From contig CANSOY010000001.1 of the NCBI GenBank assembly GCA_947648765.1, positions 7,016 to 71,015 on the forward strand: 64,000 nt of DNA, given 5' to 3'. Below are positions 1 to 64,000 of this stretch, in pieces. Origin of the DNA: an uncultured Clostridium sp. GTDB lineage: Bacteria > Bacillota > Clostridia > TANB77 > CAG-508. The translations under genes were made by a program, and so were the position numbers. The notes beneath the pieces were generated by a model that saw only the letters and a list, made by a program, of their open reading frames with translations, did no database searches and was not told the DNA's origin. Each line of letters starts with the position of its first letter. Positions within the stretch are counted from its first letter, which is position 1.

Positions 1-655
1 TCAGAACGCAAACAACGACCTGAACCGAAAATTGCTTACCCAAACCCACGCAACACATTTTAGTACGCACATTGGACAATTTGAAGGAGATGGCGACCCG
101 TTTGTCAACTTCCGGAAGAACCTAGAAGATATGCGAACTCTCCTCCCTGCCATACGACTCGGCGGAGAAAATGTATTTTCACTTGTCAATCCCAGTGGTA
201 AAGCAAACTATATGACCCTGCAAAGCACCCATCCAGATTTTATCAACTTTATGTGGGAACAGTTAGACTTTGGCGTTTTCGATATTGCTCATGCTAAAAT
301 CGCAGCTAGGGACCACAAAATGCAATTTAACGAGTATGTTCGTGCTTTGAACTGCCACAAGGTTGAGATTATTCATATCTCTGGTGGCATGGCTCTTGCT
401 AATTTTAACAGTAGCAATTCCAATGACGTAGATTTGCATTTTCCTTGTGAATTACAGGACTTTATCGAGTTACAGCAATTACTCAAACTTTTTCCCAATG
501 TCAAGTTTGTCATTAGCGAACTTGCTTACAGCAAAGGAGAAAATAACCAGAGAGTTCCTTTAACCCGGGAAGACTATGAGAAAGAAGCCCAAGCCTTGAA
601 CATTGCTGTTAAGCAAAACGATACAGCACTCTATCATTTTTTTGAGAAAATATAA
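1..655 (+). CDS. hypothetical protein, 5'-truncated at window edge (reading frame open from nt 2; track start at 32 is an internal TTG)
   Basis: Open frame runs from the window start with no stop until 655. GC is higher than in neighbouring genes. A perfect hairpin terminator follows. Confidence 0.4.
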   Translation, partial: QNANNDLNRKLLTQTHATHFSTHIGQFEGDGDPFVNFRKNLEDMRTLLPAIRLGGENVFSLVNPSGKANYMTLQSTHPDFINFMWEQLDFGVFDIAHAKIAARDHKMQFNEYVRALNCHKVEIIHISGGMALANFNSSNSNDVDLHFPCELQDFIELQQLLKLFPNVKFVISELAYSKGENNQRVPLTREDYEKEAQALNIAVKQNDTALYHFFEKI

Positions 656-670
656 CAGCAAGACCTTCTA

Positions 671-708
671 AGAGGGTGTCCATATTATGGACACCCTCTT
701 TCTTTTAT
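671..708. terminator. bidirectional rho-independent terminator between convergent genes
   Basis: Perfect 13-bp inverted repeat agagggtgtccat/atggacaccctct, followed by a T-run. Confidence 0.55.
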
Positions 709-2216
709 TTCTCTTCTTCACTAGTTTCTTGTTCTTCGTCTGCTACTTTCTTCTTGTTCATTTTTTGTACTTTCACATTGGTTGGTATTTTTACGACTAC
801 TTCAGTTCCTTTTCCAACTTCGCTCTTAATATCAATATCGCCATTGTTTTGATTTAAGATTTCTTTGGCAATGGATAAACCAAGTCCCGTTCCACCAAGT
901 TCTCTACTACGGGCTTTATCCACACGATAAAAACGCTCAAAGATACGAGTTAAATCTTCTTCTGGAATTCCAATTCCATTATCGATTACCTTAATATACG
1001 CATCATTGTAGACAAAACCTACATAAATCTTAATTTCTCCCTTTTCTGGGGTATATTTAATACTGTTGGTTAGGATATTTAATACCACTCGTTCAATTCC
1101 ATCTTTATCTGCATAAACTGGTGGCACATTTGCTGTTACAAAACAGTCAACATGATGTTCTTTTTTCTGAATTTCTAAGTCTAGTTTTTCTTGGCACTGT
1201 TTTACCAATTCTCCTAAATCAAATTCGGCTTTTTCAACCACTTCTTTATTAGTATCATAACGAGATAGGGCAAGTAAGTCTGTTACGAGTTTTGCCATTC
1301 TTCTTGCTTCTGCGGTAATAACGCCAAGGAAACGAGTTTGGGTTTCTTTGTCATATTCTCCTTCTAGCAGCGTATCTGCATAGCCCATAATTGAGGTGAT
1401 TGGGGTCTTTAACTCATGGGATACATCTGCTACAAATTCTTTTCGCATATTATCCAAGTTTACGTGCTCCGTAATATCTTGTATCATTGTCATAACACCA
1501 AGTGGTTTGTTATCTTCGTTACGAAATGGTGCAAAGATAATCTTTAAGTATTGGTCATTTACATGAATCTTTTGCTCCGAAGATGTCCACTCTTCTAAGT
1601 AAATAATTTTCTCTAGGTTCACATCGATTTGCATTTTTTCAAATACAGTTTCAAAGGTATTTTCTTCTTCTAATCCCAAAAACTTCTTGGCTGCTGGGTT
1701 AATATGGATAATGTTTCCTTCTACGTCAAATGCAATAATTCCATCGGTCATGTGAAGCAAAATGGTTTCAATTTGCTTTTTCTGTTTATTCACTTCTTGC
1801 AAGTTTTGCTTTAATTCCTTGGTCATAAGTGCAAAAGCATTTACCAATTCGTCTACTTCATTTGCTTTTTTGTTGCTAATAATCTCTTTCTCTGGAATTT
1901 CTTCCCCTTTGGCAATCTTTTCTGCACTTTTTACTAATTTTTGAATTGGTGCAATAATGGACCTAGAAACATAGAAGCCAACTAATGCCATAATGATACA
2001 AAAAACAAGGATAAAAATGCACAATACCACTTGAATTTGTGTAATCTGTGTGCCGAGTAACTGGCTAATTTCCGCTGTACTTTGCCATGCTTCTGTTCCG
2101 AGTTGTCCCTGCAAATGGTACAAAGAAACAAAAAAAGTAGCCCCTAGTCCTAAAATGATAATAAGCCCGATTGCTAAATAGATTAAAATTAGTTTTGTTT
2201 GAATATGTTTTAGCAT
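705..2216 (-). CDS. sensor histidine kinase (2 TM, HAMP, PAS, HisKA, HATPase_c; WalK/PhoR-like)
   Basis: H-box FVADVSHELKTPITSI, G-box GGTGLGLSIAKEI and N-terminal TM helices. Lies downstream of an OmpR-type response regulator. Confidence 0.85.
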   Translation of the reverse strand: MLKHIQTKLILIYLAIGLIIILGLGATFFVSLYHLQGQLGTEAWQSTAEISQLLGTQITQIQVVLCIFILVFCIIMALVGFYVSRSIIAPIQKLVKSAEKIAKGEEIPEKEIISNKKANEVDELVNAFALMTKELKQNLQEVNKQKKQIETILLHMTDGIIAFDVEGNIIHINPAAKKFLGLEEENTFETVFEKMQIDVNLEKIIYLEEWTSSEQKIHVNDQYLKIIFAPFRNEDNKPLGVMTMIQDITEHVNLDNMRKEFVADVSHELKTPITSIMGYADTLLEGEYDKETQTRFLGVITAEARRMAKLVTDLLALSRYDTNKEVVEKAEFDLGELVKQCQEKLDLEIQKKEHHVDCFVTANVPPVYADKDGIERVVLNILTNSIKYTPEKGEIKIYVGFVYNDAYIKVIDNGIGIPEEDLTRIFERFYRVDKARSRELGGTGLGLSIAKEILNQNNGDIDIKSEVGKGTEVVVKIPTNVKVQKMNKKKVADEEQETSEEEK

Positions 2217-2251
2217 GGTTTCGTCCTTTCTGAAAAGAAAAAGATGGACAA

Positions 2252-3010
2252 CTAATTCTTGTCCACCTTTTTGGTTGATACATAATATCCAACCCCGCGT
2301 TTCGTAATTAAAATCTTTGGAGCAGATGTATCTTTCTCGATTTTTTCACGAATTCTACGGATAGTAACATCAACCGTACGAATATCTCCATAATATTCAT
2401 AGCCCCATACTTTTTCAAGTAGGGTCTGTCTGGTTACAACTTGTCCTGGTTGGTTAGCAAGATATTTCAATACTTCAAATTCTCTTAGTGTTAAGTCAAT
2501 TACTTCGTCACGTACTCTGACTTCAAACTTATTCAAGTCTAGACTTAAATCACCAACAACAATTAGATTTTCATTTTTCTCTGGCTCTACTGTTTCGGTT
2601 TCTTCTGGCGAGTCTCCTTTTGCAATGTCTGCCTTTCTTAAGTTTGCTTTTACACGTGCCATTAATTCTCTTACACTAAATGGCTTTGTTACATAATCGT
2701 CTGCACCAAGTTCTAATCCTAGGATTTTATCGATTTCCTCATCTCTTGCGGATAGCATTAAAATTGGAATGTTCAAAGATTGTCTTACTCTTTTACAAAC
2801 GGATAATCCATCTGTTTTTGGTAGCATGATGTCTAACAAAATTAAGTCTGGTTTTTGTTTTAATGCGATATCGATTGCTGCTTCTCCATCGTTTGCTTCT
2901 AGCGTTTCATAACCTTCTTTTTGTAGGTTATATACAAGAATATCTACGATTGGTTTTTCATCATCCACGATTAAAATTGTCTTTTTACTTTGGCTGGTAA
3001 CCTCTTCCAT
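2252..3010 (-). CDS. OmpR-family DNA-binding response regulator (WalR/YycF-like)
   Basis: Receiver motifs ILIVDDE, LILLDIMLP and KP, plus a winged-helix C-terminus (ITKRGVGY). Confidence 0.85.
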   Translation of the reverse strand: MEEVTSQSKKTILIVDDEKPIVDILVYNLQKEGYETLEANDGEAAIDIALKQKPDLILLDIMLPKTDGLSVCKRVRQSLNIPILMLSARDEEIDKILGLELGADDYVTKPFSVRELMARVKANLRKADIAKGDSPEETETVEPEKNENLIVVGDLSLDLNKFEVRVRDEVIDLTLREFEVLKYLANQPGQVVTRQTLLEKVWGYEYYGDIRTVDVTIRRIREKIEKDTSAPKILITKRGVGYYVSTKKVDKN

Positions 3011-3516
3011 AAAAGTCCGCCTCTCTTCCTTTTATCTTACTTATACTTATATCATAATCATTTTGGGCTTGCAATATCTTTTACATTTTTTTTACAAGTT
3101 TATGACATCTTGGCGACAGATTTCAACTTTATCTTTCCATTTCTTCGTCTGCTTCTGGTCTTAATTCCCCGTTTCGAACTGCACGATTCACTTCTTTTTC
3201 TTGCTCATAGGAAACTTTTACATTGTTGTGGTCATCTTTTGAAAATTCTGCATTTGCCATAATTTCAATCTTTTCAAAGTATACATCGCCTAATCTTTGG
3301 ATGGCTCCTGCTTCTGAAATCTTGTCTTCTTTTACTTTGCTAGCTAATTCATCAATTCTAGAAAAGCCTTGGAGATATGCAGTGATGTCTTTGGAGATAT
3401 CGTTTTTCTTGAAGATTGGTAAGGCTGGTGTTCCAAGATGGATATCTTTTCCGACTTGGATACTGGCTCCAGAGTCCCCGGATTTAATATCAAAATACCA
3501 TTCTCCTGGCTCTACT

Positions 3517-4083
3517 TCATAATATGGTACACCGGAATAGGCTTCCTAATTTTTGACTTAATACTTCGTCTTTTAGTTGGTTAATTTCAGCAATTTTGGC
3601 AAGTACTACTTCTTCGCTAATTTCTTGTTTTGGATCAAAATAGTTGAAAAATGCTTCATATCCTTTCAATTTTTGGACTAATTCTGGGGTTAAACCAAGT
3701 TCTTGTGCTTCAATTCCTGCCATTTCTACCATCGTTGTACTGGTTTGGCTTGGGGCTTGACTTGCCATATAATTATGGGCATAAGAAATGGTGCCTGCTA
3801 ATAGTGCTAGGCTAGCACACACGCCTGCAATTAGACGACGAGAAGCATAGACTTTTCTTTCTTGTACGCCAGAACCACGTATACTACCTTGCCTATCGTT
3901 TGCTGTTCTTGCATTACGAGTGTACGCCCCATCTGAACGGTAAGTCATACTTTGTAGAATTTGTTCTTCTTGCATACGCCTTTGTCGGTTTTCTTCATAT
4001 CGTTCTTCTGGAACCAATAGTTCTGGACCATGGTCAATTACTCTTTGCTCTCTTCTCCAATTCTTTGCTTGCATTTCTCCCAT
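3517..4083 (-). CDS. hypothetical bitopic membrane protein; reading frame continues in +1 frame to ~3129 (probable frameshift)
   Basis: 188-aa ORF with a central TM. An open frame of about 130 codons without a start codon continues immediately downstream after an A5 run (see findings). Confidence 0.4.
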   Translation of the reverse strand: MGEMQAKNWRREQRVIDHGPELLVPEERYEENRQRRMQEEQILQSMTYRSDGAYTRNARTANDRQGSIRGSGVQERKVYASRRLIAGVCASLALLAGTISYAHNYMASQAPSQTSTTMVEMAGIEAQELGLTPELVQKLKGYEAFFNYFDPKQEISEEVVLAKIAEINQLKDEVLSQKLGSLFRCTIL

Positions 4084-4141
4084 TTTTCTTCCTCTTTTCT
4101 TCGGTTTTCCCTTTCCAATTTACCACGAAATACTTGAAAAA

Positions 4142-4723
4142 TCAATATCCTATTGCCACTAATTTTGCATAAATATCATACCAGCTATACACACGTGTAA
4201 GGTTTGGTAGTATTACATCTCGGTTATATCGATTATCCATACAAAAAACTTTTGTAATTTTAGCACATTCTCGGATAACTTCTGGATTATCTTCTATCAT
4301 CACATCAATTTTAGCTTCTTTGATTTCTTGTACTTTTGGAGTATGGGTAAAATAGATTGCATCATAGGGAATATGGTTCTTTTCTAGCCATTGGATGGTA
4401 TCTTGCCTCATTTGCTCTCCTAATGCAGAGTTTTCTTGCGTTTGATATCTTCCTGTGATAATGATAATGCGGTGTCCTTTTTGATGCAGTTTTGTTAAAA
4501 TCTCTGCACTGTATGCTCTTGCTGGTGCGTTTCGGATATAGGTAAAAAAGTATTCTTGGCGATACCTTTCTAAGATTTCTTCTGTCCAATTACATTTTTG
4601 CTCATAGGCATTCGGATTTTCCATTTCTGGTAATCCGTGCTCATAGCAAAACTTTGCAATATGGTCTACACGGTAAGTATCGTCATCGGCTAACACGCCG
4701 TCAATATCTACTCCTAGGTTCAT
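4142..4723 (-). CDS. HAD-superfamily hydrolase, 5'(3')-deoxyribonucleotidase (NT5C)-like
   Basis: N-terminal DIDGVLAD motif (DxDxT/V HAD motif I). Size about 190 aa. Confidence 0.5.
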   Translation of the reverse strand: MNLGVDIDGVLADDDTYRVDHIAKFCYEHGLPEMENPNAYEQKCNWTEEILERYRQEYFFTYIRNAPARAYSAEILTKLHQKGHRIIIITGRYQTQENSALGEQMRQDTIQWLEKNHIPYDAIYFTHTPKVQEIKEAKIDVMIEDNPEVIRECAKITKVFCMDNRYNRDVILPNLTRVYSWYDIYAKLVAIGY

Positions 4724-4807
4724 GTTTGCTCCTTTTCTTCTTTGGTTTTTCTCTAGTATATCATAAAAAGAAAAAGAAAGCAGACTTTTTGTCTACTTTC
4801 CTTTGTT

Positions 4808-5692
4808 TTAATATAAATATTTTTGTGGGTTGATTTGCGAACCGTTTTTTCGGATTTCAAAGTGTAAGTGGTTTCCGGTAGAACGCCCTGTTGAACCAAC
4901 TGCTGCTATTCTTGTCCCGGCAGATACATTTTGTCCTTCGGATACGAAGATTTTACTACAATGTCCGTAGTACGTTTCAATTCCATTTCCATGGCGAATG
5001 ACAACGAGATTTCCATATCCTCCATTGTTCATACCTGCAAATTTTACGGTTCCGTCTGCTGCTGCATAAATGCTTGTACCATTTGGTGCTGCGATGTCTA
5101 GTCCTTTATGGGCATGGTCACGGATTGCTTCTTGGCTTCCGAAACGTGAAGTAATTCTTCCTGCTACTGGTCGTTTGGCAAAAAGCACACCATCTAAGGT
5201 ATGGGCTCTTTTCCATTCTTCCTCTTCTACTTCTTCTCTCACTAAGTCTTGGGTTGTTACATTGGCTAGCATATATTCAGTTTCTTGTTCTGCTTTGTTT
5301 TCAGTATATACTTCTACAATGCCGACTTTGGATGTATATTCTTCATCATATTTTTCTTTGATATCTTCTACTAATGCTTCTGCCATTTCAAGTGTTTCTA
5401 CATACTCGGTTGTTTCTCCATCTAAGGTAAGTGCATACATACGATAAACAGTTCTAACAGAGTTTCCAATTCGGTCAAAAATCTCGTCTTCGTTGGTATC
5501 TTTATTGTATGCTACTAATTGTAACGAGAATTCTGGCTTTCCTTCGATTTCACTTGATACAACACTGTCGTCATTTTCAATTAAATTTTCGTTAATTCTT
5601 TTTTCAAATTCATATCGGTTGGCGATATATCCAACTTCTTCTTCTTCTACGGTTACACGGTAAACTGGCTTATATTTAATGAGCGCAACCAT
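4808..5692 (-). CDS. M23 family (LytM-type) peptidoglycan metalloendopeptidase with N-terminal TM
   Basis: HxxxD...HxH-type motifs: HKGLDIAAP and GNHLHFEIRKNG. Confidence 0.8.
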   Translation of the reverse strand: MVALIKYKPVYRVTVEEEEVGYIANRYEFEKRINENLIENDDSVVSSEIEGKPEFSLQLVAYNKDTNEDEIFDRIGNSVRTVYRMYALTLDGETTEYVETLEMAEALVEDIKEKYDEEYTSKVGIVEVYTENKAEQETEYMLANVTTQDLVREEVEEEEWKRAHTLDGVLFAKRPVAGRITSRFGSQEAIRDHAHKGLDIAAPNGTSIYAAADGTVKFAGMNNGGYGNLVVIRHGNGIETYYGHCSKIFVSEGQNVSAGTRIAAVGSTGRSTGNHLHFEIRKNGSQINPQKYLY

Positions 5693-6009
5693 AAGGATAG
5701 CAAATGCGCCTATTGTAATTAGGTTAATTAACTTTAGAACTTCTTTTGTGTAGTATTTTATCCTTCTGCTTAAAATAGAATTTCACACTCCTTTTTTTGA
5801 TACAGCCATCTTTTATTATACTACATATTGTGCACTTTTTCAAATAAGATATACCTTTATAAACAAATTTTGAGCATTTTTACTAGTTTTGGGCATTGTA
5901 TGTCCTATTTTATTCCATAGTTTCCTCTATTTTCCTCTTCTTTGCTCGTTTTTTCTCACTTTTTCGCAAGTTGACTTTAACCACTTTTTCCGTTCTTGTT
6001 ACGGATACA

Positions 6010-6048
6010 GGTAAAAAAGAGAATTTGGACATTCCTCCAAATTCTCTT
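6010..6048 (-). terminator. rho-independent terminator downstream of smc
   Basis: 13-bp inverted repeat aagagaatttgga/tccaaattctctt, with a T-run on the minus strand. Confidence 0.5.
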
Positions 6049-6054
6049 TTCTTC

Positions 6055-9000
6055 TTATTGTTTTAATCGAATAGATAGTAACTTACTAATACCGTTTTCC
6101 TCCATGGTAACTCCATAAACAGAGTCTGCTATTTCCATGGTTCCTTTACGGTGTGTAATCACTAAGAATTGTGTTTCCTCACTAAATTTTCGTAAGTAAT
6201 CTGCAAAACGATAGACATTGACGTCATCTAGTGCTGCCTCAATTTCGTCTAAGATACAAAATGGTGCTGGACTAAGTTTGAGGATAGCAAATAAAATGGC
6301 AATCGCAGTGAGTGCTTTTTCTCCGCCAGATAATAGCATCATATTCTGCAATTTCTTGCCGGTTGGCTGTACACGAATGTCAATACCACACTCTAAAATA
6401 TGCTCCTCATCTTCCAAAATTAGTTCTGCTTTTCCGCCACCAAACAGTTCCACAAACACTTCATTAAAATTTTGGTTAATGAGTTTGAATTTCTCTCGAA
6501 ACTGCTCTTTCATGGTATCTGTCATTTGACTAATCACTTGTCTTAACTTTGTTGCTGTATTTTCTAAGTCTAAACGTTGCTCACACATAAAATCATAACG
6601 TTCTTTGGTTTTTTTGTATTCTTCAATCGAGTCAATATTGATACTGCCAAGATTTCGGATTTGCTCTTTCAAGTTCATTACTTCTTTTTGCGCTTTTGCT
6701 AAATTCTCTGGTTTTTCTACCTCTTGAATTTGGCTTGGTGTTAGTTCATATTCTCCCCAAAGGTTATTGACGGTATCTTGCAAGTCTTGTTCCATTTTGG
6801 TCTTTTTCACATCCGTTTTTACAATTTGCTCTTTTAGACTTTCTAATACTTCAAATTGGCTTGTTACTTCTTGTTCCATTTGCTCCAATTTTTCATTCTT
6901 TTGGGTACGTAAATCCTTTAATTCTTCTACTTTTGCTCCACTGTTTTTTGCGTTTTCTTTTACTTGTTCAATTTGGTCTTGGAAGCCAAGTATCGCATTT
7001 TGGTAAGTTTCATTTTCGGTTTTCGCTTCTTGTACTCGCTTTTGCTTATTCTCCATCGCTGCACGATTGGTTTGCATTTCTTGCTCAATTCGCTCTAAAA
7101 TTTCGTCAATGGATAACTGACTTTCATCAAAAGAACTAACCGAAATTTTAAGATTGGTAATATCAAAATTAAGGTCATCAATGTATTTTTGACGGTCTTG
7201 GTTGGCTTCTGCAAACTTTTGGATTTCCTCTGTATATGCCTGTATTTGCTTTTCGAGTTCTTGCACTTTTTCTTCAAAGGATACTTTTTCTTGTGCTTTT
7301 TCTTCTTTTTGCTTGTCTATTTCTAAATTATCCTGTTTTAGTTTTTCCAATCTTGCCTCTAATCTTGCAATATTTTCTTCAATCGCAACCATTTTTTGCT
7401 TTTCTGTTGCATAGATAATGTCGCTCTCTTGTAAACTTGCTTCTAAACTTTGTGCTTCTTCTTCAATGGAGCTGTTTAAGTCTAAGAAATCTGCTCGTTC
7501 TTTTTCTACTTGTTTTATTTTAGCTTGTAACTCTTCCATTTGCTTACCAAGTTCTTCAATCTCACGGCTTCTTCCTAAAATGTTGACGGTTTTATTAACC
7601 ACAGAACCACCCGTAATCGAGCCAGATGGATTAATAAAATCTCCTTTTAAGGTAACGATACGGAACGCATATTGGTTCTTTTTCGCAAGGCTAATGGCAG
7701 TATCCATATCCTCTACAATCACGGTTCTACCAAGCAAACTGAATACAATTTGCTCATATTTTTTCTCGTATTGGATTAAATCTGACGCAATTCCAATTAC
7801 TTTGGCATCTTTGTCTTGGCTAAAGCGTTCTAGTTTTTTTCCATGAACCGAGGCGATTGGTAAGAAAGATGCTCTTCCTAAATTATTCGTACGCAAGTAT
7901 TCGACTAATTTTTTCGCATCATTTTCCTTGTCTGTTACAATATTTTGAACGGCTTGTCCAAGCGCCATTTCAATCGCTGTTTCATATTCTTTTGGAACCG
8001 TTAGAAGGTTAGCTAAAACACCGTGTACGCCCTCTTTTAAGGCTCCATTTTTCTCACACTCTTGCAACAATGCTTTTACACTTTTTACATAGCCTTCTTT
8101 TTCTTTTTCGGTTTCGATTAAGAATTTTTGTCTGGTGCTTTTCATACGATAACTTTCGGTCCAGTCGATTTGTTGTTTATCGTATTCCTTGGTCTTTTGG
8201 TGGATTTCCTCACGCTTCTGGTTTAATGCCTCAAGTTCTCCCGCCGTTTTATTTCTTCTTGCTTCAATCTCATAAAAAGTCTTGCCAAGTTCCTGCTTTT
8301 CATCACGCTTTGCGTCTAATTCGGATATAGTTGCTTGAATTTCAGATTGATTGCCAGACTTTTTCTTGTCTAAGTTTTCGCGGTAAATCTCGCAACTATG
8401 GATATCGTTTAGGACTTCATACTTGCGGTCTGTATTTTGTTCAATGACTTGCTTTTTCTCTTCGATTTCCTTCTCTTTTTCGGATAGTCCTTGGGATAGT
8501 TCAGCAAGTTTGGCTTCTTTTTCTTCTAATTCTTTTTGAAATTTTTCTTTGTTTTGACTTAGATTGGTTTTCTTTTCATTCTTCTGTTCTTTTTCTTCGG
8601 TTAGTTCTTTCATGCGTTCTTCATTTTGTTTGATTTCTTCCAATAGTCTTTTTTCGTTTTGCTCATTATTTTGGATTTTTTCTTGGTGGATGCTGATTTC
8701 TGCTTGCAATTTTTCGATTTGATTGCTACTTTCAAAACTGCTATTTTGCATTTGTTCAATTTCGTTAATAATTTGGTTAATTTCTGCTCGAAGGGCTTCT
8801 TTGGTTTCCCCAATTTTCGTCATTTTTTCGTCTTCTTGTCCTTTTTGCTCTTCGAGAATAGTCATATCTTCAGTAATCTTTTTGATTTTTTCCTTAAAGT
8901 CTTCAGTATTAACGGCAAATACACCTAATTCAATGTTCTTTAATTCTTCTCGCAAGTCTAAATATTGTTTTGCTTTTTCCGATTGTACCTTAAGTGGCTC

Positions 9001-9639
9001 AATCGAGGCTTCAATTTCGGAAAGGATATCATTGATACGAAGAAGATTGAGTTTGGTTTGTTCTAGTTTCTTTTCGGATTCTTGCTTTCTCGTACGGTAT
9101 TTTACAATCCCTGCCGCTTCTTCGAAAATATGTCTGCGGTCTTCGGATTTATTGCTTAGAATTTCGTCTATTTTTCCCTGTCCAATAATGCTGTATCCGT
9201 CTTTTCCAATTCCAGTATCCATAAATAGTTCTAGAACATCTTTCAAACGGCATGGCACTTTGTTGATAAAATATCCCGTTTCTCCACTTCGGTAAATTTT
9301 TCTGGTAATGGTTACTTCGGAGTATTCGATTGGAAGTGAACCATCTGTATTATCGATTACAATGGAGGCTTCTGCAAATCCGAGGGATTTTCTAGCTTGG
9401 GTTCCAGCAAAGATAATGTCTTCTGCTTTGGAACTGCGCAAAGATTTCATGCTTTGCTCGCCAAGTACCCAGCGAATACTATCCGAGATATTACTTTTTC
9501 CGGAACCATTTGGTCCAATAACGGAAGTAATTCCTGGTTTGAATTCTAATATAGATTTATCGGCAAATGACTTAAACCCCTGTAATTCTAATCTTTTCAA
9601 ATACATATCTTTTATCCTTCTTTTCTTTTGACCTTGCAA
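6055..9639 (-). CDS. smc: chromosome segregation protein SMC
   Basis: 1194 aa. N-terminal Walker A GPNGSGKSN, long coiled coils, hinge, and C-terminal signature LSGGEKALTAIAILFA plus Walker B ILDEIEAALD. Confidence 0.9.
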   Translation of the reverse strand: MQGQKKRRIKDMYLKRLELQGFKSFADKSILEFKPGITSVIGPNGSGKSNISDSIRWVLGEQSMKSLRSSKAEDIIFAGTQARKSLGFAEASIVIDNTDGSLPIEYSEVTITRKIYRSGETGYFINKVPCRLKDVLELFMDTGIGKDGYSIIGQGKIDEILSNKSEDRRHIFEEAAGIVKYRTRKQESEKKLEQTKLNLLRINDILSEIEASIEPLKVQSEKAKQYLDLREELKNIELGVFAVNTEDFKEKIKKITEDMTILEEQKGQEDEKMTKIGETKEALRAEINQIINEIEQMQNSSFESSNQIEKLQAEISIHQEKIQNNEQNEKRLLEEIKQNEERMKELTEEKEQKNEKKTNLSQNKEKFQKELEEKEAKLAELSQGLSEKEKEIEEKKQVIEQNTDRKYEVLNDIHSCEIYRENLDKKKSGNQSEIQATISELDAKRDEKQELGKTFYEIEARRNKTAGELEALNQKREEIHQKTKEYDKQQIDWTESYRMKSTRQKFLIETEKEKEGYVKSVKALLQECEKNGALKEGVHGVLANLLTVPKEYETAIEMALGQAVQNIVTDKENDAKKLVEYLRTNNLGRASFLPIASVHGKKLERFSQDKDAKVIGIASDLIQYEKKYEQIVFSLLGRTVIVEDMDTAISLAKKNQYAFRIVTLKGDFINPSGSITGGSVVNKTVNILGRSREIEELGKQMEELQAKIKQVEKERADFLDLNSSIEEEAQSLEASLQESDIIYATEKQKMVAIEENIARLEARLEKLKQDNLEIDKQKEEKAQEKVSFEEKVQELEKQIQAYTEEIQKFAEANQDRQKYIDDLNFDITNLKISVSSFDESQLSIDEILERIEQEMQTNRAAMENKQKRVQEAKTENETYQNAILGFQDQIEQVKENAKNSGAKVEELKDLRTQKNEKLEQMEQEVTSQFEVLESLKEQIVKTDVKKTKMEQDLQDTVNNLWGEYELTPSQIQEVEKPENLAKAQKEVMNLKEQIRNLGSINIDSIEEYKKTKERYDFMCEQRLDLENTATKLRQVISQMTDTMKEQFREKFKLINQNFNEVFVELFGGGKAELILEDEEHILECGIDIRVQPTGKKLQNMMLLSGGEKALTAIAILFAILKLSPAPFCILDEIEAALDDVNVYRFADYLRKFSEETQFLVITHRKGTMEIADSVYGVTMEENGISKLLSIRLKQ

Positions 9640-9703
9640 TACTTAAACTATATCTTAAAAATGAATTCTTTTCAAGTTTTGTAGACAAATTTTCTCTTTT
9701 TAC

Positions 9704-9732
9704 TTGATTTCTCGCGAAAAACTTTTTATAAT
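9704..9732 (+). promoter_or_regulatory. sigma-A-type promoter (TTGATT-17-TATAAT)
   Basis: Hexamers read directly with 17-nt spacing. Lies about 75 nt upstream of a small GC-rich ORF. Confidence 0.4.
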
Positions 9733-9806
9733 ACAAGGGAAGTTCGTATCAACTTAAGTGGGCAAGTCTTTCTTGCCTACGCCGGAAAACATTTGGAGGT
9801 TGTACT

Positions 9807-9983
9807 ATGCCCGAAGACAAAAGAATTGAAACCATGCGAGCAATCTGCGCCTGTTGTCCGACGCGCCACTGTGAAAGTGGCCACCCCTGCGACGAGGTCG
9901 ATATGCTGGAAATCATGCACCAGTTTCCGGAGGAGGTTTGTGCCACCTACGCCTGGCTGTATGGCAATCTGACCGTCAAGTAA
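9807..9983 (+). CDS. small Cys-rich protein (58 aa) in GC-rich island; not in ORF track (<60 aa)
   Basis: ATG with GGAGG Shine-Dalgarno 7 nt upstream. Six Cys (CACCPTRHCESGHPC). Strong GC3 codon periodicity, unlike the host. Own promoter and terminator. Confidence 0.4.
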   Translation: MPEDKRIETMRAICACCPTRHCESGHPCDEVDMLEIMHQFPEEVCATYAWLYGNLTVK

Positions 9984-10006
9984 ATCGCAGTTAAACAAAG
10001 AATGAA

Positions 10007-10046
10007 GCGCCCCTTTCTAGTTCATCTGGAGAGGGGCGTTTGCTTG
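10007..10046 (+). terminator. rho-independent terminator
   Basis: GC-rich hairpin gcgcccct...aggggcgt followed by a T-run. Confidence 0.45.
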
Positions 10047-10064
10047 GAAAATTTTAGAAATTGA

Positions 10065-10093
10065 TTGACAAGAAAGGAGAAAAATGCTATACT
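10065..10093 (+). promoter_or_regulatory. sigma-A-type promoter (TTGACA-17-TATACT) driving a ~65-nt transcript ending at hairpin+T7 (10143-10167)
   Basis: Consensus -35 with 17-nt spacer. Downstream hairpin gatatg/catatc plus ttttttt. Confidence 0.35.
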
Positions 10094-10163
10094 ATTTTTA
10101 GTAAGCAAGTATCCGTTCATTATTGCTATACTGGTATGTGATATGGGAATCACATATCTTTTT

Positions 10164-10304
10164 TTATGCCAAAAACAAGGCAGCTGGGAGACCGCCCTGA
10201 ACTGATTTCTCAGTTTTTTCTGCTCTGTTTTTGTATGTATTCAATTCTTCTTCCAATTTTTCAATTTTCTGAGGTAGAATCCATATTGACAGATATCCGT
10301 TCAT
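10164..10304 (-). CDS. small hypothetical protein (46 aa, coiled-coil-like)
   Basis: ATG preceded by a strong AAGGAGG Shine-Dalgarno. Not in ORF track (<60 aa). Confidence 0.3.
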   Translation of the reverse strand: MNGYLSIWILPQKIEKLEEELNTYKNRAEKTEKSVQGGLPAALFLA

Positions 10305-10552
10305 ATTGTATACCTCCTTTCTCCAAGATTTCCTTTTCAGAAAGGATATTCCTATCTTACCACGCTTTCTTTTGTTTTACAGTTATTTCCATTTATTTTC
10401 TTGAAAGTTTTTTCTTTTTCGCCCTTATCTCCTCATATTCGTAGTCATTGCAAAGTTTTGCCAAAAATGTTATACTTTTGGTAATATCGTTTGGCATGCC
10501 ACTCGGAATAAGCCAATGATAGTAACAACTTGAAAGAAAAGAGGCGAATTCT

Positions 10553-10783
10553 GTGGGTCAAAAAGTAAATCCCCATCGTATGCGAGTTGGTGTGATACGG
10601 GATTGGGACTCTCGCTGGTATCCGGAAGAAGAACCCCGTATTCCATCCCCTACTGTATCTGGTTCCATGGTTGGAGTGATAAAACCTTGGGAAGTTCCCA
10701 AACGGACAATTTGGTCCAAGTTCTTGGGACTGTGGTATTCGCTTAAAATCGCTATTTTTGCGATTACCCATCCCTCTTCTTGA
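10553..10783 (+). pseudogene. ribosomal protein S3 (rpsC) N-terminal fragment fused to unrelated sequence
   Basis: First ~24 aa [23 protein letters not shown] match the universally conserved S3 N-terminus (MGQKVNPxGxRxGxxxxWxSxWY). The remainder is unrelated. The region is GC-rich and has ORFs on both strands. Confidence 0.3.
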
Positions 10784-10802
10784 GAAAATCTGAGTGGCAA
10801 AC

Positions 10803-10847
10803 GTAGGCGTCTGGAAACTTCTAGGCGCCTACTCTCATTCTTTTTTA
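10803..10847 (+). terminator. rho-independent terminator
   Basis: gtaggcg...cgcctac hairpin followed by tctcattctttttt. Confidence 0.45.
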
Positions 10848-10911
10848 TTCCCATTGCTATTTTTTCACTTTTTCGATATAATGCAAAAAAAGAATTGATA
10901 AGAGGTAAGTT

Positions 10912-12222
10912 ATGAAAAATTTGTTAATTCAAAATGGACTTGTCCTAATTTTTTCAGAAGATTATACAGATATGTCGTTTCAAAGAAAAGATATCTTGGT
11001 TTCCGAGGGGAAAATTGTACAAGTGCAAGATAAAATAGAAGCAGATTTCGAGAATTGCACCGTTTTAGACGCTTCTGGAAAGTGTGTTATGCCAGGTCTT
11101 ATTAACACCCATACCCATCTTCCCATGTGCATTTTCCGCGAAACTTTTGAAGGTTGCAATCTCTATGACTGGCTTAACGATAAAATCTGGCCATTAGAGG
11201 CTAAATTAACCGAGGAGCAAGTGTATGACGCAACACTCCTTTCCTATATCGAGCAAATTCGCACTGGTACTACTTGTACCAATGACCACTATTTCTTTTC
11301 AGATGCTGTTCGCAAAGCAACCATAGATAGCAAAATGCGTGCCGTTTTAACACGTGTTTTGATGGACTCGGACGGAGAAGAAGCAAGCAAACAGCGCGTG
11401 CAGGAATTCCGCAAGTTTTATGAAACAAGAGATCCCCAAAACTCACGCATTACTTATTCGGTTTCTCCTCATTCGCTCTATACTTGTTCTCCTGCTTGTT
11501 TAGAACAGGCTGCTGAACTTGCAAAAGAATATGATTTACCAGTTCATATTCATTTTTTGGAGAGCGAAAAAGAGGCAGAAGATATTCGCAAATTGCACCA
11601 AGACTCCCCTGCCAAGGTACTAGCAAAACATTTTGCAGATAATCGCCTGATTTTAGCACATTGTGTTCATTTTGGATCAGAAGAAATCCAAATTTTGAAA
11701 ACCTTAACTTGTGGCATTGCTCATAATCCAATTTCCAATTTACGACTTGGTTGCGGGATTGCTGATACCACTTCATATTTGCAAAATGATTTACTCGTTG
11801 CACTTGGAACGGATGGGCAAGGAAGTGGTAGCAATTTAGATTTATTTGACGCAATGCGTATGGCTTGTTTAATCCAAGGTGGTATTCATACCGAAAATGA
11901 AAAACGTTTGACTGCTAAAGATGCAATTCGTATGGCTACCATTAACGGTGCTAAGACTCTTGGCTTAGATAAAGAAATTGGTAGTATTGAAATGGGAAAA
12001 CAAGCTGACCTTATTTTGGTGGATATTTCTTCTAATCTGGGGACCATTAAATCTATGCCAAACCACAATCTCATTTCCGATTTGGTGTATAACAAATCTG
12101 GTTTGGATGTTGATACAACGATTGTTGCAGGAGAAATCTTAATGCAAAACAAACAAATTCCACATCTTGACGTTAATCAAGTGATTGCAAAAGTACAAAA
12201 AAATCTTTTGGAAAAAGATTGA
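10912..12222 (+). CDS. amidohydrolase, 5-methylthioadenosine/S-adenosylhomocysteine deaminase (MtaD)-like
   Basis: Metal-binding MPGLINTHTHLPM motif. 436 aa, consistent with the chlorohydrolase/deaminase family. Confidence 0.7.
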   Translation: MKNLLIQNGLVLIFSEDYTDMSFQRKDILVSEGKIVQVQDKIEADFENCTVLDASGKCVMPGLINTHTHLPMCIFRETFEGCNLYDWLNDKIWPLEAKLTEEQVYDATLLSYIEQIRTGTTCTNDHYFFSDAVRKATIDSKMRAVLTRVLMDSDGEEASKQRVQEFRKFYETRDPQNSRITYSVSPHSLYTCSPACLEQAAELAKEYDLPVHIHFLESEKEAEDIRKLHQDSPAKVLAKHFADNRLILAHCVHFGSEEIQILKTLTCGIAHNPISNLRLGCGIADTTSYLQNDLLVALGTDGQGSGSNLDLFDAMRMACLIQGGIHTENEKRLTAKDAIRMATINGAKTLGLDKEIGSIEMGKQADLILVDISSNLGTIKSMPNHNLISDLVYNKSGLDVDTTIVAGEILMQNKQIPHLDVNQVIAKVQKNLLEKD

Positions 12223-12285
12223 GAATTCTAGTTTTTCGTGGTATGATTTTGGTAACGAGCACAAAGGAGAAGGAGAATTTGAATT

Positions 12286-13230
12286 ATGTTTTCAAGTACA
12301 GTTGATTTTTATAGTCCAACCAACTTAAAATCATATAACTTAGATCGTGTTATGAAATATCAATTAGATATTTTGGAAAGGTTAGACCCTTTTACCCGAA
12401 CCCATAGTGAAAATGTAGCAAATTTGGTTTGCCGAATTTGTGAATATTTGAATTGTTCAAAAAATTTCATTATTTTTGCTACAATTTCTGGTTATTTACA
12501 TGATGTTGGGAAAATCTTTATTCCACCAGAACTTCTTAGCAAACCAGACCGTTTAACACCAGAAGAATTTGAAATTATGAAAACACATACCACACTTGGT
12601 TATGATATGTGTTATAAAGACTTAAAACTCCGTCCTTATGCGGAAGGTGCTCTCAATCACCATGAGGCTTTGAATGGAACTGGCTATCCAAATGGAAAGA
12701 CCAAAAAGGACATTCCTTATGTTGCACAAATTATCCGTGTGGCTGATGAGTATGACGCGATTGTAACCAAGCGTCAATATAAAACACATATCAATATTTC
12801 CGAAACCTTGAAACAGTTAATCAAAGACGCAAGACCAGAAGAACACTTACGTTCGATTGCTTTAGATATGCTTGCTGGTCATTCCAAGAGCGGAAAGATT
12901 AACCCAAAGGTATTGAAAACACTGTTCAAAGTAGTAATTGACGATACCCTTTATGAAATTAGTGGTGTTTCGGAATATGTAGCTTATCTAAAAGAAGAAA
13001 TTAAACGTCTTAATCTGATTGCTTCGTATGAAGAAAAAATGAATAATAGCAAAAAGCAGAAGCAAAAAGATTACTATCTCGAAGGTATTAACATGCTATT
13101 AAAGCATGATGAAACCTTAGAAAATTACAAACAAATTTTATCCGAATACCAAGAAGCATTGGATTTACGTGAGGATATGATTGCCAAACTTAATCAAGAA
13201 ATTAAAATTATTAAAGCATTACGTATCTAA
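12286..13230 (+). CDS. HD-GYP domain protein (putative c-di-GMP phosphodiesterase) with C-terminal coiled coil
   Basis: HD motif YLHDVGK and HHEALNGTGYPNG (GYP). Confidence 0.7.
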   Translation: MFSSTVDFYSPTNLKSYNLDRVMKYQLDILERLDPFTRTHSENVANLVCRICEYLNCSKNFIIFATISGYLHDVGKIFIPPELLSKPDRLTPEEFEIMKTHTTLGYDMCYKDLKLRPYAEGALNHHEALNGTGYPNGKTKKDIPYVAQIIRVADEYDAIVTKRQYKTHINISETLKQLIKDARPEEHLRSIALDMLAGHSKSGKINPKVLKTLFKVVIDDTLYEISGVSEYVAYLKEEIKRLNLIASYEEKMNNSKKQKQKDYYLEGINMLLKHDETLENYKQILSEYQEALDLREDMIAKLNQEIKIIKALRI

Positions 13231-13258
13231 AAGAATGGAGAAAGTCCATTCTTTTTCC
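13231..13258 (+). terminator. rho-independent terminator
   Basis: aagaatgga/ccattctt hairpin followed by TTTT. Confidence 0.45.
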
Positions 13259-13351
13259 ATTTTCACTGGACATTTTACCTACTTTTATGATATATTAACT
13301 TATAGATTAACTTTTCCAATTTTATCGTTATCGGAACACGGTACAGAAACG

Positions 13352-13384
13352 AAAAAAGCAACGACATACTCGTTGCTTTTTTTC
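13352..13384 (-). terminator. bidirectional terminator downstream of mazF
   Basis: agcaacg/cgttgct hairpin flanked by an A-run and a T-run. Confidence 0.45.
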
Positions 13385-13738
13385 TTAAATTCCAAAACTT
13401 ACGCCCAAGGCATTGTTAATTTTCGCAATCACTTCTTGGTCATCAATATGACCGATTTTCTCTTTTAACCTGCTCTTATCAATCGTTCGTATCTGTTCTG
13501 CCAATACAATCGAATTCGATTTTAGTCCATTGTCTTTTGAACCAATTTCAATATGCGTTGGTAACTTCGATTTTCCAGTCTGCGAGGTAATGGCTGCTGC
13601 AATTACCGTTGGACTGTGTTTGTTTCCCATATCATTTTGAATAATGAGGACTGGCCTAACGCCTCCTTGCTCTGAACCAACAACTGGACTTAAATCTGCA
13701 TAAAACATATCGCCTCTTTTAACTACCATTTTCTTCAC
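13385..13738 (-). CDS. mazF: type II toxin MazF/EndoA (PemK family) mRNA interferase
   Basis: Near-identical to the B. subtilis EndoA core: KRGD..ADLSPVVGSEQGGVRPVLIIQND..SPTVIAAAITSQ...QIRTIDKSRL. AGGAG Shine-Dalgarno present. Confidence 0.85.
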   Translation of the reverse strand: MKKMVVKRGDMFYADLSPVVGSEQGGVRPVLIIQNDMGNKHSPTVIAAAITSQTGKSKLPTHIEIGSKDNGLKSNSIVLAEQIRTIDKSRLKEKIGHIDDQEVIAKINNALGVSFGI

Positions 13739-13843
13739 TCCTAATATTTTTGCTTTTCCTCTATGGGATGGTTCGTAGTGCTTACGAGAGAGTTTCGAGG
13801 TAGGACGTATCTTTTTTGTTTTTCTCTCTTTTGTTTTCCGAAT

Positions 13844-14407
13844 TTATTTTTCTTCCGTCTTTATTTCGATCTCTTTATATAATATGTAAACACGATTTTT
13901 TTGGTTCTTGTCTTCAATCACGAGTTTTTGCGGTTTTCCCGTTTCCTTGCTTACATATAACTTTTTCTTCATCTGATAAGGACTATCTTCCTTTTGAATT
14001 TGAAAAACAATCGCATTTTCTTCTTCCAGTTTCTCTTTGTTTGGACTTTCTTGGTAATCTGCTAAAAAATCGTCTAACCATAAATCATTTTTTAGCATTT
14101 CATCATATTTTTCATAAATCTTGCTTAAATTGAAGGTGGTATTGCGAACTTCTAACTGTTCTCCTCTACGAATAATTTGAAAGCCTTTTAGATTTTCTGG
14201 TTGCAATATCTCTTGGGTTGCAACTTCTTTCTCGCCTTGTTTTTCATATTCTTGTTTACATGTGTATGTATTTGTATTTTTATTGCTTTGTATGGTTACT
14301 TCAATGGTTGCTTGATACTTGCTCATCTTCCATAGATTGGATTCCATTTCTTGAAATCCGTGTTTACTGATAGTATGGCCACTTTTTCCCATTCTATTAA
14401 CAACCAT
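13844..14407 (-). CDS. hypothetical K/E-rich protein; true start probably at 14501 (30-codon ORF with strong SD, joined by a frameshift in a T-run)
   Basis: The 187-aa ORF has no Shine-Dalgarno. A 30-aa ORF with AAGGAGGA Shine-Dalgarno ends 1 nt before it in another frame. Confidence 0.4.
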   Translation of the reverse strand: MVVNRMGKSGHTISKHGFQEMESNLWKMSKYQATIEVTIQSNKNTNTYTCKQEYEKQGEKEVATQEILQPENLKGFQIIRRGEQLEVRNTTFNLSKIYEKYDEMLKNDLWLDDFLADYQESPNKEKLEEENAIVFQIQKEDSPYQMKKKLYVSKETGKPQKLVIEDKNQKNRVYILYKEIEIKTEEK

Positions 14408-14583
14408 GTTAAAAACTAGAAAAAAAACACAAAAAAGTAGTACAATCCCGTAGGATTATCCACATTTTCTTCTTGTTTGGTGTATAACACTTTTTCGCCA
14501 TGCTTCTCTCCTCCTTTTTTTCATCAAAAAAGAATAGAGTATTCCTCTATTCTTTGTATGTATATATTCTCGGAGGGTTTTCC

Positions 14584-15601
14584 CTATTCCCTAATTTGCT
14601 TAAAATATTCTTTCAGGCAAACTTCTACTTCTTGTCTTGTATTTAACGAATTGATGGTATTTCTTAGCCCCGTAGCGTCTTTTTGGTTTTTAACATAACT
14701 GCTAATGTGTTTTCGCATTTCTTTGATAGCTGTATTCTCGCCCTTTTGTGCAACTGCCAAGTCAATATGCTTTAAGATAACCGCTAATATTTCCTGTGCT
14801 GTTATAGCAAATTCTTTGCCTTGTAAGTAAGCACGAATTTCTGCAAAAATCCATGGTTTTCCAAGGGCTGCTCTTCCAATCATAACCGCATCTACGCCAG
14901 TTTCTTCTAACATTTTTTTGGCACTTGGTCCATCGGTAACATCTCCATTTCCGATAACTGGAATGGATACCGCTTCTTTTACTTTTCGTATCTCGTCCCA
15001 ATCCGCGGTTCCGGTATAAAACTCTTCACGTGTTCTACCATGTATTGTAATTGCCTTCACGCCGCACGTCTTCGAGTCGTCTAGCAAGTTCTACTGCCAC
15101 TTTGTGTTCATTGTCCCAGCCCAAACGCATTTTAACCGTTACTGGCTTATCTGTGCTTTTGACTGCCGCTTCTGCTACCTTTTGAGCTAATGCCAAATTT
15201 TGCAATAGCCTACTGCCATCACCATTTTTTACAACTTTTGGTGCTGGACAACCAAAGTTTAGGTCAATGATATCTGCTTTTTCTTCTACATAGTGTGTTG
15301 CATAGGAAATTGCTTCTGGCTCACTTCCAAATATTTGAATGGCAATCGGTCTTTTTTCTCCCGTCGTTTCAAGTAATAAATTGGTTTTTTCGTCATGGTA
15401 CATCAGCCCTTTGGCACTTACCATTTCGGTTACCACAAGTCCTGGCTCATATTCTTCACACACCAAACGAAAGGCATGGTCTGTAATTCCTGCCATTGGT
15501 GCTAATAATAAACGACTTTTTAAGTTACAATCTCCAATCTTCCATTCTGCTTCCATTTTTCTACTCCATAAAGATTGCTTTTTTTCTTCTTCCACTAACA
15601 C
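14584..15601 (-). pseudogene. dus: tRNA-dihydrouridine synthase (Dus), single-base frameshift splitting it into two ORFs
   Basis: N-terminal part LLLAPMAGITD...NFGCP and C-terminal part AITIHGRTRE. The two ORFs overlap 15035-15087 in different frames. Confidence 0.7.
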
Positions 15602-16703
15602 TTAACAAAATTCCAATTAAGATTAAGTTGGTAACGAGCGAACTCCCACCATAACTAACAAATGGTAGTGGTACTCCTGTAATTGGTAATAGCCCCATCG
15701 TCATTCCAATATTCTCCATCATGTGAAAGATGAAAATACCAGCAATTCCGGCTGCAATATATGAGCCCAAATCGTCCTTGGCGGTTTTGGCAATATAGAT
15801 GGCTTTCGTAATGAGAAGAATATATAACGCAATCACGCTGGCGCCAACGACAAATCCTAATTCCTCTCCAATCACGGAAAAAATAAAGTCTGTGGTTTTT
15901 GGATATAAAAAGCCAAGTTGTGTCTGATTTCCTTTTCCAATTCCCATTCCAAACATTTCTCCTGCTCCTATGGCAAGCTTGGATTGTAGGATATTGTAGC
16001 CACTTCCTCTAGCATCAATTTCTGGATTTAAGAATACATCAATTCTTGTTTTTGCATGGTTTGGTAGAACAAAGAAATATAACAACGGTAATGCTATCAC
16101 AACAAGTGCAAGAGCAATGAAAATATATCGCTTTTTAATTCCTGCGACAAATAAAATCGCAACAATCGCAAATAGGAAAGCCATTGCAGTTCCATAGTCT
16201 GGTTGTTTTACAATCAATAAAACTGGTACTGCCACTGCAAGTAAGGAAGCAAATAGTCTGGTTGGTCTGCTAATCTCGTCCCTTCCTTTGGTTTGAAGCC
16301 TTGCTACAAGGTAAGAATAGGCTAATACAACCGCTACTTTTGCAAATTCGGATGGTTGGAAAGAGATAGTCTTCTTAATCACAAACCAACTAGATGCTCC
16401 TGAGATTGGTTCAGTAAACAGAACGGCTATGAGTAGGATAATCGAAATTCCATATAGAATAGGAGAAATTTTAGCTAAAATCTCATAGTCTAAGAACATG
16501 GTAATCACAAGAAATGGTATGCTAATGGCAAGCCACATCACTTGTTTCTTGAACTCTTCATGTCCTGTACCAAGTGTTGCAGAATACAACGCAACTAACC
16601 CTATTACAACTAATAGGGCAACACAAATTAAAATACTCCATTCCATATTTTTTAAGGTTCTACTCTTCATATTCTTTCGCTTTTTATCTCCTTCCCATAG
16701 CAA
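15561..16703 (-). CDS. rodA: SEDS family peptidoglycan polymerase (RodA/FtsW)
   Basis: 380 aa polytopic. Motif GSGYNILQSKLAIGAGEMFGMGIGKGNQ. Lies in an operon downstream of minD and minE. Confidence 0.8.
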   Translation of the reverse strand: MLWEGDKKRKNMKSRTLKNMEWSILICVALLVVIGLVALYSATLGTGHEEFKKQVMWLAISIPFLVITMFLDYEILAKISPILYGISIILLIAVLFTEPISGASSWFVIKKTISFQPSEFAKVAVVLAYSYLVARLQTKGRDEISRPTRLFASLLAVAVPVLLIVKQPDYGTAMAFLFAIVAILFVAGIKKRYIFIALALVVIALPLLYFFVLPNHAKTRIDVFLNPEIDARGSGYNILQSKLAIGAGEMFGMGIGKGNQTQLGFLYPKTTDFIFSVIGEELGFVVGASVIALYILLITKAIYIAKTAKDDLGSYIAAGIAGIFIFHMMENIGMTMGLLPITGVPLPFVSYGGSSLVTNLILIGILLSVSGRRKKAIFME

Positions 16704-16738
16704 GGATAGAGCAGATGATACATCTGCTCTACTTTGTT

Positions 16739-17221
16739 TTATGCTTTTTTGGTTGCTTCTTTTTCTGCTACGTTTTCTTCTTCTGGGCTCTCTTCTGCCT
16801 CTTCTTGGTTGTCTTCATCTGCGATTTCTTCTACTGTTTCTGGTATCTCTTCTTTTTCTGCTACGTCTTCTGGTTCTTCTTTCTTTGCTTCTTTCATTTC
16901 ACTAGCAGCAATTCTAGATTCATTTTTGATACTAACAATCGGAATGTTTGCATATAAGATGGGAGCCCCTGTGGTTCCATCTGAATTCGGTTTATTCGTT
17001 AGTTTTACATCGATTTCTTTTTCGTCTATATCAATATATTTCTTGATGACATCGATGATTTCTTGTTTCATTAGTTCCATGAAATCTGCCGATACGTTTG
17101 CACGGTCTTGCATTAAGACAAGATGTAGTCTTTCTTTTGCTGCATCTTTGGTTTTCATGCTTGTTTTATCGGTGTCTTTCTTTTTCATTTTATTAAAAAA
17201 GTTCACTACTCCTTCAAACAT
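16739..17221 (-). CDS. minE: cell division topological specificity factor MinE with acidic C-terminal extension
   Basis: AKERLHLVLMQDRANVS...EIIDVIKKYIDIDEKEIDVKL matches the MinE core. Confidence 0.75.
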   Translation of the reverse strand: MFEGVVNFFNKMKKKDTDKTSMKTKDAAKERLHLVLMQDRANVSADFMELMKQEIIDVIKKYIDIDEKEIDVKLTNKPNSDGTTGAPILYANIPIVSIKNESRIAASEMKEAKKEEPEDVAEKEEIPETVEEIADEDNQEEAEESPEEENVAEKEATKKA

Positions 17222-17244
17222 TCGTAAAATTCCTCCCTATAGTA

Positions 17245-18039
17245 TTATTTTTTTGAGAAAATATTTTTGATCTTTTGGAAGAAACCTTCACTTGACCCTG
17301 GTATAGTAATATCTACATTCTCTCCTAAAATTCTTCTCGCAATTTCAATATAAGCCTTGCCAGAAGGTGCTTTCTTATTGGATACTACAGGTTCTCCTTT
17401 ATTGGTTTGAGTGATAATATATTCGTCATCTGGTACTACTCCGATTAAATCAATCGAAAGTAGGTCTACGATATCTGTTACGTCCATCATTTCACCTTTT
17501 TTTACCATATTTGGACGAATACGGTTAATCACTAATTCTGGATTTTTCAATTCAGATGCTTCTAATAGTCCGATAATACGGTCTGCATCACGGATTGCAG
17601 AAATTTCAGCTGTCGTTACAACAACTGCTCGGTCTGCTCCTGCGATTGCATTTTTGAAACCTTGTTCTATCCCTGCTGGGCAATCGATTAGTATATAGTC
17701 AAACTCTTCTTTTAGCTTATTTGTAAGTTCTTTCATTTGTTCTTCATTTACGGCACTCTTATCTCTTGTTTGTGCGGCTGGAAGTAAGAAAAGCTCATTA
17801 AAACGCTTGTCCTTAATTAGTGCTTGTTTTAATTTACATTTTTCTTCTACAACGTCTACGATGTCATACACAATTCTGTTTTCTAATCCCATTACAACAT
17901 CAAGGTTTCTTAGTCCGATATCAGTATCTACTAATACAATTTTCTTTCCTTTTAGTGCTAATGCTGCTCCGAGGTTAGCTGTTGTAGTTGTTTTTCCAAC
18001 TCCGCCTTTCCCTGATGTAACAACTATAACTTCTCCCAT
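17245..18039 (-). CDS. minD: septum site-determining ATPase MinD
   Basis: Deviant Walker A SGKGGVGKTT. 264 aa. Confidence 0.9.
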   Translation of the reverse strand: MGEVIVVTSGKGGVGKTTTTANLGAALALKGKKIVLVDTDIGLRNLDVVMGLENRIVYDIVDVVEEKCKLKQALIKDKRFNELFLLPAAQTRDKSAVNEEQMKELTNKLKEEFDYILIDCPAGIEQGFKNAIAGADRAVVVTTAEISAIRDADRIIGLLEASELKNPELVINRIRPNMVKKGEMMDVTDIVDLLSIDLIGVVPDDEYIITQTNKGEPVVSNKKAPSGKAYIEIARRILGENVDITIPGSSEGFFQKIKNIFSKK

Positions 18040-18275
18040 TTTCTCCTCCTTAACTTCTTACGCTTTTCAGATTTTGCCTCTTTTTTAATTTCCTTTATAT
18101 CATATCTTGAATTTGAGGAAAAGTCAATGTATCTCGAAAAAATAGTTACAAAATTATTACAATTCTGTAACCTTTCTGACACAAAGGATACGGACCTTTT
18201 CAGCCCAGAGACTTATTTTTGTCTTTTTTTCCGAAAAAAGCCATGCAAAAAGGAGCAAATCTCCTTGTTTGCTCC

Positions 18276-19184
18276 TTAGTTCTTAAATTTCACAACAAAT
18301 CTTGTGTACCATATATTTTGATAATTGGTTTCTTTTGTTCCATTTACTTCACGCGAAATGCTATTGGCTGGAATTTTAATTTTTAGTGGTCCTTCGGTTG
18401 GCATATTACGAACTTCTAATACAAATTCTCTTTTTCGATTATTACTTGCGCTTGTTTCATAAGCAGTGATACTTGCTTTATCGTTGATATCAATTCCATT
18501 CATTAAAACACGAATTTTATTGGATGGTTCTTCATACACTGGTGTGCTAGTATCGCCTGCATAGGAAGAATAGATATAGATTTTTTCGGATTCACTAACC
18601 GTAATTCCTTTTGACCACATAACACGGAAATATACCGCTCCTTCTGGTCTTGTATAGAGTTCTCCATTTGCTTCAGATAAAAATGAACCATCTTCGCGGT
18701 AACTTATCCAAGTTACTTCTGTATCTGCATTTTGTCCAAAACAGCGATACACTCTCGCAGAACCAACATGGATTAGGTCTGTATAAATGGAGTTTGGATG
18801 TTCTTTATTATCTGAAATGACACCATTTTTTAGATACCCAACATTGTAATGTCCATTAAATAGGTTTCTCGTAAATAGGCTGATGGCTATGTCATGCTCC
18901 GTATCTTCTGCACGAAAAGTCATTTTTACCACTTGTTTGACATTATCATATTCTTCATTTACTTTTTTCCAAGCAAAGCCTGAATTTTGTGCTCTTTCCA
19001 TTAAAGCAACAACTTCTACTTCATAATGGCTTTTTAGAGCAATATCTGCCATCAGTTGCGACCTACGCACAAAACTTGCTCGTGCATACAATCCTAATAA
19101 AATGATATAGAAAGAAAATAGTGTTACTGCAACAAGAGGTGCAATAAACCCTTTTTCACTTTTCATATTTTTTTTCCTTTGCAT
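18276..19184 (-). CDS. hypothetical N-terminally membrane-anchored protein
   Basis: ORF with a single N-terminal TM. No recognisable motifs. Confidence 0.4.
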   Translation of the reverse strand: MQRKKNMKSEKGFIAPLVAVTLFSFYIILLGLYARASFVRRSQLMADIALKSHYEVEVVALMERAQNSGFAWKKVNEEYDNVKQVVKMTFRAEDTEHDIAISLFTRNLFNGHYNVGYLKNGVISDNKEHPNSIYTDLIHVGSARVYRCFGQNADTEVTWISYREDGSFLSEANGELYTRPEGAVYFRVMWSKGITVSESEKIYIYSSYAGDTSTPVYEEPSNKIRVLMNGIDINDKASITAYETSASNNRKREFVLEVRNMPTEGPLKIKIPANSISREVNGTKETNYQNIWYTRFVVKFKN

Positions 19185-19317
19185 ATTCCTCTTCCTTTCT
19201 TTTCAGAAGATTTCCTTCTTCTATCATACCCAAAAACCATACCGTTGTCAATCGATTTTCTGGTTCTATCTAAAATTTTATTTCCTTTGCTAGCACTTCT
19301 TCCATCTAGGTGAGAGA

Positions 19318-20397
19318 TTAGGAGTTCTCCATCGTTAATGCTAAGTTCTTCTTCTCTTCTTCCACTGCTTTTATGAGATCCTTTTCCGTTGGTAGATGTA
19401 GTTTATATTCCGAAGCAAAAATGCTGTCGTTTTCCTCTGGCAAGGTATATTTTACAACGGTTTCGTTTTTCTCTGTACTAAGCAGTATTCCAACTGTCCT
19501 GTTTTCCTCTTTGCTTTTGACATCTCGGTCATAATAATTGACATACATTTGCATTTGACCTAAATCTTGGTGGGTAATCTTTCCAATCTTTAGGTCAATG
19601 ATGACAAAGCATTTGAGCAATCGGTTATAGAATACTAAGTCAGGATAAAAGTGGTCTTCGCCTAACGTTATTCTTACTTGACTTCCCACAAACATAAAGC
19701 CTTTTCCTAGTTCTAGCAAAAATTCCTTCAAATGGGCTAATATGTTCTTTTCTAGATCGGTTTCTAAATAGTCTGTATTTTCTTGAATATTCAGAAACTC
19801 TAATACAAATGGGTCTTTGACTAAGTCTTTTCCTTCTTTCAAAATCTGCCCTTCTTTTGCTAGTTCCAAAATGGCTTCTTTATCCTTGGATAAAACTAGT
19901 CTTTCATACAGCAAGGAGTTTTTTTGCCTTTGTAGTTCTCGTACACTCCATCTCGCATTGATACTTTCTTTTAAGTAAAAATTTCTTTTGGGTTCTTCTT
20001 CAATTTTGATTAGTTCTAAATAATGGGACCAACTCAAAAGCGACGACAGTGTTGTCGCTTTTGGAAAATAAATATAAAATTTTCTCATTCTTTCTAAATT
20101 TCTTTTTGAAAATCCCTTGCCAAATTCATTGGTCAGTTTTTCGGATAACTTTTCTAAGACTGCATTTCCATAACTGGCTCTTTCGTCGCCTTGTTGGATT
20201 TCCATAATAATTTTCCCAATGTTCCAATACAAGTTTAACATTTCCGTATTGACTGTACTGTATACTCTTTCTCGACTGCGATTTACCAGATTTCGAATTT
20301 CTTCAAAAATGGGATTTACCTTTTCTTCTTTTAATGCAATTTCATTTTTCATACTTTGTACCTCTTTCCTTTGTGTCTTCGCTTTAGTTCGGATCAT
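19318..20397 (-). CDS. YhcG/DUF1016-family PDDEXK nuclease-like protein
   Basis: N-terminal DUF1016-like region and a C-terminal PD-(D/E)xK-like region (VIIDLKIGK). Confidence 0.55.
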   Translation of the reverse strand: MIRTKAKTQRKEVQSMKNEIALKEEKVNPIFEEIRNLVNRSRERVYSTVNTEMLNLYWNIGKIIMEIQQGDERASYGNAVLEKLSEKLTNEFGKGFSKRNLERMRKFYIYFPKATTLSSLLSWSHYLELIKIEEEPKRNFYLKESINARWSVRELQRQKNSLLYERLVLSKDKEAILELAKEGQILKEGKDLVKDPFVLEFLNIQENTDYLETDLEKNILAHLKEFLLELGKGFMFVGSQVRITLGEDHFYPDLVFYNRLLKCFVIIDLKIGKITHQDLGQMQMYVNYYDRDVKSKEENRTVGILLSTEKNETVVKYTLPEENDSIFASEYKLHLPTEKDLIKAVEEEKKNLALTMENS

Positions 20398-20731
20398 TTT
20401 CGGTTTATTGGTACATTTTATGGTATGTTTTGCGATTAGACAATATTTGTCCTATTTATATCATTTTTTCCATAAAATTACAAGGCTTTTACCGCTTGCT
20501 TTTTTCAAAAATTCTTGCTACAATTTTCCGACGATTACGAGGTAGACTTTGAGAAACGGCACAGCGGAGATTTTATCAACCGGTTTGAAACCGACCCCTT
20601 TGATTTACGCTAACCACATACTGCAAAACTCGAAAACGGCACTTTCCAACAAATGCTGTTTTCGGGTTTTCTTTTCCTTTCCCTTCCCACGTTCCGTAAG
20701 CATTTTTTCTTTGGCTAGTCATTCGGTTTCC

Positions 20732-20760
20732 TTGACATCCTTTTTGATTAAACATATAAT
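20732..20760 (+). promoter_or_regulatory. sigma-A promoter (TTGACA-17-TATAAT) for por operon
   Basis: Perfect consensus hexamers about 70 nt upstream of porC. Confidence 0.5.
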
Positions 20761-20828
20761 AAGTTTGAAGTAAGACTTGGTGCTAAATTCCAATCTTTCT
20801 TCATATTTTTAATAAGGAGGCTTTCATT

Positions 20829-21407
20829 ATGAGTGACTTAATTGAAATTAGATGGCATGGTAGAGGCGGACAAGGTGCCAAAACTGCATCTTTGCTACTC
20901 GCAGACGCTGCTTTTAATACGGGCAAATACATTCAAGGTTTCCCAGAATATGGGCCAGAAAGAATGGGTGCTCCTATTACAGCATACAACCGTATTAGCA
21001 CGTCTCCAATTCGTATTCATAGTAATGTTTACGAGCCTGACTATGTTGTTGTCGTAGATGATACTCTTTTGGAAAGTGTTGATGTAACCGCTGGTCTAAA
21101 GACTTCTGGTGCTCTTATCATTAACACCACAAAAGATGCAGATTATCTCAAAAAAGTGTTACCAAATTACCAAGGTGCAATCTACACCATTGATGCAAGA
21201 AGAGTATCCATGGAAACACTTGGTAGATATTTCCCAAATACACCAATGCTTGCAGCAATCGTAAAAGTAAGTAATATTATGGGCGAAGCAGAATTCTTAG
21301 AAGATATGAAATCTTCTTTCGGTCATAAATTCGCCAAAAAGCCTGAAGTAATTGAAGGAAATATGAAAGCATTAGAAATGGCTTTGAAAGAAGTGAAGAA
21401 AATATAA
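20829..21407 (+). CDS. porC: pyruvate/2-oxoacid:ferredoxin oxidoreductase gamma subunit
   Basis: RWHGRGGQGA motif. 192 aa. Confidence 0.8.
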   Translation: MSDLIEIRWHGRGGQGAKTASLLLADAAFNTGKYIQGFPEYGPERMGAPITAYNRISTSPIRIHSNVYEPDYVVVVDDTLLESVDVTAGLKTSGALIINTTKDADYLKKVLPNYQGAIYTIDARRVSMETLGRYFPNTPMLAAIVKVSNIMGEAEFLEDMKSSFGHKFAKKPEVIEGNMKALEMALKEVKKI

Positions 21408-21458
21408 GTTTTAGGACCTTTAGAAACCTAAATTTTTGATAAAGGATGGACTTTATAT

Positions 21459-21761
21459 ATGGCAAAAATGAATATTGATAAAAATACGCCATGGCAAGAT
21501 TTAACGCCTGGCGGAGTCATTACACAATCTGGTAATGCGCAAGAGTTCAAAACTGGCGACTGGAGAAGTGCAAAACCAATTTTCTTATCCGAAAAATGTA
21601 AACAATGCGGTCTTTGTTACCCAGTTTGCCCAGATAATTCGATTCCAGTTGGACCAGATGGAAATCGTACCGATTTTAATTATGATTACTGCAAAGGATG
21701 TGGCGTTTGTGCCAAGGTATGTCCCTTTGGAGCAATTGAGATGAGTAAGGAGGGAAATTAG
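21459..21761 (+). CDS. porD: 2-oxoacid:ferredoxin oxidoreductase delta subunit (2x[4Fe-4S] ferredoxin)
   Basis: Two CxxCxxCxxxCP motifs. Confidence 0.8.
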   Translation: MAKMNIDKNTPWQDLTPGGVITQSGNAQEFKTGDWRSAKPIFLSEKCKQCGLCYPVCPDNSIPVGPDGNRTDFNYDYCKGCGVCAKVCPFGAIEMSKEGN

Positions 21762-21762
21762 T

Positions 21763-22971
21763 ATGGGAATTCGTGAACGTTTAAGTGGTAACGAGGCTTC
21801 TGCGATTGCTATGAAGCAAATTAATCCAGATGTTGTTGCTGCATTTCCAATTACACCTTCTACTGAAATACCACAATATTTTTCAAGTTTTGTTAGCAAT
21901 GGTTTAGTCGACACGGAATTCGTTGCGGTAGAGAGTGAGCATAGTGCGATGAGTGCTTGTATTGGAGCAGAAGCAGCTGGAGCAAGAGCCATGACTGCAA
22001 CCTCTTCCAATGGTCTTTCTTTTATGTGGGAGATGATTTACATTGCATCTAGCAGTCGTCTTCCAATCGTTATGTCTTTGGTAAATCGTGCTGTTTCTGG
22101 TCCACTTAATATCCATAACGACCATTCGGACGCAATGGGAGTTCGTGATAGTGGCTGGATTATGCTTTTCTCAGAGAATAACCAAGAGGCTTATGATAAT
22201 CTTCTTATGGCACATCGTATTGCAGAGCATAAAGATGTTATGCTTCCTTTAATGGTTTGCCAAGATGGATTTATTACTTCTCATTCAATCGAAAATATCG
22301 AGTTATTAGAGGATGAAAAAGTAAAAGAATTTGTTGGAACTTATCATCCAGACCATTACTTATTAAATAAACAAGAGCCTATTTCAGTTGGTCCAATGGA
22401 TTTACAAGCCTTTTTAGCAGAACATAAATATCAACAAGCAGTTGCTATGCGAAAGGCAAAACAAGTTATTTTAGAGGTGGCTCAAGATTTTGAAAAAATG
22501 ACTGGTAGAAAGTACTCTTTCTTTGAAAAATATCGCTTAGAAGATGCTGAAATTGCTATCGTTTGTATGAATTCTACTGCTGGTACCACCAAAGATGTGG
22601 TCGATAGCCTTCGTGAAAAAGGAATTAAAGCAGGTCTTTTGAAACTTCGTGTTTTCCGACCTTTCCCAGCAGAGGAATTAGCAGAAGCACTTCGTAAAAC
22701 CAATGTAAAAGCACTTGCTGTTTTAGATAAAGCAGACTCCTTAAATGCTGCTGGTGGTGCACTATTCTCAGACCTTACTTCTGCACTTTATACCAATGGT
22801 GTATCCATCCCAACCTTAAGTTATATCTATGGAATTGGTGGAAGAGATACTACCAGTAAACATATTGAATCCGTTTATGAAGATTTACAAGAAGTCGTAA
22901 AAACAGGGTCAATTCAAAATCCATACCGCCATTTAGGCGTTCGTGGATTAGACCAAAGAAAGGATGGTTAG
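21763..22971 (+). CDS. porA: 2-oxoacid:ferredoxin oxidoreductase alpha subunit
   Basis: 402 aa, typical PorA length. Start overlaps the porD stop (translational coupling). Confidence 0.8.
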   Translation: MGIRERLSGNEASAIAMKQINPDVVAAFPITPSTEIPQYFSSFVSNGLVDTEFVAVESEHSAMSACIGAEAAGARAMTATSSNGLSFMWEMIYIASSSRLPIVMSLVNRAVSGPLNIHNDHSDAMGVRDSGWIMLFSENNQEAYDNLLMAHRIAEHKDVMLPLMVCQDGFITSHSIENIELLEDEKVKEFVGTYHPDHYLLNKQEPISVGPMDLQAFLAEHKYQQAVAMRKAKQVILEVAQDFEKMTGRKYSFFEKYRLEDAEIAIVCMNSTAGTTKDVVDSLREKGIKAGLLKLRVFRPFPAEELAEALRKTNVKALAVLDKADSLNAAGGALFSDLTSALYTNGVSIPTLSYIYGIGGRDTTSKHIESVYEDLQEVVKTGSIQNPYRHLGVRGLDQRKDG

Positions 22972-23932
22972 AACTATGGCATATAATTTGAAAGAAGTTA
23001 TGACAAAATCAGACCGTTTTACATCTGGACATAGAATGTGTGCTGGATGTGGTGCTCCTCCTGTTGCTCGCATGGTACTCCGTGCAGTAAAACCAGAAGA
23101 CCATGTTGTTGTTTCCAATGCAACTGGTTGTATGGAGGTTTCTACTTGTATGTATCCATATACTGCTTGGACAGACTCATACATTCACACAGCATTTGAG
23201 AATGCTGCATCCACTTGTTCTGGGGCAGAAGCAGCGTATAAATCCTTGAAAAAGCAAGGAAAATTACCAGAGGACCAAGTAACCAAATTCATTACATTTG
23301 GCGGTGATGGTGGTACCTATGATATCGGTCTTCAATCTCTTTCTGGTGCAATGGAAAGAGGACATGATATGGTATATGTTTGCTACGATAATGGAGCATA
23401 CATGAATACTGGTATCCAACGTTCTTCTGCTACACCAAGATTTGCAGATACTACCACAACACCTGCTGGAAAAGTAGTTCCAGGAAAAATGCAAGAAAGA
23501 AAAGATTTGACCAGTATTATGGTCTCCCATCATATCCCTTATGTTGCACAAACACTTTGCATGGGAAATTTCAAAGACCTTTATGAGAAAGCTGAAAAAG
23601 CAATCTACACATCAGGACCAGCTTTCTTAAATGTAATGGCTCCATGTCCTCGTGGTTGGGGTTATCCAACAGACCAGTTAATGCAAATTAACAAATTGGC
23701 AGCAGACACTTGCTACTGGCCTATGTATGAAGTTGTCGATGGAAAATATACCATTACTTATAAACCAGCAAAGAAATTGCCTATTGAAGAATTTTTACGT
23801 CCACAAAAGAGATTTGCACATTTATTCAAACCAGGAAATGAGTGGATGATTGAGGAATTTCAAAAGACAGTTGACGAAAGATGGGAGCAACTACTTGCTC
23901 TTGAAAAATTAACCAATCAAGAAGAGGCTTAA
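22964..23932 (+). CDS. porB: 2-oxoacid:ferredoxin oxidoreductase beta subunit (TPP-binding)
   Basis: TPP motif GDGGTYDIG and Cys ligands. Confidence 0.8.
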   Translation: MVRTMAYNLKEVMTKSDRFTSGHRMCAGCGAPPVARMVLRAVKPEDHVVVSNATGCMEVSTCMYPYTAWTDSYIHTAFENAASTCSGAEAAYKSLKKQGKLPEDQVTKFITFGGDGGTYDIGLQSLSGAMERGHDMVYVCYDNGAYMNTGIQRSSATPRFADTTTTPAGKVVPGKMQERKDLTSIMVSHHIPYVAQTLCMGNFKDLYEKAEKAIYTSGPAFLNVMAPCPRGWGYPTDQLMQINKLAADTCYWPMYEVVDGKYTITYKPAKKLPIEEFLRPQKRFAHLFKPGNEWMIEEFQKTVDERWEQLLALEKLTNQEEA

Positions 23933-23964
23933 GCATAATAAAAGAGGAGAATGTATCTCCTCTT

Positions 23965-25383
23965 TTATTGTTTTATTTTTTTCGCAAGTTTAATCGAAAT
24001 TCCGCCAATTCCTAGGCTTAGAATACCGATAGTTGCAATCCACACATATGGTATCCATTTTTTTGGTTGCTGCTCTGTGTTTTCACTTCCAAATGGTGGC
24101 AAAATAGTTACTGGCAAGGCAGTTGCAGTCAATCGATAAGTTGCAGTCGAAGAAGAACCAACATCAAAAACTAAATCACAAGTTGCACTATTTTCATATA
24201 CTGCATCATCTAACTGTTCTGGTGTAATGACTGTACTAAGTACTAATTTCACAGTATTTCCATCATTATTGGTAACCACATCTTCTCCTTCTTGACGCCA
24301 TCCATAAAAAGCATTTGTTTTCGTTGGTTCTGTTAGTAACTTATGACTTTGCGAAAAGGATAGTTGTTCGTCCTTATGATCCTGAATCCTACAACTAATA
24401 ATATCGCCTGAGCCATAATAGGCATAACGAGAACCTGCCATTTCATATTCAATCTCTAGCAAGGCTCCATGAATAAATTCTTCGTCTACAGTTATAACAA
24501 TTCCTTCTGAGCTAAAAATTGTATTGAGCCCACTTCCAATTGGTGTTAATGTAGATGTCCTTACACCAAATTGTTTAATATAGTCTAGGACATAGCCCAA
24601 TAACTGTGCTTCTACTTGCCCCAAGCTACTAACAGTTGTTGTAACCATTTCGTAAATTCCAGTTGTTAGTTTATCCATATTCGTATTGCTAGATGGGCTT
24701 ACATTTGACAAGATACCATACATAGCAATCATATTATCACTAAGGTCTCTTAATACCACATTGGCATCCATACATACTTGCTCATCTTGTAATCCATCTG
24801 TGATTAACACAATCTGTTGTGCTAAATCATTGTTTCGCCCTCCAGAACTATTTTCGGTCATAATGTTCAATGTAATATCTAACGCATCTTTTAGACTTTG
24901 GTCTTGGCTCGTATTTAGATTAGCAATCTCGTTTCTAATTTGTGTTTTCCCAGTTTTCAACACATTTGTTGTACTCCCTGCTCCAGTTGATGGAATATCT
25001 TTGAATGGGATAATTCCAATTCGAATTTTGTTGGATAATGCACTTCCATCAGCAGGATTTCCATAAAACGCATATAGTTGCTCTAGGAAAGAATTTATTC
25101 CATATTTAATAGTTTCCACAGCAGTTGCATCTTCTGCTTTTACTAAAAAGATCAAATTGAGGTCCTTGAAATTGTTAGCACCCACATTTGGTTGGGATTG
25201 GAGTGTTCCTGTTTCGATTAGCATATTGCTAAAAACCGTTCCATCTGCTAGTGTTAATCGGACAGCACGAATATCTTTTGTAAAATTAGCCGTATTGCAA
25301 ACTGCATTTGTTTTACTTGGTAATAGGAAGATTAAACTTGACAAAATAATTAACATACAAGTCCATATTTTTATCTTTTTCAT
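23965..25383 (-). CDS. surface protein with von Willebrand factor A-like domain, N-terminal signal peptide and C-terminal TM anchor
   Basis: Signal peptide. MIDAS-like IVLITDGLQDEQ. C-terminal hydrophobic helix followed by KKIKQ. Confidence 0.45.
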   Translation of the reverse strand: MKKIKIWTCMLIILSSLIFLLPSKTNAVCNTANFTKDIRAVRLTLADGTVFSNMLIETGTLQSQPNVGANNFKDLNLIFLVKAEDATAVETIKYGINSFLEQLYAFYGNPADGSALSNKIRIGIIPFKDIPSTGAGSTTNVLKTGKTQIRNEIANLNTSQDQSLKDALDITLNIMTENSSGGRNNDLAQQIVLITDGLQDEQVCMDANVVLRDLSDNMIAMYGILSNVSPSSNTNMDKLTTGIYEMVTTTVSSLGQVEAQLLGYVLDYIKQFGVRTSTLTPIGSGLNTIFSSEGIVITVDEEFIHGALLEIEYEMAGSRYAYYGSGDIISCRIQDHKDEQLSFSQSHKLLTEPTKTNAFYGWRQEGEDVVTNNDGNTVKLVLSTVITPEQLDDAVYENSATCDLVFDVGSSSTATYRLTATALPVTILPPFGSENTEQQPKKWIPYVWIATIGILSLGIGGISIKLAKKIKQ

Positions 25384-25398
25384 AACTTCTCCACTTCT

Positions 25399-26865
25399 TT
25401 ATCCTTGGTTTGCGATTAAAACACAACGGAAACTATACGAACCAAAAGAATGTCCACTATGGTTTGTAAAATCAAATAGTCCCGTATATTTTCCCCTGCT
25501 ATAATCTCCGCTTCTCAAGAAAAACCCTGCACTGTCTCGAATATAAATCGAGGTTTCTCCAAACCAAGAAGTATAACCGTTTCCTTTTTTGGATGTTTCA
25601 GCAATCGCATCTCCATATCGATTTTGATTAGCATCATAGTTTTGGTTTAAGGCTCCTGCATCCTCGCTGGATGCTTTGTAAACTGTACAATACTTGTTAC
25701 TTCCTGGTTTTTTCAAAATCGAAGAAGCATAGTTCTTCGCCTTTTCGTCCGTTTTTTCTAAATACCCTGCTGTATACTCGCTTGAGCCTCCATTCATATC
25801 ATAGATACCATATAGATTGCCCGTTGTACTGGCTAATTGTCCTTCTTTGGTGTACCACGCATAGGATTTATCCGCATAGTTATCTTGTAGCGCCTCTTGG
25901 ATTTCTTCTACATGGTTAGTCGTTGCAATTACAGTATTTCCCGCATATCCGGTAACCGTTTCTGCTCCTGCTACTGCTTTGGATACTTCTAAATTATTGA
26001 TAGATACTTTCGTTCCATTTCTTCCATATTGGCTATGAGCTAAATAAGCACAAGCCCCCCATTCACTATTCTTCATTAAATGGCTATCCGCTGCTCTATT
26101 CAATCCATACGGGTTTCCATCTTGTGGTAAAGCTTTTGCTAGGTTGTAAATTTCTCCAACAGAAATGTTGTTATAAGAATAGTTTTTTCCTAAAAATACT
26201 GGATAGGTGATTTTGGTGTCTTCTTTTTGGATTTTTCCAAATACATTCTTGCCATCTCTCTCATAGGTTAGATTAGTGTCTACGACTGGGATATTTTCGG
26301 ATGCTGTATTTTTTTGTCCTGCAAAGCCTGCTTCAAATTTAGAAACCCAAATACCTGTAATTTCCTTATCCCATTCGCCATTTGCAAATTGGTTTTCCGT
26401 TCCATCTTGGAAGGCTGGATGTACAATATATCCTAGTTTAGTAACATCTTTCCCTTCTTTATTATAATTCGTCATTCCTTGTAAAAATACAACCTCTATC
26501 TTTCCGGTTTGCTCTTCTCTATCCCATTGAATTTTGTATGCAAACCTTGGTATCCATACCCACATACTACCATCTTGTGTCATAGCATTTGCCCATCTAC
26601 TCGTTCCACCTGCTTCTGTTGCTTCTATTTGACGTATATATTCATACCAAGTTCCTTCTTTTTGTTCTTCTTGTCCTAATACCTTTGGTGTTTCGTTTCC
26701 TTCCTCAAAGGTAATAGCTTTCATTCCTTCTAACAAAACTGGTGGATTTTGGTTTTGGTCTGTTTTGGTTGGTTCGTCCTTCTTTGCAGTCATTACGCCA
26801 AAGGTAATTGCACTAATTCCAATGATAACTAAAATTCCGACAATTATTCCTATTTTTTGTTTCAT
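25399..26865 (-). CDS. membrane-anchored protein with formylglycine-generating-enzyme (FGE/SUMF1)-like domain
   Basis: N-terminal TM. Motifs YGIYDMNGG (compare YGLYDMxGNVWEW) and C-terminal FRCVL (compare GFRCV). Confidence 0.4.
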   Translation of the reverse strand: MKQKIGIIVGILVIIGISAITFGVMTAKKDEPTKTDQNQNPPVLLEGMKAITFEEGNETPKVLGQEEQKEGTWYEYIRQIEATEAGGTSRWANAMTQDGSMWVWIPRFAYKIQWDREEQTGKIEVVFLQGMTNYNKEGKDVTKLGYIVHPAFQDGTENQFANGEWDKEITGIWVSKFEAGFAGQKNTASENIPVVDTNLTYERDGKNVFGKIQKEDTKITYPVFLGKNYSYNNISVGEIYNLAKALPQDGNPYGLNRAADSHLMKNSEWGACAYLAHSQYGRNGTKVSINNLEVSKAVAGAETVTGYAGNTVIATTNHVEEIQEALQDNYADKSYAWYTKEGQLASTTGNLYGIYDMNGGSSEYTAGYLEKTDEKAKNYASSILKKPGSNKYCTVYKASSEDAGALNQNYDANQNRYGDAIAETSKKGNGYTSWFGETSIYIRDSAGFFLRSGDYSRGKYTGLFDFTNHSGHSFGSYSFRCVLIANQG

Positions 26866-26957
26866 TTGTTTTCTCCTCTTTTATCTACTATCTTCATTAT
26901 ATCTTACCACTAGATATTGTCAATCTTTAATTCACTTTTCTCCTTACTTTTTTGCAG

Positions 26958-26986
26958 TTGAACTTTACATAATTTTATGATATAAT
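26958..26986 (+). promoter_or_regulatory. sigma-A promoter (TTGAAC-17-TATAAT); 9-bp perfect IR (27030-27054) lies in its 5' UTR
   Basis: Hexamers with 17-nt spacing. The inverted repeat is acttagtga/tcactaagt. Confidence 0.35.
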
Positions 26987-27165
26987 GATTTCGTACATTC
27001 TATGTGAGCCAAGTGCTAGCATATTGTATACTTAGTGAAGGTCAGTCACTAAGTACCCCCTGCCATTATTTTAGGAGGGATTTATAAATACAACTGTTCA
27101 AAGTTTCCATCAAATTTGAGCAAAAGGGAAAATGGAGCGAGCGAGAAACAGATCTCGAAGGCTAT

Positions 27166-27618
27166 TTGGTAAAATCGAGTGAAATCGAGGACACAGTGCA
27201 AGGCTATGTTAGCTTGGCATACCCTAATCTATATGGGCATCTCCGCTATGTCAAAGGGTTATATACCCCTTATGGTTCGCTTATTTTTATGCAAATGAGT
27301 AACGCCTTTTCGATTACACCTGTCTGCTACTGTTTTCCCAACCCAGGCGAGCAGGGATATTGGTGTGAATACACCAATGAGTTCGGCTTTTTCCCAATTC
27401 TATCTGGACATGCCTGTTCCTTAGGTCATGCAACTCTCCAGATGGAAGAACTCACTGCTCAAGAAGAAATCTTACAAGAAACATTAGCCTTTTTCAAGAC
27501 AAATGCCAGTGATGCAACTTCTGTGAATTGCGACCTTATGAAAGACACACCATATCTTACGGATTTTCTCAAGCCTGACATTGTTTCCCAAATTGAACTC
27601 CACTGTGGAAAGTGGTAA
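27166..27618 (+). CDS. hypothetical Cys-containing protein in GC-rich cassette (start uncertain)
   Basis: GC-rich ORF on the strand opposite its neighbours, with its own promoter and a perfect hairpin terminator. Confidence 0.3.
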   Translation: MVKSSEIEDTVQGYVSLAYPNLYGHLRYVKGLYTPYGSLIFMQMSNAFSITPVCYCFPNPGEQGYWCEYTNEFGFFPILSGHACSLGHATLQMEELTAQEEILQETLAFFKTNASDATSVNCDLMKDTPYLTDFLKPDIVSQIELHCGKW

Positions 27619-27650
27619 CCTGACCAATCCCTGTTAGAGGACTCTAACAC

Positions 27651-27690
27651 AAAACACCAGTGATTTCTCACTGGTGTTTTTGTCTTTATT
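27651..27690 (+). terminator. rho-independent terminator
   Basis: aaaacaccagtga/tcactggtgtttt followed by a T-run. Confidence 0.5.
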
Positions 27691-29029
27691 TATTGAACGA
27701 ATATTCAAATTCTGTTCCTTCTCCCAATGTCATAGAAAATGTCTTTGTTACCGAATAAGTCGCATTTGGTTGATTTGCATTCTTAATGTTGACTTGATAA
27801 CGATAAACATAGTCATAAGTTTGGAAATCACTGACGCCAATTAAGTTCTTGGTAAAAAAGTTTGTTTTAATATATTCTTCAAAACTTGCTTGTGTTGGGA
27901 AATTACTGTTACGGTAACTTGCATTTAATTTCTGGTAAGCATAGCGGTAGTCTCCATCATTGATAGCAGAAAAGATTTTGGTTAAATTTAATTGCATTTT
28001 TCCTGCGGTATCTGCTTTGTTATATTGCTCTATAAACTCTGGTATATCTACTGTATAAGTGTCTAATAGAACGGTATAGTTCATCGGCGATACTGCTCGA
28101 ATAATATAGTAATTTTCATAATCGTCAATAAAGGTATATTGTGTGTATTCCTTTCTTTCGTCTACACGATACTGCTTCATTCCCTTTTTTTGATATTGGT
28201 TGATATAGTTTAAGTATTCTTCTTCAGACGCAAATTCCGAAATATCTTTGATGGCTTCTGGCAACATAGAAGCAAATTCGGTTTGCATTCTTGCTACATA
28301 TTGCCCATAACTAGAAGCATTTGGGTATTTTGCTTTTTGGTATTCTGCATCAAGTTTTGTGTAAGCATAATTTGGATAGTATGTGTTTTCGCGGATCCAA
28401 GTATCAAAATAACGGGTTATGATTTCTTCCTCGGTTGCTTTTACTTGTGTATATTTGTTGAATTTCTTTTGCTCGAGTTTGATTGGCGCTAATTCGTTTT
28501 TCTCTGTTTTGTAGTTCTCATAGGCTGTTTTTGAAATTGGCTCGATTGCAAAAGTAGCGGTTTCGCCATCTACATAAACAATGGCATAACATTCTTTTCC
28601 TTGGTGGTTATCTGGTTCAATGATACCATAAACAAGATAAATTGGGCTTGTAATATCGTCTTTGTAGTAGATTTCTCTTGCACGAAATGTAGTTCCCTCT
28701 CCACTATCTACTTTTGCAATGGTAATTGCATTGGAATTGGTAACTCGTTTTGCTGTTTTATAGTGCTCTGTTAAAATGTTATATACCGCTTCTTCATTGC
28801 CCATTCTAAGGTATAGATAGTAATTGGACATCATTTTCTCGATGGAAAAAAACTCTTCATAACCGCGAACTGGTATGATTTTTTCTTCTACCTCTAGTGT
28901 AATATTATCGTCTAGGTTTTCAGCATATTCTTTGGCCTTTTTCTCTTGATTTAAGCGGATGATAAGAATTCCAGCTAGAATTATTAAAAGTATGATGATA
29001 AGAATAATGATAACTTTTACTTTTTTCAA
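27686..29029 (-). CDS. hypothetical bitopic membrane protein (T4SS-like cluster)
   Basis: N-terminal TM followed by a Y/N-rich extracytoplasmic domain. Confidence 0.4.
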   Translation of the reverse strand: MKKVKVIIILIIILLIILAGILIIRLNQEKKAKEYAENLDDNITLEVEEKIIPVRGYEEFFSIEKMMSNYYLYLRMGNEEAVYNILTEHYKTAKRVTNSNAITIAKVDSGEGTTFRAREIYYKDDITSPIYLVYGIIEPDNHQGKECYAIVYVDGETATFAIEPISKTAYENYKTEKNELAPIKLEQKKFNKYTQVKATEEEIITRYFDTWIRENTYYPNYAYTKLDAEYQKAKYPNASSYGQYVARMQTEFASMLPEAIKDISEFASEEEYLNYINQYQKKGMKQYRVDERKEYTQYTFIDDYENYYIIRAVSPMNYTVLLDTYTVDIPEFIEQYNKADTAGKMQLNLTKIFSAINDGDYRYAYQKLNASYRNSNFPTQASFEEYIKTNFFTKNLIGVSDFQTYDYVYRYQVNIKNANQPNATYSVTKTFSMTLGEGTEFEYSFNK

Positions 29030-29047
29030 AACATCGTACTCCTTTCC

Positions 29048-32000
29048 TTATTTTAGTCCATTTACTAAGTGATAACAGTTGACAGAGGTAAATACATCTG
29101 TAATAGATAGCCAGCCGGATTGCCCATTATTAAGCGAACCTTTTGTTGTGTTCATGTTATAAATTTGGGTTCCGTCTTCGTTAATATCTACAATCGGCAT
29201 CCAATGCTGATCTCTTGTATAACGGCTTGTTCCGCCTCTTCCGGAGCCCTGTACATGGACAATAACTTCTCCACCATTTCTTAAATGATTTCGAATTTCT
29301 GTTAACTGGCTAGCAGATAACTGGGTTGCAACACCCCCTGGACATCCAGAACCAAGCGCTCTTGTGGTTAGATTGAACTCATAAATGGTTCTTCCCCAGC
29401 CTGGTAGTCTTGTACTTCCATATCCACTTGCAATGGTGCTGGTTGTTGTGCAGAAACATCCTGCATTTGCCATTGTGCTTCCGCCTCCTGATGTTTCATT
29501 TACCCATGGTCCATAGTTTTGTAGGTACCAAGTATAGGTTTTTCCATTGGAACTGGTATAAGTTTGGAATTCATAACCAGAAATGGATGTTGAACCAACC
29601 GTTCCTCCAGATCTTTCTTCATAAGTAAAGATTTCTTGCTCATTGGCAGCTGTTCTAGTGATTGGTTTATTTGGTGCATAATCAAACATCGCAAGTTGTG
29701 CTGCTGTGTAGTAAATATATTTTGTTCTAGCAAATAATTCTCCTGCTGGTGATTGACTATAATCATAAATTCCTTTTACATAAGTTTCAAAAGTAGCATC
29801 TCGTGAAGGAATATGACCTGGTGCGCCACCACCTAATTTGCACCACCAGTTATCCCAAATATATCGGTTGTGCTCCCATGAGTTAATCTCATAAAGACCT
29901 GCGCCTGCTTCATATACTTGTTTGAAGGTTTTGCCATCTCTCGTTGGCAAGTGTCCAAAATTATAGGCAATCGCAGTTAATGCCCATTTTTGTTGCATGG
30001 ATAGTTGAAGTCCTGCTGTATCGGTATTTACTTTGTTTAGGTATACAGATTGTAGTTCTTCTCCAATTTTATCCACTAATTCTTTTTCAATGTAAATTTG
30101 GTAACTTGCTACTTCTGCATTGGTATATTCTGCTTCATGTCCTCTTGGTAATTTACTACCTACATATTGTTCCACACTGTCGACTGTTTTTTCTTGTCCA
30201 TTTTCTAGTACTTTTCCTTGTTTATTAAACTGACTATGGTGGGATTTCCACTGGATATCTGCATTTCCAATGGTTGGCCATCCAACACCATCGCCATACA
30301 TTAAATAATATTTTCCGTCCGTGGATTGTGGTGCTTCTCCAGAGTGTGCAAATTGTCTTAAATAGCCTGCAAGTCCGCCCATTAGACCACCTGCACTGCT
30401 GAAAGAGTCTGTTCCAAAGATACTTAAATCTAAGGAAGTAACACCATAACTTCTTCCAGTTAAGCGATAAAGAATATATCGCATAACGGTTTCATAGATT
30501 TGAGTTCTTTCACTCGAACCCAGTAGTTTGAATAACAATTCTGCTCCGGTTACTAAATTCTCTTTTGGAGATAATGGAGCACTACTACCTGGTACTTTGT
30601 ATAGGATTAGGTTTCCTTCAACAACACGACCGGCATTTACGCCTCCCACTGGTGTTGTGGTAGTGGTTGCAGTTGTTCCATTTTGCTCTCCTGCATCTGG
30701 CTCTGTTGCTCTTAAGGCAAAGTTAAAGTCTTGGCGACAACGGTTTGACGAAGTAGCGCCTGCCTCTTGGATGGCTTCTGTATAGCCACAGTTATAGTAG
30801 AGTCCGCCCCCTGCATAAATCTGGATATGCCCGTATTGATGTCCTTCATTATCGTTCATAATGATTAAATCGCCTGGTTGGATGGCATCAAAATTCGTAA
30901 TTACCTCCCAACCTGCCGGTGGGCTATTCACAAAGAAACTAACGGTTTTCTGGTGTCCACTAAAGGTCGCCTTATATCCTGCTTCATAAAGAACCCAAGA
31001 AACATATCCGCTACAATCAATGGTTCCATTGGAGCCAGATACTGGCACATTACCAGTTGCTCCATAAGTATATCCATTACTTGCAACATATTGCTTACAT
31101 TCTGCTGCCTTTTCTAAAATGGTTCGTGCAAAACCAGTTACTTGGCTAATATCTATCTCTTGTGCTGGTTGTGAACCTGCTGTTGCACCTGGCAATTCGC
31201 CTGTATTGCTAACAATAAAGCCAAGGAAGGCATCGGTATTATCGCGCAAACTAGTAGTTCCTGCTTGCCATGTTTGGTATCGGGTCGTGGTTGTAACCGT
31301 TCTTTTATTTTCGGTTAAATCTACCTTTTCATAGGTATAGGTTGTTACATTTTGCGTCGTTGTGGTGTTTGTCGTGGTATTGGTTACTGGTACTTGATTG
31401 GTTTCTGTATTGATTAAACGATATTGTCCCATTTGGTCTGGCTCGTTGGTTACGACTGGGTCTGGTGTCTGTGTTTTATCCGTAAAGATTGGCTCTACTG
31501 TTTTTTCAACAAACAAGGTTCTCGCCTCTGTTACAATCGGTGTAATCGCAGTAAAGTAGCTTACTTCTGTTACAGGGTCTTCATTGTAATCTGTTGTCGT
31601 TACGACTGGGTCTGTTGTTACACTTCCGGTTTTGGTATAGGTACTAACCGTTCTTTTTCCAGATAGTTGTGTCGTGGTAGTCGTTGTGGTTAAGGACTCT
31701 AAAATGGTAATTTCAATGGTGGTATTTTTCGTATAATCCGCTAGTGCATTCACGAATTCTGGGCTTTGTGTAATTAAGCATAAAGCCACAAAGAACTCAA
31801 ATGGTGTCGAATATGGAGATACCATCATCATATAGTTGAATGGATATTCTTCTAACGTATTGGTACCATCGGAAGCAATATTGGATTTTGCAATGATAAA
31901 ATTATCTCCATCCATTGCGAAATAGTTTCGTGCTGCTGAATTTTGATTCGCAATCATACTTCTAAGATTGTCTAGTTCAGTATAGGTTAATTGATTCGAG

Positions 32001-32161
32001 GTTCCATCGGTATTCCCTCTCTTTAGGGTAATGACCCCTTGAAGCCCATTTCCTCCCATGTATGGATAAGAAGTTACAATTTCTGCTTCCATCCAATTCG
32101 TTAGATATTCCAGATTTCCTCCTAAGTTCAATTCTCCCGCATCCAGTCCTACTGCTTCCAA
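29048..32161 (-). CDS. large secreted peptidoglycan hydrolase (CHAP/NlpC-P60 domain, Thr-rich linkers, C39-like C-terminal domain); CwlT/TcpG/PrgK-like
   Basis: Catalytic Cys motif IDCSGYVSWVL...H. Poly-Thr linkers. 1037 aa. Confidence 0.55.
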   Translation of the reverse strand: MEAVGLDAGELNLGGNLEYLTNWMEAEIVTSYPYMGGNGLQGVITLKRGNTDGTSNQLTYTELDNLRSMIANQNSAARNYFAMDGDNFIIAKSNIASDGTNTLEEYPFNYMMMVSPYSTPFEFFVALCLITQSPEFVNALADYTKNTTIEITILESLTTTTTTTQLSGKRTVSTYTKTGSVTTDPVVTTTDYNEDPVTEVSYFTAITPIVTEARTLFVEKTVEPIFTDKTQTPDPVVTNEPDQMGQYRLINTETNQVPVTNTTTNTTTTQNVTTYTYEKVDLTENKRTVTTTTRYQTWQAGTTSLRDNTDAFLGFIVSNTGELPGATAGSQPAQEIDISQVTGFARTILEKAAECKQYVASNGYTYGATGNVPVSGSNGTIDCSGYVSWVLYEAGYKATFSGHQKTVSFFVNSPPAGWEVITNFDAIQPGDLIIMNDNEGHQYGHIQIYAGGGLYYNCGYTEAIQEAGATSSNRCRQDFNFALRATEPDAGEQNGTTATTTTTPVGGVNAGRVVEGNLILYKVPGSSAPLSPKENLVTGAELLFKLLGSSERTQIYETVMRYILYRLTGRSYGVTSLDLSIFGTDSFSSAGGLMGGLAGYLRQFAHSGEAPQSTDGKYYLMYGDGVGWPTIGNADIQWKSHHSQFNKQGKVLENGQEKTVDSVEQYVGSKLPRGHEAEYTNAEVASYQIYIEKELVDKIGEELQSVYLNKVNTDTAGLQLSMQQKWALTAIAYNFGHLPTRDGKTFKQVYEAGAGLYEINSWEHNRYIWDNWWCKLGGGAPGHIPSRDATFETYVKGIYDYSQSPAGELFARTKYIYYTAAQLAMFDYAPNKPITRTAANEQEIFTYEERSGGTVGSTSISGYEFQTYTSSNGKTYTWYLQNYGPWVNETSGGGSTMANAGCFCTTTSTIASGYGSTRLPGWGRTIYEFNLTTRALGSGCPGGVATQLSASQLTEIRNHLRNGGEVIVHVQGSGRGGTSRYTRDQHWMPIVDINEDGTQIYNMNTTKGSLNNGQSGWLSITDVFTSVNCYHLVNGLK

Positions 32162-32444
32162 TCTTTTTTGAATTTGCTCCTTAAAATCATCTGGAATGAC
32201 AATATTTTTATCTTGTACTTGTACAACATCTTTTAGGCTTTTGGCTACTTCCCCTAATTTCTTAAATGCACCATCAATAACGCCCCAAAAAAGTGCAGCA
32301 ATAAAAATAAAGATAAGAAGAGTGATAATTCCAATTTTTGCATATTTTTTTCCGAACTTTTTTTATAAAATTTCCAACGGCTTTTCCAATATTTTTGATA
32401 CCATCTAGCCATTTTTGGTCATCATTCATTGCTCCACTCCTTTT

Positions 32445-33548
32445 CTAAAAGTTTACATACAATAGTACTTTTTTGTTATAGTTTGCTTTATTTTCACTTG
32501 CTAGATATCCCTCATAATCCAATACAGCGTTGGTAAAGCGGATGGAATTGGTCGTATCTTTTCCGGTATAGGCTTTGTTAAACTTAATCATAAAGGTTTT
32601 CACTTCACCTGGTTTTACGACTAATACCTCTTCGGTTAATTCATGGATATAGGAAGTATAGGTAACATTTCCTTCCGTTCCGCCAATTAAATACGTTGCA
32701 TTGGTATTTTCTTTTGGGTCTAAGCAAATGCTTTGCTGTGTATCATTTTTGACACTGATATTAAATTGCTCATATTCGCTATATACATCTTTTGCATTGA
32801 CTTGAACAATCACGCCATAAGCAGAAGAATATTTTCCAATCTTTTTTCCGCCAATGAAATTATTGATAGCAAGTACATATTTTCCATCTATTTTATCGAC
32901 CGTAACATAGTCTTCGATTGCTCTTAGTTCGTCATTGCCAGACTCTAGTAAGTTCTCATACAAACGGACACGGTATGTCCTTCCATAAGGCCCATTCATC
33001 CAACTTAATAGTTCACTTACTTTTCTGGTTTGGAATTTACTTGCATAATAGTTTTGGCGAAACTGTTCTTCGGTTTGAAAAACTTCTTCTCGGCATCTTT
33101 CGGAAAGCATAGAATATGCTTCCGTTACTTTGCCTTCATTGCAATAGGCAATAAATTGCTTAATCGCTGTTTCTTCATTTTCGATATTGGTTGTGGTAGA
33201 ACCACTAATTTCATTTACTTTTTCTTTTTCAATGGTTTGGTTCGCAACTGGGTCGCCGACTTGGTTAATTAGGTTTTGCGCCATTTCATTGGCTAAAACA
33301 CGGTTTTCCAGTTCTTTTTGTTTGCGGTTTTTTACCATATTATTGAGAAATTGAATGACAAGGAAAAAAGAAACTATTGCTGCACAAATTGTTAATACTT
33401 TTTTCCTATGTTGGTTAAAATATCTAATCCATTTGTTAAACATAATAGTTTCTCCTCCAACATTGGTATCACTATACCAATTTATTGATTTTACGAACGC
33501 CGTTAGCAACCATTTCAGCATCTTCTTCCGATAGTCCTTTTGCTTCAA
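32445..33548 (-). CDS. hypothetical bitopic membrane protein (VirB8-like candidate)
   Basis: N-terminal TM plus an extracytoplasmic domain of about 300 aa. Call rests on position in the cluster. Confidence 0.35.
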   Translation of the reverse strand: MKQKDYRKKMLKWLLTAFVKSINWYSDTNVGGETIMFNKWIRYFNQHRKKVLTICAAIVSFFLVIQFLNNMVKNRKQKELENRVLANEMAQNLINQVGDPVANQTIEKEKVNEISGSTTTNIENEETAIKQFIAYCNEGKVTEAYSMLSERCREEVFQTEEQFRQNYYASKFQTRKVSELLSWMNGPYGRTYRVRLYENLLESGNDELRAIEDYVTVDKIDGKYVLAINNFIGGKKIGKYSSAYGVIVQVNAKDVYSEYEQFNISVKNDTQQSICLDPKENTNATYLIGGTEGNVTYTSYIHELTEEVLVVKPGEVKTFMIKFNKAYTGKDTTNSIRFTNAVLDYEGYLASENKANYNKKVLLYVNF

Positions 33549-35976
33549 CTAATCTCTTCTTTAATGCTTGGACATCTTTTTCACTCTTATAAGTAGATGC
33601 AAGTTTGGCAACTAAAATTCTTTTTTGTGAATCATCCTCTCCAAATTCTGCTCCTAGGCTCATTGCCTCGATAATCATTTTGTCGTCAGTAATTCCTTCT
33701 TTACGATATGCTTTAGATGCTTCTAGTTTTTCTTTATATCCTTCAGAGCCAAATTCTTGAATGTATTGTTGTCTAACTTCTCTACTAGCAATCGTATGCT
33801 CATCTGCTTGTTCTTGAATTCTATCTTGATATGCCTCTGTTCCAAGTCGTCCTTCTTCAAAAGCATTACGAAGTTCATCTGTTCTTCTACTATCTGCACG
33901 CATTGCTCCTAGGGCTGTTCCCGCTAAGTTTCCGCCTACTGCATTACCAGCGATAAGTCCTGCGCTGATAGAACTGGTTGCATTTTTTCCTCCACTTGCT
34001 GTGGTTGCTATTGCTGCTGCTGTTAGTCCAGCTGTGATACCTGCTGCTCTACCTGCTAATTTCACACCACTGGATGCAATAAATCTAGCTCCTTTTGCTG
34101 CTCCCAAAGCAACATCTCGTTTTGTTGGCATATACGTTGCTGCTACATTTTTAATTCCTCGTCGAATGCTTGGTGCAGTTCCATCATTTCGTATCGTTCC
34201 TCTTAATGGGGTCGAACTTGCAGCTCTTGCTTGTACTTCTCTTCTTGCTTGTGCTTGTTGTTCTCTTGCTGTATTGGATAAAAGTAGTCCTGAATTTGGG
34301 TCTTGCCTAAATCCTTCTTGTCCTTCAATTTGACTTGCAAGGCTACTTCCTACTCCTCCACTTCCGCTCGTAGAGCCTCCTCCTGGCAAGATAAGTCCGC
34401 TTCCACCGCCAGAGTTTGTTCCTCCAGCACTTCCACTTGTTAAGCTTCCACTTGGACTAGTTATTAGTGTAGATGCTGCTCTTTGTCCACCAGATGCTAG
34501 AATTGGGGAATCACTTGCTCCTCCTGCTGTTAATGTTGGAGCAGCCTCTTCTTCTCCTCCTAGGAGTTCATTTGCTCCACCTTCTCCTCCTGCTCCAAGT
34601 TGACGTCCTTGATTTCGGTCAAAACTGTTCGTAAGCATACCATTTACACCATTTGCATTGGTATTTTTCTGGGTACGAATTTTCCCACGGTTGTTTTCTT
34701 TTTCTGGTTTTTCTTTCGTCTTTCCAATTCGTTTTACCATATCTAAGCCCTTCATCATCATAGCACCACCAACGGCTGCATCTGCAATGGAAGCAGTTTG
34801 TGCTTTTTCAAATCCGAAGAACCTTCTAAGTAGTTTTTCAGCTGGGATTAAGAAGCCAATCGCTACAATCGCATAGATTGTATTTTCTGCTGCAAAATCC
34901 ATTGCTGAGCCGATTAGAACGGTATATAGTAATAAATGGAATGGTTGTAATAACAAGTTGAAAATATATTCTTTTAGCCACATATCAAAGGCTTGGGCTT
35001 TTCCATCATTCATTTTATCGATTGGGTATGTTAGGGCTACAACTGGTGCAATCATCGTTAAGAATGCCATATATACCACACGTTTCAAGTATTGGAACAA
35101 GAACACAACCGTATAGATAATGAATACAAAGTAAATAACCGTGTAACCAAATTGCATTAGTTTGGTATCTCCACTACTATTTTCGTTAATCATTTGTAGT
35201 TGAATTCTAGATTGCCCCATAAAGTTCGTAAGCCATAAGGTATCTCCTGCATCTCCATACTCATTTCCAGAAGACAAGGTGTTGTTTGAAATAATCGTTG
35301 CAATATCTCCCTCTTGCTTGTAGTTGCTAAGGTCGCCTACATTAACAACAACATCTTTTAAGTTTTCTTTTAGCGCATCTGTAATGGCTTCTGTTAAAGT
35401 AATTGCAAAATACATGATATAGTGCATCATGAAGAGTAGGAACATGGCAACGAGCCAATCCATTAATCTTTCTTTGTATTTTGCCTTTTCTCCTGCCGCA
35501 CTACTAAATAGAATACGAATTCCTATATATACGAGAACTGATAGTAATCCTACAATCGCAAAGTTTCGTAGTGCTACATACCATTTCGCAATATTTTCTT
35601 GTAAGATAGCAGCTGACGACTCAACTGGTGTACCGCTTCCGTCTTGTGCCGTATAGGTATTTGGTTTAAAGAAGTTTACATCTAAGATTGGTACTTCATT
35701 GGAAAAAATCTCTTGTGGAGATAATCCAAATACCGGTAAATAGAATGTATCTGGCTTTGTTAAATTTTTTACGGTAATGCCGACGACGACACCTGCTCCA
35801 ATAGCAGTTACAATTCCTACAGTTAATACCTGTCCTACAACTGGTATGAACTGTAGAGCTACAAGTCCTACTGCTGTTCCAATTCCTACAATCCAGCCAA
35901 GGATGGTAGAACCAATGCCAGAACTGGTGCTAAGTACAATAAAGGAAGACTCTAGTCCATAAACCATTTTTTGCAT
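33472..35976 (-). CDS. polytopic membrane protein with Gly/Ser-rich linker, VirB6/TrbL-like (Tn916 Orf15/TcpH/ConG analogue)
   Basis: About 8 TM helices followed by a low-complexity Gly-rich region. 834 aa. Lies next to the VirB4-like ATPase. Confidence 0.45.
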   Translation of the reverse strand: MQKMVYGLESSFIVLSTSSGIGSTILGWIVGIGTAVGLVALQFIPVVGQVLTVGIVTAIGAGVVVGITVKNLTKPDTFYLPVFGLSPQEIFSNEVPILDVNFFKPNTYTAQDGSGTPVESSAAILQENIAKWYVALRNFAIVGLLSVLVYIGIRILFSSAAGEKAKYKERLMDWLVAMFLLFMMHYIMYFAITLTEAITDALKENLKDVVVNVGDLSNYKQEGDIATIISNNTLSSGNEYGDAGDTLWLTNFMGQSRIQLQMINENSSGDTKLMQFGYTVIYFVFIIYTVVFLFQYLKRVVYMAFLTMIAPVVALTYPIDKMNDGKAQAFDMWLKEYIFNLLLQPFHLLLYTVLIGSAMDFAAENTIYAIVAIGFLIPAEKLLRRFFGFEKAQTASIADAAVGGAMMMKGLDMVKRIGKTKEKPEKENNRGKIRTQKNTNANGVNGMLTNSFDRNQGRQLGAGGEGGANELLGGEEEAAPTLTAGGASDSPILASGGQRAASTLITSPSGSLTSGSAGGTNSGGGSGLILPGGGSTSGSGGVGSSLASQIEGQEGFRQDPNSGLLLSNTAREQQAQARREVQARAASSTPLRGTIRNDGTAPSIRRGIKNVAATYMPTKRDVALGAAKGARFIASSGVKLAGRAAGITAGLTAAAIATTASGGKNATSSISAGLIAGNAVGGNLAGTALGAMRADSRRTDELRNAFEEGRLGTEAYQDRIQEQADEHTIASREVRQQYIQEFGSEGYKEKLEASKAYRKEGITDDKMIIEAMSLGAEFGEDDSQKRILVAKLASTYKSEKDVQALKKRLVEAKGLSEEDAEMVANGVRKINKLV

Positions 35977-36235
35977 AATGGTAACAATCGTATCTCCGAA
36001 GACCTAAGAATAGAGCCTGAATTGGTGTCCATAAAACACCACCAACCCATTCTGCTGCCTCATATCCCATACCTGCTGCTGAAGTTTGACCTGCTACAAC
36101 ATTGGTAGCACTAGGCGTTGTGGTAGTATTGGCTGCCCAGTTAATTTGCGGAGATATAAAGTTAAATAATATGATAAATACGAGAAGAAAGATGACTTTC
36201 TTCATGATATGTTTCTTTTCTACTAATGTTTCCAT
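35930..36235 (-). CDS. small secreted hydrophobic protein; may be the frameshifted N-terminus of the downstream VirB6-like protein
   Basis: Signal peptide MKKVIFLLVFIILF. Overlaps the next ORF by 46 nt in a different frame. Confidence 0.3.
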   Translation of the reverse strand: METLVEKKHIMKKVIFLLVFIILFNFISPQINWAANTTTTPSATNVVAGQTSAAGMGYEAAEWVGGVLWTPIQALFLGLRRYDCYHYAKNGLWTRVFLYCT

Positions 36236-36247
36236 ATCATCCTCCCA

Positions 36248-38263
36248 TTAAATTCCTTCTTTTTTCTTTCTCATTTGCATTAGTTTATTTAAGTTTGTTT
36301 CCACAAATTCAAACTCTTTGGCGGTTGGTCGGATTTCAATAATGGCTGTGTCTGCTCCAACTTTTAGCAAGCCTTCTCCTTTTAAGCAAGTTACTAAGAA
36401 GCCTGCCTCTCCTTCACTTAGTTTGAATACTTCTTTGAGATATTGAATTTCCGCTTTATCTTGTGCTAGGAATAATTTTGTGTCGGATGAAGTTAATACC
36501 GCTTGTGCTTCTGGTTTCTCATAGAAGTCTTGAAATCTTTGGGAAATGATGGCTAGGGAAACATTTCTCTTTCTGGCACGACGTGCCATTGTGTTTAAGA
36601 AATCTACTGCTTCTGGATAAGGAAGGAGCATCCATGCCTCGTCGACAAGTACTCTTTTCTTAGCTGCTTTACGTTTATCTTCACTATTTTTCTTTACATA
36701 TTTCTCCCAAATCCAAGCTAGCAGAATTTGCTGTGCAAGTGGTCTTGCAAATCTTTCCTCTAGTTGAGAAATATCTAGGTTAATAAACAAGGTTCCGTCT
36801 AATAAATCGAAGGTAGATTGTCCATCAAAGTATGCCATTTGTCCTTCATATTCACGGATGTATTGTTTCATAACTTTTAGTAAATAACTATAATGGAATT
36901 TATAGTCTGAGTTATCATTTGCCATTGCTTTTGCTTGAATTCTCTTATACCAAGAACCGATGGTAGGCATTTGTTTTTTGGTTCTACCAAGTAAGTTGCC
37001 AGACATCATATCTTTGGTGGACTCAAATAGGCTGTTTGGGTCTGCTGTAATGCCAAGTGCTGCATATTCTTCGCCAACTGCTTCTGCAATAATTTGCTTG
37101 GTAAGTTCGTTTACATCTTGGCTTCTGGTACTACCTCTTGCCATGGTTAATAGGGCTTGAGTAACATCCTCAATTTTATTTTCTACATTAAGTACTAATC
37201 TTTCTTTTCCGGTAATTTCGTCCTTGGTAACCTCTGTTTCGATATCGAATATGTTGATAACAGTTTTTGATGTTGGGGAAAGAACCACGTTAATTCCACC
37301 CAAACTCTCTGCCACGATACGGTACTCACCTTCTGCGTCAAGTGCTAGACTTTGAATGCCCATTAGTACAGCAGAGCGTGAAATTAAGGTTTTCATGGTT
37401 ACAGACTTACCAGCACCAGATTTTGCGAAAATTACCATGTTGTAGTTGGTAAGTGAGGAATGGAAGTTATCAAATAAAATTGGTACTCCCGTTTGTTTAT
37501 TAAATCCAAGTGGGATACCAGTTGGATGTCCTACCTCAGAAGTCGTAAACGGAAATACGGTTCCCATCGAATTACGGTCAAATGTATGTGTTTTGTGGAT
37601 TTTGTCATCCATCAATGGTAGATTGGACTTGAAAGCGTCTTCTTGCATACCCCATGCTGTTTTTACGCCTACCAATGATTTCGACATTTCCGTTGCAAGT
37701 AGTTTGGTATAACGGTCTAAATCCTCTAAGTTATACGCAAACAAGGTGGCTACTACGGATGCGTCATACAACTTATTGAAACCTGCTGCAATTTCATCTC
37801 TTAGTTGCTCTGCTTCTAATCTTTTTTGCGTAATGGTACTCTCACGGTTAATGTTTCCTCGGTCTGCTGCCACAATTCTTTCCGTTTCAAGTTCGTTAAT
37901 GACACGGTTTAATTCGTTTTGCGATTTCGACTCTTGAATTGGGTTAATGTAAATGGAGGTGTTAATATCTCCAAATAGGTACATATCTCGAAATAGTTCT
38001 GGGAATGTACACATTCTAGGAAGTGCAGATACAAAGAAACTTCTTGCATAACGTGTTACATTGGATATAATCTCTAAGTGGTCAATGTTACTTGCATCAA
38101 TTCCAGATGGTGCAATGAGTTCTTTGATGGTTTTCTTTTTCAAAATCTTGTACTCATCTGGCTTTGTGTAGTCACTATACGGTCTTCTTTCTTCTACCTC
38201 TTTTTGTTTTTTGGCCATCTGGTGTTTCTCCTCCTTTTTCTTGATTTTGCTTTTGTTTATCAA
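36248..38263 (-). CDS. VirB4/TraC-family conjugal-transfer-type ATPase (likely true start ~38218, MAKKQ)
   Basis: Walker A AKSGAGKS and Walker B VLVDEAWML. 650-670 aa. Confidence 0.7.
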   Translation of the reverse strand: MINKSKIKKKEEKHQMAKKQKEVEERRPYSDYTKPDEYKILKKKTIKELIAPSGIDASNIDHLEIISNVTRYARSFFVSALPRMCTFPELFRDMYLFGDINTSIYINPIQESKSQNELNRVINELETERIVAADRGNINRESTITQKRLEAEQLRDEIAAGFNKLYDASVVATLFAYNLEDLDRYTKLLATEMSKSLVGVKTAWGMQEDAFKSNLPLMDDKIHKTHTFDRNSMGTVFPFTTSEVGHPTGIPLGFNKQTGVPILFDNFHSSLTNYNMVIFAKSGAGKSVTMKTLISRSAVLMGIQSLALDAEGEYRIVAESLGGINVVLSPTSKTVINIFDIETEVTKDEITGKERLVLNVENKIEDVTQALLTMARGSTRSQDVNELTKQIIAEAVGEEYAALGITADPNSLFESTKDMMSGNLLGRTKKQMPTIGSWYKRIQAKAMANDNSDYKFHYSYLLKVMKQYIREYEGQMAYFDGQSTFDLLDGTLFINLDISQLEERFARPLAQQILLAWIWEKYVKKNSEDKRKAAKKRVLVDEAWMLLPYPEAVDFLNTMARRARKRNVSLAIISQRFQDFYEKPEAQAVLTSSDTKLFLAQDKAEIQYLKEVFKLSEGEAGFLVTCLKGEGLLKVGADTAIIEIRPTAKEFEFVETNLNKLMQMRKKKEGI

Positions 38264-39386
38264 TCTTATTTATCGCATCTTTTGCTACATCCGTTCCAAT
38301 CATGGTTGCATTTTCTTCTAAGATAATTTTTGCTAGCTGGTCGATTAAATCGTCTACATTCTCTTGTTTTTCTTCGATTGCTTTTTGCTTTTCGGATTTT
38401 ACTTCTGTAATGAGTTGGTTTGCTTTTTCAAATGCTTTTTCTTCAATTTGCTTATCCAAAATGCGGATTTTCTTGTCGAGTACATCTGGTGCTGTTGAAT
38501 AAAGTTCGTCAAATCCTGCACGAAGTGCTTTATCGATTCCATAAACCTCTGCTTCGTCACGGTTGTATGCTACATAGAGTAGGTCTGCAAGGTCGTCCGA
38601 ATTCAATACCTTAGCATTCACACCACAAGCTGCAATCGTACGAATAATGGATTGTGCTCTCGTATATAACTCGGAGAAAGATAAATTACGAATTTCCTCT
38701 TTATCAAAAGAGTTTTGTCCTAATTCGTCTGCATAGTATGGAATTACAATATAGTATTTTTGGTTTAATACATTTTTGTTCAAACTCATTTTTTCGGTGT
38801 TATAGATAATGTCTTTTCCATACTCATATAGGTTGGTTTGTTTGGTTAGTTCAAATTGTGCCTTCTCCAACTCTTCTTTTGGATAATTGCCTGAATTCAC
38901 CATTTTCGTATATTCGGTTTTGGCTTTTTCCAAATTATTTTCTAATTCTTCAATTTTCGATTTATAGGTCTGAATACTGCTCTCTAGGTTAATCGTTCTG
39001 GTTTGGGTATAGATTTGGATGGGATGACGAAGTGTATTTAAGAATTGTACAAACCCTTCTTCTACCGCATTTTTTTCTAGTTCAGACATAAGGTCATAGT
39101 TAATTCCTTGACACTCCACTACCATGATATATTTCATTCCATTTTTTACTTCAATCATATTATCCGTAATGGTATCAAATTCCATAAAGTCTTCCACTGG
39201 TTCTTCTGGTACTGCTCGTTTGCTACTTTCTTTTCTCTTGTCTGTGCTTTCTGGTATCGTTGAAGATTTGCTTTCTTTTCCTTTTTTGGATTTGAAATAC
39301 ACTAAGAATAGCACGGCAAACAGCATAACGATTGCAATTACAATGATAAATAAAATCATCGTTAGTGTGTTAATATCATCAATCAT
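38175..39386 (-). CDS. hypothetical bitopic coiled-coil membrane protein (T4SS-like cluster)
   Basis: N-terminal TM, followed by coiled-coil-rich sequence and a basic C-terminal tail. Confidence 0.4.
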   Translation of the reverse strand: MIDDINTLTMILFIIVIAIVMLFAVLFLVYFKSKKGKESKSSTIPESTDKRKESSKRAVPEEPVEDFMEFDTITDNMIEVKNGMKYIMVVECQGINYDLMSELEKNAVEEGFVQFLNTLRHPIQIYTQTRTINLESSIQTYKSKIEELENNLEKAKTEYTKMVNSGNYPKEELEKAQFELTKQTNLYEYGKDIIYNTEKMSLNKNVLNQKYYIVIPYYADELGQNSFDKEEIRNLSFSELYTRAQSIIRTIAACGVNAKVLNSDDLADLLYVAYNRDEAEVYGIDKALRAGFDELYSTAPDVLDKKIRILDKQIEEKAFEKANQLITEVKSEKQKAIEEKQENVDDLIDQLAKIILEENATMIGTDVAKDAINKIDKQKQNQEKGGETPDGQKTKRGRRKKTV

Positions 39387-39723
39387 CTTTTGTATCCTCC
39401 TTTAGGGTATAGACTTTACGTTTTTTCATTTTGAAAAAGAACGCTCTTTTAATAACATCATCGATTGCTTCTCCGCTAGTTTTTTTCGTAAACTCTATGC
39501 TTGTAATCTCTGGTATCTTGAAGGTTCCAATAATAAAACCAAGTAAAGCAAGGACAGCAAAGATTGCTACGCCGACAACGGTTAGTCCAACGGCATTGAA
39601 GAGTGCGAAAAATAGCACACCAATGCCTCCTAGTATTCCGGTATAAATTAAACTTTTGGTAGAAAAGATAAACAAAATTCTACCTTCTCCCTTTACACTT
39701 CTTGGTAAATTGTATGTTCCCAT
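39379..39723 (-). CDS. small 2-TM protein, VirB3/PrgI-like
   Basis: 114 aa with two adjacent TM helices. Lies near the VirB4-like gene. Confidence 0.4.
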   Translation of the reverse strand: MGTYNLPRSVKGEGRILFIFSTKSLIYTGILGGIGVLFFALFNAVGLTVVGVAIFAVLALLGFIIGTFKIPEITSIEFTKKTSGEAIDDVIKRAFFFKMKKRKVYTLKEDTKDD

Positions 39724-39868
39724 ACAGTTTCCTCCTTTGTATACAACTCTACTAATTTATTATATCAAATAAAGTCTAGAATTGTAATAGAAAACAGAAA
39801 AAAAGTGCATTTTCATGCACTTTTTCATATAAATGTTATGGATTTGTAATCTTTTTGTCATACTAATT

Positions 39869-40249
39869 TTAGCCAGCAGTAATTTGACTAGCCATTTTGT
39901 AGATAGCACTTGCGATGTTAACACCTGCGAAGATTAGTACTGCGCCAATGATGTATGGTAACATAACTTTCTTGTATTCTGCTTTTTCAGAAGCACTACC
40001 CATCATGTATTTAATACCTAGTACAACGATAACACCTACTGCTACTAAACTTCCTACTACTTGGATAATACCAATGATTTGTTCACCAATACCTTGTACT
40101 TGTGTACCAGCTCCTGTATCTGGTGCGATTTGGCTTGGGTCATAAGCTAGTGCAACACTTGCTAAAGATGCAACCATTACAACTACTAGTGCGATTGTAC
40201 CAATCATTTTTAAGGTTCTTGTTTTCATATTCAATTTCACCCCTTTCAA
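39869..40249 (-). CDS. VirB2/TrbC-like pilin-type small secreted protein (paralogue A)
   Basis: Signal peptide, then a hydrophobic helix, a charged loop (KYMMGSASEKAEYKK), and a second hydrophobic helix. Confidence 0.45.
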   Translation of the reverse strand: MKGVKLNMKTRTLKMIGTIALVVVMVASLASVALAYDPSQIAPDTGAGTQVQGIGEQIIGIIQVVGSLVAVGVIVVLGIKYMMGSASEKAEYKKVMLPYIIGAVLIFAGVNIASAIYKMASQITAG

Positions 40250-40300
40250 GTTTGAAATTTTATTTAAAATCTCTTTTCAGAAATGTTAAAAACTTTTTTT

Positions 40301-40696
40301 CTAACCGAGTGCATTTCCAAGCACTTCTACGACTAATTTCCACATAGTAAATCCACCAAATAAAACGATACAGCCGACTACAAAAGGAATTAGAATTTCT
40401 TTTACATTTGCTTTGTCTTCTGCTCCTCCTGTCATGAACTTGATGCCTAAGTAGGCTGCCATAAGGACTGCCACTACACTTCCGAGTGGAATTAAAACAC
40501 CTAATATTTTATTGGACATTTCCACCACAGATGTTTTACTTAAGGTATCGTCTGCTCCAGGTGCTTGCACTCCTTTGGTAATAAAGGAATCTGCTCCTGA
40601 AATCAAGTCGCTCAAGGCATAGGACTGGCTAGTTGGGATAAGCAAGATAAGCATTACAAGACAAATACAAATTAACATCTTTTTTGCTTTTTTCAT
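40301..40696 (-). CDS. VirB2/TrbC-like pilin-type small secreted protein (paralogue B)
   Basis: Same architecture: LGIKFMTGGAEDKANVKE between two hydrophobic helices. Confidence 0.45.
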   Translation of the reverse strand: MKKAKKMLICICLVMLILLIPTSQSYALSDLISGADSFITKGVQAPGADDTLSKTSVVEMSNKILGVLIPLGSVVAVLMAAYLGIKFMTGGAEDKANVKEILIPFVVGCIVLFGGFTMWKLVVEVLGNALG

Positions 40697-40757
40697 TTCT
40701 TTTCCCTCCTATCCTTTTCATTATACCACAAGTTGTAAAATCTTTCAAGTTTTACCA

Positions 40758-41126
40758 CTAATGTATCGATGTAACAACATCATAAATGACTTTCGGGAAG
40801 ACGGTTCCAGTAAAAACAATGACTGCTCCAATGACATAAGGTATCATACTTTTCTTGTAATCTGCCTTTTCTTGCGCACTTCCTAACATATAGCGAATAC
40901 CCAGTACAATTAAGACAATCACGGCAATAACAGAGCCAATCACTTGTAGAATACCGAGTAATTTTCCTGCCATAACTTGTGCCTCATTTGGCATCGTTGT
41001 TGTAGTTGGTTGTAATGCACCTGGGTCGCTAATTACCCAGCTTGCTTGACATGGAATGGTTGCAATATGAATAATGGCAAACAGTATGACAAAGACAAAA
41101 AGGATTTGACCTATTCTTTTTTTCAT
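40758..41126 (-). CDS. VirB2/TrbC-like pilin-type small secreted protein (paralogue C)
   Basis: Same architecture: LGIRYMLGSAQEKADYKK. About 50% identical to paralogue A in the C-terminal half. Confidence 0.45.
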   Translation of the reverse strand: MKKRIGQILFVFVILFAIIHIATIPCQASWVISDPGALQPTTTTMPNEAQVMAGKLLGILQVIGSVIAVIVLIVLGIRYMLGSAQEKADYKKSMIPYVIGAVIVFTGTVFPKVIYDVVTSIH

Positions 41127-41277
41127 CTTGCTCTCCTCCTTACTTTAATATACCTTATCCTAATTGTAAAGTATTTTGACAGGTTTTGCAATATTTTTTT
41201 GTATTTTTGTTTTTTTGCAAAAAGAAAAGGGAAAAGAGCGAAGCGTCAGTTGCTGCTTCACTCTTTCCCTTTTGGCT

Positions 41278-42942
41278 TTAGTTCTCTATGACACTGGGTA
41301 AAGAAAAGGCTACTTTTTCCGGCTTGTAGCTGATGGTTGCCTCCAGGCTGGTGGATACATCCCACTTATCTTCTGCTCGGTAACTGGTGTGGGTTTGCAG
41401 TTCTTCAATCTGGTACTGGTTGTTTGCAATCACTTTCGCATAATTGGGATGTCCAGAAATCTGGTCGCCCCTTTCAATCAAGTGAATGCGGTGGTTATCC
41501 TTGTTTTCGTACATTTCCAGATACATATCTCCGCACATACCCATTTGCCAGTTCGCATTTAAGTAGGTTTCCGTCCCAAAGGACTTCAAAATCTCGTACA
41601 GCCTCGGTGCATTTTCAATCCGAAGGACACCGATGTCTGTCCAAATGAACTCATCATCAAAGATGTAAGTTCCAGCTTGGATTTCGCTGTCTGCCAGTCC
41701 TCGTTTGATATACTCGATGGAAATTCGGTGGTAGGCTTTTTCGTTCAGGATTTGCTGTTGACTACATACAATGTAGTAGTTGTCAACTTGCTTTTGACTG
41801 TGTGCCATTACTACGGCTGAGGTATTTACGGTTACTCTTGCCGAAAACTGTTCTGGTATGTGGAGTTGGTGCCAAGTTTCATTGGCTTTTTCGACGTCCT
41901 CTAAGGTCGCCGCTTGTGTTTTTTCTCCATTCCAGAAAGAGATTTCATTGGGGTGATCTTTCCAATTATATGGATTTTTCCGTTCCAGGTTCACCACTCC
42001 GATGTCGTAGGTTTCGCCGTAGGCTACTTCCATAACAAAATTGTAGACGGTATCACCTTCGTTTTCCGCATAATTGGCTGTCATACTCCCAATTTCTTCT
42101 ACGTTCCCGGTAAGCATTGCCATTCCGGTATCATTTTTCAGGGTCATGGTCGTGATACCGCTTCCAGCCGAGTAGGCTTGGACTTGCAACTCACCCATTC
42201 GTGCTTCCACATAAGAAACATATGTAGTGAGCAGGTAGTTGCTCAAAAGTTCCATCAAATGGTCTTTTTGGGTTCCTGTGATTTCTCCCAGAATGGTGTA
42301 AATGGGACTACTGCCATCTGCTTTCCAGAAATACATGCCGGGGGCAATACTATACTGGCTTGCATGGAAGCAATCCTTTTCTTGCACTTCCAAGAGATAC
42401 CACTGTCCGTGCTCTTTGTCAGATGTGCTGTAGACATCAATCTGTCTGGTTTGCGTTTTTCCCAAGCACCGCTCGCCAATATAGGCGGTGGCACCATAGG
42501 TTTCTTCTTCCACGATGGTCATGTGATAGTTGACGACCGCTTCGGTCATGTGGTTCCACCGACCGATTTGTTGCATTTGGCTAACATCGCCGGCGATTTT
42601 CGGGTCGCCCAACGTAGCTCTGGTGTGGTTTGCAAAAAAGATGTCTTCGCTGAGGTCCGTGGTTTCGACGGGGCTCCATGCTTTCGGCTGGGTTTCGGGG
42701 TCTACTACCTCATTCGGGTGACCACTTAAGTTGACGGCTACGAAAATGAGGATCCCGATTAAGAGCAGGGTCAGTAGGATGACCATCACCATGAGGACAA
42801 TTCCTACTACATTTCTCTTTTTCCGGGTGCGCTTGCGAGCGCGGTTTTGCTTTTTCTTTTCCATGTTCATTACCCTTTCTATGTTATGATTTTTGGTTGT
42901 GGTTTCGGGGTATCTTGAAAACTTTGCCTCCTTCCAATACAT
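41278..42942 (-). CDS. hypothetical signal-anchored extracytoplasmic protein, GC-rich gene (probable start at MNMEKKK ~42870)
   Basis: Basic N-terminal tail followed by a TM helix. GC content is well above that of the neighbours. Confidence 0.4.
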   Translation of the reverse strand: MYWKEAKFSRYPETTTKNHNIERVMNMEKKKQNRARKRTRKKRNVVGIVLMVMVILLTLLLIGILIFVAVNLSGHPNEVVDPETQPKAWSPVETTDLSEDIFFANHTRATLGDPKIAGDVSQMQQIGRWNHMTEAVVNYHMTIVEEETYGATAYIGERCLGKTQTRQIDVYSTSDKEHGQWYLLEVQEKDCFHASQYSIAPGMYFWKADGSSPIYTILGEITGTQKDHLMELLSNYLLTTYVSYVEARMGELQVQAYSAGSGITTMTLKNDTGMAMLTGNVEEIGSMTANYAENEGDTVYNFVMEVAYGETYDIGVVNLERKNPYNWKDHPNEISFWNGEKTQAATLEDVEKANETWHQLHIPEQFSARVTVNTSAVVMAHSQKQVDNYYIVCSQQQILNEKAYHRISIEYIKRGLADSEIQAGTYIFDDEFIWTDIGVLRIENAPRLYEILKSFGTETYLNANWQMGMCGDMYLEMYENKDNHRIHLIERGDQISGHPNYAKVIANNQYQIEELQTHTSYRAEDKWDVSTSLEATISYKPEKVAFSLPSVIEN

Positions 42943-42994
42943 TGGATTTTCAAGAATTCAACAATTCTTATCTTTTTTATTATACCACATTATG

Positions 42995-43032
42995 TAAAAT
43001 AAAGAAAGAGAGCCAGTTTTTTCTGGCTCTCT
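42995..43032 (-). terminator. rho-independent terminator after Spo0E-like gene
   Basis: agagagccag/ctggctctct hairpin followed by a T-rich run on the minus strand. Confidence 0.45.
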
Positions 43033-43052
43033 GGTTCTTTCTTCTTCTATTT

Positions 43053-43235
43053 TTACATTGCTTCACGGTAATATTCCGCGATTAGTTCATCCAATTCCAC
43101 ACTTATTTGATAGATTATGCTATAATCTTCTCCTGCTTCTATACTTTCATTCAATTTATCTCTTAATTTACAGATTTCATCATTTAACATACTATCAACT
43201 CCTTCTTTTTCTTTTGTATATCCTAAAGATAACAT
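43053..43235 (-). CDS. Spo0E-like sporulation regulatory protein (aspartyl-phosphate phosphatase family)
   Basis: 60 aa: DEICKLRDKLNESIEAGEDYS..ISVELDELIAEYY matches the Spo0E-like signature. Confidence 0.5.
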   Translation of the reverse strand: MLSLGYTKEKEGVDSMLNDEICKLRDKLNESIEAGEDYSIIYQISVELDELIAEYYREAM

Positions 43236-43438
43236 ATTTTTTGTTTTCAGTCAATGTTTTTGTTGATTTTTAAGGGATTTGGAGCATTTTTCGTATGTGT
43301 TTTTTCGACATTAGTTACTATATCTTCCTGTTTTTCCCAGGCATTTTTCTTCTTTTTCTCTGTTTCTACAAAAAAAGAAGCTTCTTTTCGGCTTGCCAAA
43401 AGGTGCGCTTCTTCTTTTCTTTTTTTGATTATTCTAAT

Positions 43439-44809
43439 TTAGTCTTCGTTTTCTGCAATCACATTCTGATTTTCTACAATCGAAAGTACCATATTTCTTT
43501 CTATAAAATATGTTTTTAGTAGTTCTTCTACATATTCCTTGGTTATTTCTTCATATCTTTCGATATAGTCAAAACTTTGTATTCCTTTGACAGTATCTGC
43601 TAAAAGCATACGTGCAATACTATCAATATCGTTGTATTCCATCACATATTTGCCATAGAGTTTCTTTTTACTACGCACAAAGTCTTCTTCGGAAATTCCG
43701 GTTTCTTGCATCTTTTTCACTTGCTCGCAAAAGGCTTGGTAAACTCTTCTTGGGTCTTTGGATTGGCTAGCAAGTAAGACGTGGGCATATTGTTTGGAAA
43801 ATTCATAATCTCCATCTGGTTGTGTCGAGAGGTTTCCCTCATTGTATAACATTTGGTAAAGTTTCGAACTTCTACCAATTAGCAAGTCTAGTGCAATTTC
43901 AATTCCCATGTGTTTTTTGACTTGGTCTTTTTGTTCTACTTCTGTATCCAAAATACCAATCATAAAAATTGGTGTGCTTACTTCGGCCGAATGAACCTTT
44001 TGATGGCATTTTACTTTTCGCTCTGCTTCTGGATAAATACGCTTGATCTCCTCTTGTTTTGGCTTGTTTAGCAAATGCCCTTTGACAGTTTTTAGAACTT
44101 CTTCTGGCTCTACATTTCCGCTTACTACCAATATCATATTGGATGGATGGTAAAAGGTGTTATAGCATTTATAGAGGACATCTGGATTGATTTGTGCAAT
44201 GGATTCAATGGTTCCTGCAATATCGATTTTGATTGGGTTTTTCTCATAAAGGCAGTCCATTGTATTGAGATAAAGTGTCCAAGCTGGGTCGTCGTCATAC
44301 ATACGGATTTCTTGCCCAATAATGCCTTTTTCTTTTTCCACATTTTTGTCTGTAAAATATGGGTGTTGCACATAGTTCATAAGTTCTGCAAGGGCTTCTT
44401 CAAAATGGTCTGTACATTCAAACAGATAAGCTGTATGGTCATTGGTGGTATATGCATTAGCGTCAACGCCAAGTGCCATAAGCGTATCCAGGCTATTGGT
44501 TCCATCTGGTTGTTCAAACATTTTATGCTCTAAGAAATGGGCTACCCCATCTGGAATGTATACTTCTTCTCCAGAACCTGGCATGATAAAATGATTATCC
44601 ACTGATCCAAATCTCGTACCCCAAATGACATACTTCTTCTCAGTTGTGGTGCGTGGTACAATGAAAACAGTTAGCCCATTTTCTAGGGTTTCTTCATAAA
44701 TTTTTTCTTGAATTTTTGCACTCTCAGTTATTTTCATAAACTTCGCCTTCCTTTCCGCTTCTAAGGAAGTATACCGTATCAATACGAACTCGTTTCGCAA
44801 GTGCGACAA
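43439..44809 (-). CDS. M16 family zinc peptidase (HxxEH)
   Basis: HFLEHKMFE inverted zincin motif. Confidence 0.8.
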   Translation of the reverse strand: MSHLRNEFVLIRYTSLEAERKAKFMKITESAKIQEKIYEETLENGLTVFIVPRTTTEKKYVIWGTRFGSVDNHFIMPGSGEEVYIPDGVAHFLEHKMFEQPDGTNSLDTLMALGVDANAYTTNDHTAYLFECTDHFEEALAELMNYVQHPYFTDKNVEKEKGIIGQEIRMYDDDPAWTLYLNTMDCLYEKNPIKIDIAGTIESIAQINPDVLYKCYNTFYHPSNMILVVSGNVEPEEVLKTVKGHLLNKPKQEEIKRIYPEAERKVKCHQKVHSAEVSTPIFMIGILDTEVEQKDQVKKHMGIEIALDLLIGRSSKLYQMLYNEGNLSTQPDGDYEFSKQYAHVLLASQSKDPRRVYQAFCEQVKKMQETGISEEDFVRSKKKLYGKYVMEYNDIDSIARMLLADTVKGIQSFDYIERYEEITKEYVEELLKTYFIERNMVLSIVENQNVIAENED

Positions 44810-46034
44810 TTTGCTTTTTGGTTACTGCCTCTATTTTTTTTGCATATTCGTCTAGCGTGGTTTCTTTTCCTGCCATTTCTTGTCCATAAGCATAGGTAAG
44901 TTCTGCATCCTGCTCTTCTGGTATTCCTCGTATATTGGCTTTCATTAACTCTTTCGCACTTTCAACATCTTCTTCACTAAAAACACCACATTGCATATCT
45001 TCTAGTTGTTGCATGATAATAGCGACGGCTTTTTCGTAGTTTTCCATCTCAATACCGCAACGTACGAAAATGGCTGCTTTTTGCTTGGTGTAGTTAGAAC
45101 CTGCTGTATACGCAAGGGACTCTTTTTCACGCACATTTTGGAAAAGTTTTGAGTTGGCTCCTCCTCCTAAAATGGCATTGTATAGGTTGGCAACTTCTTT
45201 TTCTTCTTCGGTTTCTACCCCTACATCTAGCCCTAAAATTAGGTTTCCTTGGTTGACTTGCATAATTTCTTGGACTACTTTTTTTGGCTCTAGTTTGAAT
45301 TCAATTTTTTCTTCTCGGATTACTTGATTTAGGCAAAAGTCTGGTTTTCGTGGGTTAAGTGCTTGGATGAGCGGATGATTTTTGGCAACTTCTTCTAATT
45401 TTTGAACTTGGTCTCCTGATACAAAAATATCGATTTTGGCACGGTTTATCAATTCTTCATACCCTTGTGCTAGGCTTTCTGGTGTAATGTCGTCAACTTC
45501 TTCTAAATAGCCATATTTATAGATACCGTAAGGGTCGTCCATATACATTTCTTCGATACAACGGTCATACGCATATTGGCGTTTGTTATCGATTTTAGAT
45601 GCAATAATGTTTTTCAAATTGTTTTTTTCACAAGCCACATAGTCATCTTGGAATTTTCCTTGTTGGATTAATGGATTAAGCACAACCTGTAAGAGCATAT
45701 CGAGGCATTTTTCGCCGACCGGCTCTGGTTCTGGCAAGTATTTTTCGTTAATTCCCTCGATATAGAATTTGATGACTTGGTTATCTCCATTTTTATCAAT
45801 TCCACAGTCAAAGGTTGCTCCATACATTTCTTCTAAGGTTTTGTTAATTTGTTCTTGGGTCGGATAGGTTTTACAACCTCTACGAAGAACGGCTGGCAAT
45901 AAGGCTCTAGTGGTAACTGCGTTTCTTTCTAAAGGAATTGTAATAAAAAGAGCAAATAAGTTGGTTTTGAATTTGTTAGTTTCGATTGAGTGGAAGGTGA
46001 TTCCTTCCTTTAATTCACTTTTTTGATTTGACAC
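44724..46034 (-). CDS. M16 family peptidase-like protein (partner subunit, no intact HxxEH)
   Basis: Insulinase-fold length and position. Paired with the catalytic M16 gene. Confidence 0.7.
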   Translation of the reverse strand: MSNQKSELKEGITFHSIETNKFKTNLFALFITIPLERNAVTTRALLPAVLRRGCKTYPTQEQINKTLEEMYGATFDCGIDKNGDNQVIKFYIEGINEKYLPEPEPVGEKCLDMLLQVVLNPLIQQGKFQDDYVACEKNNLKNIIASKIDNKRQYAYDRCIEEMYMDDPYGIYKYGYLEEVDDITPESLAQGYEELINRAKIDIFVSGDQVQKLEEVAKNHPLIQALNPRKPDFCLNQVIREEKIEFKLEPKKVVQEIMQVNQGNLILGLDVGVETEEEKEVANLYNAILGGGANSKLFQNVREKESLAYTAGSNYTKQKAAIFVRCGIEMENYEKAVAIIMQQLEDMQCGVFSEEDVESAKELMKANIRGIPEEQDAELTYAYGQEMAGKETTLDEYAKKIEAVTKKQIVALAKRVRIDTVYFLRSGKEGEVYENN

Positions 46035-46155
46035 AATTTCTCCTTCTTTCTTCTTTTCGTTTCTTTCTTTATTATAAGATGTTTTGAATAAATCTATTCA
46101 AAACTTTTTTGAACAAATGAAAAGGTGCATTTCGCGAAAATGCACCTTTTCGTGA

Positions 46156-46596
46156 TTAGGCAAGTAAGCTTTTTACAACATCGGATATGGTCTTACCATC
46201 TGCAGATGTTCCCATTTGTGCTTTTGCTTCTTTCATGACCATTCCCATATCTTTCATAGTACTTGATCCTGTTGTTTCAATGACTTGTTTTACTATGGTT
46301 TCAATTTCTTCTTTCGTAAGTTGTTTTGGTAAATATTCTTCAAGTACCGCGATTTCTTCTTCGAGTTGTACTACTAAGTCTTGCCTACCACCTTTTTCAT
46401 AATCTGTAATCGCTTCTTTTCTTTTTTTGGCTTCTTTTGCAATGATTTCTAGAATTTGCTCATCTGTTACCTCAATGGCTTTGTCTTTTTCCACTTGCAA
46501 AATTGCTGCTCTTACCATTTGTACTACATTTTTTCGGTTGATGTTTTTGTCTTTCATAGCATTTTTCAAGTCTTCTAATAATTTTTCTTTTAACAT
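46156..46596 (-). CDS. yqeY: GatB/YqeY domain protein
   Basis: 146 aa. Classic rpsU-yqeY arrangement. Confidence 0.75.
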   Translation of the reverse strand: MLKEKLLEDLKNAMKDKNINRKNVVQMVRAAILQVEKDKAIEVTDEQILEIIAKEAKKRKEAITDYEKGGRQDLVVQLEEEIAVLEEYLPKQLTKEEIETIVKQVIETTGSSTMKDMGMVMKEAKAQMGTSADGKTISDVVKSLLA

Positions 46597-46651
46597 ATTT
46601 TTGCCTCCTTTGAATAAAAAACGGCTTCCGTTTCTCGGAAACCGTTTTGTC

Positions 46652-46822
46652 TTAAAATTTTCTTTTTCTTGCTGCCTCGGATTTCTTTTTTCTTTTTACG
46701 CTTGGTTTTTCGTAATGTTCTCTTTTTCTAACTTCTTGTAATACCCCATTTCTTGCGCATTGTCTTTTGAATCTTTTTAAGGCATCTTCTATATTTCCAT
46801 TATTAACTTTAACCTCTGACAT
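46652..46822 (-). CDS. rpsU: 30S ribosomal protein S21 (not in ORF track, 56 aa)
   Basis: Translates to [65 protein letters not shown] Shine-Dalgarno present. Confidence 0.85.
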
Positions 46823-47152
46823 TTATTTATTCCCCTCCTTCCGGTAATTACGTTCACTTACGTATGGGATTTGTTTTTCTTCGTAAACAGGACTAGTCCT
46901 GTTTTGATACAATAGGTATTATATCGCACTAGGCTTAGAATTGTCAATACTAGTTTCCGCTTTTCTCTCGTTTTTCCTGTATTTTCTATCCATTTTTTCG
47001 TTTTCCGATTAGACACTATCCAATTTTCCTTCCTGTCAATTCAAAATTTATATTATTTCCTTGCTCTCTTTGGTATTCCTTATTATTTTTCGTTTTCCTA
47101 TTTTGTAAATCTTGCTATTGTATTTTTCATTTGCTATAATTAGTTTGTACAA

Positions 47153-48400
47153 ATGAAAATGAAAAGAGGGTTCTATTTCATGAAATCAAAAGATAGGAAA
47201 CCGACCAGATTCACAGAAGAAAGTGGAATTACTATTCTTGCTTTAATCACAACCATTGTTGTTATGATTATTTTGTTAGTCGTTTCTTCATACTTTGCTT
47301 TTGGAGAAAATGGTGCCATTCAGCAAGCACTTGCTTCGAAAAAAGCTCACGAAAACGCAAGTAATGAAGAAGGCAATGTCTTTAATTATATTATTGATTT
47401 TCGAGCAGAAGATTATTTGGGAAATGAATTTACGACACCAGATACTCCATCCGTTAATCCACCAGTAAAAGAAAATATGGAGTTAAAAAATTTCAAGACA
47501 TCGATTGCTCATACAATTACAAGCTTAGGCATTGCTACCTCTCCTGCGCAGTCTGTTAATCGTTATATTACAAACTTAGAACAGATTGGAAATACCAACT
47601 ATGCAGAAGGTGTTCAGTCTGATTTAGTGGTGGTTGCAACTGGTCTTAGTTCTCGTTATGAGCAAACCATCTCAGTTGCTAATATTGATGGTTACGAACA
47701 ATTTGATGTAGCAGATTTTATCATTGTAAATCAAACGATGACCTATACCAGTGGAAATGATGGTCATAATATCCTATCCATGACCAAGAATTATGATAAA
47801 AGCACGGGAACACTCGTACTTGGCAGGTTAAAGTCCTATAACACAAAATGGACTTTTTGGAATATTTATGATGTCTACTTAGTCAAAAGAAACCCACAAC
47901 CTACTATTGCAATGGCTCTTAATGAAGATACGGAAACAGAGCCGGAGCCAGAAAACGTGGAACTCAATGAGTTTAAGCAACAATTGGGAAATGCTATCGG
48001 CGTAGAAAATGCCATCGATAAAAGTGCAGAGGAAATGGCAAATGAAATTCGTCAATTTGCTCGTAAAAAATTTGAAGAGGGTGTTTCTACTTATTTCGTA
48101 TTACTACAAGGTAGCTTAAACTCAAGATATGCGCAAAGTGTATCAGCAACCAATATGGAACAGTATGAAAATGCCACACTGAATCAGTTTTTAATTACAA
48201 TTACTGCCTTTTCTTATGTAGAAGGTTCCGATGGTGAAAATATTGTTACAATGAGTAAATCTTATAACAATTCAAATGGAATTTTATCTCTTGGAAAGCA
48301 GAAGTCTTATACGAATGATAGTGGTTCTCGTTGGACATTTTTTAATATCTATAATGTTTATTTCTTGAAGAAGCCAGTTAAGACACTCGACGATTTATAA
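47153..48400 (+). CDS. hypothetical N-terminally anchored protein with internal tandem ~150-aa duplication
   Basis: Two repeats each ending ...SRY(E/A)Q(T/S)(I/V)S..N...Y(E)...(W)TF(W/F)NIY(D/N)VY(L/F)(V/L)K(R/K). Confidence 0.4.
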   Translation: MKMKRGFYFMKSKDRKPTRFTEESGITILALITTIVVMIILLVVSSYFAFGENGAIQQALASKKAHENASNEEGNVFNYIIDFRAEDYLGNEFTTPDTPSVNPPVKENMELKNFKTSIAHTITSLGIATSPAQSVNRYITNLEQIGNTNYAEGVQSDLVVVATGLSSRYEQTISVANIDGYEQFDVADFIIVNQTMTYTSGNDGHNILSMTKNYDKSTGTLVLGRLKSYNTKWTFWNIYDVYLVKRNPQPTIAMALNEDTETEPEPENVELNEFKQQLGNAIGVENAIDKSAEEMANEIRQFARKKFEEGVSTYFVLLQGSLNSRYAQSVSATNMEQYENATLNQFLITITAFSYVEGSDGENIVTMSKSYNNSNGILSLGKQKSYTNDSGSRWTFFNIYNVYFLKKPVKTLDDL

Positions 48401-48593
48401 TCTTTTTATGCTAGATACTCAAAAGTTATCTGGCATTTTTGCTTGTGCTTTATGTTAATTTGTGATACAATCCTTTTGTTCAAAATACATCCATTGAAAA
48501 TCCTACTCGAAAGACAACTGTCTGAAAGGAAAGGTGATATCTATGCAGTAGTTTCGCGGAAAAATCTGAATAGTGAGGAGATTGTCGTATGAT

Positions 48594-49292
48594 ATGATTA
48601 CCGAGCACGTACCCATTACCGAATTTCGGCACCAATCCGGCGAACTCGCTGGAAAATTTGTACTTTCCCATGTGGCATATCTAAACAAGGTTAGCATTCA
48701 AGTTTTAGGCTCTGTTTGGCACATCGACGATTTTAGCCCTTTTGGCGACCCCGTTTTGGTGGGAGAACAGTATTATGAGTTCCTGAAAACAGAAAAGGCC
48801 AATTACACCAGATTTTCCACTTTCCGGCAAAGAAAACGATTGGTGGCTTCTGTTTCCTACGAGCCAATCATCATCATTGCCCCTCGTTCAGAAATTGACA
48901 CACTTTCTGGCATCCGTGCTTCTCTTATCGACATGTATACCTACCTTACAATGTTACGAAAACGTAGGTGTTGGTACCGAGAGACCAGGTCGTCCTTAAA
49001 TGAATATATTGTTTTTGGTCGGTATTTATTGGATGCCCATGCCAATGTCTGGCAAATTCAGCAAAAGATTTCTGTCGTACCAGAGCATTTTGTATGCAAG
49101 CGTGAACTATTTCAGAAAATCTATGGTGGTTTCATTGCCACAACATCCTTTGCATTTCCCCGAAGCGCCAGTGATTTGTGCCCACTTTGCGGGCGACCCT
49201 TTCTCATTCGCGATTTAATTGAGAATGAGGTGTTTCAGTACGCAAATAGCTGTGGTCCAGCAGCACATTCTACTTGTACACGAAAGAACTAA
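48594..49292 (+). CDS. hypothetical protein with C-terminal Cys pairs (CPLCG...CGPAAHSTC), GC-elevated gene
   Basis: ORF in the track from GTG 48573. ATG 48594 is preferred. Followed by a strong bidirectional terminator. Confidence 0.35.
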   Translation: MITEHVPITEFRHQSGELAGKFVLSHVAYLNKVSIQVLGSVWHIDDFSPFGDPVLVGEQYYEFLKTEKANYTRFSTFRQRKRLVASVSYEPIIIIAPRSEIDTLSGIRASLIDMYTYLTMLRKRRCWYRETRSSLNEYIVFGRYLLDAHANVWQIQQKISVVPEHFVCKRELFQKIYGGFIATTSFAFPRSASDLCPLCGRPFLIRDLIENEVFQYANSCGPAAHSTCTRKN

Positions 49293-49303
49293 CAACTGCA
49301 TAA

Positions 49304-49353
49304 CCCAAAAGGTCCAGGCTAGCCATATTTTATGGAAGACCTGGACCTTTTGG
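49304..49353. terminator. bidirectional rho-independent terminator
   Basis: 15-bp perfect inverted repeat cccaaaaggtccagg/cctggaccttttggg. Confidence 0.55.
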
Positions 49354-49354
49354 G

Positions 49355-49891
49355 TTAAATTTTAACTTCTTCAAATTCGTGTAATACTACTTTGCCTTGT
49401 TTTAGGCTCTCTTGTACATCAATCGTTCTTTGGTTACTTGACCCTTTGAATTTTAGGGTTAAATCTTTTTTCTCTTCGACAAATCTGCCATCTACTAATA
49501 CATCGATATAGGATAGCATTTCTTGTGTGCATTTCCATTTCGGATACATATTTGCCATGATTTCGGTATCGTAGTAAAAACCAGTGAAGCACCAAATGTC
49601 CTTGTTTGGAAATCTTTCTTTTACTTTGCGAAGAAGAGGCAATAACCCAATTTGGTTATCTCGTTCAAATGGCTCTCCTCCTAGAAGGGTAAGTCCCGCG
49701 ATATATTCATGGTCTAAGTATTCCAAAACTTGATTTTCTTGTTTTTCTCCAAACACTTCTCCATAATTAAAGTCCCATGCTTCTGGGTTGAAACAGTTTT
49801 TACAGTGGTGATTACAACCACTGACAAATACCGATACTCTGACTCCTGTTCCATTCGCTGTATCGATTCTTTTGATATCTGCGTAATTCAT
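49355..49891 (-). CDS. nrdG: anaerobic ribonucleotide reductase activating protein (radical SAM)
   Basis: GCNHHCKNCFNPE (CxxxCxxC). Lies downstream of nrdD. Confidence 0.85.
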   Translation of the reverse strand: MNYADIKRIDTANGTGVRVSVFVSGCNHHCKNCFNPEAWDFNYGEVFGEKQENQVLEYLDHEYIAGLTLLGGEPFERDNQIGLLPLLRKVKERFPNKDIWCFTGFYYDTEIMANMYPKWKCTQEMLSYIDVLVDGRFVEEKKDLTLKFKGSSNQRTIDVQESLKQGKVVLHEFEEVKI

Positions 49892-49903
49892 ATTTGTTCT
49901 CCT

Positions 49904-52045
49904 TTATAAATGTAATACTCTTGCTTTAATTTCTTTTGTTTTTCCTGCGTTCCAGAAGTTCTCTCCTAAATACCCGCAAGTTCTTCTGGTTACATTCATT
50001 TTGGCATGGTCTTTATTTCCACATTGTGGACATTCCCATTCGCCTTGTTCATTGATGATAATTTCTCCATCAAAGCCACAATTATGGCAATAGTCGGATT
50101 TGGTATTAAATTCTGCGTATTGGATATTATCATAAATGAATTGTACCACTTGTTCCATAGCTTCTAAGTTTTTCTTCATATTTGGTACTTCCACATAGGA
50201 AATGGCTCCTCCTGAGGAAATGTCTTGAAATTTGCTTTCAAAGGATAATTTTGAAAAAGCATCAATTTTCTCTCGTACATCCACATGATAAGAATTTGTG
50301 TAATATCCCTTGTCTGTAATGTCTGGGATATCTCCGAAACGGTCTTTGTCAATTCGAGCAAAACGATAGCATAAACTTTCTGCTGGCGTTCCATAAAGGC
50401 CGAACCCAATTTTCGTTTCTTCTTTCCATCGGTCTGTTGTTTCTCGCAAATGCTTCATCACGCGAAGGGCAAATTCTTCGCCTTCTTTTGTGGTATGACT
50501 CTTTCCTGTCATGAGTTTTGTCGTTTCGTAAATTCCAATATACCCGAGTGAAATGGTGGAAAATCCACCTTCGAGTAGTTGATCGATGGTTTCTCCTTTT
50601 TGCATACGTGCGGCTCCTCCATAGAGCCAATGGATTGGGCTTACATCTGCAATGGTTCCTTTTAAGGCTTTGTGTCGGCACATCAGTGCTTCAAAGCACA
50701 ATTCTAATCTTTGGTCTAGTAACTTCCAAAATCTTTTTTCATTTCCATTGGCAATAATTCCGATTTGTGGAAGGTTTAGGCTAACAACCCCTTGGTTGAA
50801 ACGTGATTCAAAGACATATTCTCCTTTTTCATTTTTCCATGGGGACAAGAAACTGCGACATCCCATTGGGCTAAATACATTGCCTTCATAGTTTTTACGC
50901 ATCAGTTTTGCAGAGATATAGTCTGGATACATTCTTTTGGCGGAACATTCGATGGCAATTTTCGTTAGGTAGTCATACTTTCCGCCTTTTAAGCAGTTGT
51001 TTTCATCCAGTACATAAATGAGTTTTGGAAAGGCTGGTGTAATGTACACGCCTGCTTCATTTTTAATCCCTTGGATACGTTGACGAAAGATTTCTTCAAA
51101 AATGAGTGCATTTTCTTCGATGTATGGGTCTTTTTCGTCTAAGTGCATAAAGAGTGTAACAAAAGGAGTTTGTCCATTTGTTGTCATGAGTGTATTGATT
51201 TGGTATTGTATCGTTTGTACCCCACTTGCAAGTTCTTCTTTTCGTTTTTCGATGGCGTCTTCTTTGGCTAATTTTTCGGCTTCTTCCTTGGTACATCCAC
51301 GCTCTAAATAGATATATCTTCTCTTTTCATAGCATTTTTCATATGTTTTTCGCAAATATTTTCCTAAGTGCTTTACGTTTACCGATTGTCCTCCGTACTG
51401 GTTACTTGCAATGGATGCAATGATTTGGGTCGTTACAATACAAGCAACTTGAAAACTTTTTGGAGATTCGATCATTTTGCCGTTCATCACGGTTCCATTT
51501 TCTAGCATATCTCCAATATTCACCAGCATACAATTATGCATTGGTTGCAAAAAATAGTCTTTATCGTGGAAATGGAGCACACCATCATTATGTGCTTTGA
51601 CAATGCGTTCTGGTAGCATTAAACGGTCCACGATATCTTTGGAACATTCTCCTGCGATTAAATCTCTTTGGGTGGAGAGTAGTTTGGCGTTTTTGTTGGA
51701 GTTTTCTTCTGCGGTTTCTTTGTTGCTATTTCGTACCAAACTTAAAATGCTCTCATCTGTGGTATTGGCTTGTCTTACCATGGCTCTACGGTCTCGGTAA
51801 AGAATATATTTTTTGGCAAGCATAAATTTTCCAAATTCCATAAGTTTTCGCTCAATGGCATCTTGGATTTCTTCTACCGTCATGGTTTGTTTTTTCTTAT
51901 TTTCAATCTCTTCTACAATTTCTTGGATTGACGCTCTTGAGATTTTGTCTTTTCCCCCTACATCGCGGTTTGCTTTACTAATGGCAATGACAACTTTGTC
52001 TGGGTCAAAATCTACTTTTCTTCCGTCTCTTTTGATGACTTCCAC
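49904..52045 (-). CDS. nrdD: anaerobic ribonucleoside-triphosphate reductase
   Basis: ATP-cone N-terminus, C-terminal Zn ribbon CHNCG...CPQCG, and glycyl-radical motif RRTCGYLG. Confidence 0.9.
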   Translation of the reverse strand: MEVIKRDGRKVDFDPDKVVIAISKANRDVGGKDKISRASIQEIVEEIENKKKQTMTVEEIQDAIERKLMEFGKFMLAKKYILYRDRRAMVRQANTTDESILSLVRNSNKETAEENSNKNAKLLSTQRDLIAGECSKDIVDRLMLPERIVKAHNDGVLHFHDKDYFLQPMHNCMLVNIGDMLENGTVMNGKMIESPKSFQVACIVTTQIIASIASNQYGGQSVNVKHLGKYLRKTYEKCYEKRRYIYLERGCTKEEAEKLAKEDAIEKRKEELASGVQTIQYQINTLMTTNGQTPFVTLFMHLDEKDPYIEENALIFEEIFRQRIQGIKNEAGVYITPAFPKLIYVLDENNCLKGGKYDYLTKIAIECSAKRMYPDYISAKLMRKNYEGNVFSPMGCRSFLSPWKNEKGEYVFESRFNQGVVSLNLPQIGIIANGNEKRFWKLLDQRLELCFEALMCRHKALKGTIADVSPIHWLYGGAARMQKGETIDQLLEGGFSTISLGYIGIYETTKLMTGKSHTTKEGEEFALRVMKHLRETTDRWKEETKIGFGLYGTPAESLCYRFARIDKDRFGDIPDITDKGYYTNSYHVDVREKIDAFSKLSFESKFQDISSGGAISYVEVPNMKKNLEAMEQVVQFIYDNIQYAEFNTKSDYCHNCGFDGEIIINEQGEWECPQCGNKDHAKMNVTRRTCGYLGENFWNAGKTKEIKARVLHL

Positions 52046-52379
52046 TTTTGCCTCTTCCCCCTTATGTGTCCTCTTTCTTGAATTCTTATCTTTCGTAAAA
52101 CAAAGGGATCTTCCAATTTAGCGTCAATTTTTTCGCTTTTTCCGATTCTCTTTGTTCCTTATGCTATCTTAGTTTTTGGATAATGTCAAAGTTCTACCTT
52201 TTATGTAAAAGTGGGGCATTTTCTTTTGTATCTCACTTGTTCCAAGCATTTCCATTTTTAGGGTTTCGTGTTTTTAAGGCAAAAGTGCCATCTAGGTTCC
52301 ACCTAAATAGCACTTTTTCTCGAAATATTACATTTTCGTTACAAATTTTCTTTTCTACGGGCATATCCCTTCCGGGCGT

Positions 52380-54986
52380 TTAGATCCATTCGCCAAATTT
52401 CTCTTGGTAAATTCGTTTCATACCAAGGGCTACAATACAGTATAGCAGTGGCACAAAGAAGATTAGCCCAATGTCTATTCCTTGCAATGGTACAAGTCCA
52501 ATGTAACTACCTAATATAGTAAATGGTACAAGGATTGCTAGGATACTAATCACAATGGTAAAGGTATATACCATTGTGGAGGCATTGCTTTGCAGAAATG
52601 GGATTTTGGCGGTTCGAATGATGTGCAAACCAATTAAATTGGAAACAATGCCATACGAAAACCAAATGGTTTGAAATCTTGCGGCTTGGTCGGCTCGTAT
52701 TCCCCAGACAAACCACAGGATACTAAAGACGATTAAATCAAAAATGGAACTGGTAACTCCCATAACGAGCATAAAGTGTTTGACACTGGTTAAATCCCAT
52801 TTTCGTGGCTTTTGGGTGTATTCGTCGTCTACATTATCCATTGGCAAGGAAAGTTGCCCAATATCATAAATGAGGCTTTGGACAAGTAGTTGGATCGGTG
52901 TTATGGGAAAGAAAGGCAAAAAGATACTAGCAATAACCACGGATAGTACTTCTCCAAAGTTGAAACTAATGGCAAGTTTGATGTATTTCATAAGGTTGCA
53001 AAAAGTCTTTCTTCCTTCTCTTGCTCCATCGGTTAAGACATTGAGATTTTTTTCGAGTAAGATAACATCTGCCGTTTCTTTGGCGATATCCACTGCGGTA
53101 TCAACGGAAATTCCTACTTCTGCATTGCGAAGGGAAGGGCTATCGTTAATGCCATCTCCCAAGTACCCGACAATGTGGTCTTCTCCTAAAAGGCGGACAA
53201 TTCTAGCCTTTTGAATAGGAGATAGTTTGGCAAATATATTGGTTTTGCGCAGTCTTTTTTTGAGGGCGAGATCCGTTAATTGGTCTACTTGGCTCCCGAG
53301 TAGGATATAGTCGGTATGCAGGTCTACTTTGTCGCAGACGGCTTTGGCTACTGCCTCATTATCTCCCGTTAATACAATAACGCGAATCCCGTTTTCATTG
53401 AGGCGCAAGATGGCTTCTTTGGCACTTTCTTTGGGTGGATCTAAGAAGCCTACAAATCCAACTAATACCATGTCTTGTTCGTCTTCTTTTTGGTAGGTTT
53501 CTTGTGGTTTGGCAAGTTCTTTTTGGCATACGCCAAGAACGCGCAGTCCTTGTTCATTGAGTGCCTTTACTTTTTTTCGGATGGCAGTTTGCATTTCTTT
53601 GGTCATGGGAACTTGCTTTCCTACTTGTATAGCTTGATTACAAATGCTTAGGATTTCTTCGATGGCTCCTTTGGTTATGATTTTTTGTGTGCCATTTTCT
53701 TCTTTTAGGATAACAGATAATCTTCTGCGAGAAAAATCAAAGGGGATTTCTGCAACCTTTTCAACACGTTTGATGCAGGCTTCCATTCCTTCTTGGCTTC
53801 CTCTTGCGATAATTGCCTCATCCATATTTCCTTTTAAGCCAGTTTGAAAATATGCGTTTTGGTAGGCTTCTTGGAGAACGCGAAAGTCTTCCTCTCCCTG
53901 CACATTTAGGTATTTTTCGAGCACAATTTTGTCTTCGGTTAGAGTTCCAGTTTTATCGGTACATAAAATATTCATAGCCCCAAAACTTTGGATGGACTCT
54001 AGTCTTTTTATGATGGTTTTCTTTTTTGCCATACGTGTCGCGCCTTTGGCAAGGCTGGAAGATAAGATAACTGGCAATAGCAGTGGAGTAATGCCAATTG
54101 CAATGGCAACGGAAAAAGTAAAGACTTTGATGACATCTCCATGCTTCCAAATATTGATTAAAAAGGTAATCGGTATCATATACAGCATAAAGCGAATGAG
54201 GAGTTTGCTAATGCTTTCCACTCCCTTTTGGAAAGCGGTTTTGGGCTTTCCGTTGGTAATGCTGTCTGCTACTTTACCAAAATACGTTTCGTCCCCAATG
54301 CGTATGGCAATTCCTTTGCCATAGCCACTGGTTACATTGGTTCCCGTAAAGCCGATGGTGTCTAAATCACTAATTGCCTCGATTTCTTCTTTTACTTTTT
54401 CAGAACTTGCTTGTTTGGGTACCGCTTCTGATTCGCCTGTTAGCGAGGATTGTGCCACATATAGGTCATTGGCTTCAATAATACGCAAATCCGCTGGGAT
54501 AATAGAGCCGGCAGATAATACCACTACGTCCCCTACGACTACTTCATCAAGCGGAATTTCTTGCTCGACCCCTGCTCGGATAACCGTACAAGAAGTTGCT
54601 ACCATTTGTTTCAGTTTTTCAGCTGCTTGGTTAGAGTGGTAGACTTCTACAAATTCTAATATGGTGCTAACCGATATGAGCACAAGAATGACAAGGATAT
54701 TGGCATAACTTGGCGTTTCTGGCAAAATCACGTCCGTATAGCAAAGTACAAGCGTGATGGCTAATAAGATTAGGTTAAAAGGGCTCATAAAACTTTCTGC
54801 TAAGTAGTGATACCACTTCTTAGGTGCTTTTTGTTTCATTTGGTTTTTCCCATATTGCTGGGTATGTTTTTGTACCAGTTCTTCACTTAATCCATTTGGA
54901 CTGGTTTCGTATGCTTCTTGGATTTCTTTTTGAGTTGCTAGTGCTTCCCAAGTATACAAGCCTTTTTCTTCTTTCTTCTCTTTCAT
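52380..54986 (-). CDS. P-type cation-transporting ATPase (Mg2+/Ca2+-type, MgtA-like)
   Basis: Phosphorylation motif CTDKTGTLT, hinge GDGINDSP, 868 aa. Confidence 0.8.
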   Translation of the reverse strand: MKEKKEEKGLYTWEALATQKEIQEAYETSPNGLSEELVQKHTQQYGKNQMKQKAPKKWYHYLAESFMSPFNLILLAITLVLCYTDVILPETPSYANILVILVLISVSTILEFVEVYHSNQAAEKLKQMVATSCTVIRAGVEQEIPLDEVVVGDVVVLSAGSIIPADLRIIEANDLYVAQSSLTGESEAVPKQASSEKVKEEIEAISDLDTIGFTGTNVTSGYGKGIAIRIGDETYFGKVADSITNGKPKTAFQKGVESISKLLIRFMLYMIPITFLINIWKHGDVIKVFTFSVAIAIGITPLLLPVILSSSLAKGATRMAKKKTIIKRLESIQSFGAMNILCTDKTGTLTEDKIVLEKYLNVQGEEDFRVLQEAYQNAYFQTGLKGNMDEAIIARGSQEGMEACIKRVEKVAEIPFDFSRRRLSVILKEENGTQKIITKGAIEEILSICNQAIQVGKQVPMTKEMQTAIRKKVKALNEQGLRVLGVCQKELAKPQETYQKEDEQDMVLVGFVGFLDPPKESAKEAILRLNENGIRVIVLTGDNEAVAKAVCDKVDLHTDYILLGSQVDQLTDLALKKRLRKTNIFAKLSPIQKARIVRLLGEDHIVGYLGDGINDSPSLRNAEVGISVDTAVDIAKETADVILLEKNLNVLTDGAREGRKTFCNLMKYIKLAISFNFGEVLSVVIASIFLPFFPITPIQLLVQSLIYDIGQLSLPMDNVDDEYTQKPRKWDLTSVKHFMLVMGVTSSIFDLIVFSILWFVWGIRADQAARFQTIWFSYGIVSNLIGLHIIRTAKIPFLQSNASTMVYTFTIVISILAILVPFTILGSYIGLVPLQGIDIGLIFFVPLLYCIVALGMKRIYQEKFGEWI

Positions 54987-55057
54987 ACATTCCTCTTTTC
55001 TTTTTTTAGTGTGGCTTGTATTTTTCTATTTTATACCAAAAGAAAAAGACTCTTGTT

Positions 55058-55936
55058 TTAAGAGTCTTGATAAAGTTTAATTTCTTGATGGCGATAGGCT
55101 TCTAAGATGTCTCGGTAGATAGCGTCTTCTACATTTCTAGATTTCTTCGGTGTTACAAGATAGCGGATGTATAGTTCTACATGGTTTTGCACAATTTTGG
55201 TGTAGACGATTGGTCGTACATGGTTAAAGTAGATAATATAGTCTAGGCTGGCATTTTCCATTTGCGACTCCATGTTTTTCGGTGTTTCTTTGATGGTATC
55301 GTTTCGTTCAATGATATCATAAAGAACGGTTTTTGTTTGGTCAATGTCGGCATCCAGTGGAACTCGTACCACGATTTCATTCCAAATGTATTGGAAAGCA
55401 GTATGGTAATTTTTTAATGCATAGGTAAAGATAAGCGAGTTTGGTATATGGATAATGCGTCCTGTACTTTGCTCTCCGTTTACTCTTTCGCCGAGTTCTA
55501 GCATTTCAAAACTAAGAGAGGAAATTTTGACAACATCTCCTCGCATTCCATTGATTTCAATACGATCTTCTAAGTTAAATGGTTTTGCGACACGCAAATA
55601 GATACCTGCAAAAAAGTTCATAATGATATCTCTTACAGCAATCGCAATTCCGGCAGATAGGAAACTAATGATGGTTACCAAGCCTGCAACATGGGTATTC
55701 CATACGATAAGACAACAAGCAAACATAAAAATAGTTACGACTACATTTTTCTTTTGGTTGTAGATGAAGCGCTTTTTTGGGTCTTTGACGAATTGGCGAT
55801 AAATGAGTTCTAGCACTTTTTTTACAATGCTTGCAATGAGTAGAATAGCAATGGTGGTAACCGCAAGTTTTGCATATTCGATTGGGATGGTAGTTCTTCC
55901 ACTAATCCAATTACTAATTTCTTCGATTAAAGTCAT
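55058..55936 (-). CDS. MscS-family mechanosensitive ion channel
   Basis: Three TM helices plus a beta-domain. 292 aa. Confidence 0.75.
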   Translation of the reverse strand: MTLIEEISNWISGRTTIPIEYAKLAVTTIAILLIASIVKKVLELIYRQFVKDPKKRFIYNQKKNVVVTIFMFACCLIVWNTHVAGLVTIISFLSAGIAIAVRDIIMNFFAGIYLRVAKPFNLEDRIEINGMRGDVVKISSLSFEMLELGERVNGEQSTGRIIHIPNSLIFTYALKNYHTAFQYIWNEIVVRVPLDADIDQTKTVLYDIIERNDTIKETPKNMESQMENASLDYIIYFNHVRPIVYTKIVQNHVELYIRYLVTPKKSRNVEDAIYRDILEAYRHQEIKLYQDS

Positions 55937-56082
55937 GTTTACTCCTTCTTCTTTTGTTCCTGTTTCCCCTCTATTGTAGCATAGGTTTTTCAGGAATACA
56001 AGAAAACTCTTTTTTTCTTTTTCATTTTATGCTATACTAGCACTTGTATATGAATTCTTTGTTATTCCAAAGAGGTGATAAC

Positions 56083-56424
56083 ATGAATTTATCTTTATTC
56101 CAACCGCGAAAAGTGATATCTGCTTTCGGCAAGGCACTTTCGCAAGATTTATTAAAGGAGATTACGTCGTATATGGAACGCTTGGATTTGAACAAATATA
56201 CGGAAAAAGACCGTTTTACTTTTGACCGTGTCGAAGGAGATTTTGCCATTTGTGAAAATCGTGCAAATGGTAAAATGATAGAAGTGCCAAAGGATTTACT
56301 AGATGGTTCTAGCGAAGTTGGCTCTATTCTTCGTATTCAAGATGGCAAGTTTGTTCCTTGCCTAGAAGAAACTCAAAATGCTCGTGAACATATCCAAAGT
56401 TTAGTCGATGATTTATTTTCTTAA
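56083..56424 (+). CDS. DUF3006-family small protein
   Basis: FAICENRANGKMIEVPKDLL motif. AAGAGGTG Shine-Dalgarno before ATG 56083. Confidence 0.45.
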   Translation: MNLSLFQPRKVISAFGKALSQDLLKEITSYMERLDLNKYTEKDRFTFDRVEGDFAICENRANGKMIEVPKDLLDGSSEVGSILRIQDGKFVPCLEETQNAREHIQSLVDDLFS

Positions 56425-56458
56425 AACACACAAAAAGCCCGATTTACTCGGGCTCTTT

Positions 56459-57371
56459 TTATTTTCCGCCATTGGCAGATATGTCTACTTTTTGCACGAT
56501 AATTTCTTCGCCATTATCAATCATATGGATAGTTCCATCGATATCCGTTCGGTAAATTTTGCTTCCCATTTGCTCATATCTTTGCAAGATTTCTGGTTTT
56601 GGAAGTCCATAACTGTTTCCTTCCCCTACTGGAATAATTGCAATTTCTGGTTTTACCTGATTTAGAAATTCCTTTGAGGAACTGGTATTCGAGCCATGAT
56701 GTCCTACTTTTAGCACATCGACATCTTCCCAATTTCTTTGCTTTTCTACGTCTTTCTCTGCATCTCCCATAAAGAGATATTGATGGTTTTGGTAGCTGAC
56801 TTGTAGGACGATAGAGGCATTGTTTGGCTCTTTAGGTTCGGTGTTATCCACAAATTTAATTTCACAATTTGCTTCGCCAATTAGAAATGTTTCGCCAATT
56901 TCAGCTTTGGTTAGTTTCAAATTCTTTGCTTTGACGGCATTTAGTAGCCTTTCATAATATTTTGTGGTAGTGGTTTTGTTGTATGGCAAATAGATTTTAC
57001 CAATCGTAAAGTTTTCTACAATTTTATCCATTCCGCCAATGTGGTCTTCGTGGATATGGGTTCCAATGACATAGTCTAAGTTTGTAATTCCAAGTTGTTG
57101 CAGTCTTTCTACAATTTTTTCGCCATCTTCTACATTTCCTGCATCAATAAGCAAGTTTTTTCCGTTTATTTTGGATTAAGATACAGTCTGCTTGCCCAAC
57201 ATCCCAGCAAATGACATGAAATGCCTCGTCTTGCAACTGGATTTCTTGTGCTATGGTTTCGCTGGTTTGCGGTTTGCTTACTTGCTGAGTATCTCCTGCT
57301 TGCCAAAAATATCCTGCGAAAATGAAGATAAGAGCAATGATAAGAGTGGCTATGGATTTTGTTTTCTTCAT
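56459..57371 (-). pseudogene. secreted ComEC-type MBL-fold hydrolase, frameshifted in an A6 run (two ORFs 57144-57371 and 56459-57154)
   Basis: WDVGQADCILIQ joins LIDAGN across the frame change. Downstream motifs HIHEDHIGG and KVGHHGS. Confidence 0.6.
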
Positions 57372-57381
57372 TGGTTCCTCC

Positions 57382-57975
57382 TTATTGGATTTTAATTCCG
57401 AGCAGGCGGGATAAGTCTACTGCTTGCTCTATATTTACAATTGCTCCTTTTAGGTCTTTCAAGTCTACCACAATCCCTTCAATTTGTGAGGTCGTAAAGT
57501 CTAAGTTGGCTAAACTGGTTTGAAAGAATTGCACATTTCGTAAGTCACAATGGTTAAAGGTGTTTTGTTTCCATTTCACTTCCTCGAAAAAGGCTTCTTT
57601 CAAAATGGTTTCTTGCCATTGTATTTCGCGAAGAACGGCTTTGGTAAAATTCGCATAACTTGCCATCGTATCTTGAAATTGGCAATTTTGCAGAGTTGCT
57701 TCTAAAAAATTAGTACCAATGATTTTGCAATTCTGGAAGGTTACTTTGGAAAAATATGCGTTTTCAAAACGGCTACTGGATAAATCGCATTGGAAGAACC
57801 TACAGTTACGGAGAGAGGCTTTTTCAAAGATACTGTCCGTTATTTGTAAGTTTTCAAATGTGCAGTTTTCAAATTCTGCTGTACTAAAATTGACTTGCTT
57901 TAGTTTGTCGTCCTTCCATGTTTTGGCTTCTAAGCGTTGTTCTTCTGCGATTGCTGTTTGGATTTCTTCTTCCAT
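57382..57975 (-). CDS. pentapeptide-repeat protein (Qnr/MfpA-like size)
   Basis: Continuous A(D/N)LxF-type pentapeptide repeats over about 190 aa. Confidence 0.8.
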   Translation of the reverse strand: MEEEIQTAIAEEQRLEAKTWKDDKLKQVNFSTAEFENCTFENLQITDSIFEKASLRNCRFFQCDLSSSRFENAYFSKVTFQNCKIIGTNFLEATLQNCQFQDTMASYANFTKAVLREIQWQETILKEAFFEEVKWKQNTFNHCDLRNVQFFQTSLANLDFTTSQIEGIVVDLKDLKGAIVNIEQAVDLSRLLGIKIQ

Positions 57976-57988
57976 TTTGCTTCCCTTC

Positions 57989-58612
57989 TTAGTCTAAATT
58001 GGCTTCGATAAAGTTTAGAATTTGTTTGCTACTACTGCCTTTTTTACATTCATCTTTGGTCATTTCAGATAAGTATTTATTTTGCTCTGGCATAATGGTA
58101 ATGGAGTCGAGTGGATAGCCTTCGTGGCGAACCGGGCTAATTTGGTCGACAAAATAGAAGAAATCTCCTTCTACTTGGTGGGTTTTGAGATTTTTTCCAT
58201 CATAGATGGCAACGCCTTTTACCCATTTTGCCGTTAGTCTACTTCCATATTTGCGGGCAAGTGCAGTATAGTAGGATAGCATTTCGTCATCCGTTCTTTC
58301 GATACCGCCGATACGCCTTACTTTAGCGCCTGGCTGTTCCTCGTCCGTTACCCCTTCGATGTAGAGGGTATCGTCAATGGCAATGGTTTTTAGGTGAGTT
58401 TGCTCGTAATATGCTTTGGCTTTCAAAATGGCATTTTCAATCGCCGTTTTTCCGGTTTCATCGACCTCACAATCCACATGTTTTTCACGAAGTGTGTATA
58501 TCTCCATTCCGTGTTTTTCGAGTTCGGTTTTATAATAGGCGATTTTGGCTGGATTTTTAGTTGCAAATAGGATTTCCATTGTTTTCTCCTTATCGAATAA
58601 TTTCGGATTCAA
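57989..58612 (-). CDS. Ham1/RdgB-like non-canonical purine NTP pyrophosphatase (divergent)
   Basis: ILFATKNPAKI, EVDETGKT..ENA..KA and IAIDDTLYIEG follow the Ham1 pattern. Confidence 0.45.
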   Translation of the reverse strand: MNPKLFDKEKTMEILFATKNPAKIAYYKTELEKHGMEIYTLREKHVDCEVDETGKTAIENAILKAKAYYEQTHLKTIAIDDTLYIEGVTDEEQPGAKVRRIGGIERTDDEMLSYYTALARKYGSRLTAKWVKGVAIYDGKNLKTHQVEGDFFYFVDQISPVRHEGYPLDSITIMPEQNKYLSEMTKDECKKGSSSKQILNFIEANLD

Positions 58613-59819
58613 AATATTGTTCTTGAAATTCGGTTAGTGCTCGAATGGCGTCATTGGAGTATTGCTTGCCTTTTGGTGCGATAACGATTTTATCGTCATC
58701 ATCATTGAGTCGGTGGATAATGGCAATACATACACCTTTTGCTTCTTCAACTGGTTCCCAAACGCCTAGTATGTAAGCATCTAGTTCTTCGCCATCAGCT
58801 GCTTTGGTGTTTGGAATATACCCATAATTGATGGGATAAATGGTCTGGTGGCATGGATGAGTGGAGCCCATTTTGCGGTCCACTTTGACCGTTACCTCTT
58901 TTTGCAGAAAGGCATAACTTTCGCGTTGTTTCTTGGCAAATGCTGCTTGGTATTCGGCTTTTCCGAAGTCCATAGTTGGCACAATTTGCCCTTCTTGTTG
59001 CATGGCAAGATAGGTTTCTTGATCCACCCATTTGGCGTCTACCACTTCTCCATCACGGAAATTGATGGCATGCAAGTCTAAGTCTTTTCGGATGACCCAA
59101 ATATCTTTGATATATCTTCTATCGTCATATTTTTTGGTGCTGTATAGGATTGGTTCAAAGTTATCAAAAACAAGTCCTAGTTCTTCTTTCCATTCACGGC
59201 AAATGGCTTCTAGGCTGGTTTCACCTTGGATGACACTACCTCTGGTGGCTTCCCATAGTCCTGGATGTTTCTTTTTCTTTGGCGAGCGTTTAGTAATCAA
59301 AATCTCGCCCTTGCTGTTGAATAACACGCCTTGTACAACAAGGTGGTATTCGCCTTCCTCTAATTCTTCTTTTCCACGAATACAGGTTCTGCCTGTTCTT
59401 TCTCTTTTTTCGTTGTAAATATCCCAAATTTCTTGGTAATCGTGGATTGCCTGTCTTAATAATTCTTTGGAACTATCAAAAGTAATTTTTTCAAAGGCTT
59501 CTTCCCAAGTAACCCACTCCACTTTTTCAACTTCTTCCATTTGTGGTAGTTCGATGCCTTTTTTCTTTTTGGCTAGGAAGAATACTACTTCTTTTTCGAC
59601 ATCGGATTTTGGCATATATCTAGTTGCATAACGATGTTTTTTCTGCACGTGAACGTCTAGTCCAGTTTCTTCTTTTACTTCGCGAATAGCGGTTTCGACT
59701 TCACTTTCTTCGCCTTCTACATGACCTTTTGGGAAATCCCAATGACCGGAATTGTGCTTGATTAACAGTACGGTTCTTTTGTCTAGAACAATACAACCGC
59801 ATGATTTTTCTTGTTTCAT
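58590..59819 (-). CDS. fusion protein: two Nudix hydrolase domains + C-terminal family-I inorganic pyrophosphatase domain
   Basis: Nudix boxes GHVEGEESEVETAIREVKEETG and RGSVIQGETSLEAICREWKEELG. PPase motif YPINYGYIPNTKAADGEELDAYIL. Confidence 0.55.
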   Translation of the reverse strand: MKQEKSCGCIVLDKRTVLLIKHNSGHWDFPKGHVEGEESEVETAIREVKEETGLDVHVQKKHRYATRYMPKSDVEKEVVFFLAKKKKGIELPQMEEVEKVEWVTWEEAFEKITFDSSKELLRQAIHDYQEIWDIYNEKRERTGRTCIRGKEELEEGEYHLVVQGVLFNSKGEILITKRSPKKKKHPGLWEATRGSVIQGETSLEAICREWKEELGLVFDNFEPILYSTKKYDDRRYIKDIWVIRKDLDLHAINFRDGEVVDAKWVDQETYLAMQQEGQIVPTMDFGKAEYQAAFAKKQRESYAFLQKEVTVKVDRKMGSTHPCHQTIYPINYGYIPNTKAADGEELDAYILGVWEPVEEAKGVCIAIIHRLNDDDDKIVIAPKGKQYSNDAIRALTEFQEQYFESEIIR

Positions 59820-59828
59820 GTTTGCCTC

Positions 59829-64000: not shown

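What the first reader, a model, noticed from the sequence alone, without database searches (positions are those of the whole stretch)
23965..43235. Self-contained T4SS/conjugation-like membrane apparatus without relaxase, coupling protein or integrase
Fifteen co-directional minus-strand genes encode the mating-pair-formation set of Gram-positive conjugation systems. These are a VirB4-like ATPase (Walker A/B seen), a VirB3-like 2-TM protein, a VirB6-like polytopic protein with Gly-rich linker, and bitopic VirB8-like candidates. There is also a 1037-aa CHAP/NlpC-P60 plus C39-like wall hydrolase (CwlT/TcpG/PrgK analogue). Components not normally found in Firmicute systems are also present: three VirB2/TrbC-like pilin paralogues, a vWA surface protein and an FGE-like membrane protein. 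The block abuts housekeeping genes on both sides, porCDAB ending at 23932 and Spo0E-like/M16/yqeY/rpsU from 43053. Within it I find no second ATPase (VirD4/FtsK-type T4CP), no relaxase-like ORF and no recombinase. Established knowledge: Tn916 orf13-17, ICEBs1 ConB-ConG/CwlT and pCW3 Tcp systems require a T4CP and a relaxase for DNA transfer. Inference: this is either a decayed ICE remnant or, more interestingly, a chromosomally fixed T4SS-derived pilus/adhesion/secretion machine.
Basis: partly seen in the sequence, partly recalled or inferred. Interest (0 to 1): 0.75.

Follow-up and report, generated by a model that had tools for sequence, protein, structure and literature searches.

The report
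Chromosomal conjugation-like pilus machine in Clostridia
A gene cluster resembling the mating machinery of Gram-positive plasmids, but with pilus subunits and without the DNA-handling parts, sits at the same chromosomal spot in hundreds of uncultured small-genome gut Clostridia species. It is therefore an inherited cell-surface machine, and its closest described parallel is the system that ultra-small parasitic bacteria need to grow on their hosts.

Summary
The type IV secretion (T4SS) gene set is real, but the coherent unit is 27686-42942, not 23965-43235. On the minus strand it runs:
- a variable lead gene
- three VirB2/TrbC pilins
- PrgI/VirB3
- a TrsD/TraC-like copy of the VirB4 N-domain
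- the VirB4 ATPase
- a VirB6-like polytopic protein
- a bitopic NTF2-like protein
- a large wall hydrolase
- a bitopic triple-NTF2 protein
- a terminator

The "FGE-like" and vWA genes form a separate unit with their own promoter and are absent at this position in relatives.

I found no coupling protein (T4CP), relaxase, integrase, tRNA or att-like repeat in the 64-kb window. No second VirB4/VirD4-type ATPase appears within ±10 kb in any of the lineage loci.

The same cluster lies beside the same housekeeping genes (M16-M16-Spo0E) in at least several hundred species-representative genomes of uncultured Clostridia. Two of these are closed genomes of 1.57 and 1.70 Mb.

VirB4 is about 84% identical across species, against 59-69% for adjacent housekeeping genes, and it co-diverges with them. 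This is therefore a vertically inherited, domesticated T4SS and not an ICE remnant.

In this species the VirB6-like gene and the hydrolase each carry a +1 frameshift.

The closest described analogue is the Patescibacteria T4SS. Function is inferred, not shown.

The parts
41278..42942 (-). Variable lead gene: a 554-aa bitopic membrane protein with no family match. Probably an accessory or surface component, not core.
   Evidence: No Pfam or NCBIfam match beyond TM-region noise. A homologue (532 aa) occurs only in the closest relatives (L085-88, L096). Other species carry unrelated 117-409 aa genes here. GC is 0.44 against about 0.37 background.
40758..41126 (-). VirB2/TrbC-type pilin paralogue 1 (122 aa): signal peptide followed by a 2-TM hairpin.
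   Evidence: Pfam T4SS_pilin 2.7e-9 (37.4 bits, cut-off 26.6) and TrbC 7.1e-8. An orthologue is present in most lineage loci (45-79 by the criterion used).
40301..40696 (-). VirB2/TrbC-type pilin paralogue 2 (131 aa).
   Evidence: Pfam T4SS_pilin 2.4e-6 (27.9 bits, cut-off 26.6) and TrbC 4e-6. It is 32-38% identical to the other two paralogues.
39869..40249 (-). VirB2/TrbC-type pilin paralogue 3 (126 aa).
   Evidence: Pfam TrbC 4.4e-10 (40.1 bits, cut-off 27.9) and T4SS_pilin 8.4e-7.
39799..39826 (-). Terminator-like hairpin between the pilin genes and the assembly genes. It may act as an attenuator that lets pilin mRNA exceed machinery mRNA.
   Evidence: 12-bp stem followed by a T-run. The function is inferred.
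39379..39723 (-). VirB3/PrgI-like 2-TM protein (114 aa).
   Evidence: PrgI 2.9e-4, below cut-off. 30 of 32 orthologues hit PrgI, best 6.9e-9.
38175..39386 (-). TrsD/TraC-like protein (403 aa): an N-terminal TM segment plus a homologue of the VirB4 N-terminal domain.
   Evidence: NCBIfam VirB4_plasma positions 48-375 at 2.6e-5, and TrsD/TraD 3.1e-3. Orthologues carry PF26593 TraC-like.
36248..38263 (-). VirB4-family ATPase. The ORF is 671 aa. Database copies start at Met16 and give 656 aa.
   Evidence: with Walker A and B read. Median pairwise identity is 84% among 82 species.
33472..36235 (-). VirB6/TrbL-like polytopic protein. It has a signal peptide, a VirB2-like hairpin, a polytopic core, a Gly/Ser/Ala-rich linker and a C-terminal domain. 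In this species a +1 frameshift near 35998 splits it into a 101-aa ORF (35930-36235) and an 834-aa ORF (33472-35976).
   Evidence: TrbL_4 4.9e-3 and T4SS_pilin 0.016. NCBIfam MMCAP2_0566 conjugal transfer family 7.5e-7. 19 of 30 orthologues hit T4SS_pilin and 4 of 30 hit TrbL_4. Relatives have a single 912-919 aa gene. The frameshift was read and is shared by L089.
32445..33548 (-). Bitopic protein (likely start at 33443, giving 332 aa): TM segment, NTF2-like domain and a beta-rich domain. VirB8/TraM/TcpC-like candidate.
29048..32429 (-). Large wall hydrolase (VirB1/CwlT/TcpG/PrgK analogue): a conserved N-terminal scaffold, NlpC/P60, and a weak C39-like C-terminal domain. The N-terminal 51-codon ORF (32274-32429) is out of frame because of an extra A in the A7 run at 32358-32364.
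   Evidence: NlpC_P60 3.7e-7. C39-like region at pairwise E 0.001. The frameshift was read. Orthologues swap catalytic domains.
27686..29029 (-). Bitopic protein (447 aa): a TM segment plus three tandem NTF2-like domains. TcpC/VirB8-like scaffold candidate.
27651..27680 (.). Bidirectional intrinsic terminator marking the end of the T4SS operon.
   Evidence: 13-bp stem with T-runs.
23965..26923 (-). Adjacent but separate two-gene unit that is probably NOT part of the machine. It comprises a 488-aa N-anchored protein with no family match (25399-26865) and a 472-aa secreted, C-anchored protein with a weak vWA match (23965-25383). It has its own consensus promoter.
   Evidence: Promoter at 26923-26896, 12 of 12 matches. 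No family match for the 488-aa protein. VWA_2 scores 24.3 bits, below cut-off. Relatives have other genes after the triple-NTF2 gene. The same arrangement occurs in another sample of this species.

Best explanation
This is a vertically inherited, chromosomally fixed derivative of a Firmicute plasmid/ICE mating-pair-formation module. It has lost, or never kept, the DNA-processing half: coupling protein, relaxase and integrase.

Proposed mechanism:
1. Three Sec-exported VirB2-type pilins insert in the membrane as 2-TM hairpins.
2. A VirB4 hexamer is tethered by the VirB3/PrgI-like protein and the TrsD-like N-domain protein. It extracts the pilins and polymerises them on the VirB6-like platform, whose own N-terminus carries a pilin-like hairpin.
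3. The two bitopic NTF2-domain proteins form the wall-spanning scaffold.
4. The large hydrolase opens peptidoglycan.
5. The product is a surface pilus or conduit used for contact with other cells, not for relaxase-piloted DNA export.

Shown: gene content, homology, predicted folds, synteny, conservation pattern, and local absence of T4CP, relaxase and integrase.

Inferred: pilus assembly, the role of each part, and the cell-contact function. The cargo, if any, is unknown.

In this species the VirB6-like gene is split and the hydrolase has lost its anchor through frameshifts. The machine may therefore be impaired or modified here.
For: Gene set and order.

VirB8-like folds.

Same locus (M16-M16-Spo0E-cluster) in every lineage locus examined.

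Conservation across species:
- VirB4 median pairwise identity 84%
- YqeY 69%, M16a 67%, M16b 59%
- VirB4 exceeds M16a in 1272 of 1275 genome pairs

Co-divergence of VirB4 with M16a: rho 0.84.

Extracellular parts evolve fast: pilins 42-48%, VirB6-like 37%, NTF2 proteins 32-34%. The hydrolase swaps catalytic domains. This fits surface exposure and interaction with outside partners.

Exactly one VirB4-family ATPase per locus and no second related ATPase in the window or the 95 loci held at that call. No T4CP, relaxase or integrase Pfam in ±10 kb. No tRNA or att repeats.

Mobile ancestors have the same gene order but carry one pilin, with a T4CP, an integrase or a plasmid backbone nearby.

Functional precedent: the Patescibacteria T4SS has a pilin array, TrsD+VirB4, no relaxase, and is chromosomal and essential (PMC10633639; 10.1101/2025.01.22.634366; PMC12857230).

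From established knowledge: VirB4 acts as a pilin dislocase/assembly ATPase in Agrobacterium and R388.
Against: - No expression, imaging or genetic data exist.
- The rest of these genomes could not be scanned, so a T4CP and relaxase encoded elsewhere are not excluded.
- The jackhmmer scan for a second ATPase had no positive control.
- The VirB6 and C39 assignments are sub-threshold.
- NTF2 is a generic fold.
- This species carries frameshifts in two components.
- The top-80 loci were chosen by VirB4 similarity, which inflates VirB4 identity somewhat.
Confidence: 0.55

Rival explanations
1. It is a working conjugation channel whose coupling protein and relaxase are encoded elsewhere in the chromosome or supplied by mobilisable elements. 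It would act as a resident mating apparatus serving IMEs or chromosomal transfer.
For: T4CP genes are often unlinked from virB4, as stated in 10.1101/2025.01.22.634366. The closest mobile relatives of this module do have a T4CP and an integrase. Only ±10 kb per genome was visible.
Against: A fixed position, vertical co-divergence and a VirB4 more constrained than housekeeping neighbours are unusual for a service provided to mobile DNA. No relaxase, T4CP or integrase lies near the cluster in any lineage locus examined. Small 1.6-1.7 Mb genomes rarely retain such a luxury, which is an inference.
Confidence: 0.15
2. It is a DNA-uptake (competence) machine. It would be analogous to the Helicobacter pylori ComB system or the archaeal Ced system, which use VirB4-family ATPases and need neither relaxase nor T4CP.
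For: The component list (VirB2, VirB3, VirB4, VirB6, VirB8-like, no T4CP) mirrors ComB, from established knowledge. A reduced genome could profit from imported DNA or nucleotides. There is a weak CedD match at 3.4e-5.
Against: The CedD match is P-loop-level only. In the one tested analogue, Southlakia, T4SS essentiality was independent of ComEC-dependent transformation (PMC12857230). The diversifying wall hydrolases are not explained by DNA uptake.
Confidence: 0.1
3. It is a T4CP-independent protein export or attack system, like Bordetella Ptl or antibacterial T4SSs. Its main output would be proteins, for example the polymorphic wall hydrolase, delivered to the milieu or into neighbouring bacteria. 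The pilins would form only a short channel.
For: T4CP-less protein-secreting T4SSs exist in Ptl and Brucella VirB (10.1101/2025.01.22.634366; PMC12857230). The hydrolase slot carries at least 11 alternative catalytic domain families on a conserved scaffold, a pattern typical of polymorphic effectors and phage lysins.
Against: No recognisable immunity genes or toxin domains were found next to the cluster. Multi-domain wall hydrolases are standard self-acting parts of Gram-positive T4SSs such as PrgK, TraG, CwlT and TcpG. Three conserved pilin orthologues suggest a real filament.
Confidence: 0.12
4. It is a decaying ICE remnant with no function.
For: In this species the VirB6-like gene and the hydrolase carry +1 frameshifts, present in two independent assemblies. 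Another contig has a further frameshift in the hydrolase.
Against: Intact single genes occur in relatives. The locus is the same in every lineage locus examined, and several hundred species representatives hold a close VirB4 relative. VirB4 is 84% identical and more conserved than flanking housekeeping genes.
Confidence: 0.05

Closest known systems
Patescibacteria (CPR) T4SS, e.g. Southlakia epibionticum SEML1_0006-0019
   Same: - Monoderm host with a small genome.
- Chromosomal and lineage-wide.
- MPF_FATA-like parts: VirB3/PrgI, a TrsD-like VirB4 N-domain protein next to VirB4, VirB6, and peptidase/lysozyme genes.
- An array of divergent VirB2-like pilins.
- No relaxase at the locus.
(PMC10633639; 10.1101/2025.01.22.634366; PMC12857230)
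   Different: - The host here is a walled Clostridia lineage with genomes of about 1.6 Mb.
- It has exactly three pilin orthologues fixed across species, rather than variable arrays of 2-11.
- The cluster sits next to M16/Spo0E, not dnaA/dnaN.
- The nearest named VirB4 relatives are Firmicute: C. botulinum plasmid 42%, Heliorestis 36%. Membership of the CPR VirB4 clade was not tested.
- Essentiality and any epibiotic role are unknown.
Uncharacterised Firmicute plasmid/ICE transfer module, e.g. Clostridium botulinum plasmid p12/29 NZ_KT897275 and metagenomic contigs L090/L091
   Same: Same gene order: pilin, PrgI-like, TraC/TrsD-like, short VirB4 ('DUF87'), VirB6-like with a pilin-like N-terminus, then an NlpC/P60 or C39 hydrolase. 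VirB4 is 39-42% identical.
   Different: The mobile versions have one pilin gene. They sit beside a T4CP, a tyrosine recombinase and actin-like partition genes, or on a plasmid. The window's version has three pilins and none of those.
Gram-positive conjugation systems pCW3 Tcp, pIP501 Tra, pCF10 Prg, pGO1 Trs, ICEBs1 Con, and the CTn2 CD1110 family
   Same: They share a VirB4 ATPase (best NCBIfam model is the CD1110 family), PrgI/VirB3, VirB6-like, bitopic NTF2-fold proteins (TcpC, TraM), a multi-domain wall hydrolase, and TrsD in the pGO1 subclass.
   Different: Those systems require a T4CP and a relaxase, are mobile, and are described as lacking VirB2 pilins (PMC12857230).
Helicobacter pylori ComB, Bordetella Ptl, Brucella VirB
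   Same: These T4SSs work without a coupling protein and without a relaxase, and are chromosomally encoded (10.1101/2025.01.22.634366).
   Different: They are diderm systems with VirB7/9/10 outer-membrane cores. Sequence similarity is limited to VirB4-family level.
Mycoplasma ICE transfer proteins (Mbov_0397 VirB4, Mbov_0396/MMCAP2_0566 TM protein)
   Same: They give the second-best NCBIfam matches for VirB4 (1.8e-52), for the TrsD-like protein (to the N-terminal part of the same model) and for the VirB6-like protein.
   Different: All matches are far below the model cut-offs. Mycoplasma ICEs are mobile, carry a T4CP and a DDE transposase, and have no pilins or wall hydrolase.

Membership tests
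Type IV secretion system, monoderm (MPF_FATA-like) mating-pair-formation module | VirB4-family ATPase with intact Walker motifs | tested here: met
   The motifs were read.
Type IV secretion system, monoderm (MPF_FATA-like) mating-pair-formation module | VirB3/PrgI-like small 2-TM protein next to VirB4 | tested here: met
   The window copy is below cut-off at 21.7 bits against 27. However, 30 of 32 orthologues match PrgI, best 6.9e-9.
Type IV secretion system, monoderm (MPF_FATA-like) mating-pair-formation module | VirB6/TrbL-like polytopic membrane protein | tested here: inconclusive
   Only sub-threshold matches were found: TrbL_4 4.9e-3, MMCAP2_0566 7.5e-7, pLS20_p028 1.6e-3. Only 4 of 30 orthologues hit TrbL_4. 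Topology and position fit.
Type IV secretion system, monoderm (MPF_FATA-like) mating-pair-formation module | Bitopic VirB8-like (NTF2-fold) protein(s) | tested here: met
Type IV secretion system, monoderm (MPF_FATA-like) mating-pair-formation module | Dedicated peptidoglycan hydrolase | tested here: met
   NlpC/P60 3.7e-7. Orthologues carry many wall-hydrolase domains.
Conjugative element (ICE or conjugative plasmid) | Type IV coupling protein (VirD4/TcpA/FtsK-like) | tested here: not met
   None in the 64-kb window. No second VirB4/VirD4-related ATPase in the window or the 95 loci held at that call. No T4CP Pfam in ±10 kb. The rest of the genome could not be tested.
Conjugative element (ICE or conjugative plasmid) | Relaxase | tested here: not met
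   No relaxase-like ORF in the window or in the Pfam-annotated flanks of relatives. The rest of the genome could not be tested.
Conjugative element (ICE or conjugative plasmid) | Integrase and att repeats, or a variable insertion site | tested here: not met
   No recombinase, no tRNA, and no bounding repeats. The locus is the same across species.
Patescibacteria-type non-conjugative T4SS | Array of VirB2-like pilin genes inside the cluster | tested here: met
   Three paralogues, 32-40% identical to each other. They are conserved as three orthologues across species.
Patescibacteria-type non-conjugative T4SS | TrsD-like VirB4 N-domain homologue adjacent to VirB4 | tested here: met
   (VirB4_plasma positions 48-375 at 2.6e-5; TrsD 3.1e-3). 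Orthologues carry PF26593 TraC-like.
Patescibacteria-type non-conjugative T4SS | VirB4 falls in the monophyletic CPR clade | tested here: inconclusive
   No labelled CPR sequences were available. The next relatives below the lineage are at most 42% identical. Those with names are Firmicutes. Other look-ups returned no organism.
Patescibacteria-type non-conjugative T4SS | Required for growth on a bacterial host | not testable with these tools
   The organisms are uncultured. Only the strong constraint on VirB4 hints at importance.
ComB-type DNA-uptake T4SS | Functional coupling to ComEC-dependent transformation | not tested
   Only a stand-alone metallo-beta-lactamase-fold ORF at 56459-57154 is in the window. 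There is no evidence either way.

The most novel reading that the evidence does not exclude
This is the Firmicute counterpart of the Patescibacteria T4SS. It would be a near-essential, pilus-bearing contact or feeding conduit by which a very large, prevalent, still-uncultured order of small-genome gut Clostridia attaches to other bacteria or to host surfaces and exchanges material with them. Its polymorphic wall-hydrolase head would be tuned to the partner's cell wall. That would imply a partner-dependent lifestyle and explain why the lineage resists cultivation. It would also show that VirB2 pili are ancestral in a whole subclass of Gram-positive T4SSs.
Probability: 0.15. Interest if true: 0.9.

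Novelty: new variant of a known kind. Interest (0 to 1): 0.72.

Why it matters
Current reviews state that VirB2 pilins in monoderm T4SSs, and T4SSs needed for the bearer's own survival, are known only from Patescibacteria (PMC12857230). Here the same design appears in a different phylum: a pilin array, a split TrsD+VirB4, no relaxase, and a chromosomal, lineage-wide cluster. Its ATPase is more conserved than neighbouring housekeeping genes.

Plasmid and ICE relatives in Clostridium suggest where such systems came from.

The lineage comprises hundreds of uncultured gut species with genomes of about 1.6 Mb. It may be the order TANB77, which has been linked to immunotherapy response, but that identity was not verified here. 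A conserved surface machine is a concrete handle on the lineage's lifestyle, its cultivation and its interaction with the host immune system.

The finding also gives T4SS biologists a Gram-positive system in which to ask how a VirB2 pilus crosses a thick wall.

Tried and rejected
- Profile searches of the two bitopic proteins against PDB sequences found nothing significant. Fold comparison was needed instead.
- The 'FGE-like' protein had no Pfam, NCBIfam or PDB match, and that label was dropped.
- Two cluster look-ups aimed at naming the organisms of distant VirB4 relatives, to place the CPR clade, returned almost no organism names.
- I tried to confirm that the lineage is TANB77. The TANB77 paper describes a different, Tad-type pilus cluster, holds no supplement text and does not mention CAG-780. 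The order-level identity stays a guess.
- Literature searches for this system in Clostridia found nothing.
- The region 26866-27685 was checked as a possible remnant of a lost gene. Its only similarity to relatives is the end of the 447-aa gene. It holds a terminator and a plus-strand ORF instead.
- Horizontal sweep was considered as the cause of the high VirB4 identity and rejected. The other cluster genes are 30-60% identical, and VirB4 divergence tracks that of a flanking housekeeping gene.
- Assembly error was considered for the frameshifts. It is unlikely, because an independent contig with 35 SNPs shares them.

Full report
WHAT IS IN THE SEQUENCE

The minus strand between 27686 and 42942 carries one tightly packed gene string. 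In order of transcription:

1. A 554-aa bitopic protein with no family match (41278-42942).
2. Three small proteins at 40758-41126, 40301-40696 and 39869-40249. Each passes the Pfam gathering score of TrbC/VirB2 and/or T4SS_pilin. Each has a signal peptide ending in an A-x-A-like site, followed by two hydrophobic helices (read). They are 32-40% identical to each other.
3. A terminator-like hairpin at 39799-39826.
4. A 114-aa 2-TM PrgI/VirB3-like protein. The window copy is below the cut-off, but 30 of 32 orthologues match PrgI.
5. A 403-aa protein with an N-terminal membrane helix. It matches the N-terminal part of a VirB4 model and, weakly, TrsD. Its orthologues carry PF26593 TraC-like.
6. 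A 671-aa VirB4 ATPase.
7. A VirB6-like polytopic protein.
8. A bitopic 332/367-aa protein.
9. A 1037-aa NlpC/P60 hydrolase.
10. A bitopic 447-aa protein.
11. A strong bidirectional terminator at 27651-27680.

The block does not run on to 23965 as one unit. After the terminator comes a plus-strand 150-aa ORF (27166-27618). The 488-aa gene then has its own perfect -35/-10 promoter.

That 488-aa protein has no Pfam, NCBIfam or PDB match, so the 'FGE-like' label is unsupported. The 472-aa protein's vWA match is below threshold.

In other species, the 447-aa gene's orthologue is followed by a highly acidic protein of about 445 aa (48 of 62 loci) and then a D-Ala-D-Ala carboxypeptidase. The window has neither at this position. 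A second sample of the window's own species shows the window's arrangement.

The lead 554-aa gene also varies. It occurs only in the closest relatives, other species carry unrelated genes there, and its GC is higher than the surroundings.

Two genes are broken in this species:
- The VirB6-like gene is a single 912-919-aa gene in relatives. Here an extra base near 35998 splits it into 101 aa + 834 aa.
- The hydrolase's N-terminal membrane anchor is out of frame because of an extra A in an A7 run at 32358-32364.

An independent 8.3-kb contig from another sample is 99.57% identical with 35 substitutions. It has the same split ORFs. The frameshifts are therefore real features of this species and not assembly errors.

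ARE THE WEAK ASSIGNMENTS SOUND?

For the VirB6-like protein the evidence is sub-threshold but consistent:
- TrbL_4 and three NCBIfam conjugation transmembrane families.
- A 7e-13 pairwise match to the equivalent gene of a Clostridium botulinum plasmid.
- An N-terminal VirB2-like hairpin that 19 of 30 orthologues show.

For the two bitopic proteins I built alignments from database homologues and predicted structures.
- The 447-aa protein models at pLDDT 90.5 as a membrane helix plus three tandem alpha+beta domains.
- The 332-aa protein models at pLDDT 74.6 as a helix, one such domain and a beta-rich domain.

WHAT IS MISSING

Reading every ORF of the 64-kb window, and running Pfam on the unclear ones, shows ordinary chromosomal genes. 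These include a two-component system, SMC, MinD/E, RodA, a 2-oxoacid:ferredoxin oxidoreductase, M16 peptidases, YqeY, S21, NrdDG and a P-type ATPase.

There is no coupling protein, relaxase or recombinase. There are no tRNA genes and no direct repeats that could bound an element.

An iterated profile search seeded with VirB4 found exactly one hit per locus in the window and the 95 loci held at that call. No positive control was available for that search.

The gene tables with Pfam hits for two other species show no T4CP, relaxase or integrase within 10 kb on either side.

RELATIVES

The VirB4 protein has thousands of database relatives, and the best 120 are all at least 86% identical.

The 80 best are 81-90% identical. 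Nearly all are from MAGs named 'uncultured Clostridia' or 'Clostridium sp.', taken from human, rabbit, mouse and ruminant guts. They include two closed genomes of 1.57 and 1.70 Mb.

In all loci whose flanks are held, the order is the same:
- M16, M16, Spo0E-like
- a variable gene
- three pilins, PrgI, TrsD-like, VirB4, VirB6-like
- NTF2 protein, hydrolase, triple-NTF2 protein

Median pairwise identities among these species:

| Protein | Median identity |
|---|---|
| VirB4 | 84% |
| YqeY | 69% |
| M16a | 67% |
| PrgI-like | 60% |
| M16b | 59% |
| TrsD-like | 56% |
| Pilins | 42-48% |
| VirB6-like | 37% |
| NTF2 proteins | 32-34% |

VirB4 is more conserved than the adjacent M16 peptidase in 1272 of 1275 genome pairs. 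VirB4 divergence rises with M16a divergence (Spearman 0.84), at least as tightly as the two M16 genes track each other (0.76).

This is the signature of vertical inheritance with very strong constraint on the motor and fast change in the exposed parts. It is neither a recent sweep of a mobile element nor decay. One caveat applies: the 80 loci were the best by VirB4 similarity.

THE HYDROLASE SLOT

Across 41 species the protein at this position keeps its N-terminal scaffold. Its catalytic domains differ:
- NlpC/P60 (12 species)
- glucosaminidase (9)
- CHAP (8)
- SleB-like Hydrolase_2 (7)
- two lysozyme families (6 and 5)
- C39-like (5)
- GDSL esterase (4)
- M23 and M15 (2 each)
- amidase (1)

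Multi-domain hydrolases are normal in Gram-positive T4SSs. This much turnover beside an almost invariant ATPase suggests that the enzyme meets a variable substrate. That could be another cell's wall, which is inference.

WHERE IT CAME FROM

In the 50%-clustered library the lineage collapses into one full-length representative, P0135, which is 64% identical. The next relatives are at most 42% identical.
- P0135's locus again has three pilins, a PrgI-sized gene, a TrsD-sized gene, VirB4 and a VirB6-like gene. It has no T4CP and sits in a different chromosomal context.
- The 39% relative lies downstream of a T4CP, a tyrosine recombinase and an actin-like partition gene.
- The 42% relatives are on 134-143-kb Clostridium botulinum plasmids with the same gene order but one pilin-like gene.
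- Named relatives at about 35% identity are Heliorestis and Peptostreptococcaceae.

The module therefore belongs to an undescribed Firmicute plasmid/ICE transfer subclass that already had a VirB2-like pilin. This gut lineage holds a domesticated copy with a triplicated pilin.

COMPARISON WITH WHAT IS KNOWN

The best-matching curated VirB4 models are the C. difficile CD1110 family and the Mycoplasma ICE family, both far below cut-off.

In function and design the closest described system is the T4SS of Patescibacteria:
- It is MPF_FATA-derived.
- It has TrsD next to VirB4, PrgI, VirB6, arrays of divergent VirB2 pilins, and lysozyme/peptidase genes.
- It has no relaxase and is chromosomal.
- In Southlakia epibionticum it is essential for growth on the host.
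(PMC10633639; 10.1101/2025.01.22.634366)

A December 2025 review calls these systems unique among monoderms for their pilins and their essentiality (PMC12857230).

I could not test whether the window's VirB4 is related by descent to the CPR clade, because no labelled CPR sequences could be obtained. T4CP-less systems such as ComB, Ptl and Brucella VirB are looser functional parallels.

Searches of the paper library found no description of this Clostridia system. A paper on the uncultured order TANB77 describes a conserved Tad-type pilus, which is a different cluster. My suspicion that the present lineage is TANB77 rests on memory of naming conventions and was not confirmed.

MECHANISM AND CONFIDENCE

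Most likely (0.55), the cluster builds a VirB2-type pilus or conduit. The pilins are exported by Sec. VirB4 extracts and polymerises them, anchored by the VirB3-like and TrsD-like proteins on the VirB6-like platform. The structure passes through a wall opened by the hydrolase and is scaffolded by the NTF2 proteins. It serves contact with other cells, not relaxase-driven DNA export.

Gene content, folds, synteny and constraint are shown. Assembly, localisation and purpose are inferred.

Rivals:
- Conjugation with T4CP and relaxase encoded elsewhere (0.15).
- Protein or hydrolase delivery without a true pilus (0.12).
- DNA uptake (0.10).
- Functionless remnant (0.05 for the lineage; more plausible for this species because of the two frameshifts).

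VERDICT

The boundaries and several labels needed correcting. The 'chromosomally fixed machine' reading is supported. It is a new variant of a known kind, a Patescibacteria-like, pilin-bearing, relaxase-less monoderm T4SS found in Firmicutes. It is of clear interest to T4SS and gut-microbiome specialists.

Noticed in passing
window 29048-32429 and the orthologous genes in L001-L085: The T4SS-associated wall hydrolase keeps a conserved N-terminal scaffold but carries at least 11 alternative catalytic domain families across 41 species. These include NlpC/P60, glucosaminidase, CHAP, Hydrolase_2, two lysozyme families, C39_2, GDSL, M23, M15_4 and Amidase_3. The neighbouring VirB4 meanwhile stays about 84% identical.
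   Followed up: partly
window 14584-15601 (-): The tRNA-dihydrouridine synthase gene is split into two overlapping ORFs, 188 aa at 15035-15601 and 167 aa at 14584-15087. This is a third apparent frameshift in this genome, and it lies in a housekeeping gene.
   Followed up: no
window 47153-49292 (+): A 415-aa protein has a prepilin-like N-terminal hydrophobic segment and two internal repeats of about 150 aa, with no Pfam match. It is followed by a 239-aa Cys-rich protein. The pair sits between rpsU/yqeY and nrdG, where the related species L085-L088 have a single 219-227-aa gene.
   Followed up: partly
window 18276-19184 (-): A 302-aa protein has a pilin-like N-terminal membrane segment and no family match. 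It lies next to minD.
   Followed up: no
window 27166-27618 (+): A 150-aa Cys-rich ORF with no family match sits on the opposite strand, wedged between the T4SS terminator and the next promoter. It is conserved in a second sample of the species (L097).
   Followed up: partly
loci L005-L084, just downstream of the triple-NTF2 gene (e.g. L019:14117-15421): Most relatives (48 of 62 loci) encode a very acidic, apparently cytoplasmic protein of about 445 aa with no Pfam match as the last co-directional gene of the cluster. The window has no homologue of it. It could be a substrate or a cytoplasmic accessory factor.
   Followed up: partly
window 33472-36235; L094:13074-15665: The VirB6-like proteins of this family begin with a segment that matches the VirB2/T4SS_pilin model. 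This holds for 19 of 30 orthologues and also for the C. botulinum plasmid homologue. It looks like a pilin-like hairpin fused to the platform protein.
   Followed up: partly
window 41278-42942: The lead gene of the cluster has a GC content of about 0.44, against about 0.37 for the surroundings. It exists only in the closest relatives, which suggests recent acquisition at the head of the operon.
   Followed up: no
L092 (contig ERZ6864144 c_000002871707): A VirB4 41% identical to the window's lies directly downstream of dnaN, with a single pilin gene. A dnaA/dnaN context is reported as typical of Patescibacteria T4SS loci. The organism could not be identified.
   Followed up: no
window 19318-20397 (-): A YhcG/DUF1016 PDDEXK nuclease gene lies between the min/rod cell-division genes and the por operon.
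   Followed up: no

What the first reader, a model, noticed from the sequence alone, without database searches (positions are those of the whole stretch)
39869..41126. Three tandem VirB2/TrbC-like pilin paralogues
Three consecutive 122-131 aa ORFs share the same architecture: signal peptide, hydrophobic helix, short charged loop (K(Y/F)M.G.A.(E/D)KA.(Y/V)K(K/E)), then a second hydrophobic helix. This is the VirB2/TrbC pilin layout. VirB2-type pilins are generally absent from described Firmicute T4SSs. A triplicated, diverged set suggests a heteropolymeric or variable pilus.
Basis: partly seen in the sequence, partly recalled or inferred. Interest (0 to 1): 0.6.

Follow-up and report, generated by a model that had tools for sequence, protein, structure and literature searches.

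The report
Clostridial type IV secretion pilin triplet
Three adjacent small genes in an uncultured gut Clostridia chromosome encode VirB2-type pilins next to a non-conjugative type IV secretion machine, a combination that recent reviews say occurs among single-membrane bacteria only in Patescibacteria.

Summary
Three minus-strand genes (40758-41126, 40301-40696, 39869-40228) are 32-44% identical paralogues. Each has a signal peptide, a helix, a basic loop and a second helix. All three reach the Pfam gathering cut-off for T4SS_pilin (PF18895), and two also reach it for TrbC/VirB2 (PF04956).

They form their own transcription unit, bracketed by terminator-like hairpins. Immediately downstream lie PrgI/VirB3-like, TrsD-like, VirB4, VirB6-like and cell-wall hydrolase genes. 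No relaxase, coupling protein or integrase was found in the 64 kb window.

The same layout occurs in 79 species-level genomes of uncultured gut Clostridia: a pilin array of 1-7 genes (three is the mode), then PrgI, TrsD, VirB4 and VirB6-like. It always sits among housekeeping genes, beside yqeY and two M16 peptidase genes or beside the origin-proximal rnpA-to-parB block. VirB4 is 97% identical between two species (dN/dS 0.018).

This is therefore a vertically inherited, probably non-conjugative type IV secretion system, not a mobile element. Its closest described analogue is the Patescibacteria system with pilin arrays. Reviews from 2025 call that system unique among monoderms.

Pilus formation and the system's function remain inferred.

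The parts
40758..41126 (-). pilin paralogue 3 (122 aa), first gene of the array, A-type
   Evidence: PF18895 at 37.4 bits and PF04956 at 33.0 bits. AF2 model with pLDDT 76.7 shows a signal helix at 2-23 and a helical hairpin at 47-81 and 84-121. The orthologue in sister species L006 is 65% identical, dN/dS 0.235.
40301..40696 (-). pilin paralogue 2 (131 aa), B-type, with the C-terminal motif GC..FGGF..WK
   Evidence: PF18895 at 27.9 bits and PF04956 at 27.4 bits. Orthologues in other species often carry a 100-300 aa N-terminal extension in front of the pilin domain. dN/dS is 0.170.
39869..40228 (-). pilin paralogue 1 (119 aa from the ATG; 126 aa if the TTG at 40249 is used), next to PrgI; candidate major pilin
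   Evidence: PF04956 at 40.1 bits and PF18895 at 29.4 bits. It is orthologous to the PrgI-proximal pilin in 64 of 81 other loci. Its codon usage is distinctive (64% C-ending two-fold codons, 69% GGT, 100% GTT/GTA) and it has the lowest dS.
41215..41273 (-). terminator-like hairpin plus U-run between the 554-aa gene and the pilin array
   Evidence: Folds at -27.3 kcal/mol, z = -4.2, with 0 of 200 shuffles folding as well.
41163..41191 (-). sigma-70-like promoter candidate upstream of paralogue 3
   Evidence: TTGCAA-17-TACAAT. This is a consensus match only.
40720..40748 (-). sigma-70-like promoter candidate with extended -10, upstream of paralogue 2
   Evidence: TTGAAA-17-(TG)TATAAT, 11 of 12 positions. 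This is a consensus match only.
39790..39826 (-). terminator-like hairpin plus U-run after paralogue 1, closing the pilin transcription unit
   Evidence: 12-bp stem and T-run. Energy -13.8 kcal/mol, z = -1.95.
39379..39723 (-). PrgI/VirB3-like membrane protein (114 aa)
   Evidence: PF12666 PrgI at E=2.9e-4. Conserved after the pilin array in 80 loci.
38175..39386 (-). TrsD/TraC-like protein (403 aa): N-terminal transmembrane segment plus a domain resembling the VirB4 N-terminal domain
   Evidence: Precomputed PF26593 TraC-like. NCBIfam VirB4_plasma positions 48-375 and a weak TrsD hit. dN/dS 0.077.
36248..38218 (-). VirB4-family ATPase (656 aa)
   Evidence: PF19044, PF12846 and PF01935. NCBIfam CD1110-type VirB4 at E=1e-58. 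97% identical to the L006 orthologue, dN/dS 0.018.
33472..36235 (-). VirB6-like polytopic membrane protein. In this species it is split into 101-aa and 834-aa ORFs by a 1-nt insertion near 36000. It contains an internal pilin-like hairpin at aa 136-198 of the 834-aa part.
   Evidence: NCBIfam MMCAP2_0566 and pLS20_p028 hits. Multiple transmembrane segments. Frameshift shown. Pilin HMM hit at E=1.9e-5.
32445..33443 (-). conserved bitopic protein (332 aa) downstream of the VirB6-like gene; possible VirB8 analogue, unproven
   Evidence: Present in 64 of 80 loci. AF2 model has pLDDT 57 and the fold search was not significant.
29048..32161 (-). 1037-aa NlpC/P60 cell-wall hydrolase, functionally equivalent to VirB1/PrgK
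   Evidence: PF00877 at E=3.7e-7. Related loci carry NlpC/P60, Amidase_3 or lysozyme/M15 hydrolases at this position.
41278..42942 (-). 554-aa N-terminally anchored surface protein upstream of the array; lineage-specific and fast-evolving, membership in the system uncertain
   Evidence: One transmembrane segment at 41-77. Only 38% identical to the L006 orthologue. GC3 is 0.54 against about 0.3 elsewhere.

Best explanation
The three genes encode Sec-exported pilins of the VirB2/TrbC superfamily (Pfam T4SS_pilin subfamily). Each inserts in the membrane as an N-out/C-out helical hairpin with a basic cytoplasmic loop.

They are the subunits handled by the adjacent chromosomal, monoderm-type (MPF_FATA-like) type IV secretion machine. 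That machine comprises PrgI/VirB3, TrsD, VirB4, a VirB6-like platform and a peptidoglycan hydrolase.

The proposed mechanism is inferred by analogy with Gram-negative T4SSs. VirB4 extracts processed pilins from the membrane. They then polymerise on the VirB6-like platform into a pilus or a wall-spanning tube that passes through a hole cut by the hydrolase.

The three paralogues are non-redundant. The PrgI-proximal copy is the likely abundant major subunit. The B-type copy belongs to a class that in other species carries a long surface-exposed N-terminal extension, which suggests a minor or adhesive subunit.

The system has no relaxase or coupling protein nearby and is fixed in the core chromosome across a whole lineage of gut Clostridia. 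It is therefore most likely a domesticated T4SS used for cell-cell contact, uptake or export rather than for conjugation. It is the Firmicute counterpart of the Patescibacteria T4SS with pilin arrays.

Shown here: family membership, gene linkage, conservation, purifying selection and chromosomal context. Inferred: filament formation, the roles of the individual paralogues, and the transported substrate.
For: - **Family membership.** Pfam hits reach the gathering score. The profile aligns to A. tumefaciens VirB2 over both helices (PDB profile search E=0.19; hhalign E=6.8e-4). The AF2 model shows a helical hairpin.
- **Transcription.** The array has its own promoter-like sites and is bracketed by terminator-like hairpins.
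- **Linked machine genes.** The downstream genes are PrgI, TrsD, VirB4, VirB6-like and a hydrolase.
- **Lineage-wide conservation.** In 79 species-level genomes of uncultured gut Clostridia the order is invariant: a pilin array of 1-7 genes (three in 55 of 82 arrays), then PrgI, TrsD, VirB4, VirB6-like and the 332-aa protein.
- **Chromosomal context.** Flanks are housekeeping genes. They are yqeY and two M16 peptidase genes in 23 loci, and yidC-jag-mnmE-mnmG-rsmG-parA-parB-DUF4446 in about 32 loci. L092 shows the full block from rpmH and rnpA to parB directly before four pilin genes.
- **No conjugation genes.** No relaxase, T4CP or integrase family, and no T4CP-sized Walker-A ORF, was found in the window or the flanks.
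- **Purifying selection.** dN/dS is 0.018 for VirB4 (97% aa identity, against 93% for NrdD) and 0.17-0.34 for the pilins, which have 1:1 orthologues.
- **Paralogue classes.** Subtype structure and long N-terminally extended B-type pilins are documented. Paralogue 1 has a distinctive codon usage.
- **Literature parallel.** The Patescibacteria T4SS has a VirB4 nested in MPF_FATA, TrsD, PrgI, VirB6 and VirB2 arrays of 2-11 genes. It has no relaxase and lies near the origin (PMC12102498).
Against: - No experiment or expression data is available.
- A pilus has never been seen on these uncultured organisms.
- Only 64 kb of this genome and 10 kb flanks of the others were examined, so a coupling protein or relaxase could be encoded elsewhere.
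- In this species the VirB6-like gene is split by a 1-nt insertion that is identical in all four assemblies aligned over the site, so the machine may be impaired here.
- A VirB8 equivalent could not be demonstrated.
- The relationship of this VirB4 to the Patescibacteria clade was not tested phylogenetically.
- Taxonomy rests on NCBI record titles only.
Confidence: 0.65

Rival explanations
1. The cluster is the mating-pair-formation module of a conjugative or mobilising system. Its relaxase, coupling protein and oriT lie elsewhere in the genome, or it is a decaying integrated element. The pilins would serve donor-recipient contact as in Gram-negative conjugation.
For: The backbone PrgI-TrsD-VirB4-VirB6-like-hydrolase is shared with large plasmids of Clostridium botulinum (VirB4 42% identical) and Bacillus (about 30% identical). 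The VirB4 resembles conjugative CD1110 and ICE families. The VirB6-like gene is frameshifted in this species. In Patescibacteria, T4CP genes are often far from virB4.
Against: The cluster keeps the same position among housekeeping genes in dozens of species, with no integrase, relaxase, T4CP or compositional break. VirB4 is more conserved than NrdD, which is not what a decaying element looks like. The related plasmids are themselves typed as non-mobilizable.
Confidence: 0.15
2. The triplication exists for antigenic or host-range variation, as proposed for the Bartonella Trw and Anaplasma VirB2 paralogue arrays. Under this view the alternative pilins are interchangeable surface variants.
For: The pilins evolve faster than the machine (dN/dS 0.17-0.34 against 0.02-0.14). 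Array size varies from 1 to 7 and paralogues are only about 41% identical. Separate promoter-like sites precede paralogues 3 and 2. The same idea has been raised for Patescibacteria arrays.
Against: Each copy has a 1:1 orthologue at the same array position in the sister species, and the PrgI-proximal copy keeps position 1 in 64 of 81 other loci. All copies are under purifying selection. At least two structurally distinct subtypes are conserved across species. No repeats, inversion sites or slippery tracts were seen around the genes.
Confidence: 0.1
3. The proteins are VirB2 homologues but do not form an extended pilus. They would build a short membrane- or wall-embedded channel or stalk of the secretion apparatus. 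Several Gram-negative T4SSs need VirB2 without making pili.
For: Reviews state that VirB2 is required in many systems that show no pili. The VirB6-like protein contains a pilin-like hairpin. Relatives exist in which 2-5 pilin hairpins are fused into one polypeptide, which suits a fixed ring better than a growing filament.
Against: B-type pilins with long N-terminal extensions suggest exposure beyond the wall. The codon usage of paralogue 1 and the separate, terminator-bracketed transcription unit suggest a high subunit supply. Neither argument is decisive.
Confidence: 0.25
4. The three ORFs are unrelated small membrane proteins such as holins or bacteriocin immunity proteins, and the pilin resemblance comes only from hydrophobic composition.
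For: Two-helix hydrophobic proteins attract weak spurious profile hits. Several such weak hits appear below threshold.
Against: Two independent pilin profiles pass their curated thresholds, and no holin or immunity family scores comparably. Synteny with VirB3, TrsD, VirB4 and VirB6-like genes is invariant in 80 loci. The conserved loop motif aligns with the VirB2 GI.WM.G region.
Confidence: 0.02

Closest known systems
Patescibacteria (CPR, Saccharibacteria) chromosomal T4SS with VirB2-like pilin arrays (Wang et al. 2023 as cited in PMC12857230; Quinonero-Coronel et al. 2025, PMC12102498)
   Same: Both are monoderm T4SSs with tandem arrays of diverged VirB2-like pilins: 2-11 genes there, 1-7 here, with similarly low paralogue identity. 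Both have TrsD next to VirB4, plus PrgI/VirB3 and VirB6. Neither has an associated relaxase. Both are chromosomal and frequently next to origin-proximal genes such as rnpA, rpmH and parAB.
   Different: The hosts here are Clostridia with ordinary Firmicute housekeeping genes (minDE, rodA, spo0E-like, nrdDG, POR), not ultrasmall epibionts. A large cell-wall hydrolase is always present here, whereas most pilin-bearing Patescibacteria lack VirB1. Essentiality and function are unknown. Whether the VirB4 proteins are sister clades was not tested.
Agrobacterium VirB2, RP4 TrbC and F TraA conjugative pilins (Pfam PF04956)
   Same: They share the profile match, the long signal peptide, two hydrophobic helices joined by a basic loop, and linkage to VirB3, VirB4 and VirB6 genes.
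   Different: Sequence similarity is remote (hhalign E=6.8e-4). No TraF-type cyclase or TraX acetylase gene lies nearby. The envelope is monoderm, with no VirB7, VirB9 or VirB10 outer-membrane complex. There are three or more paralogues instead of one.
MPF_FATA conjugation systems of Gram-positive plasmids (pGO1/pSK41 TrsC-TrsD-TrsE, pIP501, pCF10)
   Same: They share the backbone order VirB3-like, TrsD, VirB4, polytopic VirB6-like, then peptidoglycan hydrolase. NCBIfam and Pfam hits to PrgI, TrsD and CD1110-type VirB4 support this.
   Different: Those systems are described as lacking any VirB2 homologue and as relying on adhesins. They are plasmid- or ICE-borne with a T4CP and relaxase. This system has pilin arrays, is chromosomal and lacks both.
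VirB2 paralogue arrays of Bartonella Trw, Anaplasma and Rickettsia T4SSs
   Same: They have tandemly duplicated, diverged VirB2 genes in a T4SS. Trw also lacks a coupling protein, and its pili serve adhesion.
   Different: Those are Gram-negative intracellular pathogens, and their copies are thought to be interchangeable variants. Here the copies are stable orthologous classes.
Archaeal Ced/Ted DNA-import systems (mentioned in PMC12102498; that their pilins have a VirB2-like fold is from my own knowledge of Beltran et al. 2023)
   Same: They are minimal relaxase-less sets of a VirB2-like pilin, a VirB6-like protein and a VirB4-like ATPase, used for import rather than conjugative export. A weak CedD hit to the VirB4 appears.
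   Different: No specific sequence relationship was shown. The envelopes differ. DNA import here is only a hypothesis.
Mycoplasma ICE Mbov_0395 pilin-like conjugal transfer protein (NCBIfam NF045849)
   Same: It is the only NCBIfam model that the three proteins touch. It is another monoderm small pilin-like protein located next to a VirB4.
   Different: Scores of 20.8-24.3 bits are well below the 40-bit cut-off, so the three proteins are not members.

Membership tests
VirB2/TrbC-type T4SS pilin (Pfam PF04956 / PF18895) | Profile match at or above the curated gathering score | tested here: met
   PF18895 scores are 29.4, 27.9 and 37.4 bits against a cut-off of 26.6. PF04956 scores are 40.1, 27.4 and 33.0 bits against 27.9, so paralogue 2 is 0.5 bit short on PF04956 only. 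Precomputed annotations agree.
VirB2/TrbC-type T4SS pilin (Pfam PF04956 / PF18895) | N-terminal signal peptide removed by signal peptidase | tested here: inconclusive
   There is a hydrophobic segment at about residues 3-30, followed by CQA|S, SYA|L and ALA|Y. The small-x-Ala position is conserved across 31 homologues. No dedicated predictor or cleavage experiment was available.
VirB2/TrbC-type T4SS pilin (Pfam PF04956 / PF18895) | Two long hydrophobic helices joined by a short positively charged loop | tested here: met
   AF2 helices at 47-81 and 84-121. Hydropathy segments. Loop net charge is +2, 0 and +2, so paralogue 2 is neutral.
VirB2/TrbC-type T4SS pilin (Pfam PF04956 / PF18895) | Encoded with VirB3, VirB4 and VirB6 homologues | tested here: met
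   The adjacent genes are PrgI, TrsD, VirB4 and VirB6-like. The linkage is invariant in 80 loci.
VirB2/TrbC-type T4SS pilin (Pfam PF04956 / PF18895) | Polymerises, with phospholipid, into an extracellular pilus | not testable with these tools
   This needs EM, MS or cryo-EM of native or heterologously expressed filaments.
Conjugative T4SS (MPF_FATA class) | VirB4 ATPase with class-specific partners (PrgI/TrsC, TrsD, VirB6-like, hydrolase) | tested here: met
   All NCBIfam scores are below the equivalog cut-offs, so this is a divergent member.
Conjugative T4SS (MPF_FATA class) | Coupling protein (VirD4 or TcpA family) | tested here: not met
   No coupling-protein family was hit in the 64 kb window. 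No T4CP-sized Walker-A ORF lies within 10 kb either side in 79 loci. The rest of each genome was not examined.
Conjugative T4SS (MPF_FATA class) | Relaxase, plus an integrase or replicon marking a mobile element | tested here: not met
   No such Pfam family was found in the window or in recurrent or singleton flank genes. There is no GC discontinuity.
Conjugative T4SS (MPF_FATA class) | VirB8-like NTF2-fold protein | tested here: inconclusive
   The candidate is the 332-aa protein. It has no profile or PDB sequence hit. Its AF2 model has pLDDT 57 with an alpha+beta pattern, and Foldseek found nothing significant.
Patescibacteria-type T4SS | Tandem array of diverged VirB2-like pilins near virB4, TrsD adjacent to VirB4, no relaxase | tested here: met
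   compared with the description in PMC12102498.
Patescibacteria-type T4SS | Chromosomal location near the replication origin | tested here: inconclusive
   This is met in about 32 of 79 related loci, which lie beside parAB, rsmG, mnmG, mnmE, jag and yidC, and beside rnpA and rpmH in L092. In the window itself the cluster lies beside yqeY and the M16 peptidase genes. The distance to oriC is unknown.
Patescibacteria-type T4SS | VirB4 belongs to the monophyletic Patescibacteria clade nested in MPF_FATA | not tested
Mbov_0395 pilin-like conjugal transfer protein (NF045849) | Score at or above the 40-bit equivalog cut-off | tested here: not met
   Scores are 20.8, 24.3 and 22.0 bits.

The most novel reading that the evidence does not exclude
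A large lineage of uncultured gut Clostridia carries a vertically inherited, relaxase-less T4SS that builds VirB2-type pili. It would be the Firmicute sister or source of the essential Patescibacteria T4SS. That would mean pilin-bearing monoderm T4SSs are ancient and widespread rather than a Patescibacteria oddity. These Clostridia might use the apparatus for contact-dependent exchange or uptake from neighbouring cells, which could bear on why they resist cultivation.
Probability: 0.3. Interest if true: 0.85.

Novelty: new variant of a known kind. Interest (0 to 1): 0.7.

Why it matters
Field-level reviews from 2025 state that VirB2 pilins are not found in Gram-positive T4SSs except in Patescibacteria. 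They also state that Patescibacteria are unique among monoderms in their potential to make conjugative-type pili.

This locus contradicts that statement. A Pfam-recognisable VirB2 pilin array is attached to an MPF_FATA-like machine in ordinary gut Clostridia. It is conserved across at least 79 species, and the family spans more than 6,400 50%-identity clusters in public data.

Three consequences follow:
- It bears on an open question raised in PMC12102498: whether the monoderm T4SS that gave rise to the Patescibacteria system already had pilins, or whether the pilins were borrowed from diderm systems.
- It offers a second, larger set of organisms in which to ask what a relaxase-less monoderm T4SS with pilins does.
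- It suggests that many abundant but uncultured gut Firmicutes display an undescribed surface filament. Such a filament could matter for adhesion, interbacterial interactions or recognition by the host.

Tried and rejected
- **Plasmid search.** tblastn of paralogue 1 against 72,556 plasmids found nothing. The gut-Clostridia pilin HMM found no convincing pilin in the related C. botulinum and B. thuringiensis plasmid clusters. Pfam gave only a sub-threshold PF18895 hit (E=0.0027) for a 127-aa C. botulinum ORF.
- **VirB8 candidate.** The 332-aa protein could not be shown to be VirB8-like. It has no Pfam or PDB sequence hit. The homology search returned only 6 close homologues. The AF2 model had pLDDT 57 and Foldseek found nothing significant.
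- **Taxon identification.** This failed beyond NCBI record titles.
- **554-aa upstream protein.** I considered it a diverged long pilin-domain protein and rejected that. It has no pilin HMM hit and no C-terminal hydrophobic hairpin.
- **Split VirB4.** I considered that VirB4 was split by a frameshift and rejected it. The TrsD plus VirB4 arrangement is conserved in about 79 loci and is a known MPF_FATA feature.
Full report
**Observation.** The window carries three consecutive minus-strand ORFs at 40758-41126 (122 aa), 40301-40696 (131 aa) and 39869-40249 (126 aa from a TTG). The third almost certainly starts at the ATG at 40228, giving 119 aa. That ATG follows a GGGGTG ribosome-binding site and is the start chosen on five independent metagenome assemblies that encode the identical proteins.

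The paralogues are 32-44% identical with 26 invariant columns. All three share the same layout: a basic N-terminus, a hydrophobic signal-like segment ending in CQA|S, SYA|L or ALA|Y, a 20-35 residue hydrophilic stretch, a long hydrophobic helix, the loop [KR][YF]M.G[SG]A.[ED]KA.[YV]K[KE], and a second hydrophobic helix. An AlphaFold2 model of the 122-aa copy (mean pLDDT 76.7) shows a signal helix at 2-23 and a helical hairpin at 47-81 and 84-121.

**Identity of the proteins.** All three proteins reach the Pfam gathering score for PF18895 T4SS_pilin (29.4, 27.9 and 37.4 bits against 26.6). Two reach it for PF04956 TrbC/VirB2 (40.1 and 33.0 bits against 27.9), and the third scores 27.4 bits. No holin or immunity family competes.

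A profile of 31 family members finds Agrobacterium VirB2 as the only biologically sensible PDB sequence hit. It aligns the conserved LGI(K/R)YM.GS motif with VirB2 GISWMFGRAS. NCBIfam gives only sub-threshold hits to the Mycoplasma ICE 'Mbov_0395 pilin-like' model. Structural search was uninformative.

**Local anatomy.** Each gene has its own Shine-Dalgarno sequence. Promoter-like sites precede the first and second genes (41191-41163 and 40748-40720; the latter matches 11 of 12 positions and has an extended -10).

A strong hairpin plus U-run lies between the upstream 554-aa gene and the array (-27.3 kcal/mol, z = -4.2). A 12-bp stem plus U-run follows the last pilin gene, and is followed by another promoter-like site before the next gene. 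The pilins therefore look like a separate, terminator-bracketed transcription unit, as expected for subunits needed in excess over the machine.

The genes downstream on the same strand are:
- a PrgI/VirB3-like protein (39379-39723);
- a TrsD/TraC-like protein (38175-39386);
- a VirB4 ATPase (36248-38218);
- a VirB6-like polytopic protein (33472-36235);
- a conserved 332-aa bitopic protein;
- a 1037-aa NlpC/P60 hydrolase.

Everything else in the 64 kb window is ordinary chromosome. It includes SMC, minDE, rodA, POR, M16 peptidases, yqeY, nrdDG and a P-type ATPase. No relaxase, coupling protein or integrase was found, and there is no GC break.

**Comparative evidence.** The identical proteins occur on many mouse-gut metagenome contigs in the same chromosomal context. 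A sister species (pilin 3 65% identical) has the same synteny from nrdD through the hydrolase, with three orthologous pilins.

A scan of one genome per species with the pilin alignment found at least 392 relatives. The 79 loci retained all come from uncultured Clostridia or 'Clostridium sp.' MAGs of human, mouse, rabbit, chicken and ruminant guts.

My HMM and phmmer analysis of these loci gave three results:
- **Invariant core.** Every locus has a tandem array of pilin-domain genes followed by PrgI, TrsD, VirB4, VirB6-like, the 332-aa protein and usually a hydrolase. Array sizes are 1-7, with three in 55 of 82 arrays; the smallest arrays are probably truncated at contig ends. Paralogue identity has a median of 41%.
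- **Two recurrent chromosomal contexts.** One is yqeY plus two M16 peptidase genes, as in the window (23 loci). The other is the origin-proximal block yidC-jag-mnmE-mnmG-rsmG-parA-parB-DUF4446 (about 32 loci). In L092 the run from rpmH and rnpA to parB leads straight into four pilin genes.
- **No conjugation genes in the flanks.** Neither recurrent nor singleton flank genes include a relaxase, integrase or T4CP-sized Walker-A protein.

**Selection.** Between the window and the sister species, synonymous sites are saturated (dS 0.6-1.8) and dN/dS is low everywhere:
- VirB4: 0.018, with 97% amino-acid identity, higher than NrdD at 93%;
- PrgI: 0.055;
- TrsD: 0.077;
- VirB6-like: 0.144;
- pilins: 0.17-0.34.

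The machine is under constraint as strong as on core metabolism. The pilins evolve faster but remain under purifying selection, and each has a 1:1 orthologue, so the triplication predates the species split.

**Paralogue classes.** The PrgI-proximal copy (paralogue 1) is orthologous to the PrgI-proximal pilin in 64 of 81 other loci. It stands out in codon usage (64% C-ending two-fold codons, 69% GGT, 100% GTT/GTA) and has the lowest dS. I read this, tentatively, as the highly expressed major subunit.

Paralogue 2 belongs to a 'B-type' class with a C-terminal GC..FGGF..WK motif. In other species, members of this class often carry a 100-300 aa hydrophilic extension between the signal peptide and the C-terminal pilin domain; 43 such long proteins were found. 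If pilin termini face outward as in solved conjugative pili (established knowledge), such extensions would decorate the filament. That points to a minor or adhesive subunit. These data favour specialised, co-assembling subunits over interchangeable antigenic variants.

**What the system is.** The backbone is that of TrsD-containing MPF_FATA systems of Gram-positive plasmids. VirB4 homologues with the same neighbours occur on C. botulinum (42% identity) and Bacillus (about 30% identity) plasmids typed as non-mobilizable.

The closest described analogue is the Patescibacteria T4SS. It has a VirB4 nested in MPF_FATA, TrsD, PrgI, VirB6 and VirB2 arrays of 2-11 genes at about 25% identity. It has no relaxase and lies close to dnaA, rnpA and rpmH, and its pilin array is essential in the one strain tested (PMC12102498 and PMC12857230).

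Those papers state that Gram-positive T4SSs otherwise lack VirB2, and that Patescibacteria are unique among monoderms in this respect. My literature searches found no description of VirB2 pilins in Bacillota T4SSs. The present locus is therefore a Firmicute counterpart that the literature has not noted, although Pfam already annotates the proteins.

**Mechanism.** The following steps are inferred from established Gram-negative T4SS biology. Sec exports the pilins and signal peptidase processes them. They form a membrane pool, VirB4 extracts them, and they polymerise on the VirB6-like platform. The hydrolase opens the peptidoglycan so that the structure can pass through the wall. The function is not conjugation. 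Candidates are adhesion or cell-cell contact, uptake of DNA or other macromolecules (as in Ced/Ted, ComB and the proposal for Patescibacteria), or export.

I put about 0.9 on 'VirB2-family pilins of a T4SS', about 0.65 on 'domesticated non-conjugative system', and about 0.5 on 'extended pilus' as opposed to a short conduit.

**Caveats.**
- In this species the VirB6-like gene is split by a 1-nt insertion relative to the sister species. The insertion is identical in all four assemblies aligned over the site, so it is not a sequencing error. The 834-aa remainder keeps an ATG start and shows purifying selection, but function may be affected.
- A VirB8 equivalent was not demonstrated.
- Only flanking DNA, not whole genomes, was checked for a T4CP or relaxase.
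- Taxonomy rests on record titles.
- No expression or structural data exist.

**Verdict.** The wider context makes it more interesting than first stated: a lineage-wide, chromosomal, relaxase-less monoderm T4SS with pilin arrays. It is a new variant of a known kind.

Noticed in passing
window 35990-36005 (VirB6-like gene, 33472-36235, minus strand): Compared with the sister species, a 1-nt insertion (GGTCTTCGGAGAT against GG-ATTAGGAGAT) splits the VirB6-like gene into 101-aa and 834-aa ORFs. The same sequence appears in four independent assemblies. It does not lie in a homopolymer. L089 also has a separate ORF resembling the 101-aa fragment.
   Followed up: partly
window 35383-35571 (aa 136-198 of the 834-aa VirB6-like protein): The VirB6-like protein contains an internal pilin-like hairpin (…LVYIGIRILFSSAAGEKAKYKERLMDWLVAMF…). 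The pilin HMM detects it in 68 loci, and Pfam PF18895 detects it in the L009 and C. botulinum homologues. It may act as a built-in template for pilin docking.
   Followed up: partly
related proteins P0080 (450 aa), P0084 (222 aa), P0103 (134 aa): Some relatives are 'poly-pilins'. P0080 has one signal peptide followed by five in-frame pilin hairpins, and P0084 has one followed by two. Five is the subunit number of one layer in solved conjugative pili (own knowledge), which may be coincidence.
   Followed up: partly
L011-L089 and L092, upstream flanks: In about 32 species the pilin array starts directly after the origin-proximal block (rpmH-rnpA-yidD-)yidC-jag-mnmE-mnmG-rsmG-parA-parB-DUF4446. 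This mirrors the origin-proximal placement reported for Patescibacteria T4SSs.
   Followed up: yes
window 41278-42942: The 554-aa anchored protein upstream of the array is a compositional outlier, with GC3 of 0.54 against about 0.3 for all neighbours. It is only 38% identical to its orthologue in the sister species and is absent from the other 79 loci. It may be a recently acquired or fast-evolving surface protein.
   Followed up: partly
window 39869-40228: Paralogue 1 has a codon usage unlike any other gene in the window (C-ending Tyr, Asn, Phe, His, Asp and Ile codons 64%; GGT 69%; GTT/GTA 100%). It also has the lowest dS (0.63) of the cluster. This is consistent with very high expression.
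   Followed up: partly
window 14584-15601 (minus strand): The dihydrouridine synthase gene is split into two overlapping ORFs. One matches Dus profile positions 1-149 and the other 149-306. This is a frameshift or pseudogene in a housekeeping gene.
   Followed up: no
L092 11846-13191; L062 14373-15136: The otherwise rigid cluster shows two rearrangements. In L092 an rve-family IS is inserted between the pilin array and PrgI. In L062 two pilin genes lie after VirB4 instead of before PrgI.
   Followed up: no
L090 (C. botulinum plasmid p12/29, NZ_KT897275.1) and L091 (B. thuringiensis Bt407 plasmid NC_018878.1): Large plasmids typed as non-mobilizable in cultured Clostridium and Bacillus carry the same backbone of PrgI, TrsD-like, VirB4 (annotated 'DUF87'), VirB6-like and hydrolase. 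The C. botulinum plasmid has a 127-aa ORF with a sub-threshold PF18895 hit just upstream. These strains could serve as tractable models.
   Followed up: partly
window 23965-27618: At the distal end of the cluster lie a 472-aa VWA-domain protein with a signal peptide and a C-terminal membrane anchor, a 488-aa anchored protein and an opposite-strand 150-aa ORF. None is conserved in the other loci, and their link to the T4SS is unknown.
   Followed up: no
window 1-64000: No tRNA gene and no Rfam family at gathering score was found anywhere in the 64 kb.
   Followed up: yes
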